Of a DNA stretch of 64,000 nucleotides, positions 1 to 64,000 are shown piece after piece. The notes beneath the pieces were generated by a model. That model did no database searches. It saw only the letters and a list, made by a program, of their open reading frames with translations, and was not told the origin of the DNA. The stretch is from the sequence record PZ452596.1, one strand, 5' to 3'. Numbering within the stretch: position 1 is the first letter of the stretch; the number at the start of each line of letters is the position of its first letter. A program made the translations under genes and the position numbers. This stretch comes from a phage.

Positions 1-100
1 GTACCATCAGACTTTTCAAAAACTACGTTTGAAACACCCATGGACAATTTAGTTTTCAAAATTTCACGAATTGCTACTTTTTGTTCAGTCGTCAGTTTCA
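1..100 (-). CDS. hypothetical protein, N-terminal part only (runs off window start)
   Basis: ATG at 100..98 right after stop of upstream ORF; translation MKLTTEQKVAIREILKTKLSMGVSNVVFEKSDG... Confidence 0.35.
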
Positions 101-101
101 T

Positions 102-338
102 TTATTTACCTATCACAGTTTTAATATGAGTTGTTCCACGTTCTTTAAGAGTGGAAAGCAATTTTTGGCATTTTTCTAAATCAGATTTCCAACTATACGG
201 TCTATCAATACAAACCCAGTTTGACTTATAATACTGCTTCCATTTAGAGAAAAAATACTTCTTATACTCTACAGCAAATGAAATGTTCTCGTTGGAATAA
301 GAACTAATTGCAGTGAGTTGTACCAAACGAAATTTCAT
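102..338 (-). CDS. hypothetical small protein downstream of cd
   Basis: 78-aa ORF tightly packed (start overlaps cd stop); no motif recognised. Confidence 0.45.
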   Translation of the reverse strand: MKFRLVQLTAISSYSNENISFAVEYKKYFFSKWKQYYKSNWVCIDRPYSWKSDLEKCQKLLSTLKERGTTHIKTVIGK

Positions 339-919
339 TATTCACCACAGAATTCGTTGATATTTTCCCAGTTTAACTTATTTAAGTTTTTCTTAGGAAC
401 ATTAAACACTTCAATACCTGCATTTCGCAGAATATCATCCCAGCCAGGTTTATTTTTATCGTATGTTTCACAATAAACTAGCTTTTTAATACCAGATTGA
501 GCTATCGCTTTTGCGCAATCCGGACAAGGAGAAAGTGTTACATACATAGTAGCACCTTCAATAGAAGAACCATTTCGTGCAGCAAACAAAATTGCATTTA
601 GTTCAGCATGAATTTCATTTTTAGATGACCATTCCGAGTGAGCACTACGATGTTCTTTCGCCAAGACAAAACGATCAGTTGAACCAAATGATACGCATTC
701 AGGCTTATGGCCTTGAATGATAGTATGTTTAGGCTTATTCAACAACCATCCTTGCTCAGCAGCATAATCACAACAGTTCACACCCCCTGCGGGTGAACCA
801 TTATACCCAGTAGAAATAATACGTCCATTCTTTTCAATTACTGCTCCTACCTTCCAGGAGCAACATTTTGATTCTTGTGATACTAAATATGCAATTTGAA
901 GTACTGTACTCGCTTTCAT
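338..919 (-). CDS. cd: dCMP deaminase
   Basis: 193 aa; zinc-deaminase motifs (HAELNAI, SPCPDCAKAI); matches T4 Cd by recall. Confidence 0.93.
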   Translation of the reverse strand: MKASTVLQIAYLVSQESKCCSWKVGAVIEKNGRIISTGYNGSPAGGVNCCDYAAEQGWLLNKPKHTIIQGHKPECVSFGSTDRFVLAKEHRSAHSEWSSKNEIHAELNAILFAARNGSSIEGATMYVTLSPCPDCAKAIAQSGIKKLVYCETYDKNKPGWDDILRNAGIEVFNVPKKNLNKLNWENINEFCGE

Positions 920-1254
920 TTCATAATCACCAGATAAGCAGATTTAGCAGTTTCAACACGATAAATTTCGTGACGAAGTTTAGTTATACTTTTAATAACA
1001 GAACTAATTATATTCTGCCCATCTTTAAAGCGGTTTTTCTTATCAATAAAAACTGCGCCAACCATCTTTTTGTGAAGCTCAACTGGATACTTCGTCACAA
1101 TAATAGCATCATACACAGAAGGATGAATACTATTCACCAGAGTATCATTCATTAAAGTTATTCTAATGAACTGTGCTGTTTCAGAATCAAGCGCTCTATG
1201 ATCGCCAGTATCATTTTCAAGACAATTATCAATTATATCAGTTAAATTCATCAT
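916..1254 (-). CDS. hypothetical protein (cd-pseT cluster)
   Basis: 112-aa ORF, stop/start overlap with neighbours. Confidence 0.5.
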   Translation of the reverse strand: MMNLTDIIDNCLENDTGDHRALDSETAQFIRITLMNDTLVNSIHPSVYDAIIVTKYPVELHKKMVGAVFIDKKNRFKDGQNIISSVIKSITKLRHEIYRVETAKSAYLVIMK

Positions 1255-1490
1255 AGTACGCCATACACCCTTTGTGCTTCAACTAATCCATCAAAATCCA
1301 GTTTAAGATGCGATATTTGATCGCCATCACCTGGATTCACAATTACTAATACTGAACGAGGAGTTTCGGTAATAACACGAACCGATGTTTCAGGAAATCG
1401 TTCAGAAACCTTATTTACTAATTCCTGTGCAAATAGTTTAACTTTTTCTTGGAATTCTTTAACAGTAATTGGTTTTTCACTTAGTAGCAT
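1251..1490 (-). CDS. hypothetical protein (cd-pseT cluster)
   Basis: 79-aa ORF, overlapping stop/start. Confidence 0.5.
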   Translation of the reverse strand: MLLSEKPITVKEFQEKVKLFAQELVNKVSERFPETSVRVITETPRSVLVIVNPGDGDQISHLKLDFDGLVEAQRVYGVL

Positions 1491-2011
1491 GTTGATCCCA
1501 GCTCCTTACTTTCAACGTTTTTAACTAATTTGACAGAAACTAATTCAGCATCTTGGGTAATCATTACCGGACCTTCTTCATACTCTTCAAGATATTCTAG
1601 AGCTTTCTTTTTAGCTTCTTCCTTCGTATCAGTTTGAGCATAGATATAGAACATACAACCAGTAATACCTACTACTTTCCACTTAATTTCTTTATCAGTT
1701 TTAATTTCAAATTTACTTACAGAATCATCTTTTTGAACTTCTTCGAAAAAAGAATATTCTAACATATAAGCAATTGAAAATAACGGGCTAACTTTATAGG
1801 ATTCACCCATTACATCAACAGCTTTATACCAACAATCATCAATTTCGCGTTTAATGCTAATAACATTTTTCGCAGGATCTATTTTTACTTTAAATGAATT
1901 TTCCCCAATAAACTGGGCAATTCGTTTATTAGCCCCGCAAGTTTCATTAAAAATATCTTTATATCCAGCTTTAAAGCGATAAACCTTATCTTCTTCAAAC
2001 CATTCGCTCAT
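1481..2011 (-). CDS. hypothetical protein (cd-pseT cluster)
   Basis: 176-aa ORF preceded by early-promoter-like element. Confidence 0.55.
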   Translation of the reverse strand: MSEWFEEDKVYRFKAGYKDIFNETCGANKRIAQFIGENSFKVKIDPAKNVISIKREIDDCWYKAVDVMGESYKVSPLFSIAYMLEYSFFEEVQKDDSVSKFEIKTDKEIKWKVVGITGCMFYIYAQTDTKEEAKKKALEYLEEYEEGPVMITQDAELVSVKLVKNVESKELGSTCY

Positions 2012-2034
2012 TTCAATTTCCTCATTTGTTTTGG

Positions 2035-2075
2035 TAGAGCTATAATATCACAACTCTACCGTAAAGTAAACCATT
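2035..2075 (-). promoter_or_regulatory. early (sigma-70 type) promoter candidate
   Basis: minus strand GTTTAC -17- ATATTAT; flanked by inverted repeat GGTAGAG/CTCTACC. Confidence 0.4.
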
Positions 2076-2349
2076 AAATCGCTTTGAATTCCGCAGTTTG
2101 AGATTCAAAACGAATGTCGCCTTTGATAACTAGCTCAGCATCAAGACCAAATACGACAATGATATGCGCGGAACCTGGATACAACGTGATGGCAACAGAA
2201 TCCACCTGGTCTGGAAGCAAAGTATTCAATACATGAGTCACTTGAGCGTGGATTCGAAGCTCAGCTGCATTATCAAGTTTTTCAAACATATTATTAGCGA
2301 TAATTTGGCTAAACACTACTTCTACGATTTTAGAGTAAGTCGGAAACAT
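2074..2349 (-). CDS. hypothetical protein (cd-pseT cluster)
   Basis: 91-aa ORF. Confidence 0.5.
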   Translation of the reverse strand: MFPTYSKIVEVVFSQIIANNMFEKLDNAAELRIHAQVTHVLNTLLPDQVDSVAITLYPGSAHIIVVFGLDAELVIKGDIRFESQTAEFKAI

Positions 2350-2413
2350 ATTTACCTCACATAATTTTCTTCAAGCCAATTAATAATATCCCAAGTTTCA
2401 TGGTGCAAAGCCA

Positions 2414-3614
<1,201 letters not shown>

Positions 3615-3618
<4 letters not shown>

Positions 3619-3851
3619 TTATTTTTCTCAACCAATGATTGAATATAATCATGCAGGTCTTTAGATGCTTTACCCCACTTATTTTGATATTCATTTTTGA
3701 GATTAGCACGTGATTGAGCTAATAAAACATCATTAGTTGGAGGTAAAGATTCTAATCGTTGAATCTGGCGACCATAAATCATTGCAGCCATCTCGGATTC
3801 ATAAATCAATTCTTTGAGATGTTCAAATTGATGCCATGAAATCATTTGCAT
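3615..3851 (-). CDS. hypothetical protein (pseT-alc cluster)
   Basis: 78-aa ORF. Confidence 0.5.
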
Positions 3852-4141
3852 TTATCCTCTTTTAGCTCTTGACGATAATAACATATCATAGTTTTCTGGT
3901 CATGTACATATCGTTTTACATCATTAAGCCAAATACGAAATTCCTGGGAATCTTCAAATGGCATACCGACCCAAGCTTTACCATCAATAACTTTAACTTG
4001 CCAAGATAGTTTAGCTTCGTCATATGACTTTATCTGTACAGGCCAATTAGGATGAACTGTTTCTTTCTTTACTTCTAGAGGCTTTGTCGAACAACCAACT
4101 AGAAGACCAATAGATAATATTACTGCTGATAGTTTAATCAT
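3842..4141 (-). CDS. predicted lipoprotein
   Basis: N-terminus MIKLSAVILSIGLLVGCS: signal peptide with lipobox L-V-G-C. Confidence 0.5.
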   Translation of the reverse strand: MIKLSAVILSIGLLVGCSTKPLEVKKETVHPNWPVQIKSYDEAKLSWQVKVIDGKAWVGMPFEDSQEFRIWLNDVKRYVHDQKTMICYYRQELKEDKCK

Positions 4142-4491
4142 TTAGAAAGGTCCTGGATGTCTTCTGCGAACTTGTTGAAGGAGTTGTTGATTTGTTTTTC
4201 AACCAATCCTGGCTTATGAGCCACCACATCCGCCTTCTTTGCGTCTTTGCGCAGTTTTTCATTTTCACGCTCAATAGCAGCAATTGCCTCACGATTTTTA
4301 TTATTCATCGCATCAATATAATTATACTGAATTCGCAAATTATTTAATGCTAAGGCGTTTTCATTGGCCGTTTTTGTAATTTCAGTAACTGATGTTTCTA
4401 ATCTTTCTACCTTATTTTTTAAAATAATAGATGTTCCGCCAAATGCTATTACAAGTAATAGCAATCCAGCTGTAAAATTACTTACATGCAT
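4138..4491 (-). CDS. hypothetical membrane-anchored protein
   Basis: 117 aa; N-terminal hydrophobic helix then charged, coiled-coil-like region. Confidence 0.5.
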   Translation of the reverse strand: MHVSNFTAGLLLLVIAFGGTSIILKNKVERLETSVTEITKTANENALALNNLRIQYNYIDAMNNKNREAIAAIERENEKLRKDAKKADVVAHKPGLVEKQINNSFNKFAEDIQDLSK

Positions 4492-4988
4492 AAAGTTTTA
4501 ATAACCTCTATAATATCGTCTTGAGAAAGACCGTTAATTAAAATATGATGTTCAGCTGGAGATTTAGAAATTTTAAAGCATGCCTCAACATCTTCTGCCA
4601 TATCCGATGCACTACGATTTGGATTACTAATTCCAAGGCGGTGTTTTCCCGTCAAAGGATTAACGATGATATAGCATTTGCAGCTATTGATATGAACATT
4701 AGGCTGAGTCTGATTAATGAACACTTCACAATCATACTTAGCGAGTTGATTTTCTAAAAAGACTTTCATTTCCTCAACCGCATCAGGAAGCATATCACGG
4801 GCTTGCTCAAGACGACGATTTCGATATTCTTTAATGGTCGTTTTCCGCTTGACTTGCTTTGCTAAATCTTTCTTAAGATCGGTGATATATCCAACTCGAC
4901 GATTTCCTTTGAATACAGAAATCCCATCTGTAGTATCACCGTATGCTTCAACGACCATTTCAGTAGTAATAAGCTGTAAATCCATCAT
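4482..4988 (-). CDS. alc: Alc, inhibitor of host transcription
   Basis: 168-aa ORF between pseT and rnlA, matches T4 Alc size and position. Confidence 0.85.
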   Translation of the reverse strand: MMDLQLITTEMVVEAYGDTTDGISVFKGNRRVGYITDLKKDLAKQVKRKTTIKEYRNRRLEQARDMLPDAVEEMKVFLENQLAKYDCEVFINQTQPNVHINSCKCYIIVNPLTGKHRLGISNPNRSASDMAEDVEACFKISKSPAEHHILINGLSQDDIIEVIKTLCM

Positions 4989-4994
4989 AAAGTC

Positions 4995-5049
4995 CTCATG
5001 TTATGTCAGTAAGTCTACTATAACACAACACGAGGGACTTGTAAACAGC

Positions 5050-5050
<1 letters not shown>
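4995..5050 (-). promoter_or_regulatory. early promoter candidate upstream of alc
   Basis: minus strand GTTTAC -18- TATAGT. Confidence 0.4.
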
Positions 5051-6637
<1,587 letters not shown>

Positions 6638-6664
6638 AATAAAATGGGCCTTGCGGCCCACTCC

Positions 6665-7843
6665 TTAAAAGTATTTTTTAAAACTCATCATAACTTTATC
6701 ATCAACATCATTATCAATCTGTGCAACAAGATAAGATGACAGTTCTACTTCTTGTGGCGCGGATTGAACATTATCAGAATTAAGATATTCACGAATCCAA
6801 GGATATGGATGTTTAACCGGAGCATCGGTAATTGGGCATGGAAGACCGCACTGTTTCATACGAGATACAGTTAAGTAATCAATAAAGCTCCACATGCTAT
6901 TTGTATTTAATCCAGGAACATCGCCATCTTTAAATAAATGAACTGCCCAATCTTTTTCTTGGCGGTTAACTTCCATGAAAATATCAACTGCTTCTTGTTC
7001 ACACTCTTGAGCAATTTTAACCCATTGATCGCCATCAGTACCAGATTGAAGTTGACGAATAATATATTGGGTGCCTTTAAGGTGAAGCTGTTCATCGCGT
7101 GCAATGAACTTCATAATCTTGGCATTACCTTCCATGATTTCCATGTTCTTATGGAAGTTAAAGGTACATGCGAAAGATACATAAAAACGAATAGCTTCCA
7201 ATGCGTTGATTACATGCAAACAGAGGTAAAGAGATTTCATTAGCTCACGCTTCCAATATGTCTCATGCTCAATAGCATCTTCAATAACGTCTTCGTCTGC
7301 ATTAATTTCTTTTTGGTATTCGATATCAGCTTTAGCGTTTTCCCAATAACGAGTTTTAATCAGAACATCATCATAATAACGTCCAATGGATTCAGCACGT
7401 TTCATAATAGCTTCATCTAATACAATTTCATCAAATACCTTCGATGGATCAGTATAAAGATTTCGCATGATATGTGTATATGAACGGCTGTGAATAGTTT
7501 CACTAAAAGTCCATGTAGCAACCCATGTATCAAGGCTTGGGTCTGAAATTAATGACATAAGTACAGCAGACGGTGCACGTCCCTGAATGCTATCTAGAAG
7601 TGATTGATACTTCAAGTTATTAGTAAAAATATCTTGCTGATACTGAGGAAGCTTGTTAAATTGTGCAGCATCCATCATTAAGTTTACTTCTTCAGGCCGC
7701 CAGAAAAATGACAATTGCTTTTCGGTTAAATCTTCAAAAACTTTATGACGTTGAATATCATAACGCGCAATACCAAGACCTGAACCGAAGAACATAGGTT
7801 CTTTTAAAACATCAACTGGATTTGTATTAAAAACTGTGCTCAT
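6665..7843 (-). CDS. nrdB: ribonucleotide reductase small subunit
   Basis: 392 aa, uninterrupted (no group I intron, unlike T4 nrdB). Confidence 0.93.
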   Translation of the reverse strand: MSTVFNTNPVDVLKEPMFFGSGLGIARYDIQRHKVFEDLTEKQLSFFWRPEEVNLMMDAAQFNKLPQYQQDIFTNNLKYQSLLDSIQGRAPSAVLMSLISDPSLDTWVATWTFSETIHSRSYTHIMRNLYTDPSKVFDEIVLDEAIMKRAESIGRYYDDVLIKTRYWENAKADIEYQKEINADEDVIEDAIEHETYWKRELMKSLYLCLHVINALEAIRFYVSFACTFNFHKNMEIMEGNAKIMKFIARDEQLHLKGTQYIIRQLQSGTDGDQWVKIAQECEQEAVDIFMEVNRQEKDWAVHLFKDGDVPGLNTNSMWSFIDYLTVSRMKQCGLPCPITDAPVKHPYPWIREYLNSDNVQSAPQEVELSSYLVAQIDNDVDDKVMMSFKKYF

Positions 7844-7894
7844 AAATTTTCCACTTAGTTAATAGATAGTGACTCGTCCGTGAGTCAAATTATA

Positions 7895-10159
7895 TCATAA
7901 TTTACAGGATGAACAATCTTCAGCTTTTGGAGTTTCTATTTCATAATCATCAGTACCAGAACCATCACGGGTATTATGATAATAGAAATTTTTTCCGCCA
8001 AAATACCAAAAATACAAAAGGTCATCAATCATTATTGACATTGGAACCTTGCCTTTAGGGAAGATTTGGGGGTCATAATATGTATTCGCTGAAGCTGATT
8101 GACATACCCATTTCAGCATAATAGCTACCTGCGTAAGATAAGGTTTATTACCTTTCTTAGCTAATTTCCATGTATAATCATAGAGGTCTATGTTATGCTC
8201 AATATTGGGCACGACTTGATTAAAGGAGCCCTCTTTTGATTCTTTAACAGAGACTGGTCCACGTGGAGGCTCGATACCGTTTGTACTGTTAGAAACTTGG
8301 GAAGATGACTCACATGGCATAAGTGCTGATAATGTGCTATTACGGATGCCAAAGAGCTTAAGGTCTTCCCGCAGCGACGACCAGTCACAAACGTATTTTG
8401 GAGCTGCGATTTGGTCAATCTTTTTATTGTACCAGTCGATAGGTAATTCGCCTCGAGACCAACGAGTGTCTGAATAATATTCACAAGGTCCTTTTTCTTT
8501 GGCGAGCTTAATGGATGCTTTAATGAGTCCATACTGTAATCTCTCAAATAGTTCATGCGTTAAATCGTTAGCATCTTCATAAGAAGCAAAGTTACTTGCC
8601 AGCCAAGCTGCATAGTTAGTAACACCTACACCGAGGTTACGACGCTTTTTAGCTTTTTCTGCTTCAGGAACTGGATATCCTTGGTAATCCAAAAGATTAT
8701 CAAGAGCACGAACTTGGACTTCTGCCAATTCATTAATTTTATCTTGGTCTTGCCAGTCAAAATTATCTAGTACGAATGCAGATAACGTGCACAAGCCAAT
8801 TTCAGCATCAGGACTATTCACATCATTTGTTGGAATAGCAATTTCACAGCACAAGTTACTCTGACGAATAGGTGCCTTTTCACGAATAAACGGAGTATAG
8901 TTATTCGTATTATCAATGAACTGTACATAAATCCTTGCTGTTCCTGAACGTTCAGTCATGAGCAATTCAAATAGTTCACGGGCTTTAATACGCTTTTTAC
9001 GAATATTAGGGTCTTTTTCTGCTGCTTCATATAATTCACGGAAACGGTCTTGGTCTTTAAAATAAGAATAATAAAGCTCGCCACCCATTTCATGCGGACT
9101 GAACAAAGTAATGTAATCGTTCTTTCCGAATCGTTCCATCATCAAATCATTCAGTTGAACACCATAATCCATATGACGAATGCGGTTTTCTTCTACGCCT
9201 TTGTTATTTTTCAAAACGAGAAGATTTTCAACTTCCAAATGCCAAATAGGATAATAAGCAGTAGCAGCGCCGCCACGAATTCCACCCTGTGAACATGATT
9301 TAACTGCAGTCTGAAAATGTTTCCAAAAAGGAATAACACCAGTATGGCGTACTTCACCCATGCCAATCTTAGAACCTTCGGCACGAATCATACCAACGTT
9401 AATACCAATTCCAGCGCGTTTAGAGATATATTCTACAATCGAAGCGGAAGCCTTATTGATAGACTTTAATGAATCACCTGCCTCAATAACAACACATGAA
9501 CTAAACTGTCGAGTCGGAGTACGGCAACCAGCCATAATAGGAGTTGGCAATGAAATCTGTCGAGTAGATACTGCTTCATAAAAACGGATAACATGTTTTA
9601 ATCTATCAACAGGTTCATCTTGATGCAATGCCATTCCAATAGTCATAAATGCAAACTGCGGAGTTTCATAAATTTGACCAGTGGTTTTATCTTTAACTAG
9701 ATATTTTTCTTTTAATTGCATCGCTCCGGAATAAGTAAATTCCATATCCCTCTCGTGCTTAATTTTTGATTCTAAAAATGTAATTTCTTCTGCTGAATAT
9801 TTTGACAATAATTCAGGGTCGTATTTACCTTCATTTACGCAGTAAGAAATATGGTCAATAAATGAACGTGGTTCATATTGTCCGTAAACATGCTTACGAA
9901 GAGCAAACATTAAACAGCGTGCAGCTACGTATTGATAATCAGGCTCTTCAACTGAAATAGAATTCGCAGCAGCCTTAATTACAATGGTTTGAATGTCATC
10001 AGTGGTCATTCCATCACGGAGATATGATTTAATATTTTCATATAATTCATAAGGATCTACAGATGTTCCTTCAGCTGCCCAAGATAAAACTTTAATAATT
10101 TTTTGCGGGTCAAAGCTCTGAGAAACACCACTACTTTTGATAACATTAATTAATTGCAT
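7895..10159 (-). CDS. nrdA: ribonucleotide reductase large subunit
   Basis: 754 aa, same length as T4 NrdA. Confidence 0.95.
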   Translation of the reverse strand: MQLINVIKSSGVSQSFDPQKIIKVLSWAAEGTSVDPYELYENIKSYLRDGMTTDDIQTIVIKAAANSISVEEPDYQYVAARCLMFALRKHVYGQYEPRSFIDHISYCVNEGKYDPELLSKYSAEEITFLESKIKHERDMEFTYSGAMQLKEKYLVKDKTTGQIYETPQFAFMTIGMALHQDEPVDRLKHVIRFYEAVSTRQISLPTPIMAGCRTPTRQFSSCVVIEAGDSLKSINKASASIVEYISKRAGIGINVGMIRAEGSKIGMGEVRHTGVIPFWKHFQTAVKSCSQGGIRGGAATAYYPIWHLEVENLLVLKNNKGVEENRIRHMDYGVQLNDLMMERFGKNDYITLFSPHEMGGELYYSYFKDQDRFRELYEAAEKDPNIRKKRIKARELFELLMTERSGTARIYVQFIDNTNNYTPFIREKAPIRQSNLCCEIAIPTNDVNSPDAEIGLCTLSAFVLDNFDWQDQDKINELAEVQVRALDNLLDYQGYPVPEAEKAKKRRNLGVGVTNYAAWLASNFASYEDANDLTHELFERLQYGLIKASIKLAKEKGPCEYYSDTRWSRGELPIDWYNKKIDQIAAPKYVCDWSSLREDLKLFGIRNSTLSALMPCESSSQVSNSTNGIEPPRGPVSVKESKEGSFNQVVPNIEHNIDLYDYTWKLAKKGNKPYLTQVAIMLKWVCQSASANTYYDPQIFPKGKVPMSIMIDDLLYFWYFGGKNFYYHNTRDGSGTDDYEIETPKAEDCSSCKL

Positions 10160-10476
10160 AAGTCCTCAACTTGAAAATCGTCTTTAAACAATCGGTTAAC
10201 TATATGAGCTATTATATCACCATGACACGGCTTTGGTTTACATGTGCATCCTAGCCTCATTCCACGTAAAGGCTCTAAATGTGCTTTAGTTATTTCTCCG
10301 GATTTAATTCGACGTATAAAATCTTTTTTGAATAATTCAATGGCAGCCTCCCGGCTGCCAGCATCTTTACCGACGTAATTTCCCCAAAATGTACCGCGGT
10401 GAATATTAACATCAAAGTCGGATTTATATTTATTCACTACCTGGCATAGACGGCCCGCGCGGTGATAATTCGTCAT
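10150..10476 (-). CDS. hypothetical protein (nrdA.1 position)
   Basis: 108-aa ORF immediately downstream of nrdA. Confidence 0.55.
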
Positions 10477-10705
10477 ATTGTTTTTCCGTTAAAACAGTAA
10501 TATCATAGTAACAATCTGAAGAAGTTTTAACTGTAGAAATTTTATTATCAAAATACTCACGAGTCATTTTATGAGTATAATATTTTTTGCCATAAATGAT
10601 AATAGGCTGATTTGGTCCTGGAACTTCTAACTCGCTTGGATTAGGAAGTGTAAAAAGAACGACACCAGAAGTATCTTTAAATCGTAAAATCATATATCCT
10701 CGCAA
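10430..10705 (-). CDS. hypothetical protein (nrdA.2 position)
   Basis: 91-aa ORF; start uncertain, overlaps previous ORF. Confidence 0.45.
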
Positions 10706-10716
10706 TTAAATTAAAA

Positions 10717-11577
10717 TTATACCGCCATTTTTCCTTTCAAGACACCGTGGGACTGATAATCTTTGAGAACGAAATCTTTAGGCCTGAGTTTAAGAATGTA
10801 TTCCAATTGTTCTTTAGTAGAAAGATAGCGGAATTTATAAGGCAATCCGCCTATTACCAGTTCACAAAGCTCTTTAGGTTCACGACGTAAAATTTCTTTA
10901 CATTGTTCTACGTGATTCATATAGATATGAGTATTACCGCCAGAAAATATCAAATCTCCAGGAATAAGATTACACATCTTAGCTACAATATGAACTAACG
11001 CAGCATATGATGCAATATTAAATGGAAGGCCGAGAAAAACATCTACTGATCGTTGATACCACTGCAAATCTAAATAGCCATTACGCACATTAAACTGATA
11101 GAACACATGACAAGGCGGTAATGCCATATATTTAAGTTCAGCTGGATTCCACGCAGAAACAATTTGACGCCTATCATTTGGCAGTTTTTTAATACGATCA
11201 ACAACTTCTATAATTTGGTCTACACCGCCAAAATCACGCCACTGTTTTCCATAAATTGGACCAAGTTCACCGCTATGGTATCCTAAATCTTTTGCTTGAT
11301 TTTCGTAATTTTCATCCCAGACTGTTTTGCCTTGAATTAATGAATCATGTTGAATTAATCGTAAATCATTGACATTTGTGCTTCCTGATAAAAACCAAAG
11401 CAGCTCAGCAATGCAAGCTTTCCAGGCGAGCTTCTTAGTTGTTACCGCAGGAAAACCTTTAGTTAAATCCCAGCGCAATTTAGTACCGAACAAAGCAATT
11501 GTTCCTGTGCCTGTTCGGTCATCGGTTTCATAGCCATTTTCAAAAATGTCTTTAATTAAATCTTGGTATTGTTTCAT
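10717..11577 (-). CDS. td: thymidylate synthase
   Basis: 286 aa, ThyA active-site region ALPPCH; uninterrupted (no td intron or I-TevI). Confidence 0.95.
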   Translation of the reverse strand: MKQYQDLIKDIFENGYETDDRTGTGTIALFGTKLRWDLTKGFPAVTTKKLAWKACIAELLWFLSGSTNVNDLRLIQHDSLIQGKTVWDENYENQAKDLGYHSGELGPIYGKQWRDFGGVDQIIEVVDRIKKLPNDRRQIVSAWNPAELKYMALPPCHVFYQFNVRNGYLDLQWYQRSVDVFLGLPFNIASYAALVHIVAKMCNLIPGDLIFSGGNTHIYMNHVEQCKEILRREPKELCELVIGGLPYKFRYLSTKEQLEYILKLRPKDFVLKDYQSHGVLKGKMAV

Positions 11578-11622
11578 TTAGTACCTTATATAAATTATAA
11601 TACATTTTATGGAGCTAAATAA

Positions 11623-11982
11623 TCAATACGGTTTAGCATCAAATTTTCTTTCGATTTCAGGAGTGAAATATAATTCTTTACCGCGTTTAGAAAAGCGACC
11701 AATAATATGATAATTATTCTCATCAAACGTAATATTGCCAATATCCATGGCTTTCAACCAAATATCGATATTTCTATCCAGTTTTATATCAAAATTCCAA
11801 TACGGAGAACTATTACCGAAAATACTGCAAGCGGATTCAGTGAAACAACTACTATAAATCTTGTCTTTAGGAACTACTAATTGATAGACGCCTTTAATAA
11901 ACTGAGGACCCTGCCATTTTGGTTGTTTCGCGTCTTTTTCTAATAGAATAGGGTAATAATTAAAGTTCATATTTTCCGCCAC
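11623..11982 (-). CDS. hypothetical protein inserted between frd and td
   Basis: 119-aa ORF (MAENMNFNYYPILLEKD...) with its own spacing; no motif recognised. Confidence 0.5.
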   Translation of the reverse strand: MAENMNFNYYPILLEKDAKQPKWQGPQFIKGVYQLVVPKDKIYSSCFTESACSIFGNSSPYWNFDIKLDRNIDIWLKAMDIGNITFDENNYHIIGRFSKRGKELYFTPEIERKFDAKPY

Positions 11983-11990
11983 GCGTTATT

Positions 11991-12813
<823 letters not shown>

Positions 12814-12829
<16 letters not shown>

Positions 12830-13173
12830 TGAAAGGGGCCAGAAGCAAATCCGCTATCTTTAATCATTTTAACTAAAGTTACCATTCCTCTGTTAACTGC
12901 TTGTGAGATTTCATCAAAAACTTCATCACTATCACCATAAAGATCGCTAAAAAGTTCTAACACGTTCTTCTGAACTTTTAATTTACAGCCAACAAATTCG
13001 CCTACAGTAAATTCGTTTCCGCCAACTCCAGCGTAAAACGTAATTACACCAGTTAATGGTCTTTCACTAGAACATAGGTCGTGTGATAAATTAATATAAG
13101 CCGTCCCGGGTGCAGTTTTAAGTTGGCAACGAATACTTACTCGAGCAATTCCAGCTACACGAATGTCAGACAT
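12814..13173 (-). CDS. hypothetical protein (frd-32 cluster)
   Basis: 119-aa ORF. Confidence 0.5.
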
Positions 13174-13183
13174 ATTATTTTCC

Positions 13184-13426
13184 TCAAATAGACTTTTTCA
13201 CAATTTTCCAATCAGCTTTAAACTGCTCGACGTCAGAATGGTAAATCCAAAATCCTGCGCTTTCTCCATCCTCATAAAGAGGGCATCCATCACATTCATC
13301 TTCCCACCCCATATCGCGTAAAAGGTGTTCAGCTTTTTCAACAAGTTCAGAATCTTTACCGATGATATTAAAATACCATTTACCTCTAACTTCTGAATCT
13401 TTGATACTCTGACGTTGTAATCTCAT
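13184..13426 (-). CDS. hypothetical protein (frd-32 cluster)
   Basis: 80-aa ORF with CDGC motif. Confidence 0.5.
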   Translation of the reverse strand: MRLQRQSIKDSEVRGKWYFNIIGKDSELVEKAEHLLRDMGWEDECDGCPLYEDGESAGFWIYHSDVEQFKADWKIVKKSI

Positions 13427-13514
13427 TTTATTCTCCTTAGCAAGCTTTAATCAAAAGATATAAACAGACCAACATAACTGCTGCCATAATATAAGGTGCG
13501 AACATTTTCTTTTC

Positions 13515-13570
13515 TCCATTAGTTTTGATAGGGTAATAGTATCACACTACTACCCTGTTGTAAACAATTA
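13515..13570 (-). promoter_or_regulatory. early promoter candidate
   Basis: minus strand TGTTTAC followed by -10-like element; member of dispersed repeat family. Confidence 0.4.
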
Positions 13571-13861
13571 TTTTTGAATTTTATCGAGCCACTTACCAAG
13601 CTTAATCATTTCTTTAGTAGCCTTTTCCATACTTCTGAACTTAACCAATAGAGGATAGGTATCGACACCCATAACTAAACTGGTTACAAGACTGTGTTCA
13701 CCCACAAGCCATAATGAATACGTTTGAATATCGAGCCCGTAATTTCTGTCTTTATGGACCCGTACACCCATCACTTCAAATTTCTCACTAGCTTTTTCTA
13801 CCGCATCCAGGAAATCATCTTTAGTCATATTAGGCCTTAAAAGTTTTTCGCAAAAGTTCAA
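13568..13861 (-). CDS. hypothetical protein (frd-32 cluster)
   Basis: 97-aa ORF. Confidence 0.5.
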   Translation of the reverse strand: MNFCEKLLRPNMTKDDFLDAVEKASEKFEVMGVRVHKDRNYGLDIQTYSLWLVGEHSLVTSLVMGVDTYPLLVKFRSMEKATKEMIKLGKWLDKIQK

Positions 13862-14216
13862 TGATTTCGTCTACATTGTTTTCGTCAACAATGCAGTGAA
13901 TTTTTGTTACGCCAGAAACCTTGTCTTCGATTTCATCTTCTTCAGAAGTCGGTTCTTTATATTCGCGGAAACAATAAAACTCTTCTTCACGAAGTTCAAA
14001 ATAATCATCATCCATACCATCATCATTATAGATTTCACCATTAGCACAAATGATTTCGGTTACATAATCAAAGCCATCTAAACTTAATATTGATTTAACT
14101 TCAAACCAACCACCATTTTCTTGAATGATGCCGACCATACTAGCATTTGATGAACTAATATCAATGAAAGATTTAATATGACGTGGATTTAACTCGTATT
14201 TTTTGCCGATTTCCAT
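13830..14216 (-). CDS. hypothetical acidic protein (frd-32 cluster)
   Basis: start taken at second ATG (14216), which has SD GAGGAAAA; 128 aa. Confidence 0.5.
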   Translation of the reverse strand: MEIGKKYELNPRHIKSFIDISSSNASMVGIIQENGGWFEVKSILSLDGFDYVTEIICANGEIYNDDGMDDDYFELREEEFYCFREYKEPTSEEDEIEDKVSGVTKIHCIVDENNVDEIIELLRKTFKA

Positions 14217-14238
14217 TTTGATTTTCCTCATTTTAATA

Positions 14239-14272
14239 GGGGCTTGATAGCCCCTTGATAACCCCTTGATAA
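14239..14272. repeat. short tandem repeat with hairpin potential
   Basis: GGGG CTTGATAG CCCC TTGATAA CCCC TTGATAA: about 2.5 copies of an 11-nt unit, intergenic. Confidence 0.6.
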
Positions 14273-14503
14273 TTATTGTTCAATCAGTCCCATGTAAAAT
14301 TCTGCGTCTTCAGAATCCATGCCATCACAATATTCATTAGCCATAAAGCGGGTGAGGTCTTCAAGAGGACCTTCAATGACAATAGAAAAATTGCAATAAT
14401 TGGGATCATCGTGAATACTTGTGATACTAAGTTCAGGATAACGATTACGAATAATTTCTTCGATATATTCAAAATCAACGATGTCAATATCAACTTTAGC
14501 CAT
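14273..14503 (-). CDS. hypothetical acidic protein (frd-32 cluster)
   Basis: start at MAKVDIDIV with SD AAAGAGGAAAA; 76 aa. Confidence 0.5.
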
Positions 14504-14529
14504 ATTATTTTCCTCTTTAATCATCAGCA

Positions 14530-14590
14530 GTATTGCCGATAGTTGTATAGTACCATGGAAGAACAGGGATGTAAACAGTTTTGCGAAAAA
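14530..14590 (-). promoter_or_regulatory. T4-type early promoter (repeat family copy)
   Basis: minus strand GTTTACA -spacer- GGTACTATACAACTATC...; shares ~45 bp with copies at 31205, 34836, 62068. Confidence 0.5.
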
Positions 14591-14607
14591 ATTTTTGAAA
14601 TAAAAAA

Positions 14608-14626
14608 GGGGACCCTAGAGGTCCCC
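14608..14626 (-). terminator. rho-independent terminator after gene 32
   Basis: GGGGACC-CTAGA-GGTCCCC hairpin followed on minus strand by TTTTTTATTT. Confidence 0.8.
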
Positions 14627-14649
14627 CAATTAATTAGTAATATAATCTA

Positions 14650-15558
14650 TTAAAGGTCATTCAAAAGGTCATCCAGGTCCGTGTCATCAGCACTAGATGA
14701 ACTGCCAGAGCTTGAGCTCATAAAATCATCTTCAGTTTTTGTATTGAAGTCATCAACATTGAATGCATCCAAATCATCAGCAACTTTATCAGCTTTCTTA
14801 GCAGCAGTTGCAGCGGCACCGCCCATCACAGCAGTTCCCATAACTTGACCGAATTTAGTATTCAGTTCTTCAAACGATTTGAATTTATCTTTAGAAGTCA
14901 TTTCAGAAAGGTCAACCATTTGTTCGAACAGTTCTTTCTGGAAAGATTCATCATCAATGTTTGGAATCGCAGATTGATTCAGGAATTTAGATTCATCGTA
15001 GTTACTAAATCCAGAAACTTGTTTAACTTTCAGTACAAAGTTAGCACCTTCCCACGGACAAGTTACATCAACCGGAGTTTCACCCATTTCGACATCAACT
15101 GCAATCATCGCGTTGATTTTATCCCAGATTTTCTTACCGAAACGGTATTTAAATACTTTACCTTCGTTTTCTGGAGCAGCTGGGTCTTTTACTACAAGAA
15201 TGTTAGCCCAGTAAGAAGTTTTGCGTTTAATAAGACTGTACTCTTTATTGTCAGTGTTGTATAGATCATTTTTACTAATGTACTGACATACTGGACAAGA
15301 ATCGTAATCACCGTGGGTAGATGAGCAATTTTCGATATACCATTTACCGTTTTTCTTGAAACCGTGATTTACAAGAATTGCGAATGGTGCTTGTTCATCA
15401 TTTTTAGACGGAAGAAAACGAATTACTGCTTGACCGTTACCCGCATTATCGAGTTTCAGTTTCCACTCGCCTTTATCTTCAGAAGAAAAACCACCTTTAT
15501 TTCCAGCCAGTTTAGCCATTTGTGCAGCGAGTTCAGCAGTAGATTTACGTTTAAACAT
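14650..15558 (-). CDS. 32: single-stranded DNA-binding protein gp32
   Basis: 302 aa, acidic Ser/Asp-rich C-terminal tail; matches T4 gp32. Confidence 0.95.
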
Positions 15559-15640
15559 TTTTATTTCCTTTTTAATTTAATTAACAGTTGGTGCTATGAC
15601 GATGTATGACCTCATAGCTGGTCAGTGAGATAATTATAAT
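15559..15640 (-). promoter_or_regulatory. gene 32 leader / autoregulatory translational operator region
   Basis: AU-rich unstructured leader UUAAAUUAAAAAGGAAAUAAAA before AUG; operator role known from T4. Confidence 0.5.
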
Positions 15641-15641
15641 C

Positions 15642-15649
15642 TATTTATA
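15642..15649 (-). promoter_or_regulatory. late promoter core TATAAATA upstream of gene 32
   Basis: exact TATAAATA on minus strand. Confidence 0.4.
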
Positions 15650-15657
15650 ATAAGCAA

Positions 15658-16311
15658 TTAATACTTGCAGGATTTCACAGTTTCAATGAAAACACTTTTA
15701 GCTTTCTGTGAATCAATATTTAAAATTTTTCTATAAGCTTTTAACTTTATAGAAAAATTATTCCAAACTAAATTATCAGTCTGTTCATCATGTTTATCAA
15801 TTATATTTAAAAACGAATCAAGTAAGATAAACGTCTCAAACGAAATTATATTCGATTGAAGCAGTTTAAAAATATAACTTGACTGAACTTTTGGATTATA
15901 TTCAAAGATTTCTTTAAAAGCAGAAACTTCAACTTTCTTACTAAAATAATAAATGTTGCGAATATCTTCTTCAAACTTAAATTTAATTTGCTTTAAGCGT
16001 CCGATATATTCACGATAAAACACAAGTGCATCAGCGTCAGAGATGTCACCAATCCAAGCATCTTGGTTAGCAACAAGATTGCTTATAAAGATTAAAGCAA
16101 GTTCCTTTAATTTATATTTTTCTGATAACTTCTGGAAAAAATACTTATCCCTTCGCTTTTGATAAGCGGCATCAGACACCCGCATGCACCAATTATACTT
16201 AATTACATCATACTTTCCATTCATATGCTGTTTTATCATTAAGTATAATTTATAAACTGATTTACCATCAATGTATCTTTCACCACCAGCAGGCATGCGG
16301 AGTTTAATCAT
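15658..16311 (-). CDS. 59: helicase loader gp59
   Basis: 217 aa, same length and position as T4 gp59. Confidence 0.9.
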   Translation of the reverse strand: MIKLRMPAGGERYIDGKSVYKLYLMIKQHMNGKYDVIKYNWCMRVSDAAYQKRRDKYFFQKLSEKYKLKELALIFISNLVANQDAWIGDISDADALVFYREYIGRLKQIKFKFEEDIRNIYYFSKKVEVSAFKEIFEYNPKVQSSYIFKLLQSNIISFETFILLDSFLNIIDKHDEQTDNLVWNNFSIKLKAYRKILNIDSQKAKSVFIETVKSCKY

Positions 16312-16646
16312 AGCAGAAAATCTAATGTATTAGTTTTTTCACAACGAACAACAGAAGGACGTAAAAGATTTTCGTCAATGGCTTCTGACTGAATTTTTTC
16401 AATTATACCCGAAGGAATAAATTTAGCAAATTGAGTTTCAGGAATAGAATTTTCTTCTAAGAATGCTGTTGTAGCTTCAAGATAACTCATTCCAAACTCT
16501 TCTACCATTTTTTCAATAATAAATCCATTTTCTTGACGATCAAGAAGCTTTGCGATTTCATCTTTTTCCTTTTTAAGGGAAAGTTCTTTTTCTGAAAGCC
16601 CGGCCTCATCGACCGGGCGAATATCATTTAGAGAAAACTGTGTCAT
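16308..16646 (-). CDS. 33: late transcription co-activator gp33
   Basis: 112 aa from MTQFSLNDIRP...; position 59-33-dsbA. Confidence 0.85.
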   Translation of the reverse strand: MTQFSLNDIRPVDEAGLSEKELSLKKEKDEIAKLLDRQENGFIIEKMVEEFGMSYLEATTAFLEENSIPETQFAKFIPSGIIEKIQSEAIDENLLRPSVVRCEKTNTLDFLL

Positions 16647-16893
16647 AAAGTTCAACTACCTCTTCAGTTTCAGCTTCAAACACATCACGGTTATCTTTAT
16701 GATACAAAGCTAATAGACGATTAAACATCTTACCATCAACGCCAAGTTCATCTTTGGCACGAATTCGAATGTCTTTAATCAATTCATTATAACCGGAAAT
16801 TTTCAGTTTATGATCAGATGCTTCTTTAATAAATTTAGCCAAGTCTTCGCCATGGATAGCTTCATCAAATTCAACCATTTCTTTTTTAGCCAT
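16624..16893 (-). CDS. dsbA: dsDNA-binding protein DsbA
   Basis: 89 aa, position between rnh and 33. Confidence 0.85.
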   Translation of the reverse strand: MAKKEMVEFDEAIHGEDLAKFIKEASDHKLKISGYNELIKDIRIRAKDELGVDGKMFNRLLALYHKDNRDVFEAETEEVVELYDTVFSK

Positions 16894-16901
16894 TATTCAC
16901 C

Positions 16902-17819
16902 TCAAAATTCATTAATGCTATTAGTTAATTTAGAAAGACCCGCTTTTACAAAATATGAATAAATTTTGCCACGCGGTGGTAATTTATATGAATTATAGTA
17001 ATTCACAATGTTTGAAGCAATATTATCAGGAATATAATCAAAATCAATTAGAACTAAATTTTCTTTATAACGATTATATTCAGATTCTGTGAGAAGCACC
17101 TTAGCTTGCTCACGGTCATTAGCAATAGCTTCAACGATTGAAGTTTTCATTGAAGGAGTTCGTTCACCTTCAACTTTGGTAAACCAAAAGTCAGATCGTA
17201 CTTTAACTGAAGCAACGTTATCCTTTTTGTCGCCTTTAAGGATTTTAGTCATACAGTCAATTTCAGCAGAACCGCTTTTAATTTTAACCCATTTCTTATG
17301 CATCGGTGACCATTGCTTAACATTTGGGTATTTGTGAAGTTGAGTAAAGTCACCATCCGATGAAATGATTAAAATCTTGTGTCCTTCTAAAGAGAACTTT
17401 TTAACAAGAACAGCAATGTGGTCATCTGCTTCATACTTATCAATATCCATAACAATGTATGGCATATAAGCTTTTAATTCATCTATAACTTTGTGGCTGG
17501 ATTCAAAATAACCTTCCCAGTCCCAAGTCGATTCTTCTCGTGCTTTTCCACGGTTTTTCTTGTAATAATACGCGAAATCACGACGCCAGTATCCAGATTT
17601 CGCGTTATCAATACACAGTACAATTTTAGTGTATCCAAGCGTTTTTGCTTTTTTGACATTAAACTTAATTGAGTTCAATATCAAATGACGAACCATTGAT
17701 AAATTAATTTTTTCTTTATCTGGGAAGTTTACCAGAGCAGTTGAAAGCGCAATTTGACTAAAGTCAATAAAGCAAATTCCTTCTTTGTAATCTTCATCCA
17801 GCATCATTTCTAAATCCAT
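16902..17819 (-). CDS. rnh: RNase H (5'-3' exonuclease, FEN family)
   Basis: 305 aa from MDLEMMLDEDYKEG...; matches T4 Rnh. Confidence 0.9.
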   Translation of the reverse strand: MDLEMMLDEDYKEGICFIDFSQIALSTALVNFPDKEKINLSMVRHLILNSIKFNVKKAKTLGYTKIVLCIDNAKSGYWRRDFAYYYKKNRGKAREESTWDWEGYFESSHKVIDELKAYMPYIVMDIDKYEADDHIAVLVKKFSLEGHKILIISSDGDFTQLHKYPNVKQWSPMHKKWVKIKSGSAEIDCMTKILKGDKKDNVASVKVRSDFWFTKVEGERTPSMKTSIVEAIANDREQAKVLLTESEYNRYKENLVLIDFDYIPDNIASNIVNYYNSYKLPPRGKIYSYFVKAGLSKLTNSINEF

Positions 17820-17881
17820 ATGAACCTCGTTCAATTAGTGAGATTTCTATTATATACCATCCAAATCTTAAAGTAAACAAG

Positions 17882-17889
17882 TATAAATA
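17882..17889 (+). promoter_or_regulatory. late promoter core (gene 34)
   Basis: exact TATAAATA about 35 nt upstream of gene 34 ATG. Confidence 0.7.
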
Positions 17890-17923
17890 CTTATTATTGA
17901 AAACACAATAGGAGCCCGGGAGA

Positions 17924-20900
17924 ATGGCCGAGATTAAAAGAAAGTTCAGAGCAGAAGATGGTCTGGACGCAGGTGGCGATAAAATAATCAACGTAGCTTT
18001 AGCTGATCGTGCCGTAGGAACTGACGGTGTTAACGTTGATTACTTAATTCAAGAAAACACAGTTCAACAATACGATCCAACTCGTGGATATTTAAAAGAT
18101 TTTGTAATCATTTATGATAACCGCTTTTGGGCTGCTATAAATGATATTCCAAAACCAGCAGGAGCTTTTAATAGCGTACGCTGGAGAGCGTTACGTACTG
18201 ATGCAAACTGGACAACTGTTTCATCAGGACCTTATCAATTAAAATCGGGTGAATCAATTTCAGTTGATACTGCAGCTGGTAATGACATTACATTTACTTT
18301 ACCATCTACCCCAATTGACGGTGATACTATCGTTCTCCAAGATATTGGAGGAAAACCTGGAGTTAATCAAGTTTTAATTACAGCTCCGGTACAAAGCATT
18401 GTAAATTTTAGAGGTCAGCAAGTACGTTCAGTACTAATGACTCATCCAAAATCACAGATAGTTTTAATTTTTAGTAATCGTCTGTGGCAAATGTATGTCG
18501 CTGATTATAGTAGAGAAGCTGTAGTTGTAACGCCTGCGAGTCTCTATCAGGCGCAATCAAACGATTTTATCGTACGTAGATTTACTTCTGCTTCAGCAAT
18601 TAATATTAAACTTCCAAGATTTGCCAATCATGGCGATATTATTAATTTCGTTGATTTGGATAAATTAAATCCTCTTTATCACACAATTGTTACTACATAT
18701 GATGAAACAACTTCAGTACAAGAAGTTGGAACTCATTCCATTGAAGGTCGTACATCGATTGACGGTTTCTTGATGTTTGATGATAATGAGAAATTGTGGA
18801 GATTGTTTGATGGGGATAGTAAAGCACGTTTACGCATTATAACAACTAATTCTAATATTCGTCCAAATGAAGAAGTCATGGTATTTGGCGCGAATAATGG
18901 AACAACCCAAACAATTGAACTTCAGCTTCCGACTGATATTTCTGTTGGTGATACTGTCAAAATTTCCATGAATTACATGAGAAAAGGACAAACGGTTAAA
19001 ATCAAAGCTGCAGGTGAAGATAAAATTGCTTCTTCAGTTCAATTGCTGCAATTCCCAAAACGCTCAGAATATCCACCTGAAGCTGAGTGGGTTACAGTTC
19101 AAGAATTAGTTTTTAACGGTGAAACTAATTATGTTCCAGTTTTGGAGCTTGCTTATATTGAAGATTCTGATGGAAAATATTGGGTTGTACAGCAAAACGT
19201 TCCAACTGTAGAAAGAGTAGATTCTTTAAATGATTCTACTAGAGCAAGATTAGGGGTAATTGCTTTAGCTACACAAGCTCAAGCTAATGCTGATTTAGAA
19301 AATTCTCCACAAAAAGAATTGGCAATTACTCCAGAAACGTTAGCTAATCGTACTGCTACAGAAACTCGTAGAGGTATTGCAAGAATAGCAACTACTGCTC
19401 AAGTTAACCAGGATACTACATTCTCTTTTGCTGATGATATTATCATCACTCCTAAAAAGCTGAATGAAAGAACAGCTACTGAAACTCGCAGAGGTGTTGC
19501 TGAAATTGCTACACAGCAAGAAACTAATACAGGAACCGATGATACTACAATCATCACTCCTAAAAAGCTTCAAGCTCGACAAGGTTCTGAATCATTATCT
19601 GGTATTGTAACTTTTGTATCTACTGCAGGTGCTACTCCAGCTTCTAGCCGTGAATTAAATGGTACGAATGTTTATAATAAAAACACTAATAATTTAGTTG
19701 TTTCACCTAAAGCTTTGGATCAGTATAAAGCTACTCCAACACAGCAAGGTGCAGTAATTTTAGCAGTTGAAAGTGAAGTAATTGCTGGACAAAGTCAGGA
19801 AGGATGGGCAAATGCGGTTGTAACACCAGAAACGTTACATAAAAAGACATCAACTGATGGAAGAATTGGTTTAATTGAAATTGCTACGCAAAGTGAAGTT
19901 AACACAGGAACTGATTATACTCGTGCAGTCACTCCTAAAACTTTAAATGACCGTAGAGCAACTGAAAGTTTAAGTGGTATAGCTGAAATTGCTACGCAAG
20001 TTGAATTCGACGCAGGCGTCGACGATACTCGTATCTCTACACCATTAAAAATTAAAACCAGATTTAATAGTACTGATCGTACTTCTGTTGTTGCTCTATC
20101 TGGATTAGTTGAATCAGGAACTCTCTGGGACCATTATACCCTCAATATTCTTGAAGCAAATGAGACACAACGTGGTACACTTCGTGTAGCTACACAAGTT
20201 GAAGCTGCTGCAGGAACATTAGATAATGTTTTAATAACTCCTAAAAAGCTTTTAGGTACTAAATCTACTGAAGCGCAAGAAGGTGTTATTAAAGTTGCAA
20301 CTCAGTCTGAAACTGTGACTGGAACATCAGCAAATACTGCTGTATCTCCAAAAAATTTAAAATGGATCGTGCAGAGCGAACCTACTTGGGCAGCAACTAC
20401 TGCAGTAAGAGGCTTTGTTAAAACTTCATCTGGTTCAATTACATTCGTTGGTAATGATACGGTAGGTTCAACACAGCCATTAGAATCATATGAGAAAAAT
20501 AGCTATGCAGTATCACCATATGAATTAAACCGTGTATTAGCAAATTATCTGCCGTTAAAAGCAAAAGCTGTAGATAGTAATTTATTGGATGGTCTAGATT
20601 CATCTCAGTTCATTCGTAGGGATATTGCGCAGACGGTTAATGGTTCACTAACCTTAACCCAACAAACGAATCTGAGTGCCCCTCTTGTATCATCTAGTAC
20701 TGCTACGTTTGGTGGTTCAGTTACGGCAAATAGTGTACTAACTATTTCTAATACTGGAACAGAAACTCATCTGATTTTTGAGAAAGGACCTCAAACTGGA
20801 ACTAACCAAGCACAGACGGTGACTATTAGAGTGTGGGGTAATCAATTTAGTGGGGAATCAGATACAACACGTTCTACTGTATTTGAAGTTGGTGATGAAA

Positions 20901-21793
20901 CGTCTAATCACTTTTATTCTCAGCGCAATAAAGCTGGAAATATAACATTTAATATCAACGGTACAGTAACACCTATAAATGTTAATGCTTCAGGAACATT
21001 GAATGCAAATGGTGTAGCAACATTTGGTAATTCAGTCACTGCAACTGGTGAAATTATTTCTCGAAGCGCAAATGCTTTCCGTGCTATTAACGGAAATTAT
21101 GGTTTCATTGTTCGCAATGATGGATCAGTAACGAATTTTATGCTTACTGCATCGGGTGATCAGACTGGCGGATTTAATGGATTGCGTCCTTTAGCTATCA
21201 ATAATGCATCTGGTCAAGTAACGATTGGTGAAAGCTTAATCATTGTCAAAGGTGCTACTATAACTTCAGGTGGTTTAACTGTTAACTCGAGAATTCGTTC
21301 TCAGGGTACTAAAACATCTGACTTATATACCCGTGCGCCAACATCTGATACTGTAGGATTCTGGTCAATCGATATTAACGATTCAGCCACTTATAACCAG
21401 TTCCCGGGTTATTTTAAAATGGTTGAAAAAACTAATGAAGTGACTGGACTTCCATACTTAGAACGTGGCGAAGAAGTTAAATCTCCTGGTACATTGACTC
21501 AGTTTGGTAATACACTTGATTCGCTTTACCAAGATTGGATTACTTATCCAACTACCCCAGAAGCACGCACCACTCGCTGGACACGTACATGGCAGAAAAC
21601 CAAAAACTCTTGGTCAAGTTTTGTTCAGGTATTTGACGGAGGTAACCCTCCTCAGCCATCTGATATTGGTGCTTTACCATCTGATAATGCTATAATGGGT
21701 AATCTTACTATTCGTGATTTCTTACGAATTGGTAATGTTCGCATTATTCCTGACCCAGTGAATAAAACTGTTAAATTTGAATGGGTTGAATAA
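17924..21793 (+). CDS. 34: long tail fibre proximal subunit gp34
   Basis: 1289 aa, same length as T4 gp34; SD AGGAG; late promoter TATAAATA upstream; internal fibre repeats. Confidence 0.95.
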   Translation: MAEIKRKFRAEDGLDAGGDKIINVALADRAVGTDGVNVDYLIQENTVQQYDPTRGYLKDFVIIYDNRFWAAINDIPKPAGAFNSVRWRALRTDANWTTVSSGPYQLKSGESISVDTAAGNDITFTLPSTPIDGDTIVLQDIGGKPGVNQVLITAPVQSIVNFRGQQVRSVLMTHPKSQIVLIFSNRLWQMYVADYSREAVVVTPASLYQAQSNDFIVRRFTSASAINIKLPRFANHGDIINFVDLDKLNPLYHTIVTTYDETTSVQEVGTHSIEGRTSIDGFLMFDDNEKLWRLFDGDSKARLRIITTNSNIRPNEEVMVFGANNGTTQTIELQLPTDISVGDTVKISMNYMRKGQTVKIKAAGEDKIASSVQLLQFPKRSEYPPEAEWVTVQELVFNGETNYVPVLELAYIEDSDGKYWVVQQNVPTVERVDSLNDSTRARLGVIALATQAQANADLENSPQKELAITPETLANRTATETRRGIARIATTAQVNQDTTFSFADDIIITPKKLNERTATETRRGVAEIATQQETNTGTDDTTIITPKKLQARQGSESLSGIVTFVSTAGATPASSRELNGTNVYNKNTNNLVVSPKALDQYKATPTQQGAVILAVESEVIAGQSQEGWANAVVTPETLHKKTSTDGRIGLIEIATQSEVNTGTDYTRAVTPKTLNDRRATESLSGIAEIATQVEFDAGVDDTRISTPLKIKTRFNSTDRTSVVALSGLVESGTLWDHYTLNILEANETQRGTLRVATQVEAAAGTLDNVLITPKKLLGTKSTEAQEGVIKVATQSETVTGTSANTAVSPKNLKWIVQSEPTWAATTAVRGFVKTSSGSITFVGNDTVGSTQPLESYEKNSYAVSPYELNRVLANYLPLKAKAVDSNLLDGLDSSQFIRRDIAQTVNGSLTLTQQTNLSAPLVSSSTATFGGSVTANSVLTISNTGTETHLIFEKGPQTGTNQAQTVTIRVWGNQFSGESDTTRSTVFEVGDETSNHFYSQRNKAGNITFNINGTVTPINVNASGTLNANGVATFGNSVTATGEIISRSANAFRAINGNYGFIVRNDGSVTNFMLTASGDQTGGFNGLRPLAINNASGQVTIGESLIIVKGATITSGGLTVNSRIRSQGTKTSDLYTRAPTSDTVGFWSIDINDSATYNQFPGYFKMVEKTNEVTGLPYLERGEEVKSPGTLTQFGNTLDSLYQDWITYPTTPEARTTRWTRTWQKTKNSWSSFVQVFDGGNPPQPSDIGALPSDNAIMGNLTIRDFLRIGNVRIIPDPVNKTVKFEWVE

Positions 21794-21801
21794 GAGGTAT
21801 T

Positions 21802-22917
21802 ATGGAAAAATTTATGGCAGAGTTTGGACAAGGATATGTCCAAACGCCATTTTTATCGGAAAGTAATTCAGTAAGATACAAAATAAGTATAGCGGGTTCT
21901 TGCCCGCTTTCTACTGCAGGACCATACGTTAAATTTCAGGATAATCCTGTAGGAAGTCAAACATTTAGCGCAGGCCTTCATTTAAGAGTTTTTGACCCTT
22001 CCACCGGAGCATTAGTTGATAGTAAGTCATATGCTTTTTCGACTTCAAATGATACTACATCAGCTGCCTTTGTTAGTTTCATGAATTCTTTTTCAAGTAA
22101 TAGACTTGTTGCTATATTAACTAGCGGAAAGGTTAATTTTCCTCCTGAGGTAGTATCTTGGCTAAGAGCCGCGGGAACGTCTGCTTTTCCATCTGATTCT
22201 ATATTGTCAAGATTTGACGTATCATATGCTGCCTTTTATACTTCTTCTAAAAGAGCTATTGCATTAGAACATGTTAAACTAAGTAATAGAAAAAGCACAG
22301 ATGACTATCAAACTATTTTAGATGTTGTATTTGACAGTTTAGAAGACGTTGGAGCTACGGGATTTCCTAAAAGAACATATGAAAGCGTTGAGCAATTTAT
22401 GTCAGCGGTTGGTGGAACTAATAACGAAATTGCACGTTTACCAACTTCATCCGCGATAAGTAAATTATCTGATTATAATTTAATTCCTGGCGATGTTCTT
22501 TATCTTAAAGCGCAGCTATATGCTGATGCCGATTTACTTGCGCTTGGAACTACAAATATATCTATCCGTTTTTATGATGAATCGAATGGATATATTTCTT
22601 CAACACATGCTGAGTTTACTGGACAAGCTGAGACATGGGAATTAAAGGAAGATTATGTAGTTATTCCAGAAAATGCAGTAGGATTTACAATATATGCACA
22701 AAGAACTGCACAAGCAGGTCAAGGTGGCATGAGGAATTTAAGTTTTTCTGAAGTATCAAGAAATGGCGGAATTTCAAAACCTGCAGAATTTGGCGTCAAT
22801 GGTATTCGAGTTAATTATGTCTGTGAATCTGCTTCACCTCCAGATATAATGGTACTTCCTACACAAGCATCGTCTAAAACTGGTAAAGTGTTTGGACAAG
22901 AATTTAGAGAAGTTTAA
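21802..22917 (+). CDS. 35: long tail fibre hinge (knee) protein gp35
   Basis: 371 aa, follows gene 34 by 8 nt. Confidence 0.9.
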   Translation: MEKFMAEFGQGYVQTPFLSESNSVRYKISIAGSCPLSTAGPYVKFQDNPVGSQTFSAGLHLRVFDPSTGALVDSKSYAFSTSNDTTSAAFVSFMNSFSSNRLVAILTSGKVNFPPEVVSWLRAAGTSAFPSDSILSRFDVSYAAFYTSSKRAIALEHVKLSNRKSTDDYQTILDVVFDSLEDVGATGFPKRTYESVEQFMSAVGGTNNEIARLPTSSAISKLSDYNLIPGDVLYLKAQLYADADLLALGTTNISIRFYDESNGYISSTHAEFTGQAETWELKEDYVVIPENAVGFTIYAQRTAQAGQGGMRNLSFSEVSRNGGISKPAEFGVNGIRVNYVCESASPPDIMVLPTQASSKTGKVFGQEFREV

Positions 22918-22922
22918 ATTGA

Positions 22923-22949
22923 GGGAGCCTTCGGGTTCCCTTTTTCTTT
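22923..22949 (+). terminator. rho-independent terminator after gene 35
   Basis: GGGAGCC-UUCG-GGUUCCC hairpin followed by TTTTTCTTT. Confidence 0.7.
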
Positions 22950-22961
22950 ATAAATACTATT
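22949..22961 (+). promoter_or_regulatory. late promoter (gene 36)
   Basis: exact TATAAATACTATT 19 nt upstream of gene 36 ATG. Confidence 0.75.
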
Positions 22962-22979
22962 AAAATAAAGGGGCATACA

Positions 22980-23636
22980 ATGGCTGATTTAAAAGTAGGT
23001 TCAACAACCGGAGGCTCTGTCATTTGGCATCAAGGAAATTTTCCATTGAATCCAGCCGGTGACGATGTACTCTATAAATCATTTAAAATATATTCAGAAT
23101 ATAACAAACCGCAGGCTGCTGATAACGATTTTGTTTCTAAAGCTAATGGTGGTACTTATTTAAATAAAGTAATTTTTAATAAAGGAATGACTGTTCCTGG
23201 CGCAGGGTCAGGCGATAATGGTATTTTTGCTGGTCCTGGTGATAGTGCCACGTATGATACTACAAATATGGATATTGTTTCGTGGTATGGTATTGGTTTT
23301 AAATCATCACAAGGAACAGCAGGTAGAACTGTAGTAATTAACACACGAAATGGAGATATTAGCTCAAAGGGCGTAATTGAAGCATCACAAATCCGTGTAA
23401 CTTCGTTATCACCAGTAAATAATTATGACCTTACGCGGAAAGATTATGTTGATGGAGCAATAAATATTGTTACAGCAAACGCAAACTCTAGGGTATTACG
23501 CTCTGGAGACACTATGACAGGAAATTTAACTGCGCCAAACCTTTTTTCACAGAATCCTGCATCTCAACCCTCACATGTTCCACGATTTGATCAAATTGTT
23601 ATTAAGGATTCTGTTCAAGATTTCGGCTATTATTAA
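22980..23636 (+). CDS. 36: long tail fibre distal connector gp36
   Basis: 218 aa; late promoter TATAAATACTATT immediately upstream. Confidence 0.9.
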   Translation: MADLKVGSTTGGSVIWHQGNFPLNPAGDDVLYKSFKIYSEYNKPQAADNDFVSKANGGTYLNKVIFNKGMTVPGAGSGDNGIFAGPGDSATYDTTNMDIVSWYGIGFKSSQGTAGRTVVINTRNGDISSKGVIEASQIRVTSLSPVNNYDLTRKDYVDGAINIVTANANSRVLRSGDTMTGNLTAPNLFSQNPASQPSHVPRFDQIVIKDSVQDFGYY

Positions 23637-23644
23637 GAGGACTT

Positions 23645-26600
23645 ATGGCTACTTTAAAACAAATACAATTTAAAAGAAGCAAAACTGCAGGAGCACGTCC
23701 TGCCGCTTCAGTATTAGCCGAAGGTGAATTGGCTATAAACTTAAAAGACCGTGTACTTTTTACTAAAGATGACCAAGGAAATATCATTGATCTTGGTTTT
23801 GCTAAGGGCGGTAGTATTGACGGGAATGTTATTCATATAGGAAACTATAATCAAACTGGTGATTATACTTTAAATGGCGTCTTCACTCAGACTGGTAATT
23901 TTAATTTAACTGGTATTGCTCGAGTAACTCGCGATATTATTGCTGCTGGGCAGATTATGACTGAAGGCGGAGAACTTATTACAAAAAGTTCAGGTACAGC
24001 GCATGTTCGTTTTTTCGATGGCAATAGTCGCGAACGTGGAATCATTTATGCCCCGGCTAATGATGGTTTAACTACACAAGTACTTAATATCAGGGTTCAA
24101 GACTACGCCGCTGGTAGCGAAAGCACTTATGCATTTTCAGGCAGTGGCCTATTTACTTCACCTGAAGTATCAGCATGGAAATCTATTTCGTCTCCACAAA
24201 TTCTGACCGACAAAGTTATTACAAACGGGAAGAAGGCAGGAGATTATGATATCTATTCATTAGCAAATAACACCCCATTATCTGAAAGCACTACTGCTAT
24301 TAATCATCTTCGTGTCATGCGTAATGCCGTTGGTTCTGGTATTTTCCATGAAGTTAAAGATAATGATGGGATAACCTGGTATGCCGGTGACGGGTTGGAG
24401 GCTTATCTTTGGTCGTTTACGTGGTCCGGTGGGTTGAAAGCGGGTCATTCTATTTCTATAGGTACCCCAGGCGGTCCAAAAGGATATTCTGAATTAGGAA
24501 CGGCCTCAATTGTTCTTGGGGATAATGATACCGGATTTAAATGGCATCAGGACGGATATTATTTCAGCGTCAATAATGGAACAAAAACGTTTTTATTTAG
24601 TCCCAGAGAAACAACTAGCCTAAGAAAATTTGTAGCTGGATATTCTACTAACGGAACCGATTTAACTACTCCTCCAACTGAAAATTATGCTCTTGCTACT
24701 GTAGTAACATACCACGATAATAACGCGTTTGGAGATGGTCAGACTCTTTTAGGATATTATCAAGGCGGTAACTATCATCATTATTTCCGCGGCAAGGGTA
24801 CTACAAACATTAATACTCATGGCGGTTTGTTAGTTACTCCAGGTAATATTGATGTTATTGGCGGTTCTGTTAATATTGATGGTATAAATAATTCTTCTAC
24901 CCTGCTATTTAGAGGCAACACAACTGGTAGTAGTTCAGTTGATAATATGACAATTTCCGTTTGGGGCAATACGTTTACTAATCCTAGTGTAGGTAATCGT
25001 AAAAACGTCATGGAAATTTCTGATGCAACTAGTTGGATGAGCTATATTCAAAGACTTACAACAGGTGAAGTAGAAATGAACGTTAACGGTTCATTTGAAT
25101 CATCTGGTGTTACTGCTGGAAATAGAGGAGTTCACACAACAGGCGAAATTTCATCTGGAGCAGTGAATGCGCTTCGCATTTGGAACGCAGATTATGGAGC
25201 TATTTTTAGACGTTCAGAAGGTAGTCTTCATATTATTCCAACTGCTTACGGTGAAGGTAAACACGGCGATATCGGTCCACTTCGCCCGTTTAGTATGGCT
25301 TTAGATACTGGTAAAGTTACTATTCCAGATTTACAATCAAGTTACAATACGTTCGCTGCTAACGGTTATATTAAATTTGTTGGTCATGGAGCGGGTGCCG
25401 GCGGTTATGACATTCAATATGTTCAAGCGGCTCCTATTTTCCAGGAAATCGATGATGATGCTGTAAGCAAATATTATCCTATTGTTAAACAGAAGTTTTT
25501 AAACGGTAAATCCGTTTGGTCTTTAGGTACTGAAATTAATTCAGGTACATTTGTTTTACATCATTTAAAAGAAGACGGAACTCAAGGACATACGTCTCGT
25601 TTTAATCAAGACGGTACTGTTAACTTCCCAGATAACGTTCAGGTCGGCGGCGGTGAAGCTACTATTGCTCGCAATGGTAATATCTTCTCCGATATTTGGA
25701 AACCGTTTACTTCTGCAGGTGATACTACAAATATTCGCGATGCTATTGCGACTCGTGTTTCGAAAGAAGGCGACACGATGACCGGTAAGTTGATTATTAG
25801 AAGAGATTCTGACGCTATTAACTTAGCTGCGCCTTCGACAACTGATGCAAGTTACCTTCTTTCTACAGGCGCTGGTGAAAATCTATGGTATATTGGTAAA
25901 GGCGGCGCTGATAATACTGTATCATTTTACAACTATAAAACCAATGGGGCTGTGCAAATTAACTCTATTGGTGAAATCGCGCTGATTCCACAAGGTGCTG
26001 CAACATTTAACTTCAACCGTGATCGTCTCTATATAAATGGGTCTCAATGGACTGCACATCAAGCTGGTGACTGGGTTAACCAATGGCGTCAAGAAGCTCC
26101 TATATTTGTGGATTTTGGTAGTGTCGGCAATGACTGCTATTATCCTATTATTAAAGGAAAATCTGTTATTACGAATGAAGGATACGTATCTGGTGTTGAT
26201 TTCGGTATGCGCCGTATCACTAACCAATGGGCTCAGGCTATTATCCGTGTTGGTAACCAGGAAAATGCTAGCGATCCGCAAGCTATCTTCGAATTCCACC
26301 ATAATGGAAACATGTACGTTCCTGACATGGTTAAAGCTGGAGTAAGATTATCAGCTGGTGGAGGTGACCCTGTATGGACAGGCGCATGTGTTGTTATTGG
26401 TGATAATGACACTGGGTTAGTTCATGGCGGTGACGGTCGTATTAACATGGTTGCAAATGGAGTGCATATTGCTTCATGGTCGTCCGCTTACCATCTCCAT
26501 GAAGGTCTTTGGGATACCACCGGTGCTTTGTGGACTGAACACGGAAGAGCTATTATTTCTTTTGGTCATTTAGTTCAAGAAAGTGATGCCTATTCCACAT

Positions 26601-26959
26601 TTGTCCGCGATGTTTATGTCCGTTCTGATATTCGTGTTAAAAAAGACCTTGTTAAATTTGAAAATGCTTCTGAGAAGCTTTCTAAAATTAACGGTTACAC
26701 TTATATGCAGAAGCGAGGCCTAGATGAAGAAGGCAATCAGAAATGGGAACCTAACGCCGGTTTGATAGCTCAAGAAGTTCAAGCTATTTTGCCTGAATTA
26801 GTTGAAGGTGACCCTGATGGCGAAGCTTTACTTCGTTTGAACTATAACGGTGTAATTGGTTTAAATACAGCTGCAATCAATGAGCATACTGCAGAAATTG
26901 CGGAACTTAAATCAGAAATTGAAGAACTTAAAGCATTAGTTAAATCATTGTTAAAATAA
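23645..26959 (+). CDS. 37: long tail fibre distal subunit gp37 with C-terminal intramolecular chaperone domain
   Basis: 1104 aa; C-terminal ~120 aa ([10 protein letters not shown]...[15 protein letters not shown]...coiled coil) resembles auto-cleaving chaperone domains of phage fibres. Confidence 0.9.
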
Positions 26960-26990
26960 TAAGAGGGGCTTCGGCCCCTTGGAGGTTTAT

Positions 26991-27767
26991 ATGGCAGTAA
27001 CAGGACCGTGGGTAGGATCGTCTGCAGTAGTTAATACAGGACAAAATTGGATGTCCAGCGCGGCCCAACGATTAAGAATGGGTACTCCATTTTGGATGAG
27101 TAATATGATAGGTCGATCTGTTGAAGTAATTCATACACTTGGAGCAGATCATAACTTCAATGGTCAATGGTTCCGAGATAGATGTTTTGAGGCAGGTAGT
27201 GCACCTATAGTGTTTAATATCACTGGAGATTTAGTATCATATTCTAAAGATGTTCCTTTATTCTTCATGTATGGAGATACACCGAATGAATATGTTCAGT
27301 TGAATATACACGGCGTAACGATGTATGGACGTGGCGGTAATGGCGGTAGCAATAGTCCTGGTTCAGCTGGAGGTCATTGTATTCAAAACGATATTGGTGG
27401 GAGACTAAGAATTAATAATGGTGGAGCTATTGCTGGAGGTGGCGGCGGTGGCGGCGGCGGATATTATTCTCCTTTTTCACAAATGAGATTGACTTTTGGA
27501 GGTGGCGGCGGGCGTCCGTTTGGCGCACCGGGCGGATCTATTGATATGCAATCAGGAGCAACTGCTGGTACTATTTCTGCGCCTGGCGCAGGGTCTGTGA
27601 ACGGTATCTATAGCGGCGGTGGCGGTGGCGAAGTTGGCTCCGCAGGAGGTAGATGTAATATTCGTGGTCAAGGATCTGAATACGATGGCGGAGCTGCTGG
27701 TTATGCCGTCATAGGGTCTACACCGACATGGCAAAACGTTGGAGCAATATATGGTCCAAGAGTATAA
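26991..27767 (+). CDS. 38: tail fibre tip adhesin gp38 (T2-type, glycine-rich)
   Basis: start at MAVTGPW with SD GGAGG; poly-Gly tracts (GGGGGGGGG, GGGGG) separating variable segments. Confidence 0.85.
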
Positions 27768-27797
27768 TTTGAATAAATATCCTTAAAAGGAGGGTCT

Positions 27798-28454
27798 ATG
27801 GCAGCACCTAGAATATCATTTTCGCCCTCTGATATTCTGTTGGGTGTTCTAGATCGCTTGTTCAAAGATAACGCTACCGGGAAGGTTCTTGCTTCCCGAG
27901 TAGCTGTCGTAATTCTTTTATTTATGATGGCGATTGTTTGGTATAGGGGAGATAGTTTCTTTGAGTACTATAAGCAATCAAAGTATGAAACATACAGTGA
28001 AATTATTGAAAAGGAAAGAAATGCACGCTTTGAATCTGTCGCCCTGGAACAACTCCAGATAGTTCATATATCATCTGAGGCAGACTTTAGTGCGGTGTAT
28101 TCTTTCCGCCCTAAAAACTTAAACTATTTTGTTGATATTATAGCATACGAAGGAAAATTACCTTCAACAATAAGTGAAAAATCACTTGGAGGATATCCTG
28201 TTGATAAAACTATGGATGAATATACAGTTCATTTAAATGGACGTCATTATTATTCCAACTCAAAATTTGCTTTTTTACCAACTAAAAAGCCTACTCCCGA
28301 AATAAACTACATGTACAGTTGTCCATATTTCAATTTGGATAATATCTATGCTGGAACAATAACCATGTACTGGTATAGAAATGATCATATAAGTAATGAC
28401 CGCCTTGAATCAATATGTTCTCAGGCGGCCAGAATATTAGGAAGGGCTAAATAA
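27798..28454 (+). CDS. t: holin
   Basis: 218 aa, one N-terminal TM helix plus large periplasmic domain; matches T4 T. Confidence 0.93.
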   Translation: MAAPRISFSPSDILLGVLDRLFKDNATGKVLASRVAVVILLFMMAIVWYRGDSFFEYYKQSKYETYSEIIEKERNARFESVALEQLQIVHISSEADFSAVYSFRPKNLNYFVDIIAYEGKLPSTISEKSLGGYPVDKTMDEYTVHLNGRHYYSNSKFAFLPTKKPTPEINYMYSCPYFNLDNIYAGTITMYWYRNDHISNDRLESICSQAARILGRAK

Positions 28455-28727
28455 TTATTTGTTCGTATACATCTCTAGATATCGATATACACCCTCAAAA
28501 CCCTCGTTGAATTCGTCGATGAGGGTTTTCTTATCTTCTTGAGTTAATTCAGAAACAATTTTACGGAATGAATTCTGATTTAATTTTCTACCTTCATGCG
28601 TTACTCCAATCTCATTCAGAAATGCAATAAAATTAGCACGATTCTCAACAATATCTTCTCTGGAAAATTTAATCAAAATAGACGCAACAGTAATAATTTC
28701 ACGAACTGTATCAATGTTTTTATTCAT
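28455..28727 (-). CDS. asiA: anti-sigma-70 factor AsiA
   Basis: 90 aa, matches T4 AsiA; convergent with t, stop codons abut. Confidence 0.9.
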   Translation of the reverse strand: MNKNIDTVREIITVASILIKFSREDIVENRANFIAFLNEIGVTHEGRKLNQNSFRKIVSELTQEDKKTLIDEFNEGFEGVYRYLEMYTNK

Positions 28728-28739
28728 TAACTATACCAC

Positions 28740-28892
28740 TCAATTAGTTGACTTTGTTATAATATCATCAGACGCTTGATTTGTAAACTGGTCTGTGTTA
28801 TTTTCTTCAAAAATTTTTTCTACGAATTCCTTGAACGACTCGCGTTCCTGAGCTGCATTATGCTCGATTACCTTTTCAAGATTATGACTCAT
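28740..28892 (-). CDS. hypothetical small acidic protein
   Basis: 50-aa ORF (MSHNLEKVIEHNAAQ...) found by hand; ATGA overlap with arn stop. Confidence 0.35.
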   Translation of the reverse strand: MSHNLEKVIEHNAAQERESFKEFVEKIFEENNTDQFTNQASDDIITKSTN

Positions 28893-29167
28893 TCGAAATA
28901 ATCTTCAATTTCGTAATCATGGACGTAAATCATTATAGTTTTTAATATATCATCAATACTTTTTCCTGGAGCTGGAATTACGTAAAAATATCCTGCTTTT
29001 GAGAGGTTTTTATAAGTTCCAACCAAGAAATCATTATTCTCGAGATGTAATTCTTCAACTAATTCATTAACAATTGAATGGTATAAATTTGGTAGAAACT
29101 TATATAGCTTTTCTAGAATATCAATTTTGATTGTATATTGAACCACAGATTGAGAATCAATAATCAT
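28889..29167 (-). CDS. arn: Arn, anti-restriction protein (McrBC inhibitor)
   Basis: 92 aa, acidic; matches T4 Arn by recall and position. Confidence 0.8.
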   Translation of the reverse strand: MIIDSQSVVQYTIKIDILEKLYKFLPNLYHSIVNELVEELHLENNDFLVGTYKNLSKAGYFYVIPAPGKSIDDILKTIMIYVHDYEIEDYFE

Positions 29168-29250
29168 AGACCTTCCCCTTATGTTTCTGTTTGCGATTAG
29201 ATTCTTTAAACGCTTTCTTCTTATCTTTATGGACAGAAGCTTTATTAAAA

Positions 29251-29469
29251 TTATGTTTTGCGACTAAATTGTTCATAATTCTGAATTACCTCTCTTAAAC
29301 ATTTGCATGTGAATGAAAACTTTTTAGCTACACCACATTCAAATATATGTTCTCTTAAATCACGTGTGTCAGTATATCCCATCTCAACGATAAAATGCCG
29401 TATTAGATTTTTATCTTTATCATTGAGAGAATTAAAATAGTCAGATTTTGAATTAATTTCCCTGGCCAA
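29251..29469 (-). CDS. hypothetical protein (arn-motA cluster)
   Basis: 72-aa ORF with Cys pairs. Confidence 0.45.
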   Translation of the reverse strand: MAREINSKSDYFNSLNDKDKNLIRHFIVEMGYTDTRDLREHIFECGVAKKFSFTCKCLREVIQNYEQFSRKT

Positions 29470-29749
29470 ATTGAATCACCTTCAGTTGACGTTTTAGCTC
29501 TTTTATCATTTCTTCGTTCATCGCAATATAAAGATCGCGTAAAGCAGGTTTTAGCATGTCATTTATTATAGAACTAAATGGGCATACATAATCTTTTCCT
29601 ACAAGCTTTTTGGTGAATTCCATATCACAGAACTTAAATCCCGGCTCATTGGTATAAATTCCCCAATTAGTTGACATCATTTTATTAGCATATTCCAGTG
29701 CCTGGATTTGATTCATAATTCCATCAATTTGAAACTTTTTAATATTCAT
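29453..29749 (-). CDS. hypothetical protein (arn-motA cluster)
   Basis: 98-aa ORF. Confidence 0.45.
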   Translation of the reverse strand: MNIKKFQIDGIMNQIQALEYANKMMSTNWGIYTNEPGFKFCDMEFTKKLVGKDYVCPFSSIINDMLKPALRDLYIAMNEEMIKELKRQLKVIQFGQGN

Positions 29750-30210
29750 TAGTAAAGGTCCTCAGAGTAAAGTTCTTTTTCACTACCACCACGTTCAATA
29801 CGTACTTGTCCAGCGTAAGTTGCAATAATCATTGCTTCTTCACGTGTCCAATAATTACTATATTGGTCAATAAACCCCTGGTCATCATCACAAACTTGCT
29901 GAGTCACTAATTGAGGTTTAACTATATCTAAAACTGCTGCCATATCTTTAGAATAATGACGAGCACCTGGAATAATAAGAGTTCGTCCATCTTTTAATTT
30001 AAAACGGTTGGCTGCGCAAACAATCCGTCGTTGATACTTTTGGTTTTCATCCCAGTATGCAGACTGCCAACAGATTTCAGGAACTTCTTTTAGAATATCT
30101 TCTTCTGTGCATTTATAACCATGCGCTTTAAATTTTTCAGCAAGACTTTCTGGAGTTTCACGAGATAAAGGAACATTCAGCATTTTTAAACGATTGATAA
30201 ATGGGTTCAT
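29749..30210 (-). CDS. hypothetical protein (arn-motA cluster)
   Basis: 153-aa ORF. Confidence 0.5.
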
Positions 30211-30536
30211 TTAAACCATCCTTTAATACGTTGCCACAAAGTTTTCTGTTGAGCTTTGTTAACACCAATTGAGCGAATAACTGGTTGAGATTCCTGGAAT
30301 TCTTTATAATCAGCAAGGTAAATTTCGTAAGCTGCATTTGTAAATGAACTTATCGCTGCCATAAAATTATTGCGAATACCTACTGGAGCATCTTTACTTT
30401 CACGAATAATCATGTATTTACCAGTCTTAATCTTTACGATAGTTCCAAGATAAGCTCCATGATACCAGATGTCCCAACCCTCTTGAGTAGGTTCTGCACA
30501 ACGACGAAGTTCATTAACAATTTCTAACTTGTTCAT
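30207..30536 (-). CDS. hypothetical protein (motA.1 position)
   Basis: 109-aa ORF immediately upstream of motA. Confidence 0.5.
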
Positions 30537-30546
30537 TATTTATTCC

Positions 30547-31182
30547 TCACAGTTCAGATGCTACAGCGATTACTGCTTCAATGTTTTCTGCCGAGCGTTT
30601 AATGTCAAGATACACATTACCGTTTTTAGCGATTTTACATGACATTCCGATGTCAGTAAATTTCTGAATATGATGTTCCATCATTTTGTATCCAAAAATT
30701 CGCATATTTCCATTGTTGTTAATTTCAAAATTGCGAATTCCGTGAGTGCGTTTTTCTAAAATAGCGAGATAATTACTACGATAAGTTTCAACCTTTTTAA
30801 GAACAAATCCATTTTCATCTAAAAGTTTTAACATGAAGTCTTTATCTTCTTCCATATCAGAAGTAATCTCGCGAGCTTTACGAGTTGCTCGTTTTTTCAG
30901 CAGTTCCGGAGCATTTTCCTGTGCATATAAAGTTGCTGCATTTGAAATAATATCCTGAGCTTCACCAGTAATGATTAATCCATCACCAGATTTCTCCACC
31001 AGGCCTTTTTTAATCAATACCCCAATATTACTATTAACTACTGCGTTACCTAAATCTGGATGCACCTCACGAACTTCTGCAGCTGTAATGAAATCTTTCT
31101 TAGCAATAGTAATTAAAATCGCAGCAGTTTTTTCATTCAGAACATCGTTAGAAGCTTTGATGATGTAAGTTACTTTAGACAT
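30547..31182 (-). CDS. motA: middle-transcription activator MotA
   Basis: 211 aa, same length as T4 MotA. Confidence 0.9.
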   Translation of the reverse strand: MSKVTYIIKASNDVLNEKTAAILITIAKKDFITAAEVREVHPDLGNAVVNSNIGVLIKKGLVEKSGDGLIITGEAQDIISNAATLYAQENAPELLKKRATRKAREITSDMEEDKDFMLKLLDENGFVLKKVETYRSNYLAILEKRTHGIRNFEINNNGNMRIFGYKMMEHHIQKFTDIGMSCKIAKNGNVYLDIKRSAENIEAVIAVASEL

Positions 31183-31204
31183 TTTCTAATCTCCGTAATT
31201 CTGT

Positions 31205-31265
31205 ATCAGTAGTTGATAGTTGTATAGTACCACAGTATGCTTTGGTTGTAAACCGTTTTGTGAAA
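31205..31265 (-). promoter_or_regulatory. T4-type early promoter upstream of motA (repeat family copy)
   Basis: minus strand GTTTACA... GGTACTATACAACTATCAACTAC. Confidence 0.5.
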
Positions 31266-31284
31266 AAAATTTTTAAATAAAAAA

Positions 31285-31304
31285 GGGAGAGCCGAGGCTC
31301 TCCC
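31285..31304 (-). terminator. rho-independent terminator between motA promoter region and gene 52 operon end
   Basis: GGGAGAGCC..GGCTCTCCC hairpin followed on minus strand by TTTTTTATTT. Confidence 0.7.
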
Positions 31305-31309
31305 TAAAA

Positions 31310-31459
31310 TTACTGCATGACTGTGATAACTGTCATGATAACACGTTGAATTCCGAACGCAAGAAGACCTCCTGCTACAGCTGGAACAACGCCTAACCCC
31401 GCCAGTAAAATGCTACCAGATACTAATGCAGCGCTTGTAATACCAATGAATGGACTCAT
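31310..31459 (-). CDS. small hydrophobic membrane protein
   Basis: 49 aa (MSPFIGITSAALVSGSILLAGLGVVPAVAGG...); ATGA overlap with gene 52 stop; below ORF-track cutoff. Confidence 0.4.
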   Translation of the reverse strand: MSPFIGITSAALVSGSILLAGLGVVPAVAGGLLAFGIQRVIMTVITVMQ

Positions 31460-32784
31460 TTGATTTCCTCTAAATCTTTGGTGTATTCTGTAACTACATC
31501 AGTAGTTTTCCAATATTCGTTTTCTTCTTTTTTAGCTTTAGCTTCTTCAGCAAGTTTCTTCGCTTCATCGGAAGTCATATGAAAAATATTCATTCCAACT
31601 AGTTTATCAACATAAGAAGAATACATATCAATTTTCGAAAGTTCTTCGGTCAGTTCTTTACGAGTTTTACCCTGTACAACAATTTCACCTGAAATTACTT
31701 TCTTAATGAAATGCGCCTTGGCAAAGGCTAAACGAAAAGCTGATTCAGTTTCTTTGATTTTGTTATCAATTCGTTTTTGGACATAAGTTTTACGAACTTC
31801 AACAAAGTCTTTAATTAAATCAACTACGTTATCGTAAACTTGCAGTTTTCCTTTCTCATTAATAACCGTAATATTCTGAGAACGACGCTCAATCAACCCA
31901 AAGTCTTTCATAATTTTTGCATGGCGTTCTTCTTCATTATCGCTCAAAGAATATTCTTTACGGAATTTAACTTTGAACCCAAAACCATGCTCACCACAAG
32001 CATCATCCCATGTAATGAAGCCTTTATCTTCAAGTGGGTCTAAGATTTTACTCACATAAGTTTCACGATCATACTTATACGGAATCTCAGTGATATGCAT
32101 TTGAGTTCGTGAAGTAAACTTATATGTTCCACGAATTTCATATTGGCCATCAATCTCAACGACTTCACCACGAAATTCTGGGAATTCTACCTTCGGTTTA
32201 GTTACTTTCTTTCCTTGAAGAGCTTGTAATACAGCTTTCTTGACAGAAGAAACACTATGAGGAAGAATGTAAGTTGCATAACCAGTTGCAATACCGGAAA
32301 CGCCATTAAGAAGAACAGTAGGAATAATAGGCAAATAGAAAGCAGGCGGAATATGTTCTTTATCTTGATGTACCGGAGCATATTCAGTATCTTTATATAC
32401 GTTATAGAAATTTTTACTTACACGAGCAAAAATATAACGACTTGCCGCTGCCTTTTGGACAGTACGAGAACCAAAGTTTCCTTGACCGTCTAACAAAGGA
32501 AAGTTATTATTCCAAGTATTAGCCATCAAAGCCCCCGCATCTTGTGCAGAGTTTTCACCATGATGATATCCAAGGTCAGCTACACCACCTGCAATAGAAG
32601 CAAGTTTGTGAAACTTATCTTTATTTCCTCGCGCCAAATCAAGAGCTCGAGCAATAACAAATCGTTGAACTGGCTTAAATCCATCAATCATATTTGGAAT
32701 AGCACGATTTTCAACCGTGTACATAGCATAAGCCAATGCTTCATTATCAATGATACTTTTTAAATCGCGATTATTCAGTTGCAT
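31456..32784 (-). CDS. 52: DNA topoisomerase II medium subunit gp52
   Basis: 442 aa, GyrA-like region; matches T4 gp52. Confidence 0.95.
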   Translation of the reverse strand: MQLNNRDLKSIIDNEALAYAMYTVENRAIPNMIDGFKPVQRFVIARALDLARGNKDKFHKLASIAGGVADLGYHHGENSAQDAGALMANTWNNNFPLLDGQGNFGSRTVQKAAASRYIFARVSKNFYNVYKDTEYAPVHQDKEHIPPAFYLPIIPTVLLNGVSGIATGYATYILPHSVSSVKKAVLQALQGKKVTKPKVEFPEFRGEVVEIDGQYEIRGTYKFTSRTQMHITEIPYKYDRETYVSKILDPLEDKGFITWDDACGEHGFGFKVKFRKEYSLSDNEEERHAKIMKDFGLIERRSQNITVINEKGKLQVYDNVVDLIKDFVEVRKTYVQKRIDNKIKETESAFRLAFAKAHFIKKVISGEIVVQGKTRKELTEELSKIDMYSSYVDKLVGMNIFHMTSDEAKKLAEEAKAKKEENEYWKTTDVVTEYTKDLEEIK

Positions 32785-32788
32785 AAAT

Positions 32789-32929
32789 TTACCATACTAG
32801 TGAATGTAGTGCCATAATAACATCAGAAATGAAAAGCACGACTTGAATTAATCCGAACATTACTCCATAATATAGTGCTACTAATAAAGTAGCAAGGGCT
32901 AATGAATAGCCCAAGATTTTCTTAATCAT
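32789..32929 (-). CDS. small hydrophobic membrane protein (ac / 52.1-like position)
   Basis: 46-aa ORF MIKKILGYSLALATLLVALYYGV... found by hand. Confidence 0.35.
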   Translation of the reverse strand: MIKKILGYSLALATLLVALYYGVMFGLIQVVLFISDVIMALHSLVW

Positions 32930-33080
32930 TAGTAGATAACAACACAAATGTTAAATATGCACACATACCCTGAGCTAAAGCTTGCGAAAACACACTGCTG
33001 GCATCAATACAGATAGTTAAAACACATGCTACTATCCAACAAATAAATGAAATAACTCCTAATAATTTTGCAATATTCAT
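32922..33080 (-). CDS. small hydrophobic membrane protein (ac-like position)
   Basis: 52-aa ORF MNIAKLLGVISFICWIVACVLTIC... found by hand. Confidence 0.35.
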   Translation of the reverse strand: MNIAKLLGVISFICWIVACVLTICIDASSVFSQALAQGMCAYLTFVLLSTND

Positions 33081-33087
33081 ATTTTCC

Positions 33088-33168
33088 TCACTGGCGTCCG
33101 AAGACGCCTTTAGTTTTAAGATTATTACGATAGAACTGCATCACGTGTTCGTTGTGGAAATTACTCAT
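33088..33168 (-). CDS. stp: Stp peptide (activator of host PrrC anticodon nuclease)
   Basis: 26-codon ORF translating to [26 protein letters not shown]; start overlaps ndd stop by 1 nt; not in ORF track. Confidence 0.8.
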
Positions 33169-33626
33169 TAATATGCCTGCAAAACGAATTTAAAATTATC
33201 AGCCAACATACGGTTCATTTCTTCAAGTGTTTGATACTCAGAATGATGATTACGAGTAAACGCTAAAGCTAACTGTCCTTTTCCAAATCCCGTCGTCAGA
33301 GGTTTCATCTTAGAAGCAGGCAGATAAAATACTGTGTATGGAACATTGTTATTTGCAATAGTACGTGCAAGCTGAGACCGACGTTGACGAATATGACTTA
33401 GAACTGCACTGAATCCTTGCTTAGAACGCTGATTACCTACATAAAATCGTGCTGACACACATGGATTACTAAATGGACGACCATCTAATTTACTTACTAA
33501 AAAGTAAAATCCAGGTTTAGATAAAATATCTTTATGCGGAGTTCCCAAAAACCACTCACCGCCCTTGATTGTACCAATAACAGTAGCGCCTGCATTATTC
33601 AGATCAGTAACAGTCATGTATTTCAT
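33168..33626 (-). CDS. ndd: nucleoid disruption protein Ndd
   Basis: 152 aa from [18 protein letters not shown]...; track ORF is N-terminally over-extended. Confidence 0.9.
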
Positions 33627-33684
33627 ATTAATTTCCTCTAAATTATTTTCTACTCCAAGGCCGCATGAATACGCGGCCATTAAA

Positions 33685-33900
33685 TTAATCGTCGCAGTCG
33701 ACGCTCAATTCCCAAAACTCTTCTACAGTATAAGTTTCAGTATCATTTTCAATACAGAAACGTTCATTACTATTATTTGCTAAAGTAGCATTAACTGTCG
33801 GTTTCTCGCCAGTGCTCTTAAGAGGTGAAATACGAATTAACTGATCACCATTATCTAAACAAAAAATTTCACCAACTTTTACATCTTTAAAGATTTTCAT
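33685..33900 (-). CDS. hypothetical protein (ndd-denB cluster)
   Basis: 71-aa ORF. Confidence 0.45.
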
Positions 33901-34015
33901 AATTCACCTCAAGGAGTATAAAATCCAAATGCAGTTGTTGACCATCCCATCCAATACGGGAAATTTGCGCCAATGTAAAACATGAGAATATAAAACCAAC
34001 CACTCAGCAAATTCA

Positions 34016-34234
34016 TCATTTTACATCATTCCAAATTGTTTCAACTACAGATTTTAAGCCATTTTGATGAATGTCCATTCCGACAACTGCCATCAAATAG
34101 ATTCCAACTACAACTGAACCCAAGGCGAAAATCAGCATGAAAATGAATAAAGCCGGAAAAATATTATCGAAAAACCATTCAATAAATGTAAAAGCACTAC
34201 GTTTACGCTTCATATTTTCCTCACATAAATCCAA
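34016..34234 (-). CDS. small membrane protein (ndd-denB cluster)
   Basis: 72-aa ORF with hydrophobic helix. Confidence 0.4.
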   Translation of the reverse strand: MDLCEENMKRKRSAFTFIEWFFDNIFPALFIFMLIFALGSVVVGIYLMAVVGMDIHQNGLKSVVETIWNDVK

Positions 34235-34334
34235 AATAAGCGTTTAATACATCAATCATTAAAACGATTGGGAATATACTCAAAACTATTAGTATTATAA
34301 CTACATTCCATATAGCTTTAACAATCTTTTTCAT
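34221..34334 (-). CDS. small membrane protein (ndd-denB cluster)
   Basis: 37 aa from MKKIVKAIWNVVIILIVLSIFPIV...; early promoter just upstream. Confidence 0.35.
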   Translation of the reverse strand: MKKIVKAIWNVVIILIVLSIFPIVLMIDVLNAYFGFM

Positions 34335-34344
34335 TTTCTGTTCC

Positions 34345-34405
34345 TCCGTAGTTGATAGGGTAATAATACCACAGAGGAACAGTCTTGTAAACAACTTTTT
34401 AAAAA
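34345..34405 (-). promoter_or_regulatory. T4-type early promoter (repeat family copy)
   Basis: minus strand GTTTACAAGACTGTTCC... ; variant -10. Confidence 0.45.
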
Positions 34406-34608
34406 TATTCGTAATAAATGTGAATACCAATCACCACTGCCGAAACTTGTGCAACCCACCACGCACAAGCAATAAGTACAGAATTAAAAATTTTCATAAT
34501 AACCTCATCACAAAAGTAAATGTTAAACAAATTAATGGAATACTAATTAACCAAACAAAACACCACCATAATGAACTCATAGTTCAATCTCAACGATTTT
34601 CATTTTAC

Positions 34609-34827
34609 TCAATAATCCGCTAAAAGATCGACGATTGCATCACGAAGACACTTATTCGCAATACGTTTAAGAGCAATTTCAGTTTCTGGAGCATTTTGAA
34701 TAATCATTGAATTCAATTCAGCCTCAGCAAACTGAAGTTCTTTAACTAATTCAGCTTTATATTTTCCTTGCCCTTTCTTAGCTTTTGCTCGTTTTAATTC
34801 AGCTGTAGTAAACATTTTATTCTCCAA
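34609..34827 (-). CDS. hypothetical protein (ndd-denB cluster)
   Basis: 72-aa ORF preceded by early-promoter repeat. Confidence 0.45.
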   Translation of the reverse strand: MENKMFTTAELKRAKAKKGQGKYKAELVKELQFAEAELNSMIIQNAPETEIALKRIANKCLRDAIVDLLADY

Positions 34828-34831
34828 ATCC

Positions 34832-34895
34832 GTATCAGTTGATAGTTGTATATTACCACAGTCCTTGTGGTATGTAAACAGTTTTGTGAAAAAAT
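34832..34895 (-). promoter_or_regulatory. T4-type early promoter (repeat family copy)
   Basis: minus strand CTGTTTACATACCACAAGG...GGTAATATACAACTATCAAC. Confidence 0.45.
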
Positions 34896-34899
34896 TTTT

Positions 34900-35457
34900 T
34901 TAAATGGAAAGATACCATCCATTGTAGTTGCTTTTTCTTACAACCTTACGAAGGTCTTCTCTATCACCGATGAATTTCGGAGTGTACTGGATGACACCTG
35001 GATGAATTTCTTTAGTGTTGAATATAATTATACAGTCAGCGACTTGGTGATTCAGAATGGGCCCTAGATTTATTCCAGAACCGTATGGATACTCTCCGCT
35101 GCATCCGGTTGTTACCGAAATCCATCGTGAGTCAGTTTGATGTGTTTTGACTTCTACACGAAGCCCACAGTATTTTGGATGCGCCAATACATCCCATGCA
35201 TATGTATATGGGTCATTAACATCCTCTTGGCCTTTGTTAACATACCCGCTTAGCCAATCTGCTACAAAAAATTCTGCGTACACAGCGATACGGCATCTTT
35301 CGATAACTTCTGCCTTATCCTGATTTGGGTTTTGTTTTAAAGAGTATCTTGCAGTATCAGCAATTTTGACCTTCATTTCATTGGTTAAATCGCTGTTCGA
35401 TAGAGTAAATGTCGGAATCTGAAATAGTCTCTGTAGCCCCGGATTCGTTTTCTGCAT
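34900..35457 (-). CDS. denB: endonuclease IV (dC-specific)
   Basis: 185 aa, same length and position as T4 DenB. Confidence 0.88.
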   Translation of the reverse strand: MQKTNPGLQRLFQIPTFTLSNSDLTNEMKVKIADTARYSLKQNPNQDKAEVIERCRIAVYAEFFVADWLSGYVNKGQEDVNDPYTYAWDVLAHPKYCGLRVEVKTHQTDSRWISVTTGCSGEYPYGSGINLGPILNHQVADCIIIFNTKEIHPGVIQYTPKFIGDREDLRKVVRKSNYNGWYLSI

Positions 35458-35525
35458 TTAAACTTTCCTTTATGTCGGAATCACTGATATTCATATAATA
35501 AATCATAATTTCTCTTAAAACAAAA

Positions 35526-35537
35526 GGGCCGAAGCCC
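35526..35537 (-). other. UUCG-tetraloop hairpin immediately 3' of stop codon
   Basis: minus strand GGGC-UUCG-GCCC directly after TAA of the 64-aa ORF; identical copy at 35752. Confidence 0.5.
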
Positions 35538-35540
35538 TTA

Positions 35541-35735
35541 TTATTTGAATTGTGCAATTCTTTTCTCTAGACATTCAGCATAAGATTTCATTGAAATGAA
35601 CTGTGAAAGCAGCAGTTCTTGCTCAACTGCACTAACCGTTAGAAACTTTGCGCTTTCTAAAAATTTACTAAGCGCATTAATTTTGAGCATTAATTGATCG
35701 TATTCTTCTTTTACTCGTGCTTGATAACCTAACAT
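35541..35735 (-). CDS. hypothetical small protein between rIIB and denB
   Basis: 64-aa ORF flanked by two identical UUCG-loop hairpins. Confidence 0.45.
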   Translation of the reverse strand: MLGYQARVKEEYDQLMLKINALSKFLESAKFLTVSAVEQELLLSQFISMKSYAECLEKRIAQFK

Positions 35736-35751
35736 AATTTTCCTTAGTTAA

Positions 35752-35763
35752 GGGCCGAAGCCC
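35752..35763 (-). other. UUCG-tetraloop hairpin immediately 3' of rIIB stop codon
   Basis: identical 19-nt element TAAGGGCUUCGGCCCUU as at 35526. Confidence 0.5.
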
Positions 35764-36702
35764 TTATTTAAATTGTTCAGTAACGTCTTCAACTACTTCG
35801 TATTGGCAGGTACGCATTTTAGCGTCGTTGTAATCAATCGGAATTGATACTACATCGCGAGGATGTACTTTAACTTTTACAACTCGGCTGGTTGAACTGC
35901 CAAAGTGACGAATATAAGATTTAGAACACACATGCAGACCGCGAGAACAAGTTTGTGTATCATCGTCATTCACACGAGTACGTGGCATTTTAACTACTTT
36001 ACCCGGACTGTTATCAAATGTGTTTGAGTGACAGTCAAAGTAATTGCTGCGAACTACTTTCCAAGCATAGAAGTAACCATCTTCTGTAATTTCAATATCG
36101 TTTGCTACCAAGAAATCAAAGAGTCGAGATACCGCTTTTTGGCTTGGGTTTTCCAGCAGATTTTCCAAGAACGGAAAATAAAATTCAAAGTTTTCGCCTT
36201 TTTCCATCGAGTCAAGAATACGATCAACTAAACCGGACCGCAATTCGATATTTTGATAGAACAAGCTTCCACCTTCAATTCGAACATCGCCGGAAATATA
36301 TTTTTCAACAGCGCGACGAACATTAATTTTTTGCACAGCTTCTTCCAGCTTATCCGCTACAAGCAGATTAAGAATTTCCTGGAAGTTTGAATGAGTATTA
36401 GGAGTTGCGTTATAAGTTACGCCATCAACAGTAATTGAAATGAATTTTTTAGATGCATTCCAAATAATGTCAGATTTAGCAACTGGAGCAATAACTGCAT
36501 CGCTATTAACTTTAACTGTAATATCACCGCTAATAGTAACTTTAGGGTGTTTAGCTTCTTCAGCATTTTTCAAAACACGACGGATTGTGTCAACCGATAC
36601 ACCTTGCCAATCAGCCAATTCCTGTTGGGTGTAATTACCACTTGAATACAGTTTAACAATTTCAGCTTGTTCATTTTTGGTCAGGCATTTAATATTGTAC
36701 AT
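35764..36702 (-). CDS. rIIB: rIIB protein
   Basis: 312 aa, matches T4 rIIB. Confidence 0.95.
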   Translation of the reverse strand: MYNIKCLTKNEQAEIVKLYSSGNYTQQELADWQGVSVDTIRRVLKNAEEAKHPKVTISGDITVKVNSDAVIAPVAKSDIIWNASKKFISITVDGVTYNATPNTHSNFQEILNLLVADKLEEAVQKINVRRAVEKYISGDVRIEGGSLFYQNIELRSGLVDRILDSMEKGENFEFYFPFLENLLENPSQKAVSRLFDFLVANDIEITEDGYFYAWKVVRSNYFDCHSNTFDNSPGKVVKMPRTRVNDDDTQTCSRGLHVCSKSYIRHFGSSTSRVVKVKVHPRDVVSIPIDYNDAKMRTCQYEVVEDVTEQFK

Positions 36703-36713
36703 AATTTTCCTTA

Positions 36714-38891
36714 TTAGGCCGCAAGGGCCTTCATAGTTTTAGCGATTTGGGAAACTTCATCATCACTTAAAGAGTTGCGATAACCGATGAAGTCGGAAAC
36801 AATACGGAATTTCTTGGTAAACTCAGCAACCATTTTATCACTGTTTTTTGAAGCATTATTTGATAATACATCAAAAAGATTAGTTACTGTCCAGATGTCA
36901 TGACCGATAGTATCTTTTCCACCATTAAAATATACACCCTGTAATGAACTAACCATATTAGCGAGTCGTGTATATTCTTCAGAAACTTCATCTACACTGA
37001 AGTACTTCATCATAAAATCTAGCTCAGGATACTTGATAATTTTATCAATATATCGTTTAGCTGAACTTGAATAACCTACATACTTATCATAATCTACATC
37101 ATCAAAAGCATCTACATATAAATCACGCAAAGCTTCAAAAATACATTGGCACTGACCGAGTTCTTTTACCTTTTTCTGTAAAAGCGGACGAATAACATAA
37201 AATTCATTAATGCCAATAAGATTAGCCATACGAATCAAAATATTCATAGATGGATGACAAAGAGATGTAGTACCATCCATAGAAAAAATATCAGAACGAT
37301 GCATATACGCTACATAACCAGTAATTTCATCTGCTTCTGACGTGAGCGTAAATAATTCCTCTTTTTCCCAGCGCCCGTCTTTAATTTCAAACTTAAATGC
37401 TGTAGCAGCTTTAGGACGAGGAGCTTTACTTTTAACTACCTTTGGAATATAGCTTTTAACTAAAGCTTCAATTTCTGACAAATAATGAATGTTAACTTCA
37501 TCACTTTCAAACATTGCCATAATATCAGGAAGCAAATCAATCTGCGATTCTACTTCTGGGTTAATAAACAGAAGACGCTCATTGTGATGAATATTCAAAG
37601 TGTTATTAAATTCACTATCATCTAACGCACGTGCTAATCCACGAACAATATTAACACGATTTTTAATATTATCAATAACGATATTAATTTTTGTTGTATT
37701 AATACCAAACAGACGATAACTTGATGCAACGGCTGAAGTTTCATGGCTTTGCTTAATACGTTTCAGCCGAGGGTCAAGATTTACTTCATACACAACCCCT
37801 GCATTACATAACTTACTATCAGGTTCAAACATGCTCTGCATCTTCTTATATGACAGATTTTTAGTCGTGAATTTGACTGAATTACTAATCATATAATCTC
37901 GAGCAGAATACCCCATCTTCATTAATTCGCGATATGTATGACGAGGAGATGTAGATTCTTTAAATCGTTTTACATCTTCATTAAATGCTTTCTCACTGAG
38001 TTCTTTAACTCGTTCAATAATATTTTTACGAGTACGATCATCCAGTGAAAGAGCCTCACGAGATGGAGCAATATCAAGTGAACCCATTGGGAACTTAATG
38101 TAATTCACTTCATTGCGAATGCTTAGCCAGTTACGGTCTCTAATAACACCATCGATAGGATAAACAATACCGCCATAGATAGCATATAATCCACCGCGAT
38201 CAGGCCAGTATCTTTCTGGATTTACGCCATAATAATCATCAAAATCCGGAAAATAATCAATTTCGCGGTCAAGACCATTAATGATAGCCAAATCTTTGAA
38301 CGGTCGCATGATATAAGAAACTTCATAAGCAAAGTTTCTAAAGTCTTTTTCTTCAACTGGAACTACGATTTCAATACCAGTTTTATCATCTGGACCCATT
38401 TCTTTTACGAATGTAGGTTTAATCTGTGGGCCATCACCATCCATATAAGCTACATAACCACGAATTTCACCTTTATGATACGAAGTAATACTAAACGTAT
38501 CAGTATAACTAAACGGAGATTTAGAACCTAAACCAAATCCGCCAATGAAATCGTTAGATTCAGCCTTAGATGAACTGAAGTATGAATTATACAGACCAGG
38601 AGAATTATCATCACCCTGAATATCAAAATCACTCATACCTGGACCAAAATCTCGGCAAACAAATCGTGGATCTAAACGTCCAGGAACTTGAATGATAAAT
38701 TTTTCAGGATTTCCATTGAGAGCATGGGCATCAATCATGTTGGTAATCAATTCACGGACTACTGCGCGAATTTTGTTTGTATACAAATCAGATGACAGAA
38801 TTTTAAATACTTTAGGAGATGCTGTGATGCTAAATGCTTTTGATTTAGAACCATTACCAAGAATTGTTTCTTTTTCAGTGGTGATAATCAT
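36714..38891 (-). CDS. rIIA: rIIA protein
   Basis: 725 aa, N-terminal GHKL-like ATPase region; matches T4 rIIA. Confidence 0.95.
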
Positions 38892-38901
38892 AATTTCCTC
38901 A

Positions 38902-39105
38902 TTAATTCATATTACGCTTAATAACTTCAGCAACTTCTAGTAGTTCATCTTTAGTTGCGGTGTCGGATTGAATTTTATCTCTAATATCTTTAAAGCGGTT
39001 TTTAAATTCTTCGGCTTCTCCCATATCGAAAAAGCGTTGAATGATTCTATATTCTCGATAAACTGCTTTATCAAAAAGTTCTAAATTTACTCTATATGAT
39101 TTCAT
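38902..39105 (-). CDS. hypothetical protein (rIIA.1 position)
   Basis: 67-aa ORF. Confidence 0.5.
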
Positions 39106-39124
39106 TTCAATATCCTCATTTGCC

Positions 39125-39165
39125 CAATTAATTATACCACATCCTTGTGGTAAAGTAAACTACTG
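39125..39165 (-). promoter_or_regulatory. early promoter upstream of rIIA.1/rIIA
   Basis: minus strand GTTTAC -16- GGTATAAT. Confidence 0.5.
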
Positions 39166-40980
39166 GCTCATCCATTCTTTACGAAGGTCAGCATTATCTC
39201 CCATGAGCATTTCAAAAAGCTCTTTCCAGTTCTCAGGAAGTTTAACAACATCATATACTGGATTTTGAATCATCTCACGATATTCAGATTTTTCCAAAGA
39301 GCCAAGTCCCTTAATATAACGGATACTATGTTTAGGTAGAGCATCTTTAGCACTCTCATATTCAGCGACTGTATAAAACCATTCTTGTTTTTTACCGACC
39401 TGAGCGATGATTACAGGAGTTTTGACAAAGCGAATTCGTCCTTGCTCAAACAATTCTGGCCAATTACTAAAAAATCCGAGCAGAGAAGGATAAATGCTTC
39501 CTAAACCATCATGGTCAGCATCAGTCATAATAGCAATATTATGATAATTCAAGTTTTCAGCTTTTTCACCTAGAACTAAACCCGTGATTGCGCAAATATC
39601 AAACAGTTCTTTGTTTTTAAGCATATCAGCATATGACATACCCCAACTGTTGAGAACTTTACCACGCAATGGATAACCACCATGAAGTTCTTTATCACGA
39701 ACATCAATAAGATATCCGATAGCAGAATCACCCTCAGTCAAGAAAAGAGTAGTGTCAGCATCTTTACCACAAAGATTCGCTTTAATATGTTTATGAACCT
39801 TAGCTTTAGAAGCCTTTTTAGCTGCTTTAGTTTCTGCTGCTTTTTCTGCTGCCAATTTACGAGCTAATGCTGCTTCAATAATTGGCATCAAAATTGCTTC
39901 ATTATTTAGAATAGCGCGTGAAATCTTTTTAGCATCAAGTTGAATATGACTACGGATTTCACCAAATGGAGAAGTCAAACGCTCTTTAGTTTGAGAATCA
40001 AATCGCATGTTTTTCATATCACGAACAAACATAACGATAGTCAAACATTCTTTGACACGTGCTTTAGTTACATCAATTTTGAACTTACGTTTGATTTGTG
40101 GAATAAGGTCTTCACAAATATCATCCATAACACAGTCAATGTGATGGCCACCATTCTTAGTGTGAATGTTATTCACATAAGTTAATTGACGAAATCCATC
40201 CGGTGAACGACCAACCGCAATAGAACAATTTTCTTGTTCTTGAACAATAGCATGTTCATCATACTGTCGTGCATATTTCTTAAAATTGCCCTGAACCTTT
40301 TTACCATTAAAGGTAAATTGAATATCAGGATAAACAACAGCAAGTGTCTGGAGACGATCCAGTGTAATGTCAAGATAAACTTGGGACAGCTCATTAGTTT
40401 CAAATGACATAAAATCAGGAATGAAAGTAACACGAGTTCCTTTCCATTTTCCAGGAATATCTTCCCATGATTTATTTTCCATGCCATTTGAACAACGAAC
40501 TACAATATTATTTTGACCATCACCAGTTTCACCGACAAACATCACAGAAAAAATGTTTGTCAAACTAGAACCAACACCATTCATACCACCGGTGACGCGT
40601 TCTTTATCATCACCGAAGTTACCACCTGCTTTTGGAATAGTCCACGCAGCAACAGGACCAGGAATTTCTTCACCTGTAGGTGTTTTAACCATCGCCTGTG
40701 GAATACCGCGACCGTTATCTTCAACTGTTACCTGATTATTTTTAATAGTAACATTAATTTTATTTGCGAATTTAAACTTAGTACGAATACCTTCATCTAC
40801 TGAGTTATCAATAATTTCATCAATAAGCTTAACAAGACCAGGTACATACTGAACACTTTCCCATTTACCAAACAGAAAGCGCTCATGCATTTCATTAGCA
40901 GAAGAGCCAATATACATGCCGCTACGCTTTTTGATATGTTCAATATCGCTCAGAATTTTAATTTCATTCTTAATCATCAC
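39160..40980 (-). CDS. 39: DNA topoisomerase II large (ATPase) subunit, unsplit gene 39
   Basis: 606-aa GyrB-like ORF in one frame; in T4 this protein is split into genes 39 and 60. Confidence 0.9.
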   Translation of the reverse strand: MMIKNEIKILSDIEHIKKRSGMYIGSSANEMHERFLFGKWESVQYVPGLVKLIDEIIDNSVDEGIRTKFKFANKINVTIKNNQVTVEDNGRGIPQAMVKTPTGEEIPGPVAAWTIPKAGGNFGDDKERVTGGMNGVGSSLTNIFSVMFVGETGDGQNNIVVRCSNGMENKSWEDIPGKWKGTRVTFIPDFMSFETNELSQVYLDITLDRLQTLAVVYPDIQFTFNGKKVQGNFKKYARQYDEHAIVQEQENCSIAVGRSPDGFRQLTYVNNIHTKNGGHHIDCVMDDICEDLIPQIKRKFKIDVTKARVKECLTIVMFVRDMKNMRFDSQTKERLTSPFGEIRSHIQLDAKKISRAILNNEAILMPIIEAALARKLAAEKAAETKAAKKASKAKVHKHIKANLCGKDADTTLFLTEGDSAIGYLIDVRDKELHGGYPLRGKVLNSWGMSYADMLKNKELFDICAITGLVLGEKAENLNYHNIAIMTDADHDGLGSIYPSLLGFFSNWPELFEQGRIRFVKTPVIIAQVGKKQEWFYTVAEYESAKDALPKHSIRYIKGLGSLEKSEYREMIQNPVYDVVKLPENWKELFEMLMGDNADLRKEWMSQ

Positions 40981-41046
40981 TTATCCTCGTTTGGTTTCGG
41001 GAATATTATACTCCGGTAATCATAAAGCTAAAGGCCCGAAGGCCTT

Positions 41047-41307
41047 TTATTTAAAACGAATAGTTGAATCCTTAAAGAACAGCCCAGAACATACTGTTCC
41101 TTCTACTTTCTGCCCGGTAGGTCCAATAGCACGAAATCCAGTATGCTGGAAATCATTTTCAGAGCAACCGAACCAATTATATCCAGTGATTTCAATATTA
41201 GTAAAACCACTTGAAGACAAAACTTTGGTTGCATTATCAGCATCAGTACATCCTACTAAAGACACTACTAATACTAATGCTGCGATAGAACGATTAATAT
41301 ATTTCAT
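41047..41307 (-). CDS. predicted lipoprotein
   Basis: start at MKYINRSIAALVLVVSLVGCTD: signal peptide plus lipobox L-V-G-C; about 86 aa. Confidence 0.5.
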   Translation of the reverse strand: MKYINRSIAALVLVVSLVGCTDADNATKVLSSSGFTNIEITGYNWFGCSENDFQHTGFRAIGPTGQKVEGTVCSGLFFKDSTIRFK

Positions 41308-41311
41308 AATT

Positions 41312-41683
41312 TCACTTAAATTTAATGGCTTGAAGAAGACTAATAACTCCCAAGCGACTTCTTTCATCTTTAACTGTAAAAGAAAGAGGGTCACCAGACT
41401 TCATAGTAATAGTGCATTCAAAATCAAAACCTTCGGGAACTTCTTCGAATAGGTCAAATTCTTCATCATAAATTAGAACACTACTTTGCAGACTGTGAAG
41501 AGTTTTTCCAGCATTTCCAGATGCTGTACCAATCATTGTAACATTATGACCTTTCATATCTTCAACGATAAATTCACTAGTCAATATTACAGCATTAATA
41601 GAACTATTCCTATTACTAGCAGAAAGTAGAAATTTCTGTTCTTCACCTTCGCGAATACGATATTTCTTACCCATTTTAAACAT
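41312..41683 (-). CDS. hypothetical protein (gene 39 upstream cluster)
   Basis: 123-aa ORF. Confidence 0.5.
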   Translation of the reverse strand: MFKMGKKYRIREGEEQKFLLSASNRNSSINAVILTSEFIVEDMKGHNVTMIGTASGNAGKTLHSLQSSVLIYDEEFDLFEEVPEGFDFECTITMKSGDPLSFTVKDERSRLGVISLLQAIKFK

Positions 41684-41694
41684 AATTATCCCTT

Positions 41695-41862
41695 AAGTAA
41701 GTCGTAAAATCCGCCATTCACATGCTTAGGAGCAGAAGCCCGACGAGTAGACAAACGATGACATTTAGGGCAAACATCATTTTCTCGTTCAGAAATCTTT
41801 TTAATTTTTTCATATTCATGCCCGCAATCTTCAGATTGGCATTTATAATCATACATTGGCAT
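41695..41862 (-). CDS. small zinc-ribbon protein
   Basis: 55 aa MPMYDYKCQSEDCGHEYE...CPKCHRL: CxxC-x17-CxxC; found by hand. Confidence 0.45.
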
Positions 41863-41864
41863 AA

Positions 41865-42284
41865 TTATTCCTTAAAATGTGCTTTCAACATCTGATACAA
41901 GGACCATGCCTGTTCATTATTTTCAATAGTAACTTTCATTACCGGGAATTCTGTGAAATCTTCTATTTGTTCTTGCTCTTCCTGCTCTTGTTCTTTAGCA
42001 TCCTGATATGGATTTTCAACTTCATCAAAGAACCCAGCTTCGTTAGTAGAAAGCCAGATAAAGTTTTCGTCAAGGATATCACCATGTGTTGCATATCCAA
42101 CTGTGCCAGTAGATGTCACAATTTTAGTAGGACGACCAAGATGGTCAACATCTAAAATTTTAAAAGGATGCATACCTAAACGGCGTGCATAGATTCCGTT
42201 ATCAGTATGGTCTTTAATAAAATTTTCTTGAGCCTGTTTATTTTTAAATTGATACCATTTATTAACTTCAAATTTAATAGCCAT
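41865..42284 (-). CDS. hypothetical acidic protein (goF position in T4)
   Basis: 139-aa ORF; name by position only. Confidence 0.4.
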
Positions 42285-42499
42285 TAATAAATTTCCTTCC
42301 AGTAAGTTGTGCCATCTTCAGTAATTTCACGAAATACACCGTAAATTGGTTGTTTATCACCAACCTTTTCATACACATAAACCGAAGTCAAGTGAGTAAA
42401 CTTGATGGTGTGTTCCTTTTGAACTACTACCAAATCTGGATCGAATAATACATCTTCAAATTCGTCATTAGTGCAGTTCTGAACAATTTTACGTTTCAT
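42284..42499 (-). CDS. hypothetical protein (cef position in T4)
   Basis: 71-aa ORF; T4 Cef is 71 aa by recall. Confidence 0.4.
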
Positions 42500-42512
42500 T
42501 ACAATTTCCTCA

Positions 42513-42782
42513 TTAATTGAACAGTGGAGCGATACGTTTCAGAAGAGTAGCAGCACCTTTGGCAAATTTTACATCATGAAAAACAGTTTCTTCTTCCGTT
42601 ACAACACGAGCTTTAATGTTTTCACAATCCCAATTTTTGCGAACAATCTTCAAAAGCTGCAGTAAATCTTTACATTCAGCAATATCGATAACACATCCAC
42701 GAGAATCTTCCATTATCGCACGATAACCGTAAGCCATACCATAATCATTGAAAGATTGCTCGATGATAATTAAATTTTCCAT
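42513..42782 (-). CDS. hypothetical protein
   Basis: start at MENLIIIEQ; track ORF start overlaps the upstream early promoter. Confidence 0.45.
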   Translation of the reverse strand: MENLIIIEQSFNDYGMAYGYRAIMEDSRGCVIDIAECKDLLQLLKIVRKNWDCENIKARVVTEEETVFHDVKFAKGAATLLKRIAPLFN

Positions 42783-42804
42783 TTTATTCTCCAAGTTTTT
42801 CTGT

Positions 42805-42870
42805 ATCAGTAGTTGATATTGATATAGTACCATAATCAACTACTGATGTATATAGTTTTATGAAAAAAAT
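42805..42870 (-). promoter_or_regulatory. T4-type early promoter (repeat family copy, diverged)
   Basis: shares CAGTAGTTGATA...TAGTACC core with other copies. Confidence 0.4.
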
Positions 42871-42888
42871 TTTAAACTTTATGCAAAT

Positions 42889-43308
42889 TTATGCTAAAGC
42901 TGCTTCGCACCATTTTTTAATTTGGAATTCAGGAACTACCATGAACTGGCCTGCAAAAACAATATTGTAGAGCTTGACACCATCTTCTACCCAACGGTCC
43001 GAAATAAAACCAGCGACTTGATTCGTTGTCCATGGAGTTCCATCTGTTGCCGCCGCAATTGTGAATTTATGGTCTTTTACAACTAAAACTGAAGAACAAA
43101 GTTTCCATTTAAATGCGCTTTCTTCTGGCTCAATGAACTGACTTGAGACATAACCAATGTTACCATCAGCGTCACGAACTTTAACCTCGTTACGACCAAA
43201 AACTGGATCACTTACAGAAAGAACTTCAACCAGCTTTCCTGCAACTTTAGAACGAGAAGCAACGGATACATATACGTAATCACCAGTAGAGAGATTTACA
43301 ATATTCAT
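42889..43308 (-). CDS. MotB-region paralog 1
   Basis: 139 aa; shares SRSKVAGKLVEV N-terminal motif and GFISDRWVEDGVKLYNIVF C-terminal motif with next ORF. Confidence 0.5.
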   Translation of the reverse strand: MNIVNLSTGDYVYVSVASRSKVAGKLVEVLSVSDPVFGRNEVKVRDADGNIGYVSSQFIEPEESAFKWKLCSSVLVVKDHKFTIAAATDGTPWTTNQVAGFISDRWVEDGVKLYNIVFAGQFMVVPEFQIKKWCEAALA

Positions 43309-43317
43309 AATAATTCC

Positions 43318-43836
43318 TTAAGCTTTACGAGGAGAAGCATAACGAGTGATTTCAGATTCTTCAACAACCCGGAAGTCACCTAAGAATACGATATTGTAGA
43401 GCTTTTCACCATCTTCAACCCATTGGTCTGTGATGAAGCCACACATCCTATCAGTTTTACTTGGACCAGCGAAATCATCAATATAATCGAATTCTTCATC
43501 AGTTACAAATTCAACGCCTTTACACAACGCCCATTTAAATTGTGCATTAGACTCAGTGGATTCAACTTCTTCAACAGAAGCAAAATGAGAGCTAACACGA
43601 GTTTCCAGAAATTTAGGACTTACGTAAGCGTACTGAGTTTCAGTTTTTCCAGAACTAGGAATGATTCGAACTTTAACTTCTTTAACACGACCAGTACCAT
43701 TAGTACGAAGTCCTACCACTTCAACTAGACGACCTGCAGCTTTAGAACGAGATGCAGACGATACACGCTTAATTTCACCGATAGTAATCATAATTTTTCT
43801 CTCTTTGTTGTTAAGATTTATACTCCGCAGGACCAT
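43318..43836 (-). CDS. MotB-region paralog 2 (MotB-like by position and size)
   Basis: 172 aa; SRSKAAGRLVEV and GFITDQWVEDGEKLYNIVF motifs. Confidence 0.5.
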   Translation of the reverse strand: MVLRSINLNNKERKIMITIGEIKRVSSASRSKAAGRLVEVVGLRTNGTGRVKEVKVRIIPSSGKTETQYAYVSPKFLETRVSSHFASVEEVESTESNAQFKWALCKGVEFVTDEEFDYIDDFAGPSKTDRMCGFITDQWVEDGEKLYNIVFLGDFRVVEESEITRYASPRKA

Positions 43837-43863
43837 TATACTCTGGTCCCAAGAGTTTGTAAA

Positions 43864-44301
43864 TTAGCTTACACGAACATTAATCACTGCGCTGCGAGGA
43901 ACTACAGAGTACTCTCCAGCATGAACTACGTTCAGAAGTTCAACACCATCTTCAATCCACTGATCAGTCACCCATCCACCCACAGGATTCGCGAATGGAC
44001 GACGAATATAAACTGCCTTACACAGCAGATCAGTTGGATCTTCAGGTTTTTCAATTTCTGTCAATAGACTAAAATCTTTTTCATAAATAATAAGCGATGA
44101 TACCATTCCATAATAGTTTCTAATTTCAATATACATCATACCGATAAGAATTCCGCTATTAACACTAATAACAGTAAAAGGATATCCGCCAGTTAAACCA
44201 AGAAGTTCACAAAACTTATTATGAGCTGTATTAGACAGTACCGAAAAATTCTTAATTTCATCAAATTTTTTCAATTGATAAACAGCATTATTTTTAATCA
44301 T
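43864..44301 (-). CDS. MotB-region paralog 3 (C-terminal domain only)
   Basis: 145 aa; C-terminal GGWVTDQWIEDGVELLNVVHAGEYSVVP homologous to the two preceding ORFs. Confidence 0.5.
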   Translation of the reverse strand: MIKNNAVYQLKKFDEIKNFSVLSNTAHNKFCELLGLTGGYPFTVISVNSGILIGMMYIEIRNYYGMVSSLIIYEKDFSLLTEIEKPEDPTDLLCKAVYIRRPFANPVGGWVTDQWIEDGVELLNVVHAGEYSVVPRSAVINVRVS

Positions 44302-44311
44302 GATTTTCTCT

Positions 44312-44815
44312 TTAATCTAAAGTAATAAAGCCTTTTAATTCGGCATGTGATTTGCGGAACATTACTTGGTGCCCGCCAATGATAACTTGATCATCTGGAA
44401 CTTCGTATACAGCGAGATAAAATCCTTTAGAAGATAATTCTTCACGCTCTTCTCGTGTGAACCATCTCATCATATCATATTCGCTAGCGAAAGCAAAATG
44501 ATAAAGAGCTATAAACCATCCTGGAATATAGTGATCTACGCCTACATATTCTTCTTTCTCAAAATTAGTATTAATTGCTATATTAGCATTTTTAACTAAT
44601 AATTTGTCTTCGTGTGGAAGAGGAATTCTTTTATTATCATTACTATGATGCATAAAATTAGGTCTGTCATAACCTACGTGTAATAACCACTCTTCGCTCC
44701 ATGAATCTATTATACTCCTGTATGGCGTTATTTGAACACAAAGATTTCGACGTATTGTTATAGCATCTTCATTATTAAGAATACTAAAAGATGATTCAAC
44801 ACGATAAATTTTCAT
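44312..44815 (-). CDS. hypothetical protein (dexA.1 position)
   Basis: 167-aa ORF downstream of dexA with early promoter upstream. Confidence 0.5.
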   Translation of the reverse strand: MKIYRVESSFSILNNEDAITIRRNLCVQITPYRSIIDSWSEEWLLHVGYDRPNFMHHSNDNKRIPLPHEDKLLVKNANIAINTNFEKEEYVGVDHYIPGWFIALYHFAFASEYDMMRWFTREEREELSSKGFYLAVYEVPDDQVIIGGHQVMFRKSHAELKGFITLD

Positions 44816-44829
44816 TTTATTATCCTCAG

Positions 44830-44880
44830 TAGCTATAGTGTTATAATACCATAACTAACCGAGGAAGTAAACAACTTTTT
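44830..44880 (-). promoter_or_regulatory. early promoter candidate downstream of dexA
   Basis: minus strand GTTTAC with GGTATTATAAC -10 region. Confidence 0.4.
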
Positions 44881-45562
44881 ATCGTTTTGTTGGAAGAGAC
44901 AGAGGATCGCACTCTTCCTCTGACGGAGCATCTTCAAGACCCATAGCGTATCGCAAAGCATACTTCATCATCAGGATGTCTTTCGCGCAGTCATGAATAG
45001 AATCATGTGCAACGAATCCATCTAAAGTTCCTTTTGGAAGAGGACACGTGGTCATATCACGAACAAGCAGAAGTGCTTCAATTCTGGTACGAATATCACG
45101 CTGATTCCAGAATTTACAAGGTTCTAACTTAAATGTATCAAGCTCATTCTCGGAAACGCCGTTAAGACGTTGAATATCGCGAATGAGATCGACTAAAATT
45201 GGAAAATCAAACGACATTCCACGGCACCAACCTTGAGATTTCCAAGGATCGATGTTATGTGCATTGATGTAATCATTAAATTTTGCAATACCATCGATAG
45301 TGCTTACATCTTCATCGGATGGTGCAATATTTTTTCGAGCTTCAGGAGACTGGTTTTTCCACCATTCGATAGTGCTTTTAGTAAAAAGACGATGTCCTTT
45401 TTGGCTTTTTAAATCAAATTTGATTTTAATGCCACGTGAAACTAATTCATCAAATGTTTCAACAACTTCTGGGTTAGGGTCAAAGGCAATAACAGCCAAA
45501 TCAATAACAGCTGCTTTTTCACCACTTCCCATTGTTTCAAAATCTATAATAAAATCAAACAT
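44879..45562 (-). CDS. dexA: exonuclease A (DnaQ-like 3'-5' exonuclease)
   Basis: 227 aa, DFETMG exonuclease motif at N-terminus; matches T4 DexA. Confidence 0.9.
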   Translation of the reverse strand: MFDFIIDFETMGSGEKAAVIDLAVIAFDPNPEVVETFDELVSRGIKIKFDLKSQKGHRLFTKSTIEWWKNQSPEARKNIAPSDEDVSTIDGIAKFNDYINAHNIDPWKSQGWCRGMSFDFPILVDLIRDIQRLNGVSENELDTFKLEPCKFWNQRDIRTRIEALLLVRDMTTCPLPKGTLDGFVAHDSIHDCAKDILMMKYALRYAMGLEDAPSEEECDPLSLPTKR

Positions 45563-45819
45563 TAAACTTTCCTCGCTAAATCGCGAATTTGGCCTACAGT
45601 ATAGTCTTGAATATAAACTTTATTAATAGGCTCATCAATAAATTTTGCCATAGATTCAATATCTTTTTGTATCTTTTCAAGACTGTATACTATCTTTGAA
45701 GCTTTTTCACGAATAGTAATATTTTCAGGACCTGGATTTTCTTCAATGACAGCTTTAACATTTGTCATAAGAGATTTAAACTGGTACCAACTCAACTCAA
45801 TCATTAATAATCGCCTCAT
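45562..45819 (-). CDS. hypothetical protein, paralog A (dexA-dda spacer)
   Basis: 85 aa; similar to adjacent 86-aa ORF. Confidence 0.45.
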   Translation of the reverse strand: MRRLLMIELSWYQFKSLMTNVKAVIEENPGPENITIREKASKIVYSLEKIQKDIESMAKFIDEPINKVYIQDYTVGQIRDLARKV

Positions 45820-46057
45820 AAAGATAGCTAATTTCGCCTAAAACGTAATCATTGATTGTAACAGTTTTCACTTCACCACAAAAGAATTCTAACGCAATTA
45901 AATCTCGTTCAATTTCTTCTAATTGAAGCATCAACTTACTAGATTCAATTTTTACAGTTTCACGATTTTTACCATGAGCAATTTCATAAATTTCGCTAAC
46001 TTTATCCTGAAGAAGATAAAACTGATCTTTAGTTATTTCCACGAATAGCTTCCTCAA
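45797..46057 (-). CDS. hypothetical protein, paralog B (dexA-dda spacer)
   Basis: 86 aa; aligns with paralog A (MRxL..E..QF..L...V..I.E...NDY..G.I). Confidence 0.45.
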   Translation of the reverse strand: MRKLFVEITKDQFYLLQDKVSEIYEIAHGKNRETVKIESSKLMLQLEEIERDLIALEFFCGEVKTVTINDYVLGEISYLYEAIIND

Positions 46058-46289
46058 ATTTAATTAGTAATTTACAGACACTTTCATCTAGTGTAATTAC
46101 CGTATCTGTATTACTGTGATATGATTGTTTTTCAATTCGTTTAATTGCTAATATAGTATCACTTATAAGATAAAGCTTATGAAGGAGCTCAGCTCCTGTT
46201 ATCATAACATTAAGATTATCTTGCTTATTAGTATGCTTCCTTATACCATCTATTAGACGATTTAAATATTTTGAATTGATGTTAATCAT
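46029..46289 (-). CDS. hypothetical protein (dexA-dda spacer)
   Basis: 86-aa ORF. Confidence 0.45.
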   Translation of the reverse strand: MININSKYLNRLIDGIRKHTNKQDNLNVMITGAELLHKLYLISDTILAIKRIEKQSYHSNTDTVITLDESVCKLLIKFEEAIRGNN

Positions 46290-46295
46290 ATATCC

Positions 46296-47615
46296 TCACA
46301 CATAAAATACGTCATAACGACCACGGGTAACACCAACATAAAGAAGTTGTTGAGCCAATTCAGCATCTGCATAATGAATACAAGGTGTATAAATGAAAGC
46401 ACGGTCTACAGACATACCCTGAGCTTTATGGAATGTTGATGCAGGAAGTGCTTTCACTTTACTAAACTGTGATTTAGCATCCCAAAAATCACTCCACGGA
46501 GCTTTTCCGCCTTTGTTCCAATTTTTATAAGTTTCTGCCGTTTTACCTAAAAATAGGTTAAACTTATATAGCTCTTCATCAGATGAAATTATTTTAATCT
46601 TTTCACGATAATATTCATCATCGCCGTAAGTTTCTACTGTTAAATCCCAATGACGAATTAAGTATTCTCCATGAACACCACGGGCTTTAACAAACGTTGA
46701 TGTATACTCTGCTTCTATAATACGAACTAATTGTCCGTTATTAAAAATAATTTCTGACACAGGCTTTCCATCAATTTTATATGTTTTAATTAATGGTTCC
46801 TGCATTACAATAATTTCACCAACAATAAAATCTTTATCAGTTTCAAAAATCTTTTTACGAATAATGCTATTTAACTTGTCAACGGATTTATTCGTAAATG
46901 CCATTACGCGATTTTCAAACAAATCATCTAGTGATTTGACAATTGAAAAATAATTTACCATAAAATCGCGTAAAGCGGTATCACCAGTAAATCCACGTAC
47001 TCCATGACCGTCAACAACTTTATCATAAATCCACTTACCGTTGCGAACATCAGTAGCTACATCAATAATAGGAGCATTACTGCGTTTAACTTCAGTAAGT
47101 TCACACTGATAAAAATCTTTGTGTGTAAAGAATGGACTGATATAAGCAGTATTTTCTCCTGGATCAACAGGTCTAATTTGCTTATTATCACCTATTCCAA
47201 TTATAGTACACCAAGGTGGAATAGTTGAAAGCAGAATTTTAAATAGCTTTCTATCATACATTGACACTTCGTCGCAGATTAATACCCTGCATTTAGCTAA
47301 ATCTGGTACTTCCTTCTGTTCAAAAAGAACGTTTTCTTCATACGTAACTGGGTTAATTTTAAGAATACTATGAATAGTACTCGCTTCTTTCCCCGACAGT
47401 TTTGAAAGAATCTTTTTAGCTGCATGTGTAGGAGCTGCTAAAATAATACCAGTTTCACCCGTAGATATTAAAGCTTCAATGATGAATTTAGTAAGAGTAG
47501 TCTTACCGGTACCAGCAGGTCCATTAATAGTTACATGATGTTTCTTTTCTTTAATAGCCCTCATAACGATGTTAAAGGCATTTTTCTGGCCTTCTGTCAA
47601 ATCATCAAATGTCAT
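46296..47615 (-). CDS. dda: Dda DNA helicase (SF1B)
   Basis: 439 aa, Walker A GPAGTGKTT; matches T4 Dda. Confidence 0.95.
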   Translation of the reverse strand: MTFDDLTEGQKNAFNIVMRAIKEKKHHVTINGPAGTGKTTLTKFIIEALISTGETGIILAAPTHAAKKILSKLSGKEASTIHSILKINPVTYEENVLFEQKEVPDLAKCRVLICDEVSMYDRKLFKILLSTIPPWCTIIGIGDNKQIRPVDPGENTAYISPFFTHKDFYQCELTEVKRSNAPIIDVATDVRNGKWIYDKVVDGHGVRGFTGDTALRDFMVNYFSIVKSLDDLFENRVMAFTNKSVDKLNSIIRKKIFETDKDFIVGEIIVMQEPLIKTYKIDGKPVSEIIFNNGQLVRIIEAEYTSTFVKARGVHGEYLIRHWDLTVETYGDDEYYREKIKIISSDEELYKFNLFLGKTAETYKNWNKGGKAPWSDFWDAKSQFSKVKALPASTFHKAQGMSVDRAFIYTPCIHYADAELAQQLLYVGVTRGRYDVFYV

Positions 47616-47923
47616 CGGAAAGTCCCTGCAATTGGAATACTAACAATACGCCCAGTATCTAAAATTCGCTGATATAATCTTTGTGTGTCTACGTCAGGCT
47701 TAACATGTTTAACTTCTATTTTATTAAACCAAAATTTACGTGGAGTCTCAACTAATCTTGGAATTCCCTTACCTAAAGCTAGTTGATACTGCTCTTTAAG
47801 AGTGGTAAATACTTTATCAGCAATCTTCCATTCAAAAAATACAGCAGGACGATGTTCATCGAGCGGAACTGGCGCCGTAAATCCGTCTTTGTCTCGGTAA
47901 ACTATCGCATATACATAAACCAT
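47612..47923 (-). CDS. hypothetical protein (dda.1 position)
   Basis: 103-aa ORF overlapping dda start. Confidence 0.5.
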   Translation of the reverse strand: MVYVYAIVYRDKDGFTAPVPLDEHRPAVFFEWKIADKVFTTLKEQYQLALGKGIPRLVETPRKFWFNKIEVKHVKPDVDTQRLYQRILDTGRIVSIPIAGTFR

Positions 47924-47924
47924 A

Positions 47925-48671
47925 TTATCCTCGGATAAGTTTAAAAATTGAACAATTTAGCGGGTATCCTCTTTTTAATTTGAGTTTATCAATAAATGAT
48001 AAGTTTTGAAACCGCTCTACACCTTGAATAATTTTATCACACATATCATATTGCATTTCTGCTTCTGACAACTTTTTCACAATTTTCCAATCCGAGCCTT
48101 TAAGAAGAACGTTCAGTTTAACAACTTCAGCGCCTTCTGCTATACGAGAACCATCAATACGAGCTTTAAGTGCTATAATTCTTAGCTTAATGTCAGAGGT
48201 CTGTTTTGACTTAGAAAGCTGAGAAATGTGTTCAATTCGGTTTTCACGTTTTTTCTGTATAGCTTTAATTTGATTATAAGTCTTTTTGATTTTAGCCCAT
48301 TTCTTTTCATCTAAATTTAGTTTATGAACTTTTTTCGCAGATGAACGACCAATTCGCAAAGCAAACAAATCACGTTTTTCAATCAACTCCTCTAAAGTAT
48401 AATCAGAACGAAATGTATTATACTTTTTCTTTACTGCAATAACATTCCCTTTAATGTATCCAACGTTATTATCAAAACGTTCTAATGATAATTTCTCTCC
48501 TTCAATACGATTATCAAAAGGTTCTCCCGAGTAAGCACAAACTTTTTGATCTAAAATGTTCTTAATGTAATTGAAGTCTAAGTTAAAATCTTTAGAACGT
48601 CTTTTTGCAGATGCCTGAGTGTGCTCTAAACGACGTTTAATTTTACGAATTTGATTATTAGACAGTTTCAT
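47925..48671 (-). CDS. srd: Srd-like protein (position-based)
   Basis: 248-aa basic ORF between dda.1 and modA; contains CAYSGEPF...SLERFDNNVGYIKGNV motif. Confidence 0.45.
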   Translation of the reverse strand: MKLSNNQIRKIKRRLEHTQASAKRRSKDFNLDFNYIKNILDQKVCAYSGEPFDNRIEGEKLSLERFDNNVGYIKGNVIAVKKKYNTFRSDYTLEELIEKRDLFALRIGRSSAKKVHKLNLDEKKWAKIKKTYNQIKAIQKKRENRIEHISQLSKSKQTSDIKLRIIALKARIDGSRIAEGAEVVKLNVLLKGSDWKIVKKLSEAEMQYDMCDKIIQGVERFQNLSFIDKLKLKRGYPLNCSIFKLIRG

Positions 48672-48796
48672 ATTTTTCTCACATCTTACAGACGATTTAA
48701 TACTTTATTACTATAACATTTTTACCTTAACTTGTAAACAACTTTATGTAAAAATGCTTTAAAAATTTCATGGTATAATGAATCTAAGTCCTTCCA

Positions 48797-49399
48797 TTAT
48801 AGATTAAATCCTTCAAAATCAAGAGTATAGATAGTGTATGTTGAATACTTTTTATACTCATATCTATCTGCAATTCTAAATACACTTCCAGCTGGTATCA
48901 TTACTTCTTGTTCATCTGAAACTAATTCCATATTACGATAACGATGGCTATCCGGAAACTTAAAGTTTGGATTGTATTCTTTACAGCGTAGAGCTTTTAT
49001 AGCATACTCCTGGAAATTGAATACCATAGGAGCTTTGAATTCAAAAATAACTTGTGTGTTATACTCTAAACCGGAAGCAAAATGTAGAGCTATATTTTTA
49101 TCATATGAAGCTGATACGACTTTATCAAATGTAATAATATCAATTCCTTGATTTAATACTTGCTTAGTCTCAGCTGGAACACCTCTCCAAAGAGGTTTAT
49201 CGTTTGGAACCAAACGAGATTTGATTATTTCATTTAACCAAGAATGATCGTCTGGTTTATTAGTAATACAATGAATTAAAAGTTCAATTTCAGATAAATT
49301 AAACCCTTCAGAAAGTAATTCTTCACGAATAGAAGCACGCACCGATGCATCCATTGATTTTATTTTAAAATCTTTTAGTTGCATTACTGAGTATTTCAT
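48797..49399 (-). CDS. modA: ADP-ribosyltransferase ModA
   Basis: 200 aa, same length and position as T4 ModA. Confidence 0.85.
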   Translation of the reverse strand: MKYSVMQLKDFKIKSMDASVRASIREELLSEGFNLSEIELLIHCITNKPDDHSWLNEIIKSRLVPNDKPLWRGVPAETKQVLNQGIDIITFDKVVSASYDKNIALHFASGLEYNTQVIFEFKAPMVFNFQEYAIKALRCKEYNPNFKFPDSHRYRNMELVSDEQEVMIPAGSVFRIADRYEYKKYSTYTIYTLDFEGFNL

Positions 49400-50019
49400 T
49401 CAACTACCTCAATATCATAAACTTTAAATGTTCCAAATGAATCGTGTAATTTTTCTTTTGAAATAGAAGTTATTCTATACTTTCCAATTGGAATCATCCA
49501 TTCTTGTTCACGCACAATCATCATTAAGTTGTCAGTACGCTCTGAATCTAGCCCATCAGTATCTTCATACGTGTACTTAAACTCAGTATTAGGAGAAGAA
49601 AGTATAATATCGCTGATATGGTCAGAATAATTAAAAGCTTTATCAGTTTTTAAGCGAAATATTATTTCAGTGAAATACTCAACATAAGAAAAACCACATG
49701 CTGTGTGCAAACTAGTAGTAAATGAATCTACCCTGTTCGTTGAAAACACTTCTCCAACTTGTAAATCTTTAATGAGTTCTTTTGTCGATTTTGATATACC
49801 ACGATATAACTGATAAGGTGATTTAGTTAAATGCTTTTTAATGATTTTATTCAACTGCCTATGAAGAGCTTCATTCTTTTTGGCTTCCATACATTGCCAA
49901 AGAACGGATTGTTCAAAGTCAGTAAATTTTTCACAGACTTTTTTATACATATCATATTGAAAATCAACGCTTTCAGCTTTTATAGATAACTGTTCAACAT
50001 CTTCAAGATTAATAATCAT
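49396..50019 (-). CDS. modB: ADP-ribosyltransferase ModB
   Basis: 207 aa, paralogous to ModA; early promoter upstream. Confidence 0.85.
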   Translation of the reverse strand: MIINLEDVEQLSIKAESVDFQYDMYKKVCEKFTDFEQSVLWQCMEAKKNEALHRQLNKIIKKHLTKSPYQLYRGISKSTKELIKDLQVGEVFSTNRVDSFTTSLHTACGFSYVEYFTEIIFRLKTDKAFNYSDHISDIILSSPNTEFKYTYEDTDGLDSERTDNLMMIVREQEWMIPIGKYRITSISKEKLHDSFGTFKVYDIEVVE

Positions 50020-50034
50020 GATAGCCTCCGTATA

Positions 50035-50085
50035 CTTCAGAAGCTATCATATCATTGTTAGAAAGGAAAGTAAACAACTTTTTGA
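50035..50085 (-). promoter_or_regulatory. early promoter candidate upstream of modB
   Basis: minus strand AAGTTGTTTAC then -10-like ATGATATGATA. Confidence 0.4.
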
Positions 50086-50086
50086 A

Positions 50087-50269
50087 TTATTTTGCCCAGG
50101 GAGCCCAGGGCGGAGGGTCAAGATGGTATGAAGCTAGTTCTTCTAGAAGAGCATCTGGGGCTTCAATTCCATAATTCTGTAATACTATACGGTACTCTTT
50201 CTTATAATCACTAGAATCATTCTGGATATTCGTAGAATGATTATCTTCTAACATCTCAAATAAATCCAT
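50087..50269 (-). CDS. hypothetical small acidic protein
   Basis: 60-aa ORF. Confidence 0.4.
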   Translation of the reverse strand: MDLFEMLEDNHSTNIQNDSSDYKKEYRIVLQNYGIEAPDALLEELASYHLDPPPWAPWAK

Positions 50270-50277
50270 ATTAATTC

Positions 50278-50559
50278 CTAGCGATAAAAACCAAAATAAC
50301 GATTAGCTTCAATAATCTTTCTTTCTTCTTCGGACATTCTCCAGCGTAGTCCAACGTCAAAATGAGCCCAGACCATCTTAACAAATGCATTTATATCTTT
50401 AATATCTTCAATAATGAATGTTTTACTTTTCGAAGGTTGACTCGCTAATTTAACTTTATCATCTTCAAACAGGTCAAAAAGACCATATTCGTGAGCTCTT
50501 TTATAGCCTTTAATAGTTAAAGCTTCAGAAGAAGAAAATGGTGAATCTGTATTCTGCAA
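50278..50559 (-). CDS. hypothetical protein, possibly 3' part of a frame-disrupted gene
   Basis: 93-aa ORF begins at TTG; same frame stays open to 50673 with no ATG; upstream 28-codon ORF ends in another frame. Confidence 0.35.
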   Translation of the reverse strand: MQNTDSPFSSSEALTIKGYKRAHEYGLFDLFEDDKVKLASQPSKSKTFIIEDIKDINAFVKMVWAHFDVGLRWRMSEEERKIIEANRYFGFYR

Positions 50560-50900
50560 AATATCTTCAGTATGCTTTATAATTAGAATAACATTTTCTG
50601 GATATTTTCTTTCTTTTATATCTTTAATTAAAAAATCCGGATTTTCTGCTAAAGGAATAATTAATGAGCATTTTTATCAAGCGTATTTACTGATTTACCT
50701 TCTTTAGACATAAATTCTATTGAATATAGTTTTGCTACTTCAATCATGTGATTTCCTTTTGCCTACTAATGGACCGTCAGGAATTTTGTTTTCCTGAATG
50801 TATTTCTCATTTTCTTCCATCATTTTACTGCCAATTTTAAGAAGCAAATCCATTGCTTCATTTGCTTTTGCTTTAGCCTCTTCCAATGTCATATCTTTGT

Positions 50901-51104
50901 TCATGATTTATCACCATAGATGTCTCTCATCAATTTAAGCGCTGAGCGCTCTAATTTCTTTTCTTTCTCAGCACTAATCATTGATTTCATCCATTCTTCC
51001 GATTCGTTCTGCATTTCTTTATTTGCTTGTTCAACCCAACCATCATCAATATACATTGAGTTTGGTCTATTGAACCATTCAAGAATCTTCTTGAAAGCTT
51101 TCAT
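50901..51104 (-). CDS. hypothetical protein
   Basis: 67-aa ORF. Confidence 0.4.
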
Positions 51105-51564
51105 TTATTTTACCTAAAATAATAGTAGGAGCATCGTCAAATTTATGAATTTTTAGCAAATTTGGATTTAAATTATTCCATAAAGAGGTAATAAAATATG
51201 ATAGCGCACTTTCGTCCGTAATTATAAATTTATTTCCCTTATCTATTTTCCAGTCATATATTGAATCATATGAATAGAAGGACAATGGTTTATTATTATA
51301 ATATGCTTCACTAACATCAATATAGTTAGATTTAGTAAATGCTTGAATTGCCATAAATGGAGAATTTTGTACAGTTTCAATAATTCCGATCTTTTTAAGT
51401 TTTATTTCAACATCTTCTGGAATTGGCATTGAAATAAAATCTTCTACTAGATACATATTATTGTCATATCTTTTATCAATCATTACTGCTACGGTAATTG
51501 GAACATCCTTGACAAACGCCATACTAATACTATTGATAGACATTTCAAACAAAATTGCTTCCAT
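51079..51564 (-). CDS. hypothetical protein (mrh position in T4)
   Basis: 161 aa from MEAILFEMS; name by position only. Confidence 0.4.
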
Positions 51565-51572
51565 AATTTTCC

Positions 51573-51917
51573 TCAATCACAAGATGTAGATGAACAACTA
51601 GAATCACAAGAACTTCCGCATGAATCGCCCGTCCATACATGAACAGGAACATTAGTATCATATGAATCAGAACTAGATTGTGTATTCTGTGTGTTAGATG
51701 ATGTAGTAGGTACTGACCATCGCCAAGGATTTTTATAATATTCTTGGGCTTCTTCATAAGTCATAGTAACTGCTTCTACTGTTCCATCTCCCATATAAAC
51801 ATACTCAACTACAGTTAAAGGAAGGTAGTCATTTGAAATAGGAACTACACCTTCCCCAGGAGTCGTAGAGAAAAAATCCGTAAAGAAACTTTTAAACCAA
51901 TTAAAGATAAACATCAC
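51573..51917 (-). CDS. hypothetical protein with Cys/Ser-rich C-terminal tail
   Basis: 114 aa; hydrophobic N-terminus; C-terminus [18 protein letters not shown]. Confidence 0.45.
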
Positions 51918-52126
51918 AAAAATCCTCTTTGAAATTCGACTCTTTGAAATCCACCCCAGTCAGTATATCGCATTTCAGCATTGAACTCGACTGAACCATC
52001 TGCATGCATCATGAATGAATGCGTGACGACATCACAATCCCAGCTTTTCATACCCCATTTATCAGCGATAGCTTTATCAAGAACCTTCTGGAGGTCTTCA
52101 TTTGGTTTAATCCAACGATTTAACAT
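51914..52126 (-). CDS. hypothetical protein
   Basis: 70-aa ORF. Confidence 0.45.
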   Translation of the reverse strand: MLNRWIKPNEDLQKVLDKAIADKWGMKSWDCDVVTHSFMMHADGSVEFNAEMRYTDWGGFQRVEFQRGFL

Positions 52127-52204
52127 AGTGTTCTCCTCTATAAGATATTTTTATTATACCACACTCATTTTGACATGTAAACCATAAAATGAAAAAAGGA
52201 ATCC

Positions 52205-52226
52205 CGGAGGATTCCTTAAAATATTT
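52205..52226 (-). terminator. rho-independent terminator after soc
   Basis: AAGGAATCC-CGGA-GGATTCCTT hairpin followed on minus strand by TTTTTTTCATTTT. Confidence 0.75.
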
Positions 52227-52482
52227 AACCACCGACACCTGGTGTCGGTGTAACAGTCCAAAGACCTTCATTAGCAGTGATCCATTCAGTACGCTGATTT
52301 TCTTCATATACTGTAGAATATGCTGCTTTTTCAGAAGGGAATGTCTGATAATGAGCACCAGAAATTTTGTGAACATCAGAATAAAGAGGGAAAGCTACAG
52401 AAATTTCTTTACCCTGAATTGTACCACCATCAACTGCTTGGTCAAATGTTTTGATATTAACATAACCGCGAGTACTAGCCAT
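52225..52482 (-). CDS. soc: small outer capsid protein Soc
   Basis: 85 aa MASTRGYVNIKTFDQ...; late promoter TATAAATA upstream, terminator downstream. Confidence 0.88.
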   Translation of the reverse strand: MASTRGYVNIKTFDQAVDGGTIQGKEISVAFPLYSDVHKISGAHYQTFPSEKAAYSTVYEENQRTEWITANEGLWTVTPTPGVGG

Positions 52483-52512
52483 GTAATTCTCCTTTTATTT
52501 AAATTACATGAT

Positions 52513-52520
52513 TATTTATA
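52513..52520 (-). promoter_or_regulatory. late promoter core (soc)
   Basis: exact TATAAATA on minus strand about 30 nt upstream of soc ATG. Confidence 0.65.
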
Positions 52521-52550
52521 ATAAATTCTCGCGGCTTTTAAGACGAGCTG

Positions 52551-53069
52551 TTAATAACCTCGGTCTTGACGAGCAAAGTTTTCAGCATTTTTCAGATAAT
52601 AAAGTTTAAAGATTTCTTCTGCTGTAAGACCAAGACCTTGGAACATGTTCAGAACGAAATGGAGAATATCAATCATTTCAAATTTAATTTCCAATTGGTC
52701 TTGTGGAGACAAATCAGTAATCAAAGTTTCACGGCGTTCACCATGCTGCGACTTCCAAGGTTTCCATACAGCAGATGCATCTTTTTCACCATTGCTCATA
52801 CCACCAAGAGAAGTCAGAAGTTCGCGGAATTCATCATCAATATAATCTTTCTGATTGCGTAGCCAATCAACAACTTCACCTGCAGTAGCCAAATCATCAG
52901 GATGACGGTTATATTCAGGTTTATCTTTAGCTAAACGAACCTGTAGAGATTTCTGCATATCAAGCATAACCTGCAGCGGGTCTTTTTCGTCACCGAGAAT
53001 ATCCCAATATTCATTTTGAGCTTTATCAGCGCCTTCAATCAGTTGTGAGCATTCATTAAAGTAAGCCAT
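52551..53069 (-). CDS. 56: dCTP pyrophosphatase (dCTPase/dUTPase, MazG-like) gp56
   Basis: 172 aa from MAYFNECSQLIEGADKA...; track ORF start is a GTG over-extension. Confidence 0.88.
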   Translation of the reverse strand: MAYFNECSQLIEGADKAQNEYWDILGDEKDPLQVMLDMQKSLQVRLAKDKPEYNRHPDDLATAGEVVDWLRNQKDYIDDEFRELLTSLGGMSNGEKDASAVWKPWKSQHGERRETLITDLSPQDQLEIKFEMIDILHFVLNMFQGLGLTAEEIFKLYYLKNAENFARQDRGY

Positions 53070-53140
53070 TATTTTTCCTTTCAATTCGTGGGTTAGTAGA
53101 TCAATTATACAATAAATATATAAAGCAATAAGGAGGACAT

Positions 53141-53341
53141 ATGGTACAAAAATTAATGGCACTTGTTAATGCCATCAAAGGTAATAAAAAGCGTATAGCT
53201 TTTACTATTTCTGCTATGGTAGGAATTTTACTCTGGAACTTTATTTTATCACCAATTGCAATTGCGCATGGTGTTAATATTCCAGTAGTTACTCTTGATA
53301 CATTTGTAGATTTAGCATTTGCTTTAGTTGGGTTAATTTAA
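53141..53341 (+). CDS. putative small membrane protein, antisense to the early transcription unit
   Basis: 66-aa ORF with strong SD (TAAGGAGG, 6 nt spacer); two hydrophobic segments. Confidence 0.3.
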   Translation: MVQKLMALVNAIKGNKKRIAFTISAMVGILLWNFILSPIAIAHGVNIPVVTLDTFVDLAFALVGLI

Positions 53342-54366
53342 ATCTTAGCATATTTAGATAACCGCATTTTAGCCATTAACCCCTGGGCAATATTATTTTT
53401 CATATATTCCATAATTTGTTCAGGGGTTGCACCTTCCTTTCTAATCATATCATTAACATCTTTTGATTTCCAGGGAGATTTATCCCAAAACATAACCCTT
53501 TCTCCTGCATCAACTAATTTAGTCATTCGTTTAATAGTGTCAGGGTGACGAGGTTCATTATCTAAAACCCACACACGTCTATCTTTAAATGGAACAACTT
53601 CTAGGTCTAATTGACCACCTGTAATAGCTATACCATTTTCAATAAAAAGTGAATCTATAGGTCCTTCTAGAACATATACATCACCATCTTTAACTCGTTC
53701 GACTCCATAGATTTTTGTTGCTTCAGGATAAGCTTTGATAGTGATATATTTTTGGGGAGCATCTTTCTTTAATGCACGTCCTTGAAAAGACTCGGCTTTT
53801 CCATTAGCATTATAAATTGGAATAACAAGACGAGGCTCAGGTATTTCCTTTTTATATGTTCCCGGTGCTATGCTATTAACTAATTTAGGCCATTCAGTTG
53901 TAAACCAAAGATATTTCCATTTATCCTTTGGAATACAACGAGCTTTTACATATTTTATAATTGCATGGTCTTCCTCCAGTTTATCTAATCGAACACATGA
54001 CGGAAGAGATTTAATTATTTTCTTCTCAGGTTGTTTAGGAAGTTCTTTAGGTTTTTCTACTGGACGACTTTTACCTTTTTCTTTTCTTATTTCAAAGATA
54101 TACTCACGATATAAATCAGGTTCAAACTCCTTTAAATATATTCCGATTGGTGCATGATAGTTACAGTTATAACAATGAATATTTCCTTCATTATTATCAC
54201 CATAATACCATCCACGAGCTTTATTCTGGTCGGTTTTTGAATCTCCACAAACAGGGCATCTAAACCGCAATTTAAAAGTTGAACTATTATTTACTTGTGT
54301 GAATTTAGGTAAATGAGCCAATGCACGATACGCAAACTCATTATCAATCCAAGGTATTGATGACAT
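53338..54366 (-). CDS. 61: DNA primase gp61
   Basis: 342 aa, zinc-binding CPVCGDS...CYNCNYH; matches T4 gp61. Confidence 0.95.
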   Translation of the reverse strand: MSSIPWIDNEFAYRALAHLPKFTQVNNSSTFKLRFRCPVCGDSKTDQNKARGWYYGDNNEGNIHCYNCNYHAPIGIYLKEFEPDLYREYIFEIRKEKGKSRPVEKPKELPKQPEKKIIKSLPSCVRLDKLEEDHAIIKYVKARCIPKDKWKYLWFTTEWPKLVNSIAPGTYKKEIPEPRLVIPIYNANGKAESFQGRALKKDAPQKYITIKAYPEATKIYGVERVKDGDVYVLEGPIDSLFIENGIAITGGQLDLEVVPFKDRRVWVLDNEPRHPDTIKRMTKLVDAGERVMFWDKSPWKSKDVNDMIRKEGATPEQIMEYMKNNIAQGLMAKMRLSKYAKI

Positions 54367-54368
54367 TT

Positions 54369-54533
54369 TTACTCTTCTTTTTCTTTAGATTCCTCTTTTT
54401 TCTTTTTAGGAATCTGTTCAGGACCTTTATTTACTACAGCACCTGATGTTGTTCCAGTAGAGATATTTTCAGGATTACCACCTGAATCTCCAGCAACCAT
54501 ATCTTCTTTAATAAATTCTTTATATGTTTTCAT
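54369..54533 (-). CDS. hypothetical small protein
   Basis: 54-aa ORF MKTYKEFIKEDMVAG... found by hand; ATG lies inside the 49-bp repeat. Confidence 0.35.
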   Translation of the reverse strand: MKTYKEFIKEDMVAGDSGGNPENISTGTTSGAVVNKGPEQIPKKKKEESKEKEE

Positions 54534-54579
54534 ATTAACCTCTATTCATAAAAGCATTAAAAATTTGGTCATCAATAGA
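54531..54579. repeat. 49-bp direct repeat, copy 1
   Basis: catattaa[c]ctctattcataaaagcattaaaaatttggtcatcaataga; 48/49 identical to copy 2. Confidence 0.9.
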
Positions 54580-54891
54580 TGGAATAGCAACCTTTTCGGC
54601 ATCATTTAGCAAATCATTAATTTCATCAGATAGCATAACACATGTGCCTTTATTTCCTGTAATTGTTACTGCACAATTACGAACGTTTTCTTTATCAAAT
54701 TTTAGGTTAATATTTTCGTAGTGAAAATCCTTTAATGCCGAGTATATCTTTAAAATGAAATTGTCTTTTACTACAATAAACCCAACTTCACTATTAAAAC
54801 GTGGTTCATGGAAACTGTAATAAACCTTTTCATCTATGAAATCGTATGAAATTTTTTCCATTTTTAAATATGAAAATTCAGAACTATACAT
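54535..54891 (-). CDS. 61.x-family paralog (short)
   Basis: 118 aa; C-terminal SIDDQIFNAFMNR identical to next ORF; one copy of GFIVVKDN domain. Confidence 0.5.
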   Translation of the reverse strand: MYSSEFSYLKMEKISYDFIDEKVYYSFHEPRFNSEVGFIVVKDNFILKIYSALKDFHYENINLKFDKENVRNCAVTITGNKGTCVMLSDEINDLLNDAEKVAIPSIDDQIFNAFMNRG

Positions 54892-54937
54892 ATTAATCTC
54901 TATTCATAAAAGCATTAAAAATTTGGTCATCAATAGA
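54889..54937. repeat. 49-bp direct repeat, copy 2
   Basis: same sequence 358 bp away; spans C-terminal 13 codons, stop and next ATG of the paralog. Confidence 0.9.
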
Positions 54938-55534
54938 AATATTTACTTTAGACTGTTTTTCAGATGGCAATTCATATCCACATATTACAATTTTATGATC
55001 AATATCAAAATACACAGAAGCAATATGATTAATGATATTTTCAGTGAAGTCTAAATCAACATCAATATCTTTTTGACCACAGCCCAAAGGATAAATAATG
55101 CGAGTAATTCGATTATCTTTAACAAATATTCCACCGACATACTCTGTACTGCGTTTAAAGTCTACACGCCGACGAAATGAAAAATATTCAGGCTCTCTAT
55201 GAGCTCGGCTCATAGGACACAACGAGTAACTAGAATAAGAGATGTCAAATCCTACACCTTCAATATGAGCCAACGTGTCATGATTAAACCAATTATAATC
55301 GTACGCCAAATCCATTATATTGTAATATGTGAAAGGCACCGGATTAACATCATGTGTTGTACCTTTAAAATCTGCCCAGGCAACGATTTCGTTATCTTTA
55401 ACAATTACAAAAATTGTGCCAATAAGATATCCACGGTTATTTTCATCAGGCGTTATATTATAACATTGTGCATCAGGAAATTTACCGTATTTAAACGGTG
55501 GATTTTTGTGCATATAATAAATCATATTATTCAC
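54893..55534 (-). CDS. 61.x-family paralog (long; 61.2 position)
   Basis: 213 aa; two copies of the G.I.V.KDN domain; same C-terminal 13 aa as the short paralog. Confidence 0.5.
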   Translation of the reverse strand: MNNMIYYMHKNPPFKYGKFPDAQCYNITPDENNRGYLIGTIFVIVKDNEIVAWADFKGTTHDVNPVPFTYYNIMDLAYDYNWFNHDTLAHIEGVGFDISYSSYSLCPMSRAHREPEYFSFRRRVDFKRSTEYVGGIFVKDNRITRIIYPLGCGQKDIDVDLDFTENIINHIASVYFDIDHKIVICGYELPSEKQSKVNISIDDQIFNAFMNRD

Positions 55535-55820
55535 CTGTGATTTCGGTTACGATATTTTTGTTATTAAAGTTTTTATCGCAATACAGAACATAATTATACT
55601 GCATTACACCACCAGACTTAAGCTGTTTTTGTACTTCAGCTTTCATTTCAGGACGATCACGCTCAACGATATTCATAATATCTGCTTCAATCTGAGTTTC
55701 AACCTCAGTCTGATCTGCAGTCATAGACCATTCGCACAAATCTTTATCATAACCCGCCATAGCAGGCTGAGCAGCACAAGAAGCCAAAGCAAAAATTGCA
55801 GCAAAAATAAATTTTTTCAT
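55527..55820 (-). CDS. sp: Spackle periplasmic protein (lysozyme inhibitor / superinfection exclusion)
   Basis: 97 aa, signal peptide MKKFIFAAIFALASCAAQPAMA; matches T4 Sp. Confidence 0.85.
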   Translation of the reverse strand: MKKFIFAAIFALASCAAQPAMAGYDKDLCEWSMTADQTEVETQIEADIMNIVERDRPEMKAEVQKQLKSGGVMQYNYVLYCDKNFNNKNIVTEITGE

Positions 55821-55880
55821 GATAATCTCCTCAGTAGTTTATGTTTATATAGTATCTCAATTTCCAACAAAAGTAAATAG

Positions 55881-56183
55881 TTATTTTAAAACTTCTGCGT
55901 AATCACATGTTACAAACTGTTTCTCTAGCTTGACGATTTTACGAAAGTATCTTTTACATTGACGAATCTGCCGCTTCGTAGGGCGCACAGCAAACTTAAT
56001 AAATTCTACTCGACCAAATGGAGGGCTTTCTTCCGCTGGAATATCTAACACCAATTCCCACGTATCCGCAATAAGTGCCTTGAATTGAGTATTTTTCCTG
56101 ACATTATACGGAGTAGGTTTAAATAAAACCGTATGCATATTACCCTCGCCAATCAGATTCAAAAACTTTTTTATCATTAACAA
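55881..56183 (-). CDS. hypothetical protein (61.4 position)
   Basis: 100-aa ORF. Confidence 0.5.
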   Translation of the reverse strand: MLMIKKFLNLIGEGNMHTVLFKPTPYNVRKNTQFKALIADTWELVLDIPAEESPPFGRVEFIKFAVRPTKRQIRQCKRYFRKIVKLEKQFVTCDYAEVLK

Positions 56184-56331
56184 ATGCTTTAACTAAAGCT
56201 TTATTAACTTCAGCGAGTTGTGAAGTGACCCATAGAACTTGGTCTCTATCAGACACATCCATAGTGATTTCTTTGGTAAACATATTACCATTTTCAAACC
56301 AGCCAATAAAAACAACCTTTGCTAATTCCAT
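56140..56331 (-). CDS. dmd: Dmd-like antitoxin (inhibitor of RnlA/LsoA)
   Basis: 63-aa ORF immediately downstream of gene 41, the T4 dmd position; sequence identity not verified. Confidence 0.55.
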   Translation of the reverse strand: MELAKVVFIGWFENGNMFTKEITMDVSDRDQVLWVTSQLAEVNKALVKAFVNDKKVFESDWRG

Positions 56332-56349
56332 AACAATCTCCCCATTTAA

Positions 56350-56395
56350 CCAACAAGACTACTATACCATAGTCTTGTCAGCTTGTAAACTAAAA
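56350..56395 (-). promoter_or_regulatory. early promoter candidate upstream of dmd
   Basis: minus strand GTTTACA then ATGGTATAGT -10-like. Confidence 0.4.
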
Positions 56396-57817
56396 TTTTA
56401 ATTCATTTGCTAAAGCATCTAACTGAGCTCGAGTGGATTCATTTCTTTGATAGCGATTCTGTTCAGCCTGAATCTGTTGTGAACCTGCTACTTCACTCAC
56501 TTCAGTTGGAGTAGAATCTTGTTCAATTTCTACCCATTTTTGATTTCCTTTTTGAACACCCATCAAAAACTTATTCCACTTATTCTTATCACCATATCGT
56601 GATTTGATTTGCTTAATGAGTTGCTGTTCAGCAGCTGCTAGCTCCTCGGTTTCAATGACCGCAAGCATAAAATCAGCTGTCGCTGGAAGACCAGCAGATT
56701 CTGCGATATCACTCATGTTAACATCAGAAGAGTCCCAAGCTTGTTTACCGACCTGTGCTGCAGTCCAAAGAACAGTTTCGGTTTCAACAGCAAGAGCACG
56801 CAATTCCTCTGCAATAGCTTTAACAGTTGTGTAACTATTTTCTGAATAAACTCTAATGCGGCAAGATTTACAAATACCTAGATAGTCGACAATAATGATT
56901 GTTGGAACAAAATTCTTTTTGAGCTTCAATTCATTCAAGAGAGACCTGAATGTGTTAGCATCTGCCCCACCAGTAGGGTACTGTTTAACAATTAAACGAC
57001 CGAGAGTAGATTTCTCACGCCATTTTTCCATTTTTCCTTTATACTCAGCGTAAGAAATATGCCCATCATCAATGTCATCAAGAGAAACATCAAGCATATT
57101 AGCATCAATACGCTTAGCACAGACTTCTTCTGCCATTTCCATGGAAATGTAAAGAACATTATGTCCGAGCTGCAAATAATCTGCTGCCAATGAACACAGA
57201 CCTAATGACTTACCAACGTTAACGCCAGCCATTAAAACGTTCAGTGTTCCAGTCTCAGCTCCACCTTTAGTAATTTTGTTCAGAATTCTGAGTTTAAATG
57301 GAACCTTACGAGCTTTATTCATATAAGATAGCCAACGTGCTTCGTAGTCATCCATCCAATCATGACCAACGTAACTATCAAATGAAATTGATAATGCCTG
57401 GCGCATGATGTCAGGAATAGCACCAACATCCGGCATTTTCTTATTTCGTTTTTCCGGAGGAAGCTCAGCATTAGTTTGAATTTCGATTATTTTAGACGTA
57501 GCATTAAACATCGCCCTTTGCTGAACATATTTTTCTGTTTCTTTTACTAACCAGCTGTGGTCTTCCGGAGAATCAGCCAGTTTTGAAATAAGTGTTTTTA
57601 CACCAGAATATTCTGTTTCAGTAAATGAACTATTTTCTAATGCAACATTTAACGCATTAATAGATGGAACGCTATGATACTCATTAACATGAGATTTAAT
57701 TAATTTGAATGTATTTTTAGCTGGACCACTTTCAAAATATTCTGAATCCATATATGGCCAAACTTTTGAAAAATAAGCTTGATCAAATATGAGATGAGAA
57801 AGAATAATTTCTACCAC
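56390..57817 (-). CDS. 41: replicative DNA helicase gp41 (DnaB family)
   Basis: 475 aa, Walker A GVNVGKS; matches T4 gp41. Confidence 0.95.
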   Translation of the reverse strand: MVEIILSHLIFDQAYFSKVWPYMDSEYFESGPAKNTFKLIKSHVNEYHSVPSINALNVALENSSFTETEYSGVKTLISKLADSPEDHSWLVKETEKYVQQRAMFNATSKIIEIQTNAELPPEKRNKKMPDVGAIPDIMRQALSISFDSYVGHDWMDDYEARWLSYMNKARKVPFKLRILNKITKGGAETGTLNVLMAGVNVGKSLGLCSLAADYLQLGHNVLYISMEMAEEVCAKRIDANMLDVSLDDIDDGHISYAEYKGKMEKWREKSTLGRLIVKQYPTGGADANTFRSLLNELKLKKNFVPTIIIVDYLGICKSCRIRVYSENSYTTVKAIAEELRALAVETETVLWTAAQVGKQAWDSSDVNMSDIAESAGLPATADFMLAVIETEELAAAEQQLIKQIKSRYGDKNKWNKFLMGVQKGNQKWVEIEQDSTPTEVSEVAGSQQIQAEQNRYQRNESTRAQLDALANELKF

Positions 57818-57826
57818 ACTTACTCC

Positions 57827-58189
57827 TTAAAAGAATTTAAATTTTTTCTTTGACCTTTTATTAAATGCATCTTGCAGTTGCATTGTAATACATTTTTCTA
57901 CATGAGGAGCTAACTCAGCTTTTCTTTCTTGGTCAAGAACAGCAAAGTCCATTACAACCTTTCCATCAACCCAATCCAGTTTAGTTACATACACTATATG
58001 TGTAGAACCATCTTCTAGTTTAATGACAATCTCCTGGATAACATTTTCCATAGCGGATTTAATTATCTTAAGAGACTCATTAAAAAGACGTTCTTTTCTT
58101 TCTTCTTCCCCCTCCGAAGAGGGGGATTCATCGATAATTTCTAGATCTAAGTCTAAATCATCTTTATTCATTAAATTCTTCCATATCAC
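57827..58189 (-). CDS. 40: head vertex assembly chaperone gp40
   Basis: 120-aa ORF between 41 and uvsX. Confidence 0.8.
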   Translation of the reverse strand: MIWKNLMNKDDLDLDLEIIDESPSSEGEEERKERLFNESLKIIKSAMENVIQEIVIKLEDGSTHIVYVTKLDWVDGKVVMDFAVLDQERKAELAPHVEKCITMQLQDAFNKRSKKKFKFF

Positions 58190-59345
58190 TTAACTGCTCG
58201 AGGTCAGTTTCTAAATCAGCAGCTGATTTACTTTTACTTTCTGGAGATTTAAATTTTTCAACCTTTGAGTTAATCAATTCATCAACTTCAGCTTCAACAA
58301 TTTCATTACTATCAATAGCACCTAACTGATAAGCACGTTTAATAGCATCTCGGAATGGTTGATGCTTAAATAAAGGACCCCAGAATGTAGTGCAGTTGGT
58401 ATCTTTTGCACGCCAAGATTTTTCTTCGCGAATCATCTCGCCGGTTTCTTCATCAAGAAATTCACGAGCATACCAGCCATTTTTAGGTTTTACCACGAAT
58501 CCTAATTCTAGAGCCATATCTAACAATCCAGAATAAGGATCGATACCACCGTCAAATTTAACATCAATAAAGAATTTACTTTTTTCTTTAACGGTACGAG
58601 ATTTTTCTACATTTAGAACAAATTGATACCCCTGAAGATCAGAACCATCTTTAATTTGGCGTTTACCGATAATGAATACAGTATCAGCCGAATACATTAC
58701 GCCTGTACCACCTGTCATCACGGTTTTACTAAACATTTCAATTGTTTCAATTGTATGGTTAACCGCAACACATGGAATATTTTTAATGCTAAAATAAGGA
58801 GTAACAATACGGAATAATGACTTCAGTGATTTAGCACGAGTCATATCTGCCACAGATTTTTCATTCAAGGCATCTTCCGTTTCTTTCTTAGAAGCCATAT
58901 TACCGATTGAGTCGATGAATACAATAACCTTTTCACCACGCTCAATAGCTTCAAGCTGATTCACCATATCAATTTTCAGCTGTTCAACTGACTGAATTGG
59001 CGTATGAATTACTCGTTCCGGGTCAACTCCCATGGATCGCAAATAAGCTGGAGTAATACCAAATTCGCTATCATAGAATAGACAAACCGCGTCAGGATAT
59101 TTGTTCAAATATGCCGCAACCATAGTCAAAGACATATTTGATTTAAAGTGTTTAGAAGGCCCTGCGAAAATAGTTAAACCAGACTGCATACCGCCATCAA
59201 TCGCACCAGAAATAGCAATATTAAGCATTGGGATTTTTGTACGGATTACATCCTTTTCATTAAAGAATTTAGATGTAGTCAGTTCAGCAGTCATTTTAGA
59301 AGTGGAAGCTTTAATCAAACGGGATTTTAAATCTGCAATAGACAT
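58164..59345 (-). CDS. uvsX: UvsX recombinase (RecA-like)
   Basis: 393 aa, matches T4 UvsX. Confidence 0.95.
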   Translation of the reverse strand: MSIADLKSRLIKASTSKMTAELTTSKFFNEKDVIRTKIPMLNIAISGAIDGGMQSGLTIFAGPSKHFKSNMSLTMVAAYLNKYPDAVCLFYDSEFGITPAYLRSMGVDPERVIHTPIQSVEQLKIDMVNQLEAIERGEKVIVFIDSIGNMASKKETEDALNEKSVADMTRAKSLKSLFRIVTPYFSIKNIPCVAVNHTIETIEMFSKTVMTGGTGVMYSADTVFIIGKRQIKDGSDLQGYQFVLNVEKSRTVKEKSKFFIDVKFDGGIDPYSGLLDMALELGFVVKPKNGWYAREFLDEETGEMIREEKSWRAKDTNCTTFWGPLFKHQPFRDAIKRAYQLGAIDSNEIVEAEVDELINSKVEKFKSPESKSKSAADLETDLEQLSDMEEFNE

Positions 59346-59422
59346 TCATTTTTTCCATAGGCATCATTATATTTTCCTCACTGGTTAAAGATAGAGTAAT
59401 TATAACACAATAAATTTAGGCA

Positions 59423-60271
59423 TTAATCAACTGCTATTGGATGAATAGCATTAAACTTATGAAATGCTTCTGATTTTTCTTTACGCGAAACGCACATGCG
59501 AAGAACCTTTAATGGTTCGTCTTCTTCACCCAACGATTTTCGTTTTTCAATATTAGAAGTTTTCCAACGAGCTTGCTCTGGAAACTCTCTATTGATTTGC
59601 TCGAGCGCTCTATTATGTTTAGAATTACTGCGAATTGAACTGCACCCGCCGGGAGCTTGTGCTTTTCCGGATACAACTAGATATTTGAACAAGGCCAAAT
59701 GCGGATAACCTTGATTAATTAAATTGAGAAATGCATACATATCTTCGCACAAATCAATTTTTCCATACCCAATTTGTTCTGTCGTAAGTTTTCCAAGGTC
59801 ATACCATGTATTCGTGAATCCATATGAATTTTCACGATAATTACCCCAAGATGAAGTAATTTTAAAAATAGGTAGACGAGCATGACCGTGATAATATCCG
59901 CAATCCATAGCATCTTCAACGTATTGAATCAATTCGTAGAATTGTTCACGGGTTAATTGATTGACTTTATCTACACAGCGACGATCATCTCTTTTTCGCA
60001 TTGAGCTCATACGAATAGTAGTATCATCGTCAATCATCCAGATTCGTTGACCTGCATACATATCAGTAATTGCTTTACGAGTACCAGCAATTCCATTTAC
60101 GTCATCAGGAATAGTTATAATTTTAGCTCTAGACCCATAGGCATCATAATAAGCTTTTTCTTCATGTTCACGTACTACAATATGGGGTTCATAATCAGTC
60201 GGAAACATATCAAGGGCAGAAACTGCCCCGACACGCTGATAACTTGGAATTACGAATTGAATCATTTCCAC
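59423..60271 (-). CDS. putative GT-A-fold glycosyltransferase at the beta-gt locus
   Basis: 282 aa; FVIPSYQR N-terminus and IWMIDDDTT (DxD) motif; does not resemble T4 beta-glucosyltransferase. Confidence 0.6.
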   Translation of the reverse strand: MEMIQFVIPSYQRVGAVSALDMFPTDYEPHIVVREHEEKAYYDAYGSRAKIITIPDDVNGIAGTRKAITDMYAGQRIWMIDDDTTIRMSSMRKRDDRRCVDKVNQLTREQFYELIQYVEDAMDCGYYHGHARLPIFKITSSWGNYRENSYGFTNTWYDLGKLTTEQIGYGKIDLCEDMYAFLNLINQGYPHLALFKYLVVSGKAQAPGGCSSIRSNSKHNRALEQINREFPEQARWKTSNIEKRKSLGEEDEPLKVLRMCVSRKEKSEAFHKFNAIHPIAVD

Positions 60272-61002
60272 TCACCGTTATAATCTTTTTTCACAATATG
60301 AGTTTCGCCAGTATTCCACCAATGATCAACCAAGTAAAAATGACGAGAATATACATGAAGACTTCCAACATTCCATATAATAGAACCTGCTTTATACTGA
60401 CGAGTTGAATCGCCTGCATTCAAATCAGATACTAATTTATCTAATACGTATTTTTGCCATGCATAATCATTACGGAATCCGAAGACCACGTCATTTGAGC
60501 GCATGCTTACTACTGCATTGACTTTCTTATCACGAATCAGGTACTGTACTGTATTCGTACACATGAAATCTGACATACCATCTTTATTGTAGTCAAATTG
60601 CATGGATGGACGAGTATAAATCATGATACCACGTCGAGAATCAGGATTTTGACCAAGTTCAGCTAAACACATGTCATATTGAGCATAGTTATCTTCTGAC
60701 CAGATAGCCCAACCATAATTCGAGTTAATTTCACCTTTAGAAGATGCTACTTGTTGCCAAATCTTCGGTGTTTCACCCGGAATATCTTTAACGAACAAGC
60801 TCTTAGATTTATACCATTCAAGTTCACGCTGAATGTATTCATCATTAAGAGCGCCAAAAATAAACGGTTCATCTGCTACAAATGATGCGCCAATAATTTC
60901 AATAGTTTTAACACCAGTTTTATCAACTACGAAATCTTTTTCTTTTAATGCAAGCCCCAAATGAAGACGGATTTCTTCAACTGTCATAGAGTCACTAATC
61001 AT
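60262..61002 (-). CDS. 42: dCMP hydroxymethylase gp42
   Basis: 246 aa, ThyA-like fold; matches T4 gp42. Confidence 0.95.
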   Translation of the reverse strand: MISDSMTVEEIRLHLGLALKEKDFVVDKTGVKTIEIIGASFVADEPFIFGALNDEYIQRELEWYKSKSLFVKDIPGETPKIWQQVASSKGEINSNYGWAIWSEDNYAQYDMCLAELGQNPDSRRGIMIYTRPSMQFDYNKDGMSDFMCTNTVQYLIRDKKVNAVVSMRSNDVVFGFRNDYAWQKYVLDKLVSDLNAGDSTRQYKAGSIIWNVGSLHVYSRHFYLVDHWWNTGETHIVKKDYNGEWK

Positions 61003-61009
61003 TTAAACC

Positions 61010-61159
61010 TCAATTGATACATTCATATTTAACTTGTAACAGTAATAAACCCCAACCTAAAATAATAGTCGGAATCATAAGAGGAACCGTTACACTATAG
61101 TATATACTTATTATAATCATCAAGATTAAAAGCAACACTGCTATAATTTTGCTTTTCAT
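61010..61159 (-). CDS. small hydrophobic membrane protein (imm.1 position)
   Basis: 49 aa MKSKIIAVLLLILMIIISIYYSV... found by hand; ATGA overlap with imm. Confidence 0.35.
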   Translation of the reverse strand: MKSKIIAVLLLILMIIISIYYSVTVPLMIPTIILGWGLLLLQVKYECIN

Positions 61160-61407
61160 TCCTTCTCTCTGATGATAATTACTTGATTTGGCTGTGCAGA
61201 CTTTTTGGTTTCACCCGCAATTGACCAAATAAATGTAATAAACCAACCAATAATTGACCAGTTAAACAGCAAAGACGTGAAAAAGATTCCTACTGTCGAT
61301 TTTGACCCACGCATCAAGGCGATAAACCATGGAAGCATGTATATAATAATAGCCAACACACCTGAAACTAAAACCATAAAAATTGAACCTGCTACTAAAG
61401 TTTCCAT
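61156..61407 (-). CDS. imm: Imm, immunity to superinfection membrane protein
   Basis: 83 aa, two TM helices; matches T4 Imm. Confidence 0.9.
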   Translation of the reverse strand: METLVAGSIFMVLVSGVLAIIIYMLPWFIALMRGSKSTVGIFFTSLLFNWSIIGWFITFIWSIAGETKKSAQPNQVIIIREKE

Positions 61408-61414
61408 GTTTTCC

Positions 61415-61795
61415 TCACTTAGTCAAATTTTTTACACATGAATTATAAGAATTCACTACATACTCCATCGGAGCATTTTTACCAGTACGCCATTGGTAAT
61501 TATTAGCCCAATTAGCCCAAAGCTCGGCGCAGTAGTTTTCAATTTTTTCTTCGCGTGTAATTACATCCGAATTACGATATGCTTGAGCAGATTCATCTGG
61601 ACGAATAGCTTCGTCAAAATTCGCCTGCATTTGTTCTACTGTTTGCTTTGGAGCTTCTTTATAACACTTGACATTAGGATTATAAAATTTGCTTGAACAG
61701 TTTACAATTTTTCCTACATCAGACTGATTTACTACCGGTCCTTGAGCTACACAACCAGTAAGACCTAATGCAATAACCAAAATAGCGATTTTCAT
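61415..61795 (-). CDS. predicted lipoprotein
   Basis: 126 aa; MKIAILVIALGLTGCVAQG: signal peptide plus lipobox L-T-G-C. Confidence 0.5.
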   Translation of the reverse strand: MKIAILVIALGLTGCVAQGPVVNQSDVGKIVNCSSKFYNPNVKCYKEAPKQTVEQMQANFDEAIRPDESAQAYRNSDVITREEKIENYCAELWANWANNYQWRTGKNAPMEYVVNSYNSCVKNLTK

Positions 61796-61807
61796 AATAA
61801 TTTCCTC

Positions 61808-62059
61808 TTAAAACTTAACAAATAACTTTAAAGCATCTTCAGTTTTAATTCCTTTTCTTACACCCATAACAGAAATTGGCTGTGACTGAAATTTTCCTTT
61901 ACCATTATAAATTTCTAATCCAGTAACCATTCCATTTTGTTCTATAATACCGTAAGTGTTACCTTCATTTTCAAATTCTTTAACTTTAAAGAGTTTATTA
62001 GCTTTTTCTGCGTTAACAACTTTTAAATTTTGAATAAAATTAGTTTGAATATTTTTCAT
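61808..62059 (-). CDS. hypothetical protein
   Basis: 83-aa ORF directly downstream of an early promoter repeat. Confidence 0.45.
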   Translation of the reverse strand: MKNIQTNFIQNLKVVNAEKANKLFKVKEFENEGNTYGIIEQNGMVTGLEIYNGKGKFQSQPISVMGVRKGIKTEDALKLFVKF

Positions 62060-62067
62060 TTTGTGTT

Positions 62068-62128
62068 CCTCCGTAGTTGATAGTTGTATAGTACCATGGA
62101 AGAACAGTCTTGTAAACAGTTTTGTGAA
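62068..62128 (-). promoter_or_regulatory. T4-type early promoter downstream of gene 43 terminator (repeat family copy)
   Basis: near-identical to copies at 14535 and 31210. Confidence 0.5.
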
Positions 62129-62204
62129 AATTTTTTAGGGAATTCTAAAGGTCCAGAATCATCTGTTTTTCATAAGTATAGATTTATATTACTTGTATGA
62201 AAAA

Positions 62205-62220
62205 GGGACCCGGAGGTCCC
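62205..62220 (-). terminator. rho-independent terminator after gene 43
   Basis: GGGACC-CGGA-GGTCCC hairpin followed on minus strand by TTTTTCAT. Confidence 0.75.
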
Positions 62221-62233
62221 TAGATTTATTCTA

Positions 62234-64000
62234 TCAGCCAAACAGGAAGTCTAACGAAGCTTTTTCTTCATAGTCCATACCAGCCGATTCACACATGCCT
62301 GCAAGCGGTTTAACAAACGATTTTTGGAACAAAGTTGAGTAGTCAATCCAAGACAGTACGTCAGAACGAATTTCTTTTGGAAGTTCTGTGCCCGACGGCC
62401 AAGCAATGCACTTGTCACCAAATGGATTTCCTTCACGCAATGGAAGAACCATTACTTTATTTCCATCCAAAATTGGAGCTACACCCAGACCACTAACAGC
62501 TCGACGATAAGTTAGCACACCACGAATATGGAACGGGCATTTAAATCCTGGCCAACCTTTATCATCATATTTCGCTATATCGTTCGCAGTTTTTACTTCA
62601 GCAATAACTTTATAGTCAAGTTGACGATATTCTTTCTCGAAGTTCTTGTAATATTCTTGGACAGACTCTTCACCTTCCTGAAGAATACGACGAATACTTT
62701 CTTCAAGAGCTTCTTGCACTGCTTTAGGCGTTGAACTTTGCTGAGTTTCCATACCCATGATTTTTAGATGCGGTTCAGCAAATCGCTTATCTTCCATATC
62801 ATAAACGTTCAGAGCATAACGCTTTTTCGCTTTCCAAAATCCGCCAATGCCCTTTGAACCAAGTGGAGGGCAAGAAATAGCTTCACGGTCCATATGCATC
62901 AGATGCTCGCGGTTATTCATATAATCACATAACTCACGATATGCAACATCAATCATAGGTTCCATCTTTTTCTTACCAAACTGATTCATGAATTCAACTA
63001 AATCATTTTGTTCTTTAAAGCGGTCAAGACCTACTTTTTCAATTACTTTATCTACACAAACATATACCGAATCAGTATCACCTGCTGCAATGAAATCTTC
63101 GCCATTAGTTCCGCATACTTTATTCAGATATTCATTAATTTTACGAGCAATCCACTGAATACCAACTTGGCCGAAAATTGTGATAGCAGTAGCATTTCGC
63201 AAATCATAGTAACGAAAATGAATATTACCAAGAGCACCGTAAAGACTGTTAATAAGAATTTTACGGTTCAGCTGATTTGTGTTAGCAAGTGTAGCTGCTT
63301 TTTCACATTCTTCAATCAAACTATTGAGAACAGATTCGGTGTAATTCGATAGTTCATTTAAGAAATCATCACTGAACTTAACATATCGTTCAACTTCAGG
63401 TTTAGTTGAACAAGACCCTGCGCCTTTCATAATAATCTTTTTAATAGCTTCGGCATTCATTTCTTCAGCGAACATTTTCTTTTTCCAGTCTTTACGCTGG
63501 AAAAATACTTTAGCGATTTCCTTTGGAATGATACCTTCTTGATGCTTATCATACATCCATCCATTCGGAGAACAAGAATATTCATCACTCGGTTTAGGAG
63601 CTGTTCCTGCGATATATTCATGAATTGGATGAACTTTAAACTGCCCACGAATAGTCTCAGGACTAATGTTAACCTGACGAATAATGCTCGGATACAGAGA
63701 CGTCAAGTCAAAACTCATAATGTATCGACGAGCAATCGGTTTAGGTTCAAACACAAATGCACCCGGAAAACTTTGTTTAACGTGCGAACCTTGTTGAGGA
63801 ATAACCTTATGTTCACCTTTCAATGAGTTAAAAATAATAGCATCCCAAGTTTTAATAGGACTCATTACACCAGAAAAAGGCATTTTAGCATAATAAGACA
63901 TACTTAAAACTAGATCGATAAACCCGCGAATTTTATCAATTGCTTGAACTGATTCTACGTCAATGATGTTATAACTAATGTATCGTTGATGATTAGTCTC
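62234..64000 (-). CDS. 43: DNA polymerase gp43, C-terminal part (gene continues past window end)
   Basis: family B polymerase motifs (SLYPSI, YGDTDS); frame stays open from 63901 to window end. Confidence 0.95.
   Translation of the reverse strand, partial: ETNHQRYISYNIIDVESVQAIDKIRGFIDLVLSMSYYAKMPFSGVMSPIKTWDAIIFNSLKGEHKVIPQQGSHVKQSFPGAFVFEPKPIARRYIMSFDLTSLYPSIIRQVNISPETIRGQFKVHPIHEYIAGTAPKPSDEYSCSPNGWMYDKHQEGIIPKEIAKVFFQRKDWKKKMFAEEMNAEAIKKIIMKGAGSCSTKPEVERYVKFSDDFLNELSNYTESVLNSLIEECEKAATLANTNQLNRKILINSLYGALGNIHFRYYDLRNATAITIFGQVGIQWIARKINEYLNKVCGTNGEDFIAAGDTDSVYVCVDKVIEKVGLDRFKEQNDLVEFMNQFGKKKMEPMIDVAYRELCDYMNNREHLMHMDREAISCPPLGSKGIGGFWKAKKRYALNVYDMEDKRFAEPHLKIMGMETQQSSTPKAVQEALEESIRRILQEGEESVQEYYKNFEKEYRQLDYKVIAEVKTANDIAKYDDKGWPGFKCPFHIRGVLTYRRAVSGLGVAPILDGNKVMVLPLREGNPFGDKCIAWPSGTELPKEIRSDVLSWIDYSTLFQKSFVKPLAGMCESAGMDYEEKASLDFLFG

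Follow-up and report, generated by a model that had tools for sequence, protein, structure and literature searches.

Repeated T4-type early promoters in phage RB27 and their relation to known promoter cassettes

The early promoters of phage T4 are UP/-35/TGn/-10 promoters with extra consensus regions (PMC2988021). Repeats built around such promoters have been described in the PeSL cassettes, in which a repeated early promoter is accompanied by an AT-rich upstream tract, a Shine-Dalgarno (SD) motif and a start codon and, in the strict sense, by an adjacent stem-loop terminator; that work covers T4/PST, gives the consensus TTTACW-N17-TAYWAT, includes an exchange at ndd.4/.5 as a published example and speculates on a helper protein (PMC2839356, PMC4122927). 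In the T-even IP locus, according to the part of Repoila et al. (1994) that is related in PMC2839356, early-promoter repeats flank variable small genes, and shuffling was proposed. A different arrangement is found at the T4 late genes e, soc, 49, I-TevI/II/III and segB, whose translation is gated by a hairpin with a promoter inside it (PMC3014915, PMC2988022).

The DNA analysed here (the window) is a stretch of 64,000 nucleotides which is 100% identical to phage RB27 (Tequatrovirus) and wraps over the ends of its record. The six repeats described below are most probably ordinary strong early promoters of this T4-like phage, of a kind already well described.

Six copies among eighteen early promoters

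A sequence-only reading of the window had proposed six minus-strand copies of an early-promoter element (14535, 31210, 34349, 34836, 42810 and 62073), and all were recovered at these places, far above chance. A repeat search returned them as a family (D1) of exactly six copies (14534, 31211, 34350, 34837, 42811 and 62075), all in direct orientation. The 23-mer GGTACTATACAACTATCAACTAC had four matches in the window at up to three mismatches, against 0.00 expected; it is exact only at 31209 and 62073, and the copies at 34835 and 42809 carry three mismatches. The pattern GTTTAC-N(12-16)-GGTANTATA had five matches, also against 0.00 expected. Numbered 1 to 6 below, the copies may alternatively be labelled by the first base of their -35 element (14576, 31253, 34392, 34879, 42853 and 62117). 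The copies and their flanking terminators are:

14501..14601, minus strand: copy 1 (14535), frd.3 early promoter; -35 GTTTACA 14570-14576, -10 TACTAT 14547-14552, predicted +1 14540, frd.3 ATG 14501-14503.
14602..14627, minus strand: gene 32 intrinsic terminator; stem GGGGGACC..GGGTCCCC at 14608-14627 and T-run.
31180..31278, minus strand: copy 2 (31210), motA early promoter; -35 31247-31253, -10 TACTAT 31224-31229, predicted +1 31217, SD GGAG, motA ATG 31180-31182.
31279..31305, minus strand: intrinsic terminator after motA.1, directly upstream of copy 2; stem 31285-31304 and T-run.
34332..34417, minus strand: copy 3 (34349), ndd.4 early promoter; -10 TATTAT, predicted +1 34356, ATG 34332-34334.
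34813..34904, minus strand: copy 4 (34836); predicted +1 34843, ATG 34813-34815.
42780..42878, minus strand: copy 5 (42810), RB27_009 promoter; degenerate -35 ATATACA, predicted +1 42817, ATG 42780-42782.
62057..62142, minus strand: copy 6 (62073); predicted +1 62081, ATG 62057-62059 of the inserted ORF RB27_048.
62199..62220, minus strand: gene 43 terminator, GGGACCTCCGGGTCCC and T-run, some 80 nt upstream of copy 6.

The T4-type early promoters of the window are built of an UP tract, GTTTACA as the -35 element, a spacer of 17 bp, TGn and TAnnAT. All six copies have an A/T-rich UP tract of the AAAAATTTTTTCACAAAAC type at -40 to -60, TGG before the -10 element, and a TAnnAT -10 element at 17-bp spacing from the TTTACA hexamer. 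The GTTTACA that had been read as common to them is present in five, but copy 5 has ATATACA instead. Copy 3 differs in its -10 element and discriminator (TATTAT TACCCT), and copy 1 diverges past ...ACAACTATC. The earlier description of the elements as near-identical over 45-60 bp did not hold: aligned together, the copies show pairwise identities of 0.60-0.84 (mean 0.69) over -36..+9 and of 0.50-0.84 when the comparison is extended to -36..+20, and no two of them have more than 29 nt in common without a mismatch.

The six are also not the whole family, since the minus strand of the window carries 18 promoters of T4 early type (0-6 in shuffles). The other twelve are:

2035..2071, minus strand: ortholog of T4 Pe133295, driving the inserted ORF RB27_213 (cd.2 in T4); a GGTAGAGTT/AGCTCTACC hairpin surrounds the -10, z = -2.90.
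5010..5046, minus strand: alc early promoter; spacer pairs with SD (GTCCCTCGTGTTGTGT / ACATAACATGAGGAC), z = -4.16.
13529..13565, minus strand: early promoter before an unannotated 22-aa ORF and frd.1, whose UP tract is the site of the RB27_233 insertion; a 12-bp hairpin surrounds the -10, z = -2.49.
17842..17878, minus strand: rnh early promoter, ortholog of the mapped T4 Pe148.6 (+1 = 150,727); without hairpin.
28752..28788, minus strand: asiA early promoter; without hairpin.
39124..39160, minus strand: rIIA.1 early promoter; only a small hairpin within the spacer.
43828..43864, minus strand: motB early promoter; a ACTCTTGGGACC/GGTCCTGCGGAGT hairpin surrounds the -10, z = -2.77.
44836..44872, minus strand: motB.2 early promoter, just downstream of dexA; 17-bp hairpin of spacer with SD, z = -4.21.
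48703..48739, minus strand: srd early promoter; without hairpin.
50039..50075, minus strand: modB early promoter; -10 hexamer and discriminator pair with SD..AUG, z = -3.69.
52146..52182, minus strand: mrh.2 early promoter, behind a terminator whose T-run lies 15 nt upstream; without hairpin.
56354..56390, minus strand: dmd early promoter; 15-bp hairpin around the -10, z = -4.02.

Within this larger set the six copies nevertheless stand apart as a distinct sub-cluster, with a mutual identity of 58-76% as compared to 31-59% in all other pairings; the UP tracts are 0.64 identical within the six (0.35 otherwise) and the sequences after the -10 element 0.61 (0.32 otherwise). With a 91-nt copy as the query, 3979 places were found in 566 phage records, at 7-9 (about 8) copies per Tequatrovirus genome, T4 having 8; each Tequatrovirus genome in IMG/VR contains the exact core 3-6 times.

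T4 orthologs were identified for all 18 promoters; early promoters of T4 are reportedly also treated by Liebig & Ruger (1989) and Miller et al. (2003). Copy 1 corresponds to the T4 promoter whose -35 G is at 146875, copy 2 is identical to its ortholog (-35 G at 163673) from the -35 G through the leader, and copy 6 is the ortholog of the mapped Pe26.4, which drives imm.1 in T4. The motB.2 promoter is, judging by map position, probably the 'P8.1' of T4. Computed as the -35 G minus 36, the T4 starts come to 27,044 for Pe26.4 and 150,727 for Pe148.6 (PMC6024815), and the coordinate of Pe133295 was taken from the T4 sequence record; in these three of the 18 the predicted +1 of the T4 ortholog coincides with the published or named one, copy 6 being the one of the six compared in this way. 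As compared to the 'uber' UP/-35/TGn/-10 class of T4 (PMC2988021, PMC1524935), the RB27 promoters have the same architecture and the same -35 GTTTAC, with no essential difference; in three cases RB27 has an additional small ORF immediately after the promoter. The architecture, the placement before start codons and the T4 orthologs thus support the reading of the elements as early promoters.

Start site and conserved leader

Because three of the T4 orthologs match mapped T4 starts, +1 was assigned to the A of ATCAACTAC, and the ACAACT before it is then an untranscribed discriminator. In RB27, host RNA polymerase would recognise the A/T-rich UP tract, GTTTACA, the 17-bp spacer, TGn and TAnnAT, and would start transcription at this A, 7 nt past the -10 element. 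The leader upstream of the annotated start codon is 22-37 nt long in the six copies, and would end in a GGAG-type SD followed by the first early gene (frd.3, motA, ndd.4, RB27_268, RB27_009 and RB27_048, respectively).

This start position implies that transcribed conservation across the family, although real, extends over about 9 nt and not the 20 or so previously suggested. The common part ATCAACTAC comprises +1..+9 in four copies, +1..+7 in a fifth and +1..+3 in copy 1; longer sharing is limited to particular pairs (copies 5 and 2 to +19, copies 6 and 3 to +18). Among non-redundant promoters of distant T4-like genera a start-site motif is seen (-3 C in 61%, -1 T in 70% and +1 A in 67%), ATCAAC stands at +1 in 22 of 117 non-redundant promoters and in none of the control window, and RB69-like frd.3 promoters keep ...ATCAACTA although their spacers are unrelated. 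What the six copies share beyond the other promoters is located in three segments, UP tract, discriminator and +1..+9; selection on the family-wide start-site motif would account for part of it, and common descent together with exchange among the copies for another part. As judged from these alignments, the conserved leader itself is in part the family-wide motif and in part shared ancestry.

It is conceivable, but rather doubtful, that the transcribed segment and the SD are conserved mainly for post-transcriptional control and not as a by-product of recombination, whether as a RegB/S1 endonuclease target, an initiation/escape element or a regulatory hairpin's 3' arm; such a role would complement the main explanation and not exclude it. 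A GGAG SD is present in five of the six leaders, the SD of motA is a known RegB site in T4 (PMC2988021), and two leaders carry a perfect GGAGRAYARAA RegB/S1 consensus (PMC3014915), that of copy 4 as GGAGAATAAAA and that of copy 5 at the SD. Copies 3, 5 and 6 have a strong hairpin whose 3' arm is formed by the leader or SD. The segment +1..+9 itself, however, lies outside the RegB consensus, and ATCAACTAC is unpaired in copies 2 and 4.

Early promoters enclosed in predicted hairpins

In copy 3, the spacer CTGTTCCTCTGTGG pairs with the leader/SD sequence CTACGGAGGAACAG in a 15-bp hairpin (z = -4.27); in copy 5, TCAGTAGTTGAT of the spacer pairs with ATCAACTACTGA of the leader (z = -4.77), and in copy 6 it is the SD, GGAGGAACA, with which the spacer TGTTCTTCC pairs (z = -3.70). 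The SD is covered in copies 3 and 6, whereas the hairpin of copy 5 stops short of it, as does the 3' arm in about four of the ten window hairpins.

Hairpins with z <= -2.5 were observed in 10 of the 18 early promoters of the window, and a hairpin is present at 9 of the 18 promoter-associated TIRs as compared to 2 of the 87 others. In a set of 108 non-redundant promoters from diverse T4-like phages, 28% were enclosed by a hairpin (2-6% in controls), with the SD inside the 3' arm in 28 of 30 cases. In the usual layout the 5' arm is upstream of +1 and the 3' arm over the SD/AUG. Covariation supports the hairpins: the motB.2 stem shows a double change from A-U to G-C between RB27 and T4, and the modB hairpin covaries among orthologs.

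The late-gene gating of T4 is similar in that the 5' arm lies upstream of the start of the internal promoter, the 3' arm lies on the SD/AUG, and the hairpin can be formed only by read-through RNA; the soc hairpin of this window (z = -3.85) falls in the same range. It is different in that the internal promoter in RB27 is an early (sigma-70) one, with the -35/-10 spacer or the -10 element and discriminator serving as the arm. Early-promoter hairpins do not appear in the reviews of this gating, where the known cases 'are all late genes' (PMC3014915, PMC2988022). The predicted hairpin may possibly mask the following gene's ribosome-binding site on read-through transcripts, and is the only element described here that is possibly new.

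Promoter copies as proposed sites of cassette exchange

The inserted ORFs RB27_213, RB27_268 and RB27_048 each lie behind the leader or SD of a promoter, ahead of the gene under its control in T4, and RB27_233 lies in a UP tract; copy 4, followed by RB27_268 in RB27, drives ndd.6 in T4. The difference next to the RB27_009 promoter reflects an internal deletion in T4 and was not mediated by the promoter. The copies share with PeSL cassettes (PMC2839356, PMC4122927) the repeated early promoter with its AT-rich tract, followed at its 3' end by SD and start codon (in all six), a position next to small ORFs that have been gained, lost or replaced among close relatives, here RB27 and T4, and crossovers between the -10 element and SD/ATG or in the AT tract. 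The gene 32 terminator directly abuts the UP tract of copy 1, a PeSL-type arrangement of terminator and promoter. In the flanks of the six copies an upstream terminator stem-loop was adjacent to copies 1 and 2, about 80 nt away from copy 6, and lacking at copies 3, 4 and 5, so that only two of the six have the adjacent stem-loop of PeSL in the strict sense. The PeSL papers analysed phages other than RB27. The IP-locus repeats are likewise T4-early-promoter-based and lie beside variable small genes, but at other loci, the IP region being outside the RB27 window.

An improbable alternative is that the similarity is purely convergent, each promoter having been independently optimised for the host (and Alt-modified) RNA polymerase with no exchange between copies. 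The consensus that distant T4-like genera share, start-site motif included, and the RB69-like frd.3 promoters described above would agree with this. The similarity nevertheless reaches positions with no known promoter role and is mosaic, the +1..+19 sharing is confined to specific pairs, and the ORF cassettes sit exactly at leader or SD junctions. In addition, from the -10 hexamer to the end of the fourth codon, leader included, T4 Pe(ndd.6) and Pe26.4 differ in a single base of the SD-ATG spacer, and promoter function alone is therefore insufficient as an explanation. Relatives display mosaic, reticulate combinations of spacer, leader and ORF, in which the same spacers recur before differing leaders and ORFs, and in the Tequatrovirus genomes of IMG/VR at least nine different ORFs follow the same exact core. 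A mobile nature of the repeats, whether as a MITE/REP-like element, autonomous or not, or as a target on which a dedicated recombinase or a homing enzyme acts, is highly implausible: dispersal in a single orientation and the helper protein speculated on for PeSL speak for it, but the copies have no terminal inverted repeats and no target-site duplications beyond 7-nt SD repeats, they occupy fixed, orthologous sites in RB27 and T4, copy number is steady at about 8 over hundreds of genomes, and the homing endonuclease insertions of the window (seg, mob, introns) lie elsewhere.

The proposal that the elements act as sites of homologous recombination is indirectly backed by the junctions, the mosaics and the PeSL precedent, but exact matches between copies are short (<=29 nt), and efficient classical homologous recombination is therefore not guaranteed. 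Recombination between neighbouring PeSL copies would give mini-circles, for which copies 3 and 4, 487 bp apart, are a candidate pair. In the one genome pair compared, RB27/T4, about 5 of 22 discontinuities fall at promoters as against about 3.8 expected if all 105 gene junctions are equally likely, which is not a significant enrichment. Indel junctions, mosaicism and the roughly eight copies per genome indirectly support recombinational shuffling, which is the published PeSL model in its T-even form; the observation as a whole is real, had been correctly interpreted and is already known. We consider it very probable that the six copies are sigma-70-dependent T4-type early promoters, a paralogous sub-family which serves as linkers for the recombination of ORF cassettes. 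As portable 'promoter + leader + SD' units, they would be the points at which co-infecting relatives recombine, homologously or through microhomology, so that small ORF cassettes are inserted, deleted or swapped.

Six early promoters of the T4 type

The DNA belongs to Enterobacteria phage RB27 (NC_025448.1/KM607000.1, Tequatrovirus, 165,179 bp), to which window positions 30000-36000 and 40000-46000 are 100% identical; genes were taken from the RefSeq record of RB27. The window spans the end of the linear record, so that positions x up to 36713 correspond to record x + 128466 and larger ones to record x - 36713. The gene order is 31.1/cd, nrd, td, frd, 32, tail-fibre genes 34-38, asiA, motA and 52, followed by ndd, denB, rIIB/rIIA, 39, motB, dexA, dda, mod, soc, 61, 41, uvsX and gene 43, and nearly the whole region is transcribed from the minus strand. 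Several RefSeq product names of tiny ORFs are misleading: ndd.4 (RB27_265, window 34221-34334) appears as 'naphthalene 1,2-dioxygenase', dexA.2 (window 45797-46042) as 'dextranase' and T4 imm.1 as 'iduronate sulfatase'. MotB-like paralogs stand in tandem at window 42889-43791; they make up repeat families D6, D7 and D13. At 19432-20272, a 52-nt motif is repeated four times inside tail-fibre gene 34 (family D4).

The sequence-only reading had described at least six dispersed, near-identical promoter elements. The six copies are real: a repeat search grouped 14534, 31211, 34350, 34837, 42811 and 62075 as one family, a 23-mer had four matches in the window with up to three mismatches (0.00 expected), and the -35/-10 pattern had five (0.00 expected). 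Near-identical they are not, pairwise identity over -36 to +9 being 0.60-0.84 and the longest exact run between two copies 29 nt; the exact 23-mer occurs only twice. Copy 34349 reads TATTAT TACCCT in place of TACTAT ACAACT, copy 14535 diverges after ...ACAACTATC, and the GTTTACA attributed to all six is absent from copy 42810, whose -35 is ATATACA.

The window was scanned for [G/A/T]T[T/A][T/G/A]AC and TAnnnT separated by 15-17 nt, with TGn and an A/T-rich upstream tract scored. The scan returned 18 minus-strand promoters, named here by the coordinate of the -35 G, and one weak plus-strand match, compared with 0-6 in block shuffles. Among the 18, the six copies form a distinct sub-cluster, with a mutual identity of 58-76% versus 31-59% for all other pairings; the UP tract (0.64 versus 0.35) and the 22 nt that follow the -10 (0.61 versus 0.32) account for the excess. 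A PWM derived from the six copies yielded just three extra sites, being overfitted to the bases of the spacer, and was discarded in favor of this element-based model. A generic sigma-70 scan was uninformative in the AT-rich DNA of the window (75 sites versus 69.6 in shuffles), indicating that the signal lies in the composite architecture.

All 18 promoters have a syntenic ortholog in T4 (NC_000866), and for three of them the proposed comparison with mapped T4 early promoters yielded coincident positions. The early promoter named Pe133295 in the T4 record equals 133331 - 36, where 133331 is the -35 G of the ortholog of promoter 2071. The regions downstream of Pe26.4 and Pe148.6 start at 27,044 and 150,727 (Patterson-West et al. 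2018, PMC6024815), which equal 27080 - 36 (ortholog of copy 62117) and 150763 - 36 (ortholog of promoter 17878). These three matches place +1 at the seventh nucleotide after the -10 hexamer. Other T4 start coordinates were not found in the supplement of PMC6024815, and PMC6070864 gives no promoter coordinates. The start region of the six copies reads TACTAT-ACAACT-A(+1)TCAACTAC. Taken in the order of the list below, the corresponding T4 starts are predicted at 146839, 163637, 166771, 167050, 6594 and 27044.

The six copies (minus strand), with the +1 predicted by the T4-derived rule; annotated start codons lie 22-37 nt past +1
Copy 14535: -35 G at 14576, predicted +1 at 14540, first gene frd.3
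Copy 31210: -35 G at 31253, predicted +1 at 31217, first gene motA
Copy 34349: -35 G at 34392, predicted +1 at 34356, first gene ndd.4 (RB27_265)
Copy 34836: -35 G at 34879, predicted +1 at 34843, first gene RB27_268
Copy 42810: -35 G at 42853, predicted +1 at 42817, first gene RB27_009
Copy 62073: -35 G at 62117, predicted +1 at 62081, first gene RB27_048

For T4 early promoters Hinton (2010, PMC2988021) described an 'uber UP/-35/TGn/-10' class showing 'additional regions of consensus', and a GTTTAC -35 is typical of T4-like phages (Nolan 2006, PMC1524935); the six copies agree with this architecture. Judged from sequence, the finding is real and its interpretation essentially right, but it concerns textbook T4 early promoters and is already known. 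As given it is of little import: what it recovers, in another T-even genome, is the consensus of T4 early promoters and the model of PeSL-type shuffling (PeSL, promoter-early stem-loop cassette).

Conserved leaders and ORFs joined to promoters

Once +1 is fixed, ACAACT becomes an untranscribed discriminator. The leader, which had been thought to be conserved for about 20 nt, does begin with a shared ATCAACTAC, but this extends only over +1 to +9 in four copies, to +7 in 34879 and to +3 in 14576; longer identity is pairwise only (42853 and 31253 to +19, 62117 and 34392 to +18). The window and 74 IMG/VR loci together supply 117 non-redundant early promoters, of which 61% carry C at -3, 70% T at -1 and 67% A at +1; ATCAAC occurs at +1 +/- 2 in 22 of the 117 versus none in a control window. 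RB69-like frd.3 promoters have kept ...ATCAACTA despite unrelated spacers. In T4, the stretch that starts with the -10 hexamer, takes in the leader and extends over the first four codons (ATGAAAATCGCT) is the same in Pe26.4 and Pe(ndd.6) save for one base of the SD-ATG spacer, an identity that goes beyond what promoter function explains. Leader conservation is, on these alignments, partly a general property of T4-like early promoters, the remainder reflecting common descent.

A GGAG SD is present in five of the six leaders, which makes rapid inactivation of these transcripts by RegB likely. The strong RegB/S1 cleavage consensus, GGAGRAYARAA (Uzan & Miller 2010, PMC3014915), is matched perfectly at the SD in 34879 (leader ~34815-34825) and 42853 (~42782-42792), and RegB is already known to act at the motA SD.

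A blastn comparison of the window with the syntenic 72 kb of T4 revealed about 22 discontinuities, many of them introns or seg/mob homing-endonuclease genes missing from RB27. Four lie exactly at early promoters.

RB27 ORFs joined to early promoters
RB27_268: behind the leader/ATG of copy 34879 and ahead of ndd.6; TAAAATG repeat on both flanks
RB27_048: takes the place of the T4 leader segment that follows ATCAACTAC in copy 62117, and runs to the imm.1 ATG (T4 comparison)
RB27_213: inserted at promoter 2071, with the break inside the SD-ATG spacer (T4 comparison)
RB27_233: inserted into the A/T UP tract of promoter 13565 (T4 comparison)

The RB27_009 junction beside 42853 was ruled out as promoter-mediated: it is an internal deletion in T4, where (locus L008, ~6520-6594) an 11-codon remnant, MENSLKVLILF*, of the 89-aa RB27_009 (window 42513-42782) is left directly behind the early promoter, with promoter, SD and start codon spared.

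The insertion positions in RB27 agree with the crossover zones of PeSL mini-circles, which run from the -10 to the SD/ATG or lie in an AT-rich tract (Arbiol 2010). Comeau et al. (2014) described T4/PST PeSLs with the consensus TTTACW-N17-TAYWAT, using as a worked example ndd.4/.5, the locus of copies 34349 and 34836. In IMG/VR the exact core GGTAYTATACAACTATCAACT is confined to Tequatrovirus-like genomes, at 3-6 per genome, and precedes at least nine different ORFs, with spacers and leaders in varied combinations; the T4 frd.3 spacer AGCATAAAGCTTTATGG, for instance, is found elsewhere with a GATACGGATTTGGAGAATAAAATG leader and an unrelated ORF. A 91-nt copy used as query matched 3979 places in 566 phage records, with 7-9 per Tequatrovirus genome (eight in T4) and one in other genera. 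The suggestion that the elements serve as sites for homologous recombination is consistent with the four junctions and the mosaic combinations, but exact homology between copies does not exceed 29 nt. Breakpoint enrichment at promoters in this one genome pair was clear against a uniform-position null and not significant against a gene-junction null. Whereas a strict PeSL has an adjacent terminator, only two of the six copies have one upstream (14602-14627 and 31279-31305), and a third copy (62117) has one ~80 nt upstream. Shuffling of the six elements fits the published PeSL-type model and is already known; RB27 adds clean worked examples, with three ORFs placed precisely behind resident promoters.

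Three further observations concern this region. The CTGTTCTTCC-type frd.3 spacer (window 14552-14576), present in RB27 and four other Tequatroviruses with flanks nearly identical to T4, is wholly unlike T4 AGCATAAAGCTTTATGG, which contains a 12-nt palindrome (L005/L007, 146850-146875) and recurs at another promoter in other phages; the difference amounts to a spacer-sized replacement patch. A first reading as a conversion patch in RB27, whose frd.3 spacer equals that of Pe26.4, was dropped, as CTGTTCTTCC is the common Tequatrovirus state and T4 the outlier, and the replacement may have run in either direction. A 49-nt direct repeat (98% identical; window 54531-54579 and 54889-54937), at which RB27/T4 homology ends exactly, flanks RB27_035, a gene with no T4 counterpart; this looks like insertion or duplication of an ORF via a repeated gene-end/SD/ATG junction, not via a promoter. 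Finally, window 13437-13505 (minus strand) holds an unannotated 22-aa hydrophobic ORF (MFAPYIMAAVMLVCLYLLIKAC) with a GGAG SD and its AUG 25 nt past the predicted start of early promoter 13565; its sequence is also present, unannotated, between frd.1 and frd.2 of T4.

Pairing between promoter and leader

The -35/-10 spacer of the window early promoters is often complementary to the leader. When the 24 nt from the -35 G were paired with the 45 nt after the -10, the duplex was stronger than in 98% of shuffles for 8 of the 18 promoters. Whole-region folding gave z <= -2.5 in 10 of the 18, and -1.05 to +0.97 in the remaining eight; the published soc late-promoter hairpin in the same window scored -3.85.

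Hairpin z from whole-region folding, by promoter
62117: -3.70
56390: -4.02
50075: -3.69
44872: -4.21
43864: -2.77
42853: -4.77
34392: -4.27
13565: -2.49
5046: -4.16
2071: -2.90

Across the 105 minus-strand gene starts, z <= -2.5 was reached at 9 of 18 promoter-associated starts versus 2 of 87 others (Fisher p = 7e-7). An adjacent upstream terminator occurs at three promoters (52182, 31253 and 14576), and none of them has a hairpin.

A wider sample, 64 IMG/VR loci around dexA, provided 108 non-redundant predicted early promoters from diverse T4-like genera. A duplex of -17 kcal/mol or lower between [-35..-1] and [+1..+44] was found in 28% of these, versus 2% with the 5' part reversed, 2% with the natural 36 nt that lie further upstream and 6% for non-cognate pairs (Wilcoxon p = 5e-7). 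The SD lies inside the 3' arm in 28 of the 30 strong cases, none of which has a terminator within 70 nt upstream, versus 11 of the 78 others (p = 0.03). Promoter hairpins were also noted at loci L009-L058.

Pairing persists through sequence change. At the dexA-downstream promoter TTCCTCGGTTAG pairs with CTACTGAGGA in Tequatrovirus, and TTCTCCTCATG with CATGAGGAGAA in an RB69-like lineage; between RB27 and T4, the stem at 44872 differs by a double change from A-U to G-C, and that at 34392 by three transitions between Watson-Crick and G.U pairs. At the modB-type promoter, changes in the -10 hexamer and discriminator are matched by changes in the SD-AUG segment (TATGAT/ATCATG, TAGTAT/ATACTA, TATAGT/ACTATC, AGCTTC/GGAGGTT, GACCTT/GGAGGTC and GTCTTCC/GGAGGAC). 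RNAalifold on a MAFFT alignment of these orthologs, which is not structure-aware, recovered only 7 pairs, and the full helix register was then scored by counting structure pairs. Over the 18 aligned sequences, pairing within the 18-bp helix reaches 80%, versus 39-57% when it is slid, with double changes in nine pairs and a covariation score above all 500 shuffles.

A DNA-level inverted repeat or cruciform was judged less likely, since sense pairing exceeded antisense pairing (24 of 33, p = 0.001, with ~2.6 G.U per duplex). Together with the exchanges between Watson-Crick and G.U pairs, this favors RNA structure, although the asymmetry is partly compositional. A separate arrangement was observed downstream of dexA in three distant T4-like phages (L049, L051 and L052), in which an inverted repeat flanks the -35, e.g. 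AAAGGAACAG-TTTACAT-GCTGTTCCTTTTGTTG, giving an intrinsic-terminator-like hairpin with the -35 in the loop and a T-run in the spacer, a compact terminator/promoter overlap.

A possible gate on read-through transcripts

The hairpin is built from two parts: its 5' arm is supplied by the spacer, -10 or discriminator of the promoter itself, its 3' arm by the first gene's leader, SD or AUG. Because RNA started at +1 lacks the 5' arm, which is encoded upstream of it, the hairpin can form on read-through transcripts only. From its position we infer that, on RNA that arrives by read-through from early or middle promoters further upstream, the hairpin would hide the first gene's ribosome-binding site; it may also shield GGAG from RegB on such RNA, and RegB is inhibited by RNA structure (PMC3014915). 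Translation of that gene would then be confined to transcripts of its own promoter, in the first minutes of infection; alc, modB, motB.2, ndd.4 and dmd are the candidates for such restriction. Gating of read-through would explain why terminator-preceded promoters are without hairpins. In about four window cases (42853, 43864, 56390 and 13565) the 3' arm stops short of the SD, and here another role, such as in RNA stability or processing, is possible.

T4 e, soc, 49 and I-TevI have the same architecture, with an internal late promoter inside the hairpin (PMC3014915), and according to Edgell et al. (2010, PMC2988022) the genes in which it is known 'are all late genes', whereas the internal promoter described here is early. 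The hairpin embedding is the only element of this analysis that might be new; reviews describe the arrangement for late genes only, and priority is uncertain. That the masking mechanism is both correct and previously undescribed seems to us rather doubtful, and the extension of a promoter-in-hairpin temporal gate from late to immediate-early genes is put forward as a tentative proposal. If early promoters routinely lie in hairpins masking the ribosome-binding region, their spacers would have to satisfy both RNA polymerase and RNA pairing. If this is true, a simple structural basis would exist for 'immediate-early only' expression, and annotators could draw on the combined signature of hairpin and promoter to forecast which of the small ORFs are expressed and at what time.

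Follow-up and report, generated by a model that had tools for sequence, protein, structure and literature searches.

The region 23645-27767 of the 64-kb window (the whole stretch of phage DNA analysed) encodes, judged from its sequence, the module at the distal tip of the long tail fibre in the T-even coliphage RB27. It is 100% identical over 4123 nt to Enterobacteria phage RB27 (NC_025448), for which RefSeq annotates RB27_244 as long tail fibre distal subunit and RB27_245 as host-specificity tail fibre protein. The full model put forward here, a naturally recombinant RB27 tip module consisting of gp37 with a self-cleaving chaperone and a T6-type gp38 adhesin directed at the receptor Tsx, is considered very probable, and no sequence features contradicting it were found.

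The gp37/gp38 module is the primary host-range determinant in most T-even phages and represents the part exchanged in the re-targeting of phages for therapeutic or diagnostic use. The architecture of the module, its adhesin fold and self-cleaving chaperone, the occurrence of recombination at conserved motifs and, for RB27, the gp38 type and receptor are already known, and published work is in agreement (Tétart 1998; Trojet 2011, PMC3157838; Dunne 2018). The present analysis bears out the existing annotation without adding new biology. RB27 provides a clean natural plug-and-play case, with T6-type receptor loops on a PP01-type fibre, joined within a glycine-rich motif.

Gene organization and transcription

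The genes and signals of the module and of its upstream neighbourhood are as follows.

22921-22942: terminator-like hairpin, just before the late-promoter match
22949..22956, + strand: exact match to the T4-type late-promoter consensus TATAAATA, 24 nt upstream of gene 36
22980..23636, + strand: gp36, distal connector onto which gp37 assembles (Pfam Phage_T4_gp36, E=1.5e-28; RefSeq gene 36)
23645..26959, + strand: gene 37, long tail fibre distal subunit precursor, 1104 aa (ORF; 100% identical to RB27_244)
26964..26979, + strand: intercistronic GC hairpin AGGGGC-UUCG-GCCCCU with C(UUCG)G tetraloop (read directly from the sequence)
26981-26985: gene 38 ribosome-binding site GGAGG, directly 3' of the GC hairpin
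26991..27767, + strand: gene 38, tail-fibre tip adhesin, 258 aa (Pfam, PDB, RefSeq RB27_245)

The gene order 34-35-36-37-38-t is the same as in T4. Gene 38 is located immediately downstream of gene 37, and 31 nt separate its ATG from the stop codon of the latter. The preliminary description had assigned 1104 aa to gp37, in agreement with an ORF at exactly the coordinates listed, and 258-262 aa to gp38. The ORF coordinates of the latter (26979/26991-27767; 262 aa from TTG, 258 aa from ATG) were reproduced, while the range of lengths narrows to 258 aa, ATG 26991 being the real start. The TTG start at 26979 (262 aa) was rejected, as it overlaps the hairpin and the GGAGG Shine-Dalgarno sequence, and RefSeq, the homologues and solved S16 gp38, which aligns from Met1 of the 258-aa form, all favour the ATG.

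From its position, the TATAAATA match at 22949..22956 probably marks the start of the 36-37-38 late transcript. Since TATAAATA is not enriched in the 64-kb window (6 found vs 9.8 expected) and a sigma-70 promoter scan stayed near background (31 found vs 23.4 expected), promoter assignments are purely positional. The GC hairpin at 26964..26979, reported on the minus strand by the inverted-repeat scan, may contribute to mRNA stability or translational coupling.

Distal subunit gp37 and its C-terminal chaperone

Within gp37, the following features were assigned.

24992..25294, + strand: internal gp34-like trimerisation domain, aa 450-550 (Pfam Gp34_trimer, E=1.1e-7)
26381..26623, + strand: distal tip, aa 913-993, predicted gp38-docking beta-helix (aligns to S16 gp37 tip, 6F45_A)
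26623/26624: predicted cleavage site R993/S994 at the distal end of the gp37 tip (S16 alignment)
26624..26956, + strand: intramolecular chaperone / Peptidase S74 domain, aa 994-1104, 111 aa (Pfam PF13884; alignment with the S16 IMC)

The protein matches PHROG 1699 over its full length (E=0), and its residues 418-561 match the T4 gp34 structures 4UXE/5NXF at ~5e-12. The distal tip (913-993) is 92.6% identical to that of PP01, and residues 913-1104 align to S16 gp37 (PDB 6F45_A) with E=4.2e-43. T4 gp37 is homologous in its N-terminal 640 residues (35% identity) but, unlike RB27 gp37, lacks an S74 domain and binds the receptor with a tip of its own. Similarity to T6 gp37 is confined to separate local segments of 27.9-77.4% identity, with 33% in the chaperone region. 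The fibre shaft of S16 is presumably much shorter than that of RB27.

The proposal that gp37 ends in a domain resembling the auto-cleaving chaperones of other phage fibres was borne out by membership in Pfam PF13884 (Peptidase_S74, "Chaperone of endosialidase"; E=9.9e-13, 48.6 bits vs a cut-off of 22), gp37 residues 994-1053 corresponding to profile positions 1-57 of 58, i.e., to the S74 core. The domain comprises the last 111 of 1104 residues and is therefore situated at the extreme C-terminus of gp37; more than 15 tail-fibre families in PHROG also end in this segment. At its N-terminal edge resides the Ser-Lys dyad Ser994/Lys999 in S-x4-K spacing (S994-D-I-R-V-K999), and neither residue varies among RB27, T6 and T2. 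The S-x4-K spacing is also found in endosialidase and T5. Of the two motifs quoted in the preliminary description, R993-SDIRVKKDL is present as given there and the other lies at 1039-1053, and the heptad coiled coil that it had placed after them extends over five heptads from ~1067 to 1104, in the register a = I-I-I-I-V and d = Y-N-H-L-L-L.

The RB27 sequence VYVR/SDIRVKK aligns opposite DLNVS/SDRRIKK of S16 (slashes denote the cleavage position), where the last 113 residues of S16 gp37 were experimentally shown to self-cleave, the gp38 docking surface being exposed only after this cleavage (PMC7917993). Proteolytic processing was also reported for gp37 of T2 and T6 (PMC3157838). On the grounds of these homologues, RB27 gp37 would be expected to self-cleave between R993 and S994.

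When the C-terminal 131 aa were searched against the PDB as a single sequence, matches beyond S16 were only marginal (MYRF, E=0.02; 8JOV, 0.047), and a three-sequence profile reached the S74 domain of MYRF (E=1.2e-9) and 8JOV, another tail fibre (8.7e-8). Neither PDB search, with the single sequence or with the three-sequence profile, matched endosialidase or T5 pb1 chains. The S74 domains of K1F endosialidase, T5 pb1 and MYRF share with that of RB27 the Pfam family, the Ser-Lys dyad and a C-terminal helical bundle and, like it, occupy the very C-terminal end of a trimeric fibre, whereas sequence similarity is distant only. A single-sequence AlphaFold2 model of gp37 913-1104 had a mean pLDDT of 39.8, which is too poor for a fold search.

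Adhesin gp38 and receptor specificity

The domains of gp38 are arranged as follows.

26991..27110, + strand: N-terminal attachment domain, aa 1-40, with Trp7, Trp20 and Trp35 (Pfam Gp38_N)
27327..27764, + strand: receptor-specificity domain, aa 113-258, glycine-rich motifs alternating with T6-type hypervariable loops

As anticipated, gp38 is of the adhesin type and not a chaperone-only protein as in T4. It is a member of Pfam families GP38 (PF05268; E=1.4e-70, 238 bits) and Gp38_N (PF21721; E=1.7e-22, 79.6 bits; cut-off 25 in both cases), matches PHROG 2056 (E=7.8e-111) and aligns with the solved adhesins of S16 (full-length, PDB 6F45_D, E=2.2e-53) and PP01 (receptor-binding domain, PDB 9V85, E=6.9e-81). 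The unrelated T4 gp38, a chaperone of 183 aa, gave a best BLASTP match of 12 residues (E=1.9). Trp7, Trp20 and Trp35 are invariant across RB27, T6 and T2 and aligned with S16, from the structure of which they are known as docking "prongs" (PMC6851490).

Residues 113-258 consist of 34% Gly, including one run of nine (149-157) and two of five (170-174 and 209-213), and the GC content of the specificity domain is 51%. In gp38 alignments, conserved glycine-rich blocks, among them GGxGGxVG and GGAAG, are separated by variable stretches. The proposed T2/S16-type gp38 thus stood with respect to its architecture and its poly-Gly tracts with variable loops, whereas the specificity domain is of the T6 type: across residues 116-258, identity amounts to 94.4% (135/143) with T6, 55.9% with PP01 and 51.0% with T2. 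A T2-type specificity was discarded, T2 gp38 being 49% identical overall.

In the S16 gp37-gp38 tip (PDB 6F45; Dunne et al. 2018), as in RB27, the gp37 tip precedes a self-cleaving chaperone with an aligned S/SDxRxKK-type site, and gp38 combines three Trp prongs with a beta-helix and a polyglycine sandwich. The two differ by a 12-residue insertion in the RB27 gp37 tip, by their hypervariable loops and in chaperone length (111 aa in RB27 vs 113 aa in S16). T6 gp38 possesses the same four hypervariable segments as RB27 in its 94.4% identical specificity domain, and both are counted as Tsx users; the attachment half, however, is only 76.5% identical and lacks a 2-aa "VP" insertion.

RB27 has been placed among the T6-like, Tsx-using adhesins, in agreement with spot tests (Trojet et al. 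2011, PMC3157838), and phages FL23 and FL44, the gp38 of which are 93.8% identical to that of RB27, are Tsx-dependent by experiment (PMC12032242). Since the RB27 loops are of the T6 type, we infer from this comparison and the literature that the receptor of RB27 is the nucleoside channel Tsx. The specificity domains of RB27 and T6 differ at 8 of 143 residues, and changes of about this size add or switch receptors in the gp38 family (PST vs T6, RB68 vs RB51). Receptors additional to Tsx are therefore conceivable; one of these might be, e.g., that behind the low-frequency plating of RB27 on Yersinia.

Chimeric origin of the module

The module is a natural chimera, in which gene 36, gene 37 and gp38 1-115 are PP01-like and gp38 116-258 is T6-like.

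27336..27343: recombination joint in the codons of GRM1 (G113-R-G-G-N-G-G119), PP01-like upstream and T6-like downstream

PP01 gp36, gp37 (87.6% aa identity; chaperone 100%) and gp38 1-115 (89.6%) belong to the lineage of RB27. In contrast, gp38 116-258 of the OmpC-binding PP01 (PDB 9V85) is only 55.9% identical and therefore has receptor loops of a different type. Three-way informative sites place the last PP01-type position at 27335 and the first T6-type position at 27344, and sliding identity switches from PP01 to T6 at the same place.

The repetitive DNA of gene 38 had been regarded as a likely recombination substrate, which is supported by this real crossover within GRM1, though the joint lies outside the exact GGTGGCGGCGG string. 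Gene 38 contains GGTGGCGGCGG three times exactly and twice with one mismatch, and 6 matches of this type were found in the whole 64-kb window vs 0.06 expected, a number reached by none of 100 shuffles. Published crosses likewise revealed exchanges in or near conserved motifs (PMC3157838). The longest Gly run is encoded by the near-tandem GGTGGCGGC GGTGGCGGC GGCGGA, and its length is nine in RB27 and T6, eight in PP01 and seven in T2.

Proposed assembly and alternative explanations

According to the proposed mechanism, for which homologues and the literature serve as a guide, gp37 would be made as a precursor of 1104 aa, the last 111 residues of which act as intramolecular chaperone of the Peptidase S74 type. 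The C-terminal coiled coil of the chaperone would nucleate trimerisation of the beta-helical shaft, upon which the chaperone would release itself by cleavage between Arg993 and Ser994 via the Ser994/Lys999 dyad and thereby leave the gp37 trimer with an exposed blunt end. One gp38 molecule per trimer (stoichiometry 3:1) would then dock onto this end by its three-helix N-terminal domain, with Trp7, Trp20 and Trp35 inserting into three equivalent pockets. In the C-terminal half of gp38, the glycine-rich motifs are predicted to form a polyglycine-II sandwich, the hypervariable loops of which would touch the host receptor. The PP01-like shaft, chaperone and attachment half are joined by recombination to the T6-like specificity half inside the first glycine-rich motif.

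From its position between gene 37 and gene t, shared with T4 gene 38, gene 38 could also be taken to encode an assembly chaperone only, absent from the virion as in T4, with the C-terminus of gp37 binding the receptor. The probability of this is practically negligible, given the lack of similarity to T4 gp38 (best E=1.9), the strong matches of RB27 gp38 to adhesin families and solved adhesin structures, and the comparison of RB27 gp37 beyond residue 640 with the receptor-binding part of T4 gp37 (744-1026), where nothing significant was found (E=0.007 or weaker). It is likewise extremely unlikely that the S74-like domain is an uncleaved, degenerate relic retained by the mature fibre, where it would serve as a structural cap or help to form the surface on which gp38 docks. 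Such a relic would be compatible with the low pLDDT (39.8) of the single-sequence fold model, and cleavage of the RB27 protein is predicted from homologues; yet the dyad has kept its S-x4-K spacing and is unchanged in T6 and T2, the S74 score is well over the Pfam cut-off, gp37 of the close homologue S16 is cleaved at the aligned position to expose its gp38 docking surface (PMC7917993), and T2 and T6 gp37 are reported as processed (PMC3157838).

That RB27 uses OmpC, as does PP01, or another porin instead of Tsx appears very unlikely. Both gp37 and gp38 1-115 are PP01-like, PP01 gp38 binds OmpC (PMC12892980), and few loop substitutions can switch the receptor in the gp38 family, but the receptor-determining residues 116-258 are far closer to T6 (94.4%) than to PP01 (55.9%), published spot tests group RB27 with the Tsx users, and the near-identical FL23 and FL44 require Tsx. 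The view that the GGY glycine codon repeats are mainly sites of replication slippage, varying the length of Gly runs, and not recombination substrates is considered unlikely. It can draw on the near-tandem GGTGGCGGC units coding for the longest Gly run and on the variation of run length among phages; the sole exchange demonstrable in the sequence, however, is the homologous crossover in GRM1, published crosses place exchanges in or near conserved motifs (PMC3157838), and slippage and recombination are not mutually exclusive. Within the preferred model of a recombinant, Tsx-directed tip module, the 111-residue chaperone, once released, might serve a further function, e.g., inside the infected cell or in the control of gp38 loading, or the eight loop substitutions might give RB27 an extra, undescribed receptor; both are hinted at by conservation alone and are judged very improbable. 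The further function of the chaperone is raised because RB27 and PP01 have the same amino acid sequence in this domain (100% identity), as against 56-93% in the neighbouring shaft and adhesin segments.

Comparison with other RB27 and T2-like records

The partial RB27 record of 1998 (AF075710) differs from the present sequence at 15 positions, nearly all of them swaps of neighbouring bases, as is typical of errors in gel reading; the final two codons and the stop (9 nt) are missing from it. Elsewhere in the window, at 33000-41000, the best full-length matches are T2-like phages (96.8%); the RB27 record ends at approximately window position 36713, so that a match to RB27 in this part would split into two places.

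Organization of the gene 37–38 locus

The tail fibre region displays the canonical T-even order gp34, gp35, gp36, gp37, gp38, holin t and comprises the following features:

17882–17889, late-promoter consensus TATAAATA, before gene 34
17924–21793, gp34
22921–22942, terminator-like hairpin GAGGGAGCC-TTCG-GGTTCCCTT with T run, directly after gene 35
22949–22956, exact late-promoter consensus TATAAATA, following the hairpin just before gene 36
23645–26959, plus strand, gene 37 (1104 aa)
26964–26979, GC hairpin AGGGGC-TTCG-GCCCCT (6-bp stem, C(UUCG)G tetraloop), after the gene 37 stop, ahead of the gene 38 Shine-Dalgarno sequence
26979 (TTG, 262 aa) or 26991 (ATG, 258 aa) to 27767, plus strand, gene 38
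27772–27779, AATAAATA, one mismatch from TATAAATA, before gene t
27798–28454, holin t, after gp38
beyond holin t, opposite strand, asiA

The two neighbouring plus-strand ORFs 37 and 38 were found at precisely the coordinates of the preliminary description, whose overall observation of a host-range module is borne out and whose interpretation is supported with two refinements, namely T6/Tsx specificity and a PP01-like chimeric backbone. All 4123 nt of 23645–27767 are 100 % identical to the T-even coliphage Enterobacteria phage RB27 (KM607000 / NC_025448; megablast); in total, 648 phage records matched this stretch, 119 of them over at least 80 % of its length. RefSeq labels gene 37 "long tail fiber protein distal subunit" and gene 38 "tail fiber protein; host specificity". 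Published work, including work on RB27, already covers the S74 chaperone of T2/S16-type gp37, the fold of the adhesin, its alternation of glycine-rich and hypervariable parts and recombination at conserved motifs, as well as the type and receptor of RB27 gp38.

The start of gp38 is the ATG at 26991: a TTG start at 26979 would overlap the ribosome-binding site GGAGG (26981–26985), RefSeq likewise has the ATG, and the alignment with the solved gp38 of Salmonella phage S16 begins at Met1 of the 258-aa product; the 262-aa form is thereby rejected. The very stable hairpin at 26964–26979 belongs to a type familiar from T4 intercistronic regions; it may influence gene 38 translation or the stability of the mRNA. 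Residues 58–123 of the proximal hinge connector gp35 (21973–22170) match Pfam ILEI (interleukin-like EMT inducer / FAM3 fold, PF15711; 31.5 bits, cut-off 27 bits, E=2.7e-7), a family whose name is surprising for a hinge protein of a phage fibre. Coordinate arithmetic puts the end of the linear RB27 GenBank record at ~36713; the 64-kb window crosses this arbitrary end, as would fit a genome that is circularly permuted. The top full-length matches for 33000–41000 did not include RB27, presumably as its match splits into two places.

C-terminal chaperone of gp37

The proposed chaperone-like C-terminus of gp37 is supported by Pfam Peptidase_S74 ("Chaperone of endosialidase") on residues 994–1053 (E=9.9e-13; 48.6 bits, cut-off 22 bits) and by alignment of residues 913–1104 with the S16 gp37 tip (PDB 6F45 chain A, E=4.2e-43). 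In this alignment, RB27 DVYVR/S994DIRVK999K lies opposite S16 DLNVS/SDRRIKK (slash, aligned bond), and the serine as well as the lysine five residues on are invariant across gp37 of RB27, T6 and T2. In S16, the final 113 residues form an intramolecular chaperone that cleaves itself at this bond once trimerised, exposing the gp38 docking surface (PMC7917993); T2 and T6 gp37 also undergo proteolytic processing (Trojet et al. 2011, PMC3157838). From the S74 match and the S16-aligned site we infer cleavage of RB27 gp37 and therefore predict a mature protein of 993 aa and a released fragment of 111 aa.

A profile of the RB27, T6 and T2 gp37 C-termini (n=3) matches human MYRF at its bona fide S74 domain (7DC3, E=1.2e-9) as well as a further phage tail fibre (8JOV, E=8.7e-8). 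Residues ~987–1104 match the extreme C-terminal end of >15 different tail-fibre families (PHROGs), as expected of a portable chaperone module, and the final ~38 residues display a clean five-heptad register (a=I,I,I,I,V; d=Y,N,H,L,L,L). The single-sequence AlphaFold model (pLDDT 39.8) was too poor for fold-level evidence. Further upstream, gp37 418–561 (24896–25327) shows homology to the trimerisation domain at the C-terminus of gp34, the protein of the proximal fibre (Pfam Gp34_trimer; PDB 4UXE/5NXF, E about 5e-12), a module thus common to the two half-fibres.

Adhesin type and receptor

gp38 matches both Pfam adhesin families (GP38, E=1.4e-70; Gp38_N, E=1.7e-22), aligns over its full length with S16 gp38 (6F45_D, E=2.2e-53) and, across residues 37–258, with the receptor-binding domain of PP01 gp38 (9V85, E=6.9e-81; identified via PMC12892980). 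Alignment to T4 gp38, named in the preliminary description as a contrary outcome, was not obtained: the 183-aa T4 chaperone displayed no similarity to RB27 gp38 (best E=1.9), and the adhesin families match instead. gp38 carries invariant Trp7, Trp20 and Trp35; their S16 equivalents are the three prongs docking one gp38 monomer on the gp37 trimer (PMC6851490). Residues 113–258 contain 34 % glycine with runs of G9, G5 and G5. The sequence here switches between conserved glycine-rich motifs and variable segments, the pattern described by Trojet et al.; in S16, such motifs form a polyglycine-II sandwich (PMC6851490).

Over its whole length, gp38 shares 86 % identity with T6 gp38 and 49 % with T2 gp38; in the specificity domain (residues 116–258, harbouring the receptor loops), identity is 94.4 % with T6, 55.9 % with PP01 and 51.0 % with T2. 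The interpretation as a "T2-type" module stands, with the refinement that its specificity is of T6/Tsx rather than T2 type. RB27 gene 38 was sequenced by Trojet et al. and placed among "T6-like adhesin sequences", all said to recognise Tsx (PMC3157838). Moreover, gp38 of phages FL23 and FL44, which lost infectivity on tsx deletion (PMC12032242), are 93.8 % identical to that of RB27. Because of this literature assignment and homology, Tsx would be the expected receptor of RB27.

Mosaic structure and recombination joint

The module backbone is a PP01-like chimera. In sliding-window nucleotide comparison, RB27 is mostly 85–100 % identical to PP01 from gene 36 through gene 37 into gene 38 with a few divergent shaft patches, versus only 0–70 % to T6 over the greater part of gene 37. 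The pattern inverts at ~27300–27340, RB27 being 82–97 % identical to T6 and 37–79 % to PP01 up to the conserved 3' end. Among three-way informative sites, the last PP01-type is 27335 and the first T6-type 27344; the recombination joint therefore lies in the codons of G113-R-G-G-N-G-G119, the first glycine-rich motif (GRM1) of gp38.

Amino acid identity of RB27 gp37 and gp38 to PP01
gp37 overall, 87.6 %
gp37 docking tip (913–993), 92.6 %
gp37 chaperone (994–1104), 100 %
gp38 residues 1–115, 89.6 %

Evidently, the gp37 tip and the gp38 attachment domain moved as one while the receptor loops were swapped. Tétart et al. reportedly noted the same behaviour in 1998. Receptor-loop exchange with tip and attachment domain kept together is also described by Trojet et al. 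2011 (PMC3157838).

Repeats of the GGTGGCGGCGG type had been proposed as recombination substrate. Gene 38 contains three exact and two one-mismatch copies and gene 37 one further one-mismatch site (6 matches in the window versus 0.06 expected by chance); a repeat search grouped six related 28-nt copies spread over the glycine-rich motifs. GC content reaches 51 % in the 3' half of gene 38 versus 35 % for the window. The proposal is reasonable and agrees with the joint observed in GRM1; however, this joint sits in the related GGCGGTAATGGCGG and not in exact GGTGGCGGCGG.

Within gene 37, identity to PP01 falls to 49–80 % at 24230–24680, 25030–25130 and 25730–26030, which suggests further small mosaic exchanges in the shaft. 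The partial RB27 record AF075710 (Tétart et al. 1998) covers the same stretch without its final 9 nt and shows 15 differences from the window over 26042–27758; nearly all are adjacent-base swaps (GC<->CG, AG<->GA, TC<->CT, GG.G->CC.C), suggestive of misread gels rather than of variation between strains.

Follow-up and report, generated by a model that had tools for sequence, protein, structure and literature searches.

The window, a 64,000-nt stretch of phage DNA, was 100% identical in DNA sequence to phage RB27. The small ORFs flagged between 31310 and 34600 all correspond to annotated T4-type genes on the minus strand, in exact agreement with the RB27 annotation and, gene by gene, with those of T2 and T4 (Table 1). 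An earlier note on this DNA had counted at least seven ORFs of 28-72 aa around gene 52 and between ndd and denB; that count is correct, because ten small genes lie within the range. The 72-aa readings are maximal TTG-start frames (34016-34234 and 34609-34827), and the Shine-Dalgarno-bearing starts instead give 65 aa and 68 aa, respectively. The comparison that the note had proposed with T4 52.1, ac and ndd.1-ndd.6 returned orthologues at 94-100% amino-acid identity, and all functional information on the RB27 genes is transferred from these T4 orthologues. All ten small genes matched PHROG families, which are separate families of unknown function, and nine of them, as well as orf68, matched Pfam families. 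The tiny hydrophobic ORFs are thus real and conserved early genes, known from existing annotations of T4-type phages, and the cluster is an ordinary one for such phages because its ORFs are these known genes.

Table 1. Features of the region, with family matches, dN/dS among Tequatrovirus genomes and presence among 20 sampled loci.
Feature	Position	Strand	Description	Family match	dN/dS	Loci
motA early-promoter copy	31211-31253		repeat copy
Intrinsic terminator	31284..31305	minus	ends unit; 9-bp stem then T run; MFE -18.6 kcal/mol, z=-4.95
motA.1	31310-31459	minus	49 aa, Gly/Ala-rich, hydrophobic	PHROG 3487 (E=2e-31)	0.07
gene 52	31456..32784	minus	topoisomerase II medium subunit; essential; small ORFs on both flanks		0.01
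52.1	32789-32929	minus	46 aa, hydrophobic, DUF7396	PF24129 (82 bits, cut-off 27)		20/20
ac	32922-33080	minus	52 aa	PHROG 2501 (E=4e-25)	0.10	15/20
stp	33088-33168	minus	26 aa, soluble; activator of host PrrC anticodon nuclease	PF08133 (75 bits, cut-off 25)
ndd	33168..33626	minus	nucleoid disruption protein; 152 aa from Shine-Dalgarno-bearing start; cluster's anchor gene		0.09
Stem-loop	33658..33677	minus	GGCCGCGU/AUGCGGCC; between ndd.1 and ndd; MFE -15.8 kcal/mol, z=-3.2
ndd.1	33685-33900	minus	71 aa, acidic, soluble	PHROG 2183	0.09
ndd.2	33909-34019	minus	36 aa, uncharged, aromatic-rich, hydrophobic	PHROG 4135 (E=2e-24)	0.12	15/20
ndd.2a/ndd.3	34016-34213	minus	65 aa, DUF7248	PF23906 (69 bits, cut-off 27) and PHROG 2401, full-length	0.10	16/20 (DUF7248)
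ndd.4	34221-34334	minus	37 aa, Lys cluster at N-terminus, then one TM helix	PHROG 3098 (E=4e-21)		19/20
Early-promoter repeat copy	34350..34392	minus	exact repeat match; upstream of ndd.4
ndd.5	34399-34497	minus	32 aa, single hydrophobic helix	PHROG 5011 (E=9e-26)	0.08	12/20
ndd.6	34494-34580	minus	28 aa, single hydrophobic helix	PHROG 8851 (E=3e-17)	0.12	18/20
8-codon remnant ORF	34577..34603	minus	MKIVEIEL; relatives have 87-aa ORFs ending ...MKI(A/V)EIEL
orf68	34609..34815	minus	68 aa, Lys-rich, non-hydrophobic; just beyond the 31310-34600 range
Early-promoter repeat copy	34837..34879	minus	exact repeat match; upstream of orf68, ndd.6 and ndd.5

Among 13 Tequatrovirus genomes, dN/dS was 0.07-0.25 for nine of the ten small genes, and variable sites pooled over the eight hydrophobic ORFs were distributed 25/17/72 by codon position (p=8e-11). 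Save for identifiable laboratory-strain lesions, the frames were intact and of constant length in all 12-13 Tequatrovirus orthologues. Orthologues with conserved motifs were recognisable in other genera at 27-60% identity, and polar and aromatic motifs were kept across up to seven sampled phage lineages. Every start has either a Shine-Dalgarno sequence or a stop/start overlap; the overlapping pairs are ndd.6/ndd.5 (4 nt), ndd.2a/ndd.2 (ATGA), ndd/stp, ac/52.1 (8 nt) and 52/motA.1 (ATGA). Together, these substitution and conservation patterns indicate that the reading frames are under purifying selection and conserved across genera. Where the earlier note had looked to an absence of conservation in related phages as counter-evidence, we found strong conservation across Tequatrovirus and other genera.

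The proteins encoded are of two kinds. Eight of the ten small genes have a hydrophobic stretch, the Kyte-Doolittle mean over 17 residues peaking at 1.4-3.4; the same scan gave no such stretch for stp and ndd.1. Basic termini were also noted. The description of the ORFs as mostly hydrophobic therefore applies to these eight, but not to the soluble products of stp and ndd.1. Hydrophobicity alone is weak evidence: of the small ATG ORFs in this AT-rich window, 27% on the minus strand and 15% on the plus strand are equally hydrophobic, a 59-aa out-of-frame ORF inside gene 52 among them. We conclude that eight small proteins of the region are genuine and hydrophobic (MotA.1, gp52.1, Ac, Ndd.2, the 65-aa Ndd.2a, Ndd.4, Ndd.5 and Ndd.6) and that it encodes three more that are soluble (Stp, Ndd.1 and ORF68).

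Among the 20 loci, motA.1 (variable sites 3/1/11 by codon position) was found in Tequatrovirus only; in other genera its coupled slot holds unrelated small TM ORFs. Its product has Gly/Ala-rich helices that recall glycine zippers. The gene 52.1 occurs in every sampled genus and stops 4 nt short of the start of gene 52; its last 60 nt show zero nucleotide diversity and carry, just upstream of gene 52, a MotA-box-like TGCTTTT with TATTAT 12 nt further on. Ac is 96% identical to T4 Ac and, like that of PP01, represents a T4-type allele with an extra Thr. The hydrophobicity scan gave one stretch in Ac (residues 1-32), and an ESMfold model predicts two short helices (bioRxiv preprint). Residues Q37-G38 are invariant across genera, and the G38R change that confers acriflavine resistance (bioRxiv preprint) hits this invariant glycine. 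Stp is 100% identical to its T4 counterpart.

Upstream of stp, the RB27 record starts ndd at 33680, at the 5' edge of the stem-loop, whereas T4 and T2 use the ATG corresponding to 33626. Homologues of ndd.1 carry a precomputed PF26909 assignment. For ndd.2, a tblastn match in a Klebsiella phage (46% identity) kept the motif N.PYW.GWS, and BLASTP clustering grouped a Karamvirus ORF into the family. One annotation requires correction: "ndd.2a" in RB27 is a 65-aa gene (DUF7248) with the Shine-Dalgarno sequence GAGGAAAATATG, of which the RB27 record annotates only the 40-aa part from an internal ATG (34016-34138). The 65-aa form covers both 'ndd.3' and 'ndd.2a' of T4, where a 1-nt deletion in the reference splits a gene that is intact in RB27 and, at 198 nt, in T4 OZ209057. 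We therefore rejected T4 'ndd.3' as a genuine gene: it is an out-of-frame product of this frameshift. From a basic N-terminus, the full protein runs through one long TM helix to a conserved helix, GLKSVVE.IWNG, at its C-terminus; an AlphaFold2 model of DUF7248 (pLDDT 80; helices 4-17 and 19-64) predicts essentially one long helix.

Within the genus, ndd.4 varies at only 4 sites and has no synonymous excess, which makes its dN/dS there uninformative; its coding status rests on cross-genus conservation, the motif LKAIWN...SIFPIV..ID being kept in most genera. Found in Tequatrovirus only, ndd.5 has variable sites distributed 1/0/9 by codon position, and ndd.6 retains S2, S3, W6, W10, I13, P14, C17 and F20. 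The start of ndd.6 overlaps the stop of the 8-codon remnant (ATGA), in a place where most relatives have the 87-aa ORF. The adjacent orf68 is a variable cassette: RB27, T2 and REP4 carry it and T4 lacks it. The strong RegB cleavage consensus (PMC3014915) is matched exactly by the orf68 Shine-Dalgarno sequence, GGAGAATAAAA (34815-34825).

A 43-nt repeat, GTTTACA-N12-TGTGGTA-N-TAT-N4-CTATCAACT, was present in five copies in the window at up to 3 mismatches, versus none in 100 shuffles. The early-promoter copies that the earlier note had placed at 34345 and 34832 are real, their positions lying no more than 5 nt from the low ends of two exact repeats. The copy upstream of orf68 combines the -35 element TTTACA, the extended -10 element TGTGGTAATAT and the conserved leader CTATCAACT; it matched a sigma-70 scan with the TG extension and can be aligned with the motA promoter copy. 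The copy upstream of ndd.4 was the top minus-strand sigma-70 match (10/12, with TG). No intrinsic terminator was found in the unit ahead of the hairpin that follows motA.1 (31305-31284). This hairpin and the motA promoter copy together make up a PeSL-type cassette (stem-loop plus early promoter). The motA copy, one of three in the region, is the only one with an upstream stem-loop. The T4 orthologue transcripts are all classed 'early', and T4 Ndd.1 is seen early by mass spectrometry. In time-resolved shotgun proteomics of T4, the hydrophobic products are listed as not detected, with only Ndd and Ndd.1 detected; such non-detection is expected for very small hydrophobic proteins, yet it remains an absence.

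In genome-wide screens of T4, these genes are 'Not Fit' in CRISPRi-ART and 'Non-essential' in HIDEN-SEQ, and phenotypes are known only for ac (acriflavine sensitivity) and stp (PrrC activation). The earlier note's suggestion that such peptides have exclusion or resistance roles is thus documented for ac and stp, but not for the other eight genes, which show no fitness effect in the two screens; none of these eight is named in the HIDEN-SEQ main text, where genes conditionally essential under defence systems are reported. Nor is ac itself a resistance gene, as wild-type ac sensitises to acriflavine and resistance follows its loss. Plasmid-expressed Ac likewise sensitises cells (bioRxiv preprint). 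Infected or Ac-expressing cells accumulate acriflavine, and the preprint proposes that AcrAB-TolC may be blocked; the classical reading was raised permeability to acridines. On acriflavine-free plates, viral titres were equal on hosts with and without Ac expression (preprint). The sa-delta-9 deletion of the interval in T4 abolishes the phage-induced stimulation of phosphatidylglycerol synthesis, and the mutant is viable with a 50% burst. At least one gene of the interval therefore probably acts on host lipid metabolism; ndd, stp and denB are lost in sa-delta-9 as well, so that the lipid effect could have a source other than a membrane peptide.

Diversity is concentrated in two hot spots, ac and the denB-ndd.6 interval, and relatives carry alternative alleles and extra ORFs. 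With the published PeSL-mediated exchange of ndd.4/ndd.5 in phage PST, the region is a documented hot spot for gene-cassette swapping.

This is the well-known non-essential early region of a T4-type phage, from rIIB/denB to motA, and we consider it probable that its products are immediate-early inner-membrane peptides that bind host envelope proteins. Host RNA polymerase very probably starts at the two immediate-early promoter copies, at about 34879 and 34392, and many of the genes are translationally coupled via overlapping stop/start codons. In the first minutes of infection, the peptides may enter the inner membrane of the host, each as one helix or a helical hairpin, and there bind specific envelope proteins, in a manner analogous to bacterial small-protein regulators; generic membrane damage would not be their mode of action. 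Ac would be the worked example, and the G38R change on an invariant glycine counts for specific interaction over generic damage. The genes are accessory, dispensable on laboratory hosts but retained by selection in nature, and recombination at the repeated promoter cassettes probably swaps, loses or gains them.

Two other readings would deny the peptides such a role. That the tiny ORFs, or some of them, are hydrophobic frames arisen by chance in AT-rich spacer, annotated by habit and yielding no functional protein, is scarcely credible. Chance ORFs in the window are often as hydrophobic, the products escaped T4 proteomics, knock-down and transposon insertion have no phenotype, and T4 'ndd.3' is truly such an artefact; the substitution pattern has nevertheless largely refuted this reading already, with its third-position excess and low dN/dS in the annotated frames, and it fits poorly with constant-length frames, motif-bearing orthologues in other genera, a Shine-Dalgarno sequence or overlap at each start, and ac point mutations that alter the phenotype. 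It is also quite improbable that the ORFs act mainly in cis, as translational-coupling leaders or mRNA spacers (52.1 for gene 52, for example) or as passive cargo in mobile promoter cassettes. The many overlaps would suit that role, as would the invariant end of 52.1 with its MotA-box-like element, the ATGA coupling to ndd.6 that the remnant still keeps, and the PeSL mini-circle exchange published for ndd.4/ndd.5. However, purifying selection acts on amino acids along the whole length, beyond the junctions, motifs persist at 30-60% identity despite nucleotide divergence, and the Ac phenotype is protein-dependent, as plasmid expression sensitises cells.

Other readings accept the proteins and assign them different work. 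As superinfection-exclusion or anti-defence factors, they would block the entry of competitors' DNA or neutralise membrane-embedded host defences. Early, non-essential, fast-swapping accessory genes are the usual signature of an arms race, diversity peaks at ac and the denB-ndd.6 cassette, and rIIB, stp and arn, which lie nearby, are all concerned with host exclusion systems. We nevertheless regard this role as unlikely: the peptides have no similarity to T4 exclusion proteins and fall in separate PHROG families; the sole PADLOC match, to KwaA (E=0.008), spans a bare TM helix and is not credible; the HIDEN-SEQ main text, in treating defence systems, mentions no ndd.x, 52.1 or motA.1, and the study's conditional rows, among those listed, have q=1.0; and most of the peptides show strong conservation and low dN, not diversification. 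Toxin-like or holin-like disruption, in which the peptides depolarise or permeabilise the inner membrane soon after infection for host shut-down, is very improbable. Small hydrophobic helices made early, the classical permeability reading of ac and the zipper-like helices of MotA.1 are consistent with it, but T4 requires an energised membrane throughout its cycle. The peptides have no Pfam match to holin or type I toxin families, their conserved polar and aromatic motifs point to specific contacts, and the preprint titres were unaffected by Ac expression on acriflavine-free plates.

The binding of host envelope proteins by early accessory peptides, which we favour, can be set beside known systems. 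In T4 (NC_000866 163730-166996), gene order, strand and overlaps from motA.1 to ndd.6 are all as in RB27, and the early-promoter copies 5' of ndd.4 and motA and the motA.1 terminator are common to both; RB27 differs in having orf68 and the 8-codon remnant in the denB-ndd.6 interval, which is empty in T4, and an Ac that is one Thr longer. The region also resembles the PeSL cassettes and hyperplastic regions of T4-like phages (Arbiol 2010, PMC2839356; Comeau 2014, PMC4122927), in which small non-essential genes are bordered by strong early promoters in repeated copies, with indels and replacements at these promoter repeats; the ndd.4/ndd.5 exchange in PST is a published case from the same region. 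It departs from them in that a terminator stem-loop lies directly upstream only at the motA copy, those at 34392 and 34879 being bare promoters. T4 Imm and Sp are likewise early, small, envelope-located and non-essential; they belong to other families, and the RB27 ORFs are without a known exclusion phenotype. By mode of action only, we liken the peptides to AcrZ, MgrB and SgrT, bacterial small inner-membrane protein regulators. The RB27 peptides differ in being phage-encoded and expressed in the early phase only, with putative partners and no sequence relationship (no Pfam matches). They share with these regulators the small size (30-65 aa), the single-helix or hairpin form and a handful of conserved residues, polar or aromatic, and Ac alters the accumulation of an AcrAB-TolC substrate.

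Bases 30000-36000 of the window match phage RB27 (KM607000.1, record positions 158466-164466) at 100% identity, and RB3, T2 and hundreds of further Tequatrovirus genomes at 96-99.6%; 946 phage records matched this segment, 467 of them covering at least 80% of the query. Roughly 490 Tequatrovirus genomes span the region. The genes of the region lie on the minus strand throughout, and a mechanical ORF list agreed with the RB27, T2 and T4 annotations. These comparisons confirm the cluster of small ORFs at 31310-34600 that an earlier note on this DNA had described, and resolve it into ten small genes, which that note had correctly recognised as T-even genes. Its description of the products as hydrophobic holds for eight of the ten (motA.1, 52.1, ac, ndd.2, ndd.2a, ndd.4, ndd.5 and ndd.6) but not for Stp or Ndd.1; ORF68, encoded just beyond the range described, is non-hydrophobic too. 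The 72-aa ORFs that it listed exist, but as maximal TTG-start readings, and the Shine-Dalgarno starts give 65 and 68 aa.

Features of the small-gene cluster, comparison genes and copies of the 43-nt repeat in the window
Feature	Position	Strand	Length (aa)	dN/dS (Tequatrovirus)	Presence in 20 loci	Motif (cross-genus alignment)
motA.1	31310-31459	-	49	0.07	Tequatrovirus only	
52.1	32789-32929	-	46	0.25	20/20	YYG...VLF(I/L)SDVIM...W
ac	32922-33080	-	52	0.10	15/20	F.CW...VF.Q...QG
stp	33088-33168	-	26	0.07	16/20	
ndd.1	33685-33900	-	71	0.09	18/20	
ndd.2	33909-34019	-	36	0.12	15/20	N.PYW.GWS
ndd.2a/ndd.3	34016-34213	-	65	0.10	16/20	GLKSVVE.IWNG
ndd.4	34221-34334	-	37		19/20	LKAIWN...SIFPIV..ID
ndd.5	34399-34497	-	32	0.08	Tequatrovirus only	
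ndd.6	34494-34580	-	28	0.12	18/20	SS..W...W..IP..C..F
orf68	34609-34815	-	68			
ndd (comparison)				0.09		
denB (comparison)				0.04		
43-nt repeat (pattern scan)	13523	-				
43-nt repeat (pattern scan)	31211	-				
43-nt repeat (pattern scan)	34350	-				
43-nt repeat (pattern scan)	34837	-				
43-nt repeat (pattern scan)	62075	-				

We scored the eight hydrophobic ORFs by mean hydropathy in a 17-residue window. Seven of them contain a window with a mean of at least 2.2, and Ndd.2 is weaker, at 1.4. Hydrophobicity alone is insufficient to establish coding, because 27% of the small ATG ORFs on the minus strand of the window and 15% of those on the plus strand (35% GC) are equally hydrophobic; a 59-aa out-of-frame ORF inside gene 52 equals any real gene in this respect. 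The decisive evidence was evolutionary. We compared 20 loci, from 13 Tequatrovirus genomes and 7 outgroup genomes (Mosigvirus RB69, two Dhakavirus phages, two Gaprivervirus-type phages, one of them formally unclassified, Karamvirus Pet-CM3-4 and an unclassified Klebsiella phage); a related-locus search with Ndd supplied five close loci, and the divergent genomes were added individually. The dN/dS values tabulated are pooled Nei-Gojobori estimates. Variable sites in the eight hydrophobic ORFs fell 25/17/72 across the three codon positions (chi-square p=8e-11). An apparent signal of positive selection in ndd.4 (dN/dS 2.5) was rejected as noise in a generally low-diversity stretch: only four of its sites vary, so that ndd.4 is uninformative within the genus, and gene 52 varies equally little at its 5' end. 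Conservation, which the earlier note had named as a check, was borne out across relatives. From the substitution pattern and the cross-genus conservation, we conclude that the small ORFs are real genes.

Each small ORF tested matched a PHROG (E from 1e-17 to 1e-38; orf68 was outside that scan). Ac, which in RB27 is 96% identical to its T4 counterpart, aligned with PHROG 2501 at E=3.7e-25, its residues 1-51 covering the whole profile (positions 1-50 of 50). Pfam placed gp52.1 in DUF7396 (PF24129; 81.9 bits vs a cut-off of 27, positions 1-46 of 46) and Stp, which is identical to T4 Stp, in Nuclease_act (PF08133; 75.3 bits vs 25). In precomputed database labels, the newer Pfam family PF26909 is assigned to Ndd.1 homologues, and Ndd.4 apparently belongs to another newer family, PF26889, whose label sits on a natural Ndd.4::Ndd.2a fusion. 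Shigella phage Sf25 gp120 (P0041) is a natural fusion of an Ndd.4 N-terminus with an Ndd.2a C-terminus.

A PADLOC scan for defence families gave nothing credible; its sole match, KwaA on ndd.4 (E=0.008), covers only 28 residues of bare transmembrane helix and was for that reason taken as compositional. An Rfam scan of 31000-35600 gave nothing near any gathering score. For Ndd.1, a 71-aa, acidic and soluble protein, the annotation of phage EAWsc9 had raised the idea of a DUF2829/Tad2-like anti-Thoeris function, and we found no DUF2829 match at E<=10 in six homologues, the EAWsc9 protein included. No related solved structure was found for Ndd.1, and its AlphaFold2 model is all-beta at low confidence (pLDDT 60). 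The names "naphthalene 1,2-dioxygenase" and "outer membrane protein" carried by Ndd.1 homologues are propagated mislabels, unsupported by the family scans run; mislabelled or unsupported names occur on homologues P0001, P0002, P0006 and P0019 and at 4841-5086 of the related locus L014.

The comparison also corrects the reading of ndd.2a. In RB27, this gene runs from the ATG at 34213 (after GAGGAAAAT) to 34016, upstream of ndd.2, and encodes 65 aa, of which the RB27 record annotates only a 40-aa internal-ATG part. The 65-aa reading matched DUF7248 (PF23906) at 69 bits vs a cut-off of 27, over profile positions 4-56 of 58, and PHROG 2401 over positions 6-62 of 63; the 40-aa form would cover only the C-terminal part of DUF7248. 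The T4 reference (NC_000866, locus positions 6433-6629) lacks one G after ATGAA, and this loss splits the gene into "ndd.3" and "ndd.2a". The T4 "ndd.3" product is out of frame and is a singleton among the PHROGs; in the T4 annotation on which HIDEN-SEQ relied, ndd.3 is 82 nt long, one base more than in the reference. The intact 198-nt gene is found in the recent T4 assembly OZ209057 (locus positions 4537-4734) and in nearly all other relatives. On these alignments, we conclude that T4 "ndd.3" and "ndd.2a" are one 65-aa gene and that "ndd.3" is an out-of-frame artefact. When the 65-aa protein was modelled with AlphaFold2 (pLDDT 80), a short helix at the N-terminus was followed by a second, unbroken one spanning residues 19-64. 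Such a model is consistent with a basic N-terminus in the cytoplasm, one pass through the membrane and, at the C-terminus, an amphipathic helix that is conserved.

Other discrepancies of strain or annotation came to light in the same loci. T2 (LC348380) has a premature TAA at codon 33 of ndd.2a and another at codon 11 of ac, and laboratory T2 thus appears, from its genome sequence, to be a natural null for these two peptides; its stp also differs at the C-terminus. For ndd, the start given in the RB27 record is ATG 33680 (170 aa), at the 5' edge of a stable stem-loop at 33677-33658 (-15.8 kcal/mol). That start is probably too far upstream, since in T4 and T2 the gene begins at the ATG of 33626, where a Shine-Dalgarno sequence is present and the product is 152 aa. 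The arn.4 gene measures 330 nt in the recent T4 assembly (locus positions 732-1061), RB27 and most relatives and 207 nt in the T4 (locus positions 2628-2834) and T2 reference annotations, probably through a reference frameshift or a start-site discrepancy. In one IMG/VR contig (L004, 2369-2620), ndd.6 is frameshifted into an 83-aa ORF and ndd.5 is destroyed.

A 43-nt repeat, GTTTACA-N12-TGTGGTA-N-TAT-N4-CTATCAACT, occurs five times in the window at up to 3 mismatches, against 0 occurrences in 100 shuffles. Two exact copies have their low ends no more than 5 nt from 34345 and 34832, where the earlier note had placed early-promoter copies; the third copy in the region is the motA early promoter. 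A generic sigma-70 scan returned the same three sites, each with a TG-extended -10. The window copies share the T4 early-promoter features (-35 GTTTAC, extended -10 TGnTAT.AT and a common leader), and GenBank entries for T4 mark -35/-10 signals at the counterparts of the nrdC.9/nrdC.10 and motA copies. Early promoters are thus predicted at about 34879 and 34392. We found no intrinsic terminator between them and the hairpin that follows motA.1 (31305-31284, -18.6 kcal/mol, z=-4.95), and the motA promoter copy (31253-31211) comes directly after that hairpin. In PeSL cassettes (early promoter plus stem-loop), a stem-loop lies directly upstream of the early promoter; stem-loop 31305-31284 holds this place at the motA copy, and the copies at 34392 and 34879 stand without one. 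The stop codon of one gene overlaps the start codon of the next at ndd.6/ndd.5, ndd.2a/ndd.2, ndd/stp, ac/52.1 and 52/motA.1; ac sits between stp and 52.1 and overlaps the 52.1 start, as in T4.

Two RNA features accompany this arrangement. The Shine-Dalgarno sequence of orf68, GGAGAATAAAA (34815-34825, minus strand), is an exact instance of GGAGRAYARAA, the consensus for strong RegB cleavage, one of 3 such sites in the window vs 0.34 expected, and suggests that the orf68 message may be inactivated early by RegB. A hairpin, GGCGUC-UUCG-GACGCC (33093-33108, minus strand; -11.5 kcal/mol, z=-2.9), spans the last stp codons and adjoins the ac Shine-Dalgarno sequence, of which it lies just upstream; its product, GVFGR, is kept in Gaprivervirus-type phages, so that constraint acts either on the RNA or on the end of the peptide.

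Gene 52 is flanked by small peptide genes on both sides. The end of 52.1 and the start of gene 52 are 4 nt apart in all 20 genomes. The last 60 nt of 52.1 (within 32781-32850, minus strand) have zero nucleotide diversity among the 13 genomes, and its 3' end contains TGCTTTT with TATTAT 12 nt later; this resembles a middle promoter of the MotA-dependent kind, which would serve gene 52 from within the 52.1 coding sequence. A small transmembrane ORF follows gene 52 in all five lineages compared at this junction: Tequatrovirus (49 aa), Mosigvirus RB69 (26 aa), Dhakavirus and Gaprivervirus-type phages (32-34 aa) and the Klebsiella phage (59 aa). Where coordinates are comparable, its start shares bases with the stop of gene 52 (ATGA; 31456-31459, minus strand). 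The other loci compared here were L009, L010-L012, L014 and L016. These ORFs form five families, with no similarity detectable among them, and we have met no earlier description of unrelated small transmembrane ORFs occupying this slot. A functional tie between the flanking peptides and the topoisomerase subunit is possible from the gene arrangement. gp52 may associate with the membrane, an idea on which a literature search gave nothing usable.

What, then, might the peptides do? Transcripts of the T4 orthologues of the small genes are all classed early; T4 shotgun proteomics detected Ndd and Ndd.1 early, and lists MotA.1, gp52.1, Ac, Stp and Ndd.2 to Ndd.6 as undetected (PMC9697503 Table S2). 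We found no membrane fractionation data for the peptides. All the small genes were "Not Fit" in a dCas13d knock-down screen of T4 (PMC11879866 supplement) and "Non-essential" in a T4 transposon screen, with 86-100% of TA sites disrupted (bioRxiv 10.1101/2025.11.20.689424 supplement). Phenotypes are known for only two, Stp and Ac. Stp is an activator of the host PrrC anticodon nuclease (T4 annotation, Pfam Nuclease_act). For ac, wild-type T4 infection is acriflavine-sensitive, as is that of PP01, whose Ac has the same extra Thr as RB27; resistance follows from deletions and from point mutations, G38R among them, and plasmid-borne Ac sensitises E. coli to both acriflavine and ampicillin (bioRxiv 10.1101/2025.06.30.662393). 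The authors of that preprint propose that Ac sits in the inner membrane and blocks AcrAB-TolC (bioRxiv 10.1101/2025.06.30.662393). We found that G38 is the glycine that never varies in the QG motif shared across genera; this favours a specific contact over general damage to the membrane.

The earlier note's interpretation is thus partly supported: the resistance role it suggested for ac is reversed, wild-type ac conferring sensitivity instead, and an exclusion role for the peptides besides Ac and Stp is without support, none matching a known defence or exclusion family (PADLOC; Imm/Sp) and their PHROG families being of unknown function. We tentatively favour, as plausible and somewhat short of probable, a reading by analogy in which the set as a whole would consist of immediate-early peptides that insert in the inner membrane, bind host envelope proteins and act like bacterial small-protein regulators. 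The T4 deletion sa-delta-9, which removes 52.1 through denB, is viable with half the burst and abolishes the phage-induced stimulation of phosphatidylglycerol synthesis (PMC6071114), an activity that consequently maps to this interval. We consider it improbable that peptides co-made with the topoisomerase subunit anchor gp52, or else the replication complex, at the inner membrane, or that the DUF7248 protein or Ndd.4 is the phosphatidylglycerol-stimulation factor.

The finding in itself carries little weight; the genes, their order, the promoters and the regional plasticity are already known, since all are documented in the T4 literature, GenBank, Pfam and PHROGs. What can be used are the conservation-ranked peptides (52.1, ndd.4, ndd.6 and DUF7248), the 65-aa reading of ndd.2a and the motifs, as sites for mutation.

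Nucleotide diversity among the 13 Tequatrovirus genomes was 0.00-0.08 over most of the region, with peaks of about 0.23 at ac (32930-33080, minus strand) and about 0.25 from denB to ndd.6. At the first peak, a second ac allele type (MKFVYG...LLNKND, about 45% identical) is carried by Shfl2, EPIMRB01, REP4 and the Gaprivervirus-type phages, and in Shfl2, EPIMRB01 and REP4 it lies inside flanks that are 93-100% identical. The ac-site loci, in coding-strand coordinates, include L013 4071-4223, L018 3755-4098 and L019 3226-3378. A paralogue-like 52-53-aa ORF, also ending in ND, occurs in REP4 and in Gaprivervirus and Dhakavirus phages, and a further hydrophobic ORF of 57-61 aa follows ndd in Shfl2, Pet-CM3-4 and the Klebsiella phage. 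The second peak, between denB and ndd.6 (34577-34879, minus strand), is an indel hot spot: most relatives carry an 87-aa ORF, REP4 has both orf68 and the 87-aa ORF, and both are absent from T4. In RB27 and T2, orf68 is accompanied by an 8-codon remnant (MKIVEIEL, 34603-34577), which looks like the product of a deletion between two ATGAAA repeats and has kept its overlap with the start of ndd.6. The pattern here fits that of the hyperplastic regions of T4-like phages, which are reshuffled at repeated early-promoter/stem-loop cassettes, an exchange of ndd.4/ndd.5 in phage PST being a figure example of such reshuffling (PMC2839356, PMC4122927).

Follow-up and report, generated by a model that had tools for sequence, protein, structure and literature searches.

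Stp, PrrC and related anti-restriction systems

The best described relative of the gene considered here is stp of phage T4. Its product acts on PrrC, an enzyme that stays latent while bound in the type Ic restriction-modification (R-M) complex EcoprrI and is encoded with it in the locus hsdM-hsdS-prrC-hsdR (PMC3014915; PMC1484252; PMC12707154). T4 Stp is both necessary and sufficient for the activation of PrrC, which also depends on hydrolysis of GTP and on DNA whose EcoprrI sites are unmodified. Activated PrrC cleaves tRNA-Lys 5' of the wobble base, and the phage enzymes Pnkp and Rnl1 repair the cut. T4 mutants of the pnk- or rli- type are restricted on prr+ hosts, and this restriction is suppressed by mutations in stp (PMC3014915; PMC1484252; PMC12707154).

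T4 Stp relieves restriction by the enzymes EcoprrI and EcoR124I and leaves their modification activity untouched, and it does not counter restriction by EcoKI and EcoBI, which are of type Ia (PMC3014915). Loss-of-function suppressor mutations cluster in residues 4–14 of the peptide, and relatives of T4 hardly vary in the N-terminal 18 residues. Removal of the eight C-terminal codons lowers activity only moderately, the C-terminal eight residues being dispensable (PMC3014915). In addition, Stp-like peptides were noted in 2015 in the T1-like phages Stevie and TLS (PMC4319613).

Stp resembles the DNA mimics T7 Ocr and ArdA in that all are inhibitors of type I restriction carried by phages or plasmids that can be sensed by back-up abortive-infection systems of the host. 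Unlike Ocr and ArdA, Stp is a peptide of 26 residues that is specific for type Ic enzymes and has no action on type Ia EcoKI and EcoBI.

Identification of stp

The DNA analysed here is a 64,000-nucleotide stretch of phage sequence (record PZ452596.1), referred to below as the window. The reading frame between ndd and ac on its minus strand (Table 1) is almost certainly stp (suppressor of prr), encoding a 26-residue T4-type Stp peptide that would, by analogy with T4, have the biochemical activities described above. The frame reads ATG AGT AAT through to CAG TGA and is intact from start to stop. The ndd TAA stop codon (33170..33168) shares its final A with the stp ATG, giving a TAATG overlap.

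The first-pass annotation, made from the sequence alone, had described a 26-codon minus-strand ORF overlapping the ndd stop by one base, which translation of 33168..33088 and the TAATG confirm, and had taken its product for T4 Stp. Alignment to T4 stp bore this out exactly, with all 26 residues identical to T4 Stp (NP_049878). The DNA of the two genes shares 79 of 81 nucleotides, and the T4 gene (NP_049878.1; NC_000866, 165505..165585) differs from the window copy solely by two silent third-position changes (CAC/CAT and AAT/AAC). It also has the same position between ndd and ac, the same TAATG overlap and the same 3' hairpin. No difference was detected between the window copy and stp of Enterobacteria phage RB27 (RB27_260, YP_009102465.1; NC_025448.1, 161554..161634), and the 1.1 kb around stp is 100% identical to RB27 (KM607000/NC_025448). 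The same 1.1 kb has 95–99% identity to about 400 further Tequatrovirus genomes. The gene is thus already known at this locus, as both the RefSeq and the GenBank records of RB27 annotate stp.

Profile searches agree with this identification. PF08133 ("Anticodon nuclease activator"), a dedicated Pfam family of 26 profile positions, matched residues 1–26 of the peptide on profile positions 1–26 with E = 2e-21 and a score of 75.3 bits (gathering cut-off 25), and PHROG 6763 matched with E = 4e-21. A tblastn search of the peptide against 2.3 Gb of phage DNA gave E = 1e-10, with 423 records matching at 99% identity or more, and Stp is almost invariant over hundreds of Tequatrovirus genomes. The full-length profile match is accompanied by an intact frame of about 26 residues, a conserved N-terminal stretch of 18 residues and the ndd-stp-ac position that characterise the family.

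Table 1. Coordinates and supporting evidence for stp, its neighbours and the tRNA repair genes in the window
Feature	Position	Strand	Description	Evidence
stp CDS	33088..33168	minus	ATG 33168..33166, 26 codons, TGA stop 33090..33088	Translation; identity to T4 NP_049878; PF08133; PHROG 6763; RB27_260
ndd (nucleoid disruption protein)	33168..33626	minus	Directly upstream of stp; T4 ndd annotated as 151 aa	PF06591 on residues 19-170 of the 170-aa ORF
ac (acridine resistance, 52 aa)	32922..33080	minus	Downstream of stp	PHROG 2501; annotated ac in RB27 and T4
C(UUCG)G tetraloop hairpin, GGCGUC-UUCG-GACGCC	33093..33108	minus	In the final stp codons (G-V-F-G-R)	Fold
pseT (Pnkp, polynucleotide 5'-kinase/3'-phosphatase, 'healing')	2414..3319	minus		Pfam AAA_33 and HAD_PNKP; PHROG 505
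rnlA (RNA ligase 1, 'sealing')	5050..6174	minus		Pfam RNA_lig_T4_1 and T4_Rnl1_C; PHROG 562

Gene neighbourhood and expression

The minus-strand early genes of the region are arranged in the order ndd.1, ndd, stp, ac, 52.1 and 52, as in T4 and RB27. The TAATG overlap suggests translational coupling between ndd and stp, and translation of stp is probably coupled to ndd in this way. The Shine-Dalgarno sequence 5' of stp in the window is weak, consisting of just AGG at −10 to −8, and expression would therefore probably depend on termination and reinitiation at the ndd stop. With so weak a signal, the view that stp would be expressed in this phage draws on the coupling to ndd and on the analogy with T4.

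The open frame of ndd reaches position 33680 (170 aa), which places 18 extra codons (33627..33680) upstream of the start given in Table 1, and RB27 annotates this long form. Both the homology (Pfam match) and the T4 annotation begin at the methionine of MKYMTV at 33626, and the ndd start in RB27 is probably over-extended. In phage ime09 (JN202312.1), a 57-aa ORF without a Pfam match (956..1129) separates ndd from stp; it is the end of this inserted ORF that stp overlaps, and stp is not coupled to ndd.

Several other features of the window were observed. Position 32700 corresponds to RB27 position 161166 and, by this offset, the point at which the end of the linear RB27 record meets its start lies at about 36700. 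The window spans that junction; its assembly must therefore have been circularly permuted or opened elsewhere, and the DNA most likely belongs to RB27 itself or to a nearly identical isolate. Accordingly, the result of a 24-kb megablast query was divided among several places. Judged by ORF length, nrdB (6665..7843, 392 aa) and td (10717..11577, 286 aa) seem uninterrupted, unlike their T4 counterparts with group I introns. One 606-aa ORF (39160..40980) encodes the topoisomerase large subunit with no gene 39/60 split and, from this ORF length, the translational bypass of gene 60 is presumably absent in this phage.

Homologues and selection

Comparison loci were gathered via the neighbouring ndd gene, by tblastn of Ndd against GenBank phages with diverse loci retained, so that the sampling was unbiased with respect to stp. 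An Ndd query of IMG/VR returned five near-identical loci, and the GenBank phage loci were used for comparison. Three distant tblastn matches (K1ind2, U136B and STGO-35-1) were added to the ndd-based set.

An intact stp frame of 25 to 27 codons was found in T4, T2, RB68, ime09 and ECO07P3 (Tequatrovirus) and in SP18 (Gaprivervirus), and the frame is unbroken in every Tequatrovirus and Gaprivervirus copy examined. Such a frame is also present in three siphophages with unrelated backbones, namely K1ind2 (Kagunavirus), U136B (Tlsvirus) and Salmonella phage STGO-35-1. All extracted copies exceed the PF08133 gathering score. No Stp frame was found downstream of ndd in LF82-8 (Mosigvirus), phiE142 (Carettavirus) or PG7 (Karamvirus), which agrees with a 2026 preprint that noted the absence of Stp from a Mosigvirus.

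Residues 1–11 of the window peptide are identical in T2, RB68 and SP18. T2 Stp matches the window to residue 18 and then has a different C-terminus (NFGILGFKK), without the hairpin. RB68 Stp differs by L17F and lacks the final Q. SP18 Stp carries F12W, Y13H and N15H and has another C-terminal part (KLTGVFGRP). The siphophage peptides (those of the T1-like phages TLS, Stevie and U136B, of STGO-35-1 and of K1ind2) are about 26 aa long, have the core in common with the window and score 35–67 bits against PF08133. The shared core, residues 2–14, can be written S-(N/S)-(F/W)-H-N-E-H-(V/I)-M-Q-(F/W)-(Y/H)-R. The eight C-terminal residues of U136B and STGO-35-1 Stp are unrelated to those of T4. Unlike the window copy, the siphophage genes lie in unrelated backbones, have no coupling to ndd and possess strong Shine-Dalgarno sequences of their own (GAGGTGAT, AAGGAG).

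Synonymous and non-synonymous differences from the window copy were counted over codons 2–18 by the Nei-Gojobori method. K1ind2 has nine synonymous and no non-synonymous differences (pN/pS 0, Fisher p = 2e-10). The counts are 9 and 7, respectively, for U136B (pN/pS 0.13), 7.5 and 10.5 for STGO-35-1 (pN/pS 0.24), and 4 and 4 for SP18 (pN/pS 0.17). Codons 19–25 are relaxed, with pN/pS of 0.3–0.8. By these codon comparisons, the Stp peptide is under purifying selection, and the pattern of a constrained N-terminal part followed by a relaxed C-terminal part matches the genetics of T4 stp (PMC3014915).

The K1ind2 gene (NC_041898.1, 40077..40154; 2501..2578 of the fetched locus) is an unannotated 25-codon Stp gene that scores 67 bits against PF08133 and sits in a feature-less gap of about 800 nt after the endolysin gene. 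Its wholly synonymous differences suggest a transfer between myophages and siphophages that would have been followed by purifying selection. In the T1-like phage U136B (MW598258.1), the Stp-like peptide has a GTG start (fetched locus 2393..2473). About 570 nt downstream of it, at 3043..3606, is a 187-aa protein that, of the Pnkp domains, matches just the phosphatase (HAD_PNKP) and lacks the kinase; the 5 kb fetched contain no annotated RNA ligase.

tRNA repair genes and proposed function

The first-pass annotation had also placed pseT and rnlA in the window, and both are present there, as their Pfam and PHROG matches and their identity to T4 confirm (Table 1). PseT is 93% identical to T4 PseT and conserves the P-loop GCPGSGKS and the DVDGT sequence, the catalytic motifs of T4 Pnkp. 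RnlA is 98% identical to T4 RnlA over 374 aa and conserves the TKEDGS/KEDG (Lys99) motif; its ORF starts at a GTG at 6210 in the ORF list, and the T4-equivalent ATG is at 6174. The window thus encodes a bifunctional Pnkp (P-loop, DxDxT) and an Rnl1-type ligase (KxDG, tRNA-specific C-terminal domain), the two components of the tRNA repair pathway. No tRNA genes were found in the window, so it holds no phage tRNA-Lys to bypass PrrC. Stp, PseT and RnlA drew no PADLOC matches, the expected outcome for counter-defence genes of a phage.

The T4 model would carry over to this phage because its Stp, Pnkp and Rnl1 are 100%, 93% and 98% identical, respectively, to those of T4. The statement of the first-pass annotation that Stp inhibits EcoprrI and thereby activates PrrC matches the T4 literature (PMC3014915; PMC1484252; PMC12707154). 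By analogy with T4 Stp, the peptide would bind the host type Ic R-M complex, EcoprrI as well as EcoR124I, and block its restriction activity. In the rare E. coli strains with prrC in the type Ic locus, this binding would unmask the latent PrrC anticodon nuclease, which would then cut tRNA-Lys 5' of the wobble base. The phage Pnkp and RNA ligase 1 would heal and reseal the cut tRNA-Lys, and exclusion on prr+ hosts would strike only pseT- or rnlA- mutants. We infer that this phage would likewise depend on pseT and rnlA on such hosts.

T-even DNA, with its glucosyl-HMC, is in any case resistant to type I restriction, so the advantage that Stp would give this phage is not obvious. The gene might be stp and yet have been selected for a function other than type Ic anti-restriction, directed at other abortive-infection modules embedded in type I systems or at an unrelated host target, with PrrC activation just a trap set by the host. 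In addition to the resistance of T-even DNA, the near invariance of Stp despite that resistance favours such a function, as does the fact that a 2025 review still calls the mode of EcoprrI inhibition unknown (PMC12707154). Against it, peptides of the Stp family occur in the siphophages K1ind2, U136B and STGO-35-1, and no data point to another target. A different selected function is thus considered quite improbable, and type Ic anti-restriction is retained as the proposed role of Stp.

A 3' hairpin within stp

The final codons of stp, GGC GUC UUC GGA CGC C, form a hairpin with a perfect 6-bp stem and a UUCG loop closed by C-G. With a predicted free energy of −11.5 kcal/mol (z = −3.5), this fold makes up 95% of the ensemble. 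The GAGG Shine-Dalgarno sequence of ac, which overlaps the stp stop codon, follows 3 nt after the stem. On the plus strand the stem is followed by TTTAGTTTTA and has a terminator-like score; some GenBank records carry the label 'terminator' at this site. T4, RB68, ime09 and SP18 share the hairpin, its loop being UUUG in SP18. T2, with another C-terminus, lacks it, as does K1ind2, in which the GVFG residues are kept and the stem is not. Being patchy across lineages, the hairpin is therefore regarded as a lineage-specific addition and not as the cause of frame conservation.

These features bear on the proposal that the conserved element is mainly an RNA signal, stabilising the mRNA, gating translation of ac or terminating antisense (plus-strand) transcription, with the reading frame secondary. 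The stability of the hairpin, its position directly before the ac Shine-Dalgarno sequence and its terminator-like score and label all speak for such a signal, as does the functional dispensability of the C-terminal eight residues of Stp (PMC3014915). However, the hairpin covers only 16 of the 81 nucleotides of the gene, whereas conservation is strongest in the N-terminal 18 codons, which are variable at synonymous sites. Moreover, GVFG persists in K1ind2 without the stem, T2 lacks both stem and motif, and an Rfam scan of 32700..33800 found no RNA family. An element conserved mainly as RNA is consequently very improbable.

There is an outside chance, shared between two refinements of the reading of the gene as a selected coding sequence, that one or the other holds. 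The hairpin (codons 21–25) may be dual-use: as RNA it may have been selected to gate translation of ac, to shield the transcript or to end late antisense transcription, and it would also constrain the C-terminus of Stp, otherwise dispensable, in phages of the T4 lineage. Stp may just as well benefit a glucosyl-HMC phage through a target other than type Ic enzymes. As the last six codons fold into this stable hairpin, the 3' conservation of stp among close relatives of T4 could be due in part to selection at the RNA level.

Annotation of stp

As the first-pass annotation had remarked, stp was skipped by the ORF track, because the default minimum of 60 aa exceeds the 26 aa of the peptide. When the minimum of the ORF list was lowered to 20 aa to show stp, the gene appeared as a 26-aa ATG ORF. 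A total of 49 ORFs of 20 aa or more overlap the 3.5 kb around stp, and since short ORFs are so plentiful, the case for stp rests on homology and selection. A 21-aa ORF with a TTG start on the plus strand (33068..33133) overlaps stp and is taken as a chance ORF, because it is antisense to a peptide that is itself conserved at the protein level.

The extent to which stp is annotated in related genomes was assessed in an evenly spaced tblastn sample of 36 T4-like GenBank records with the Stp peptide at 96% identity or more. A stp feature was present in three, an ambiguous 'hypothetical protein' in six and ndd alone in 27. The feature is thus missing from at least 27 of the 36 sampled records, or about three quarters.

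The idea that stp is itself a chance short ORF in the ndd-ac spacer with no protein product, to which the abundance of short ORFs, the weak Shine-Dalgarno sequence and the lack of an annotated gene at this site in most T4-like GenBank records lend some colour, is scarcely credible and already effectively refuted by the identity of the peptide to one of T4 that is characterised by both genetics and biochemistry, by the Pfam match, by the mostly synonymous differences of the N-terminal 18 codons in unrelated backbones (pN/pS 0–0.24; 9 of 9 in K1ind2) and by the intact frame in all Tequatrovirus and Gaprivervirus copies examined.

Significance

The finding of stp adds no new knowledge, and its under-annotation is the sole practical point. 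The gene is a real and functionally important one of 26 codons that is passed over by length-thresholded ORF callers, and it is in this sense a matter of annotation quality control. For the biology of the phage, stp places it in the classic arms race of EcoprrI and PrrC against Pnkp and Rnl1. From the sequence, the presence of stp predicts that pseT or rnlA knock-outs of this phage would be excluded on prr+ E. coli.
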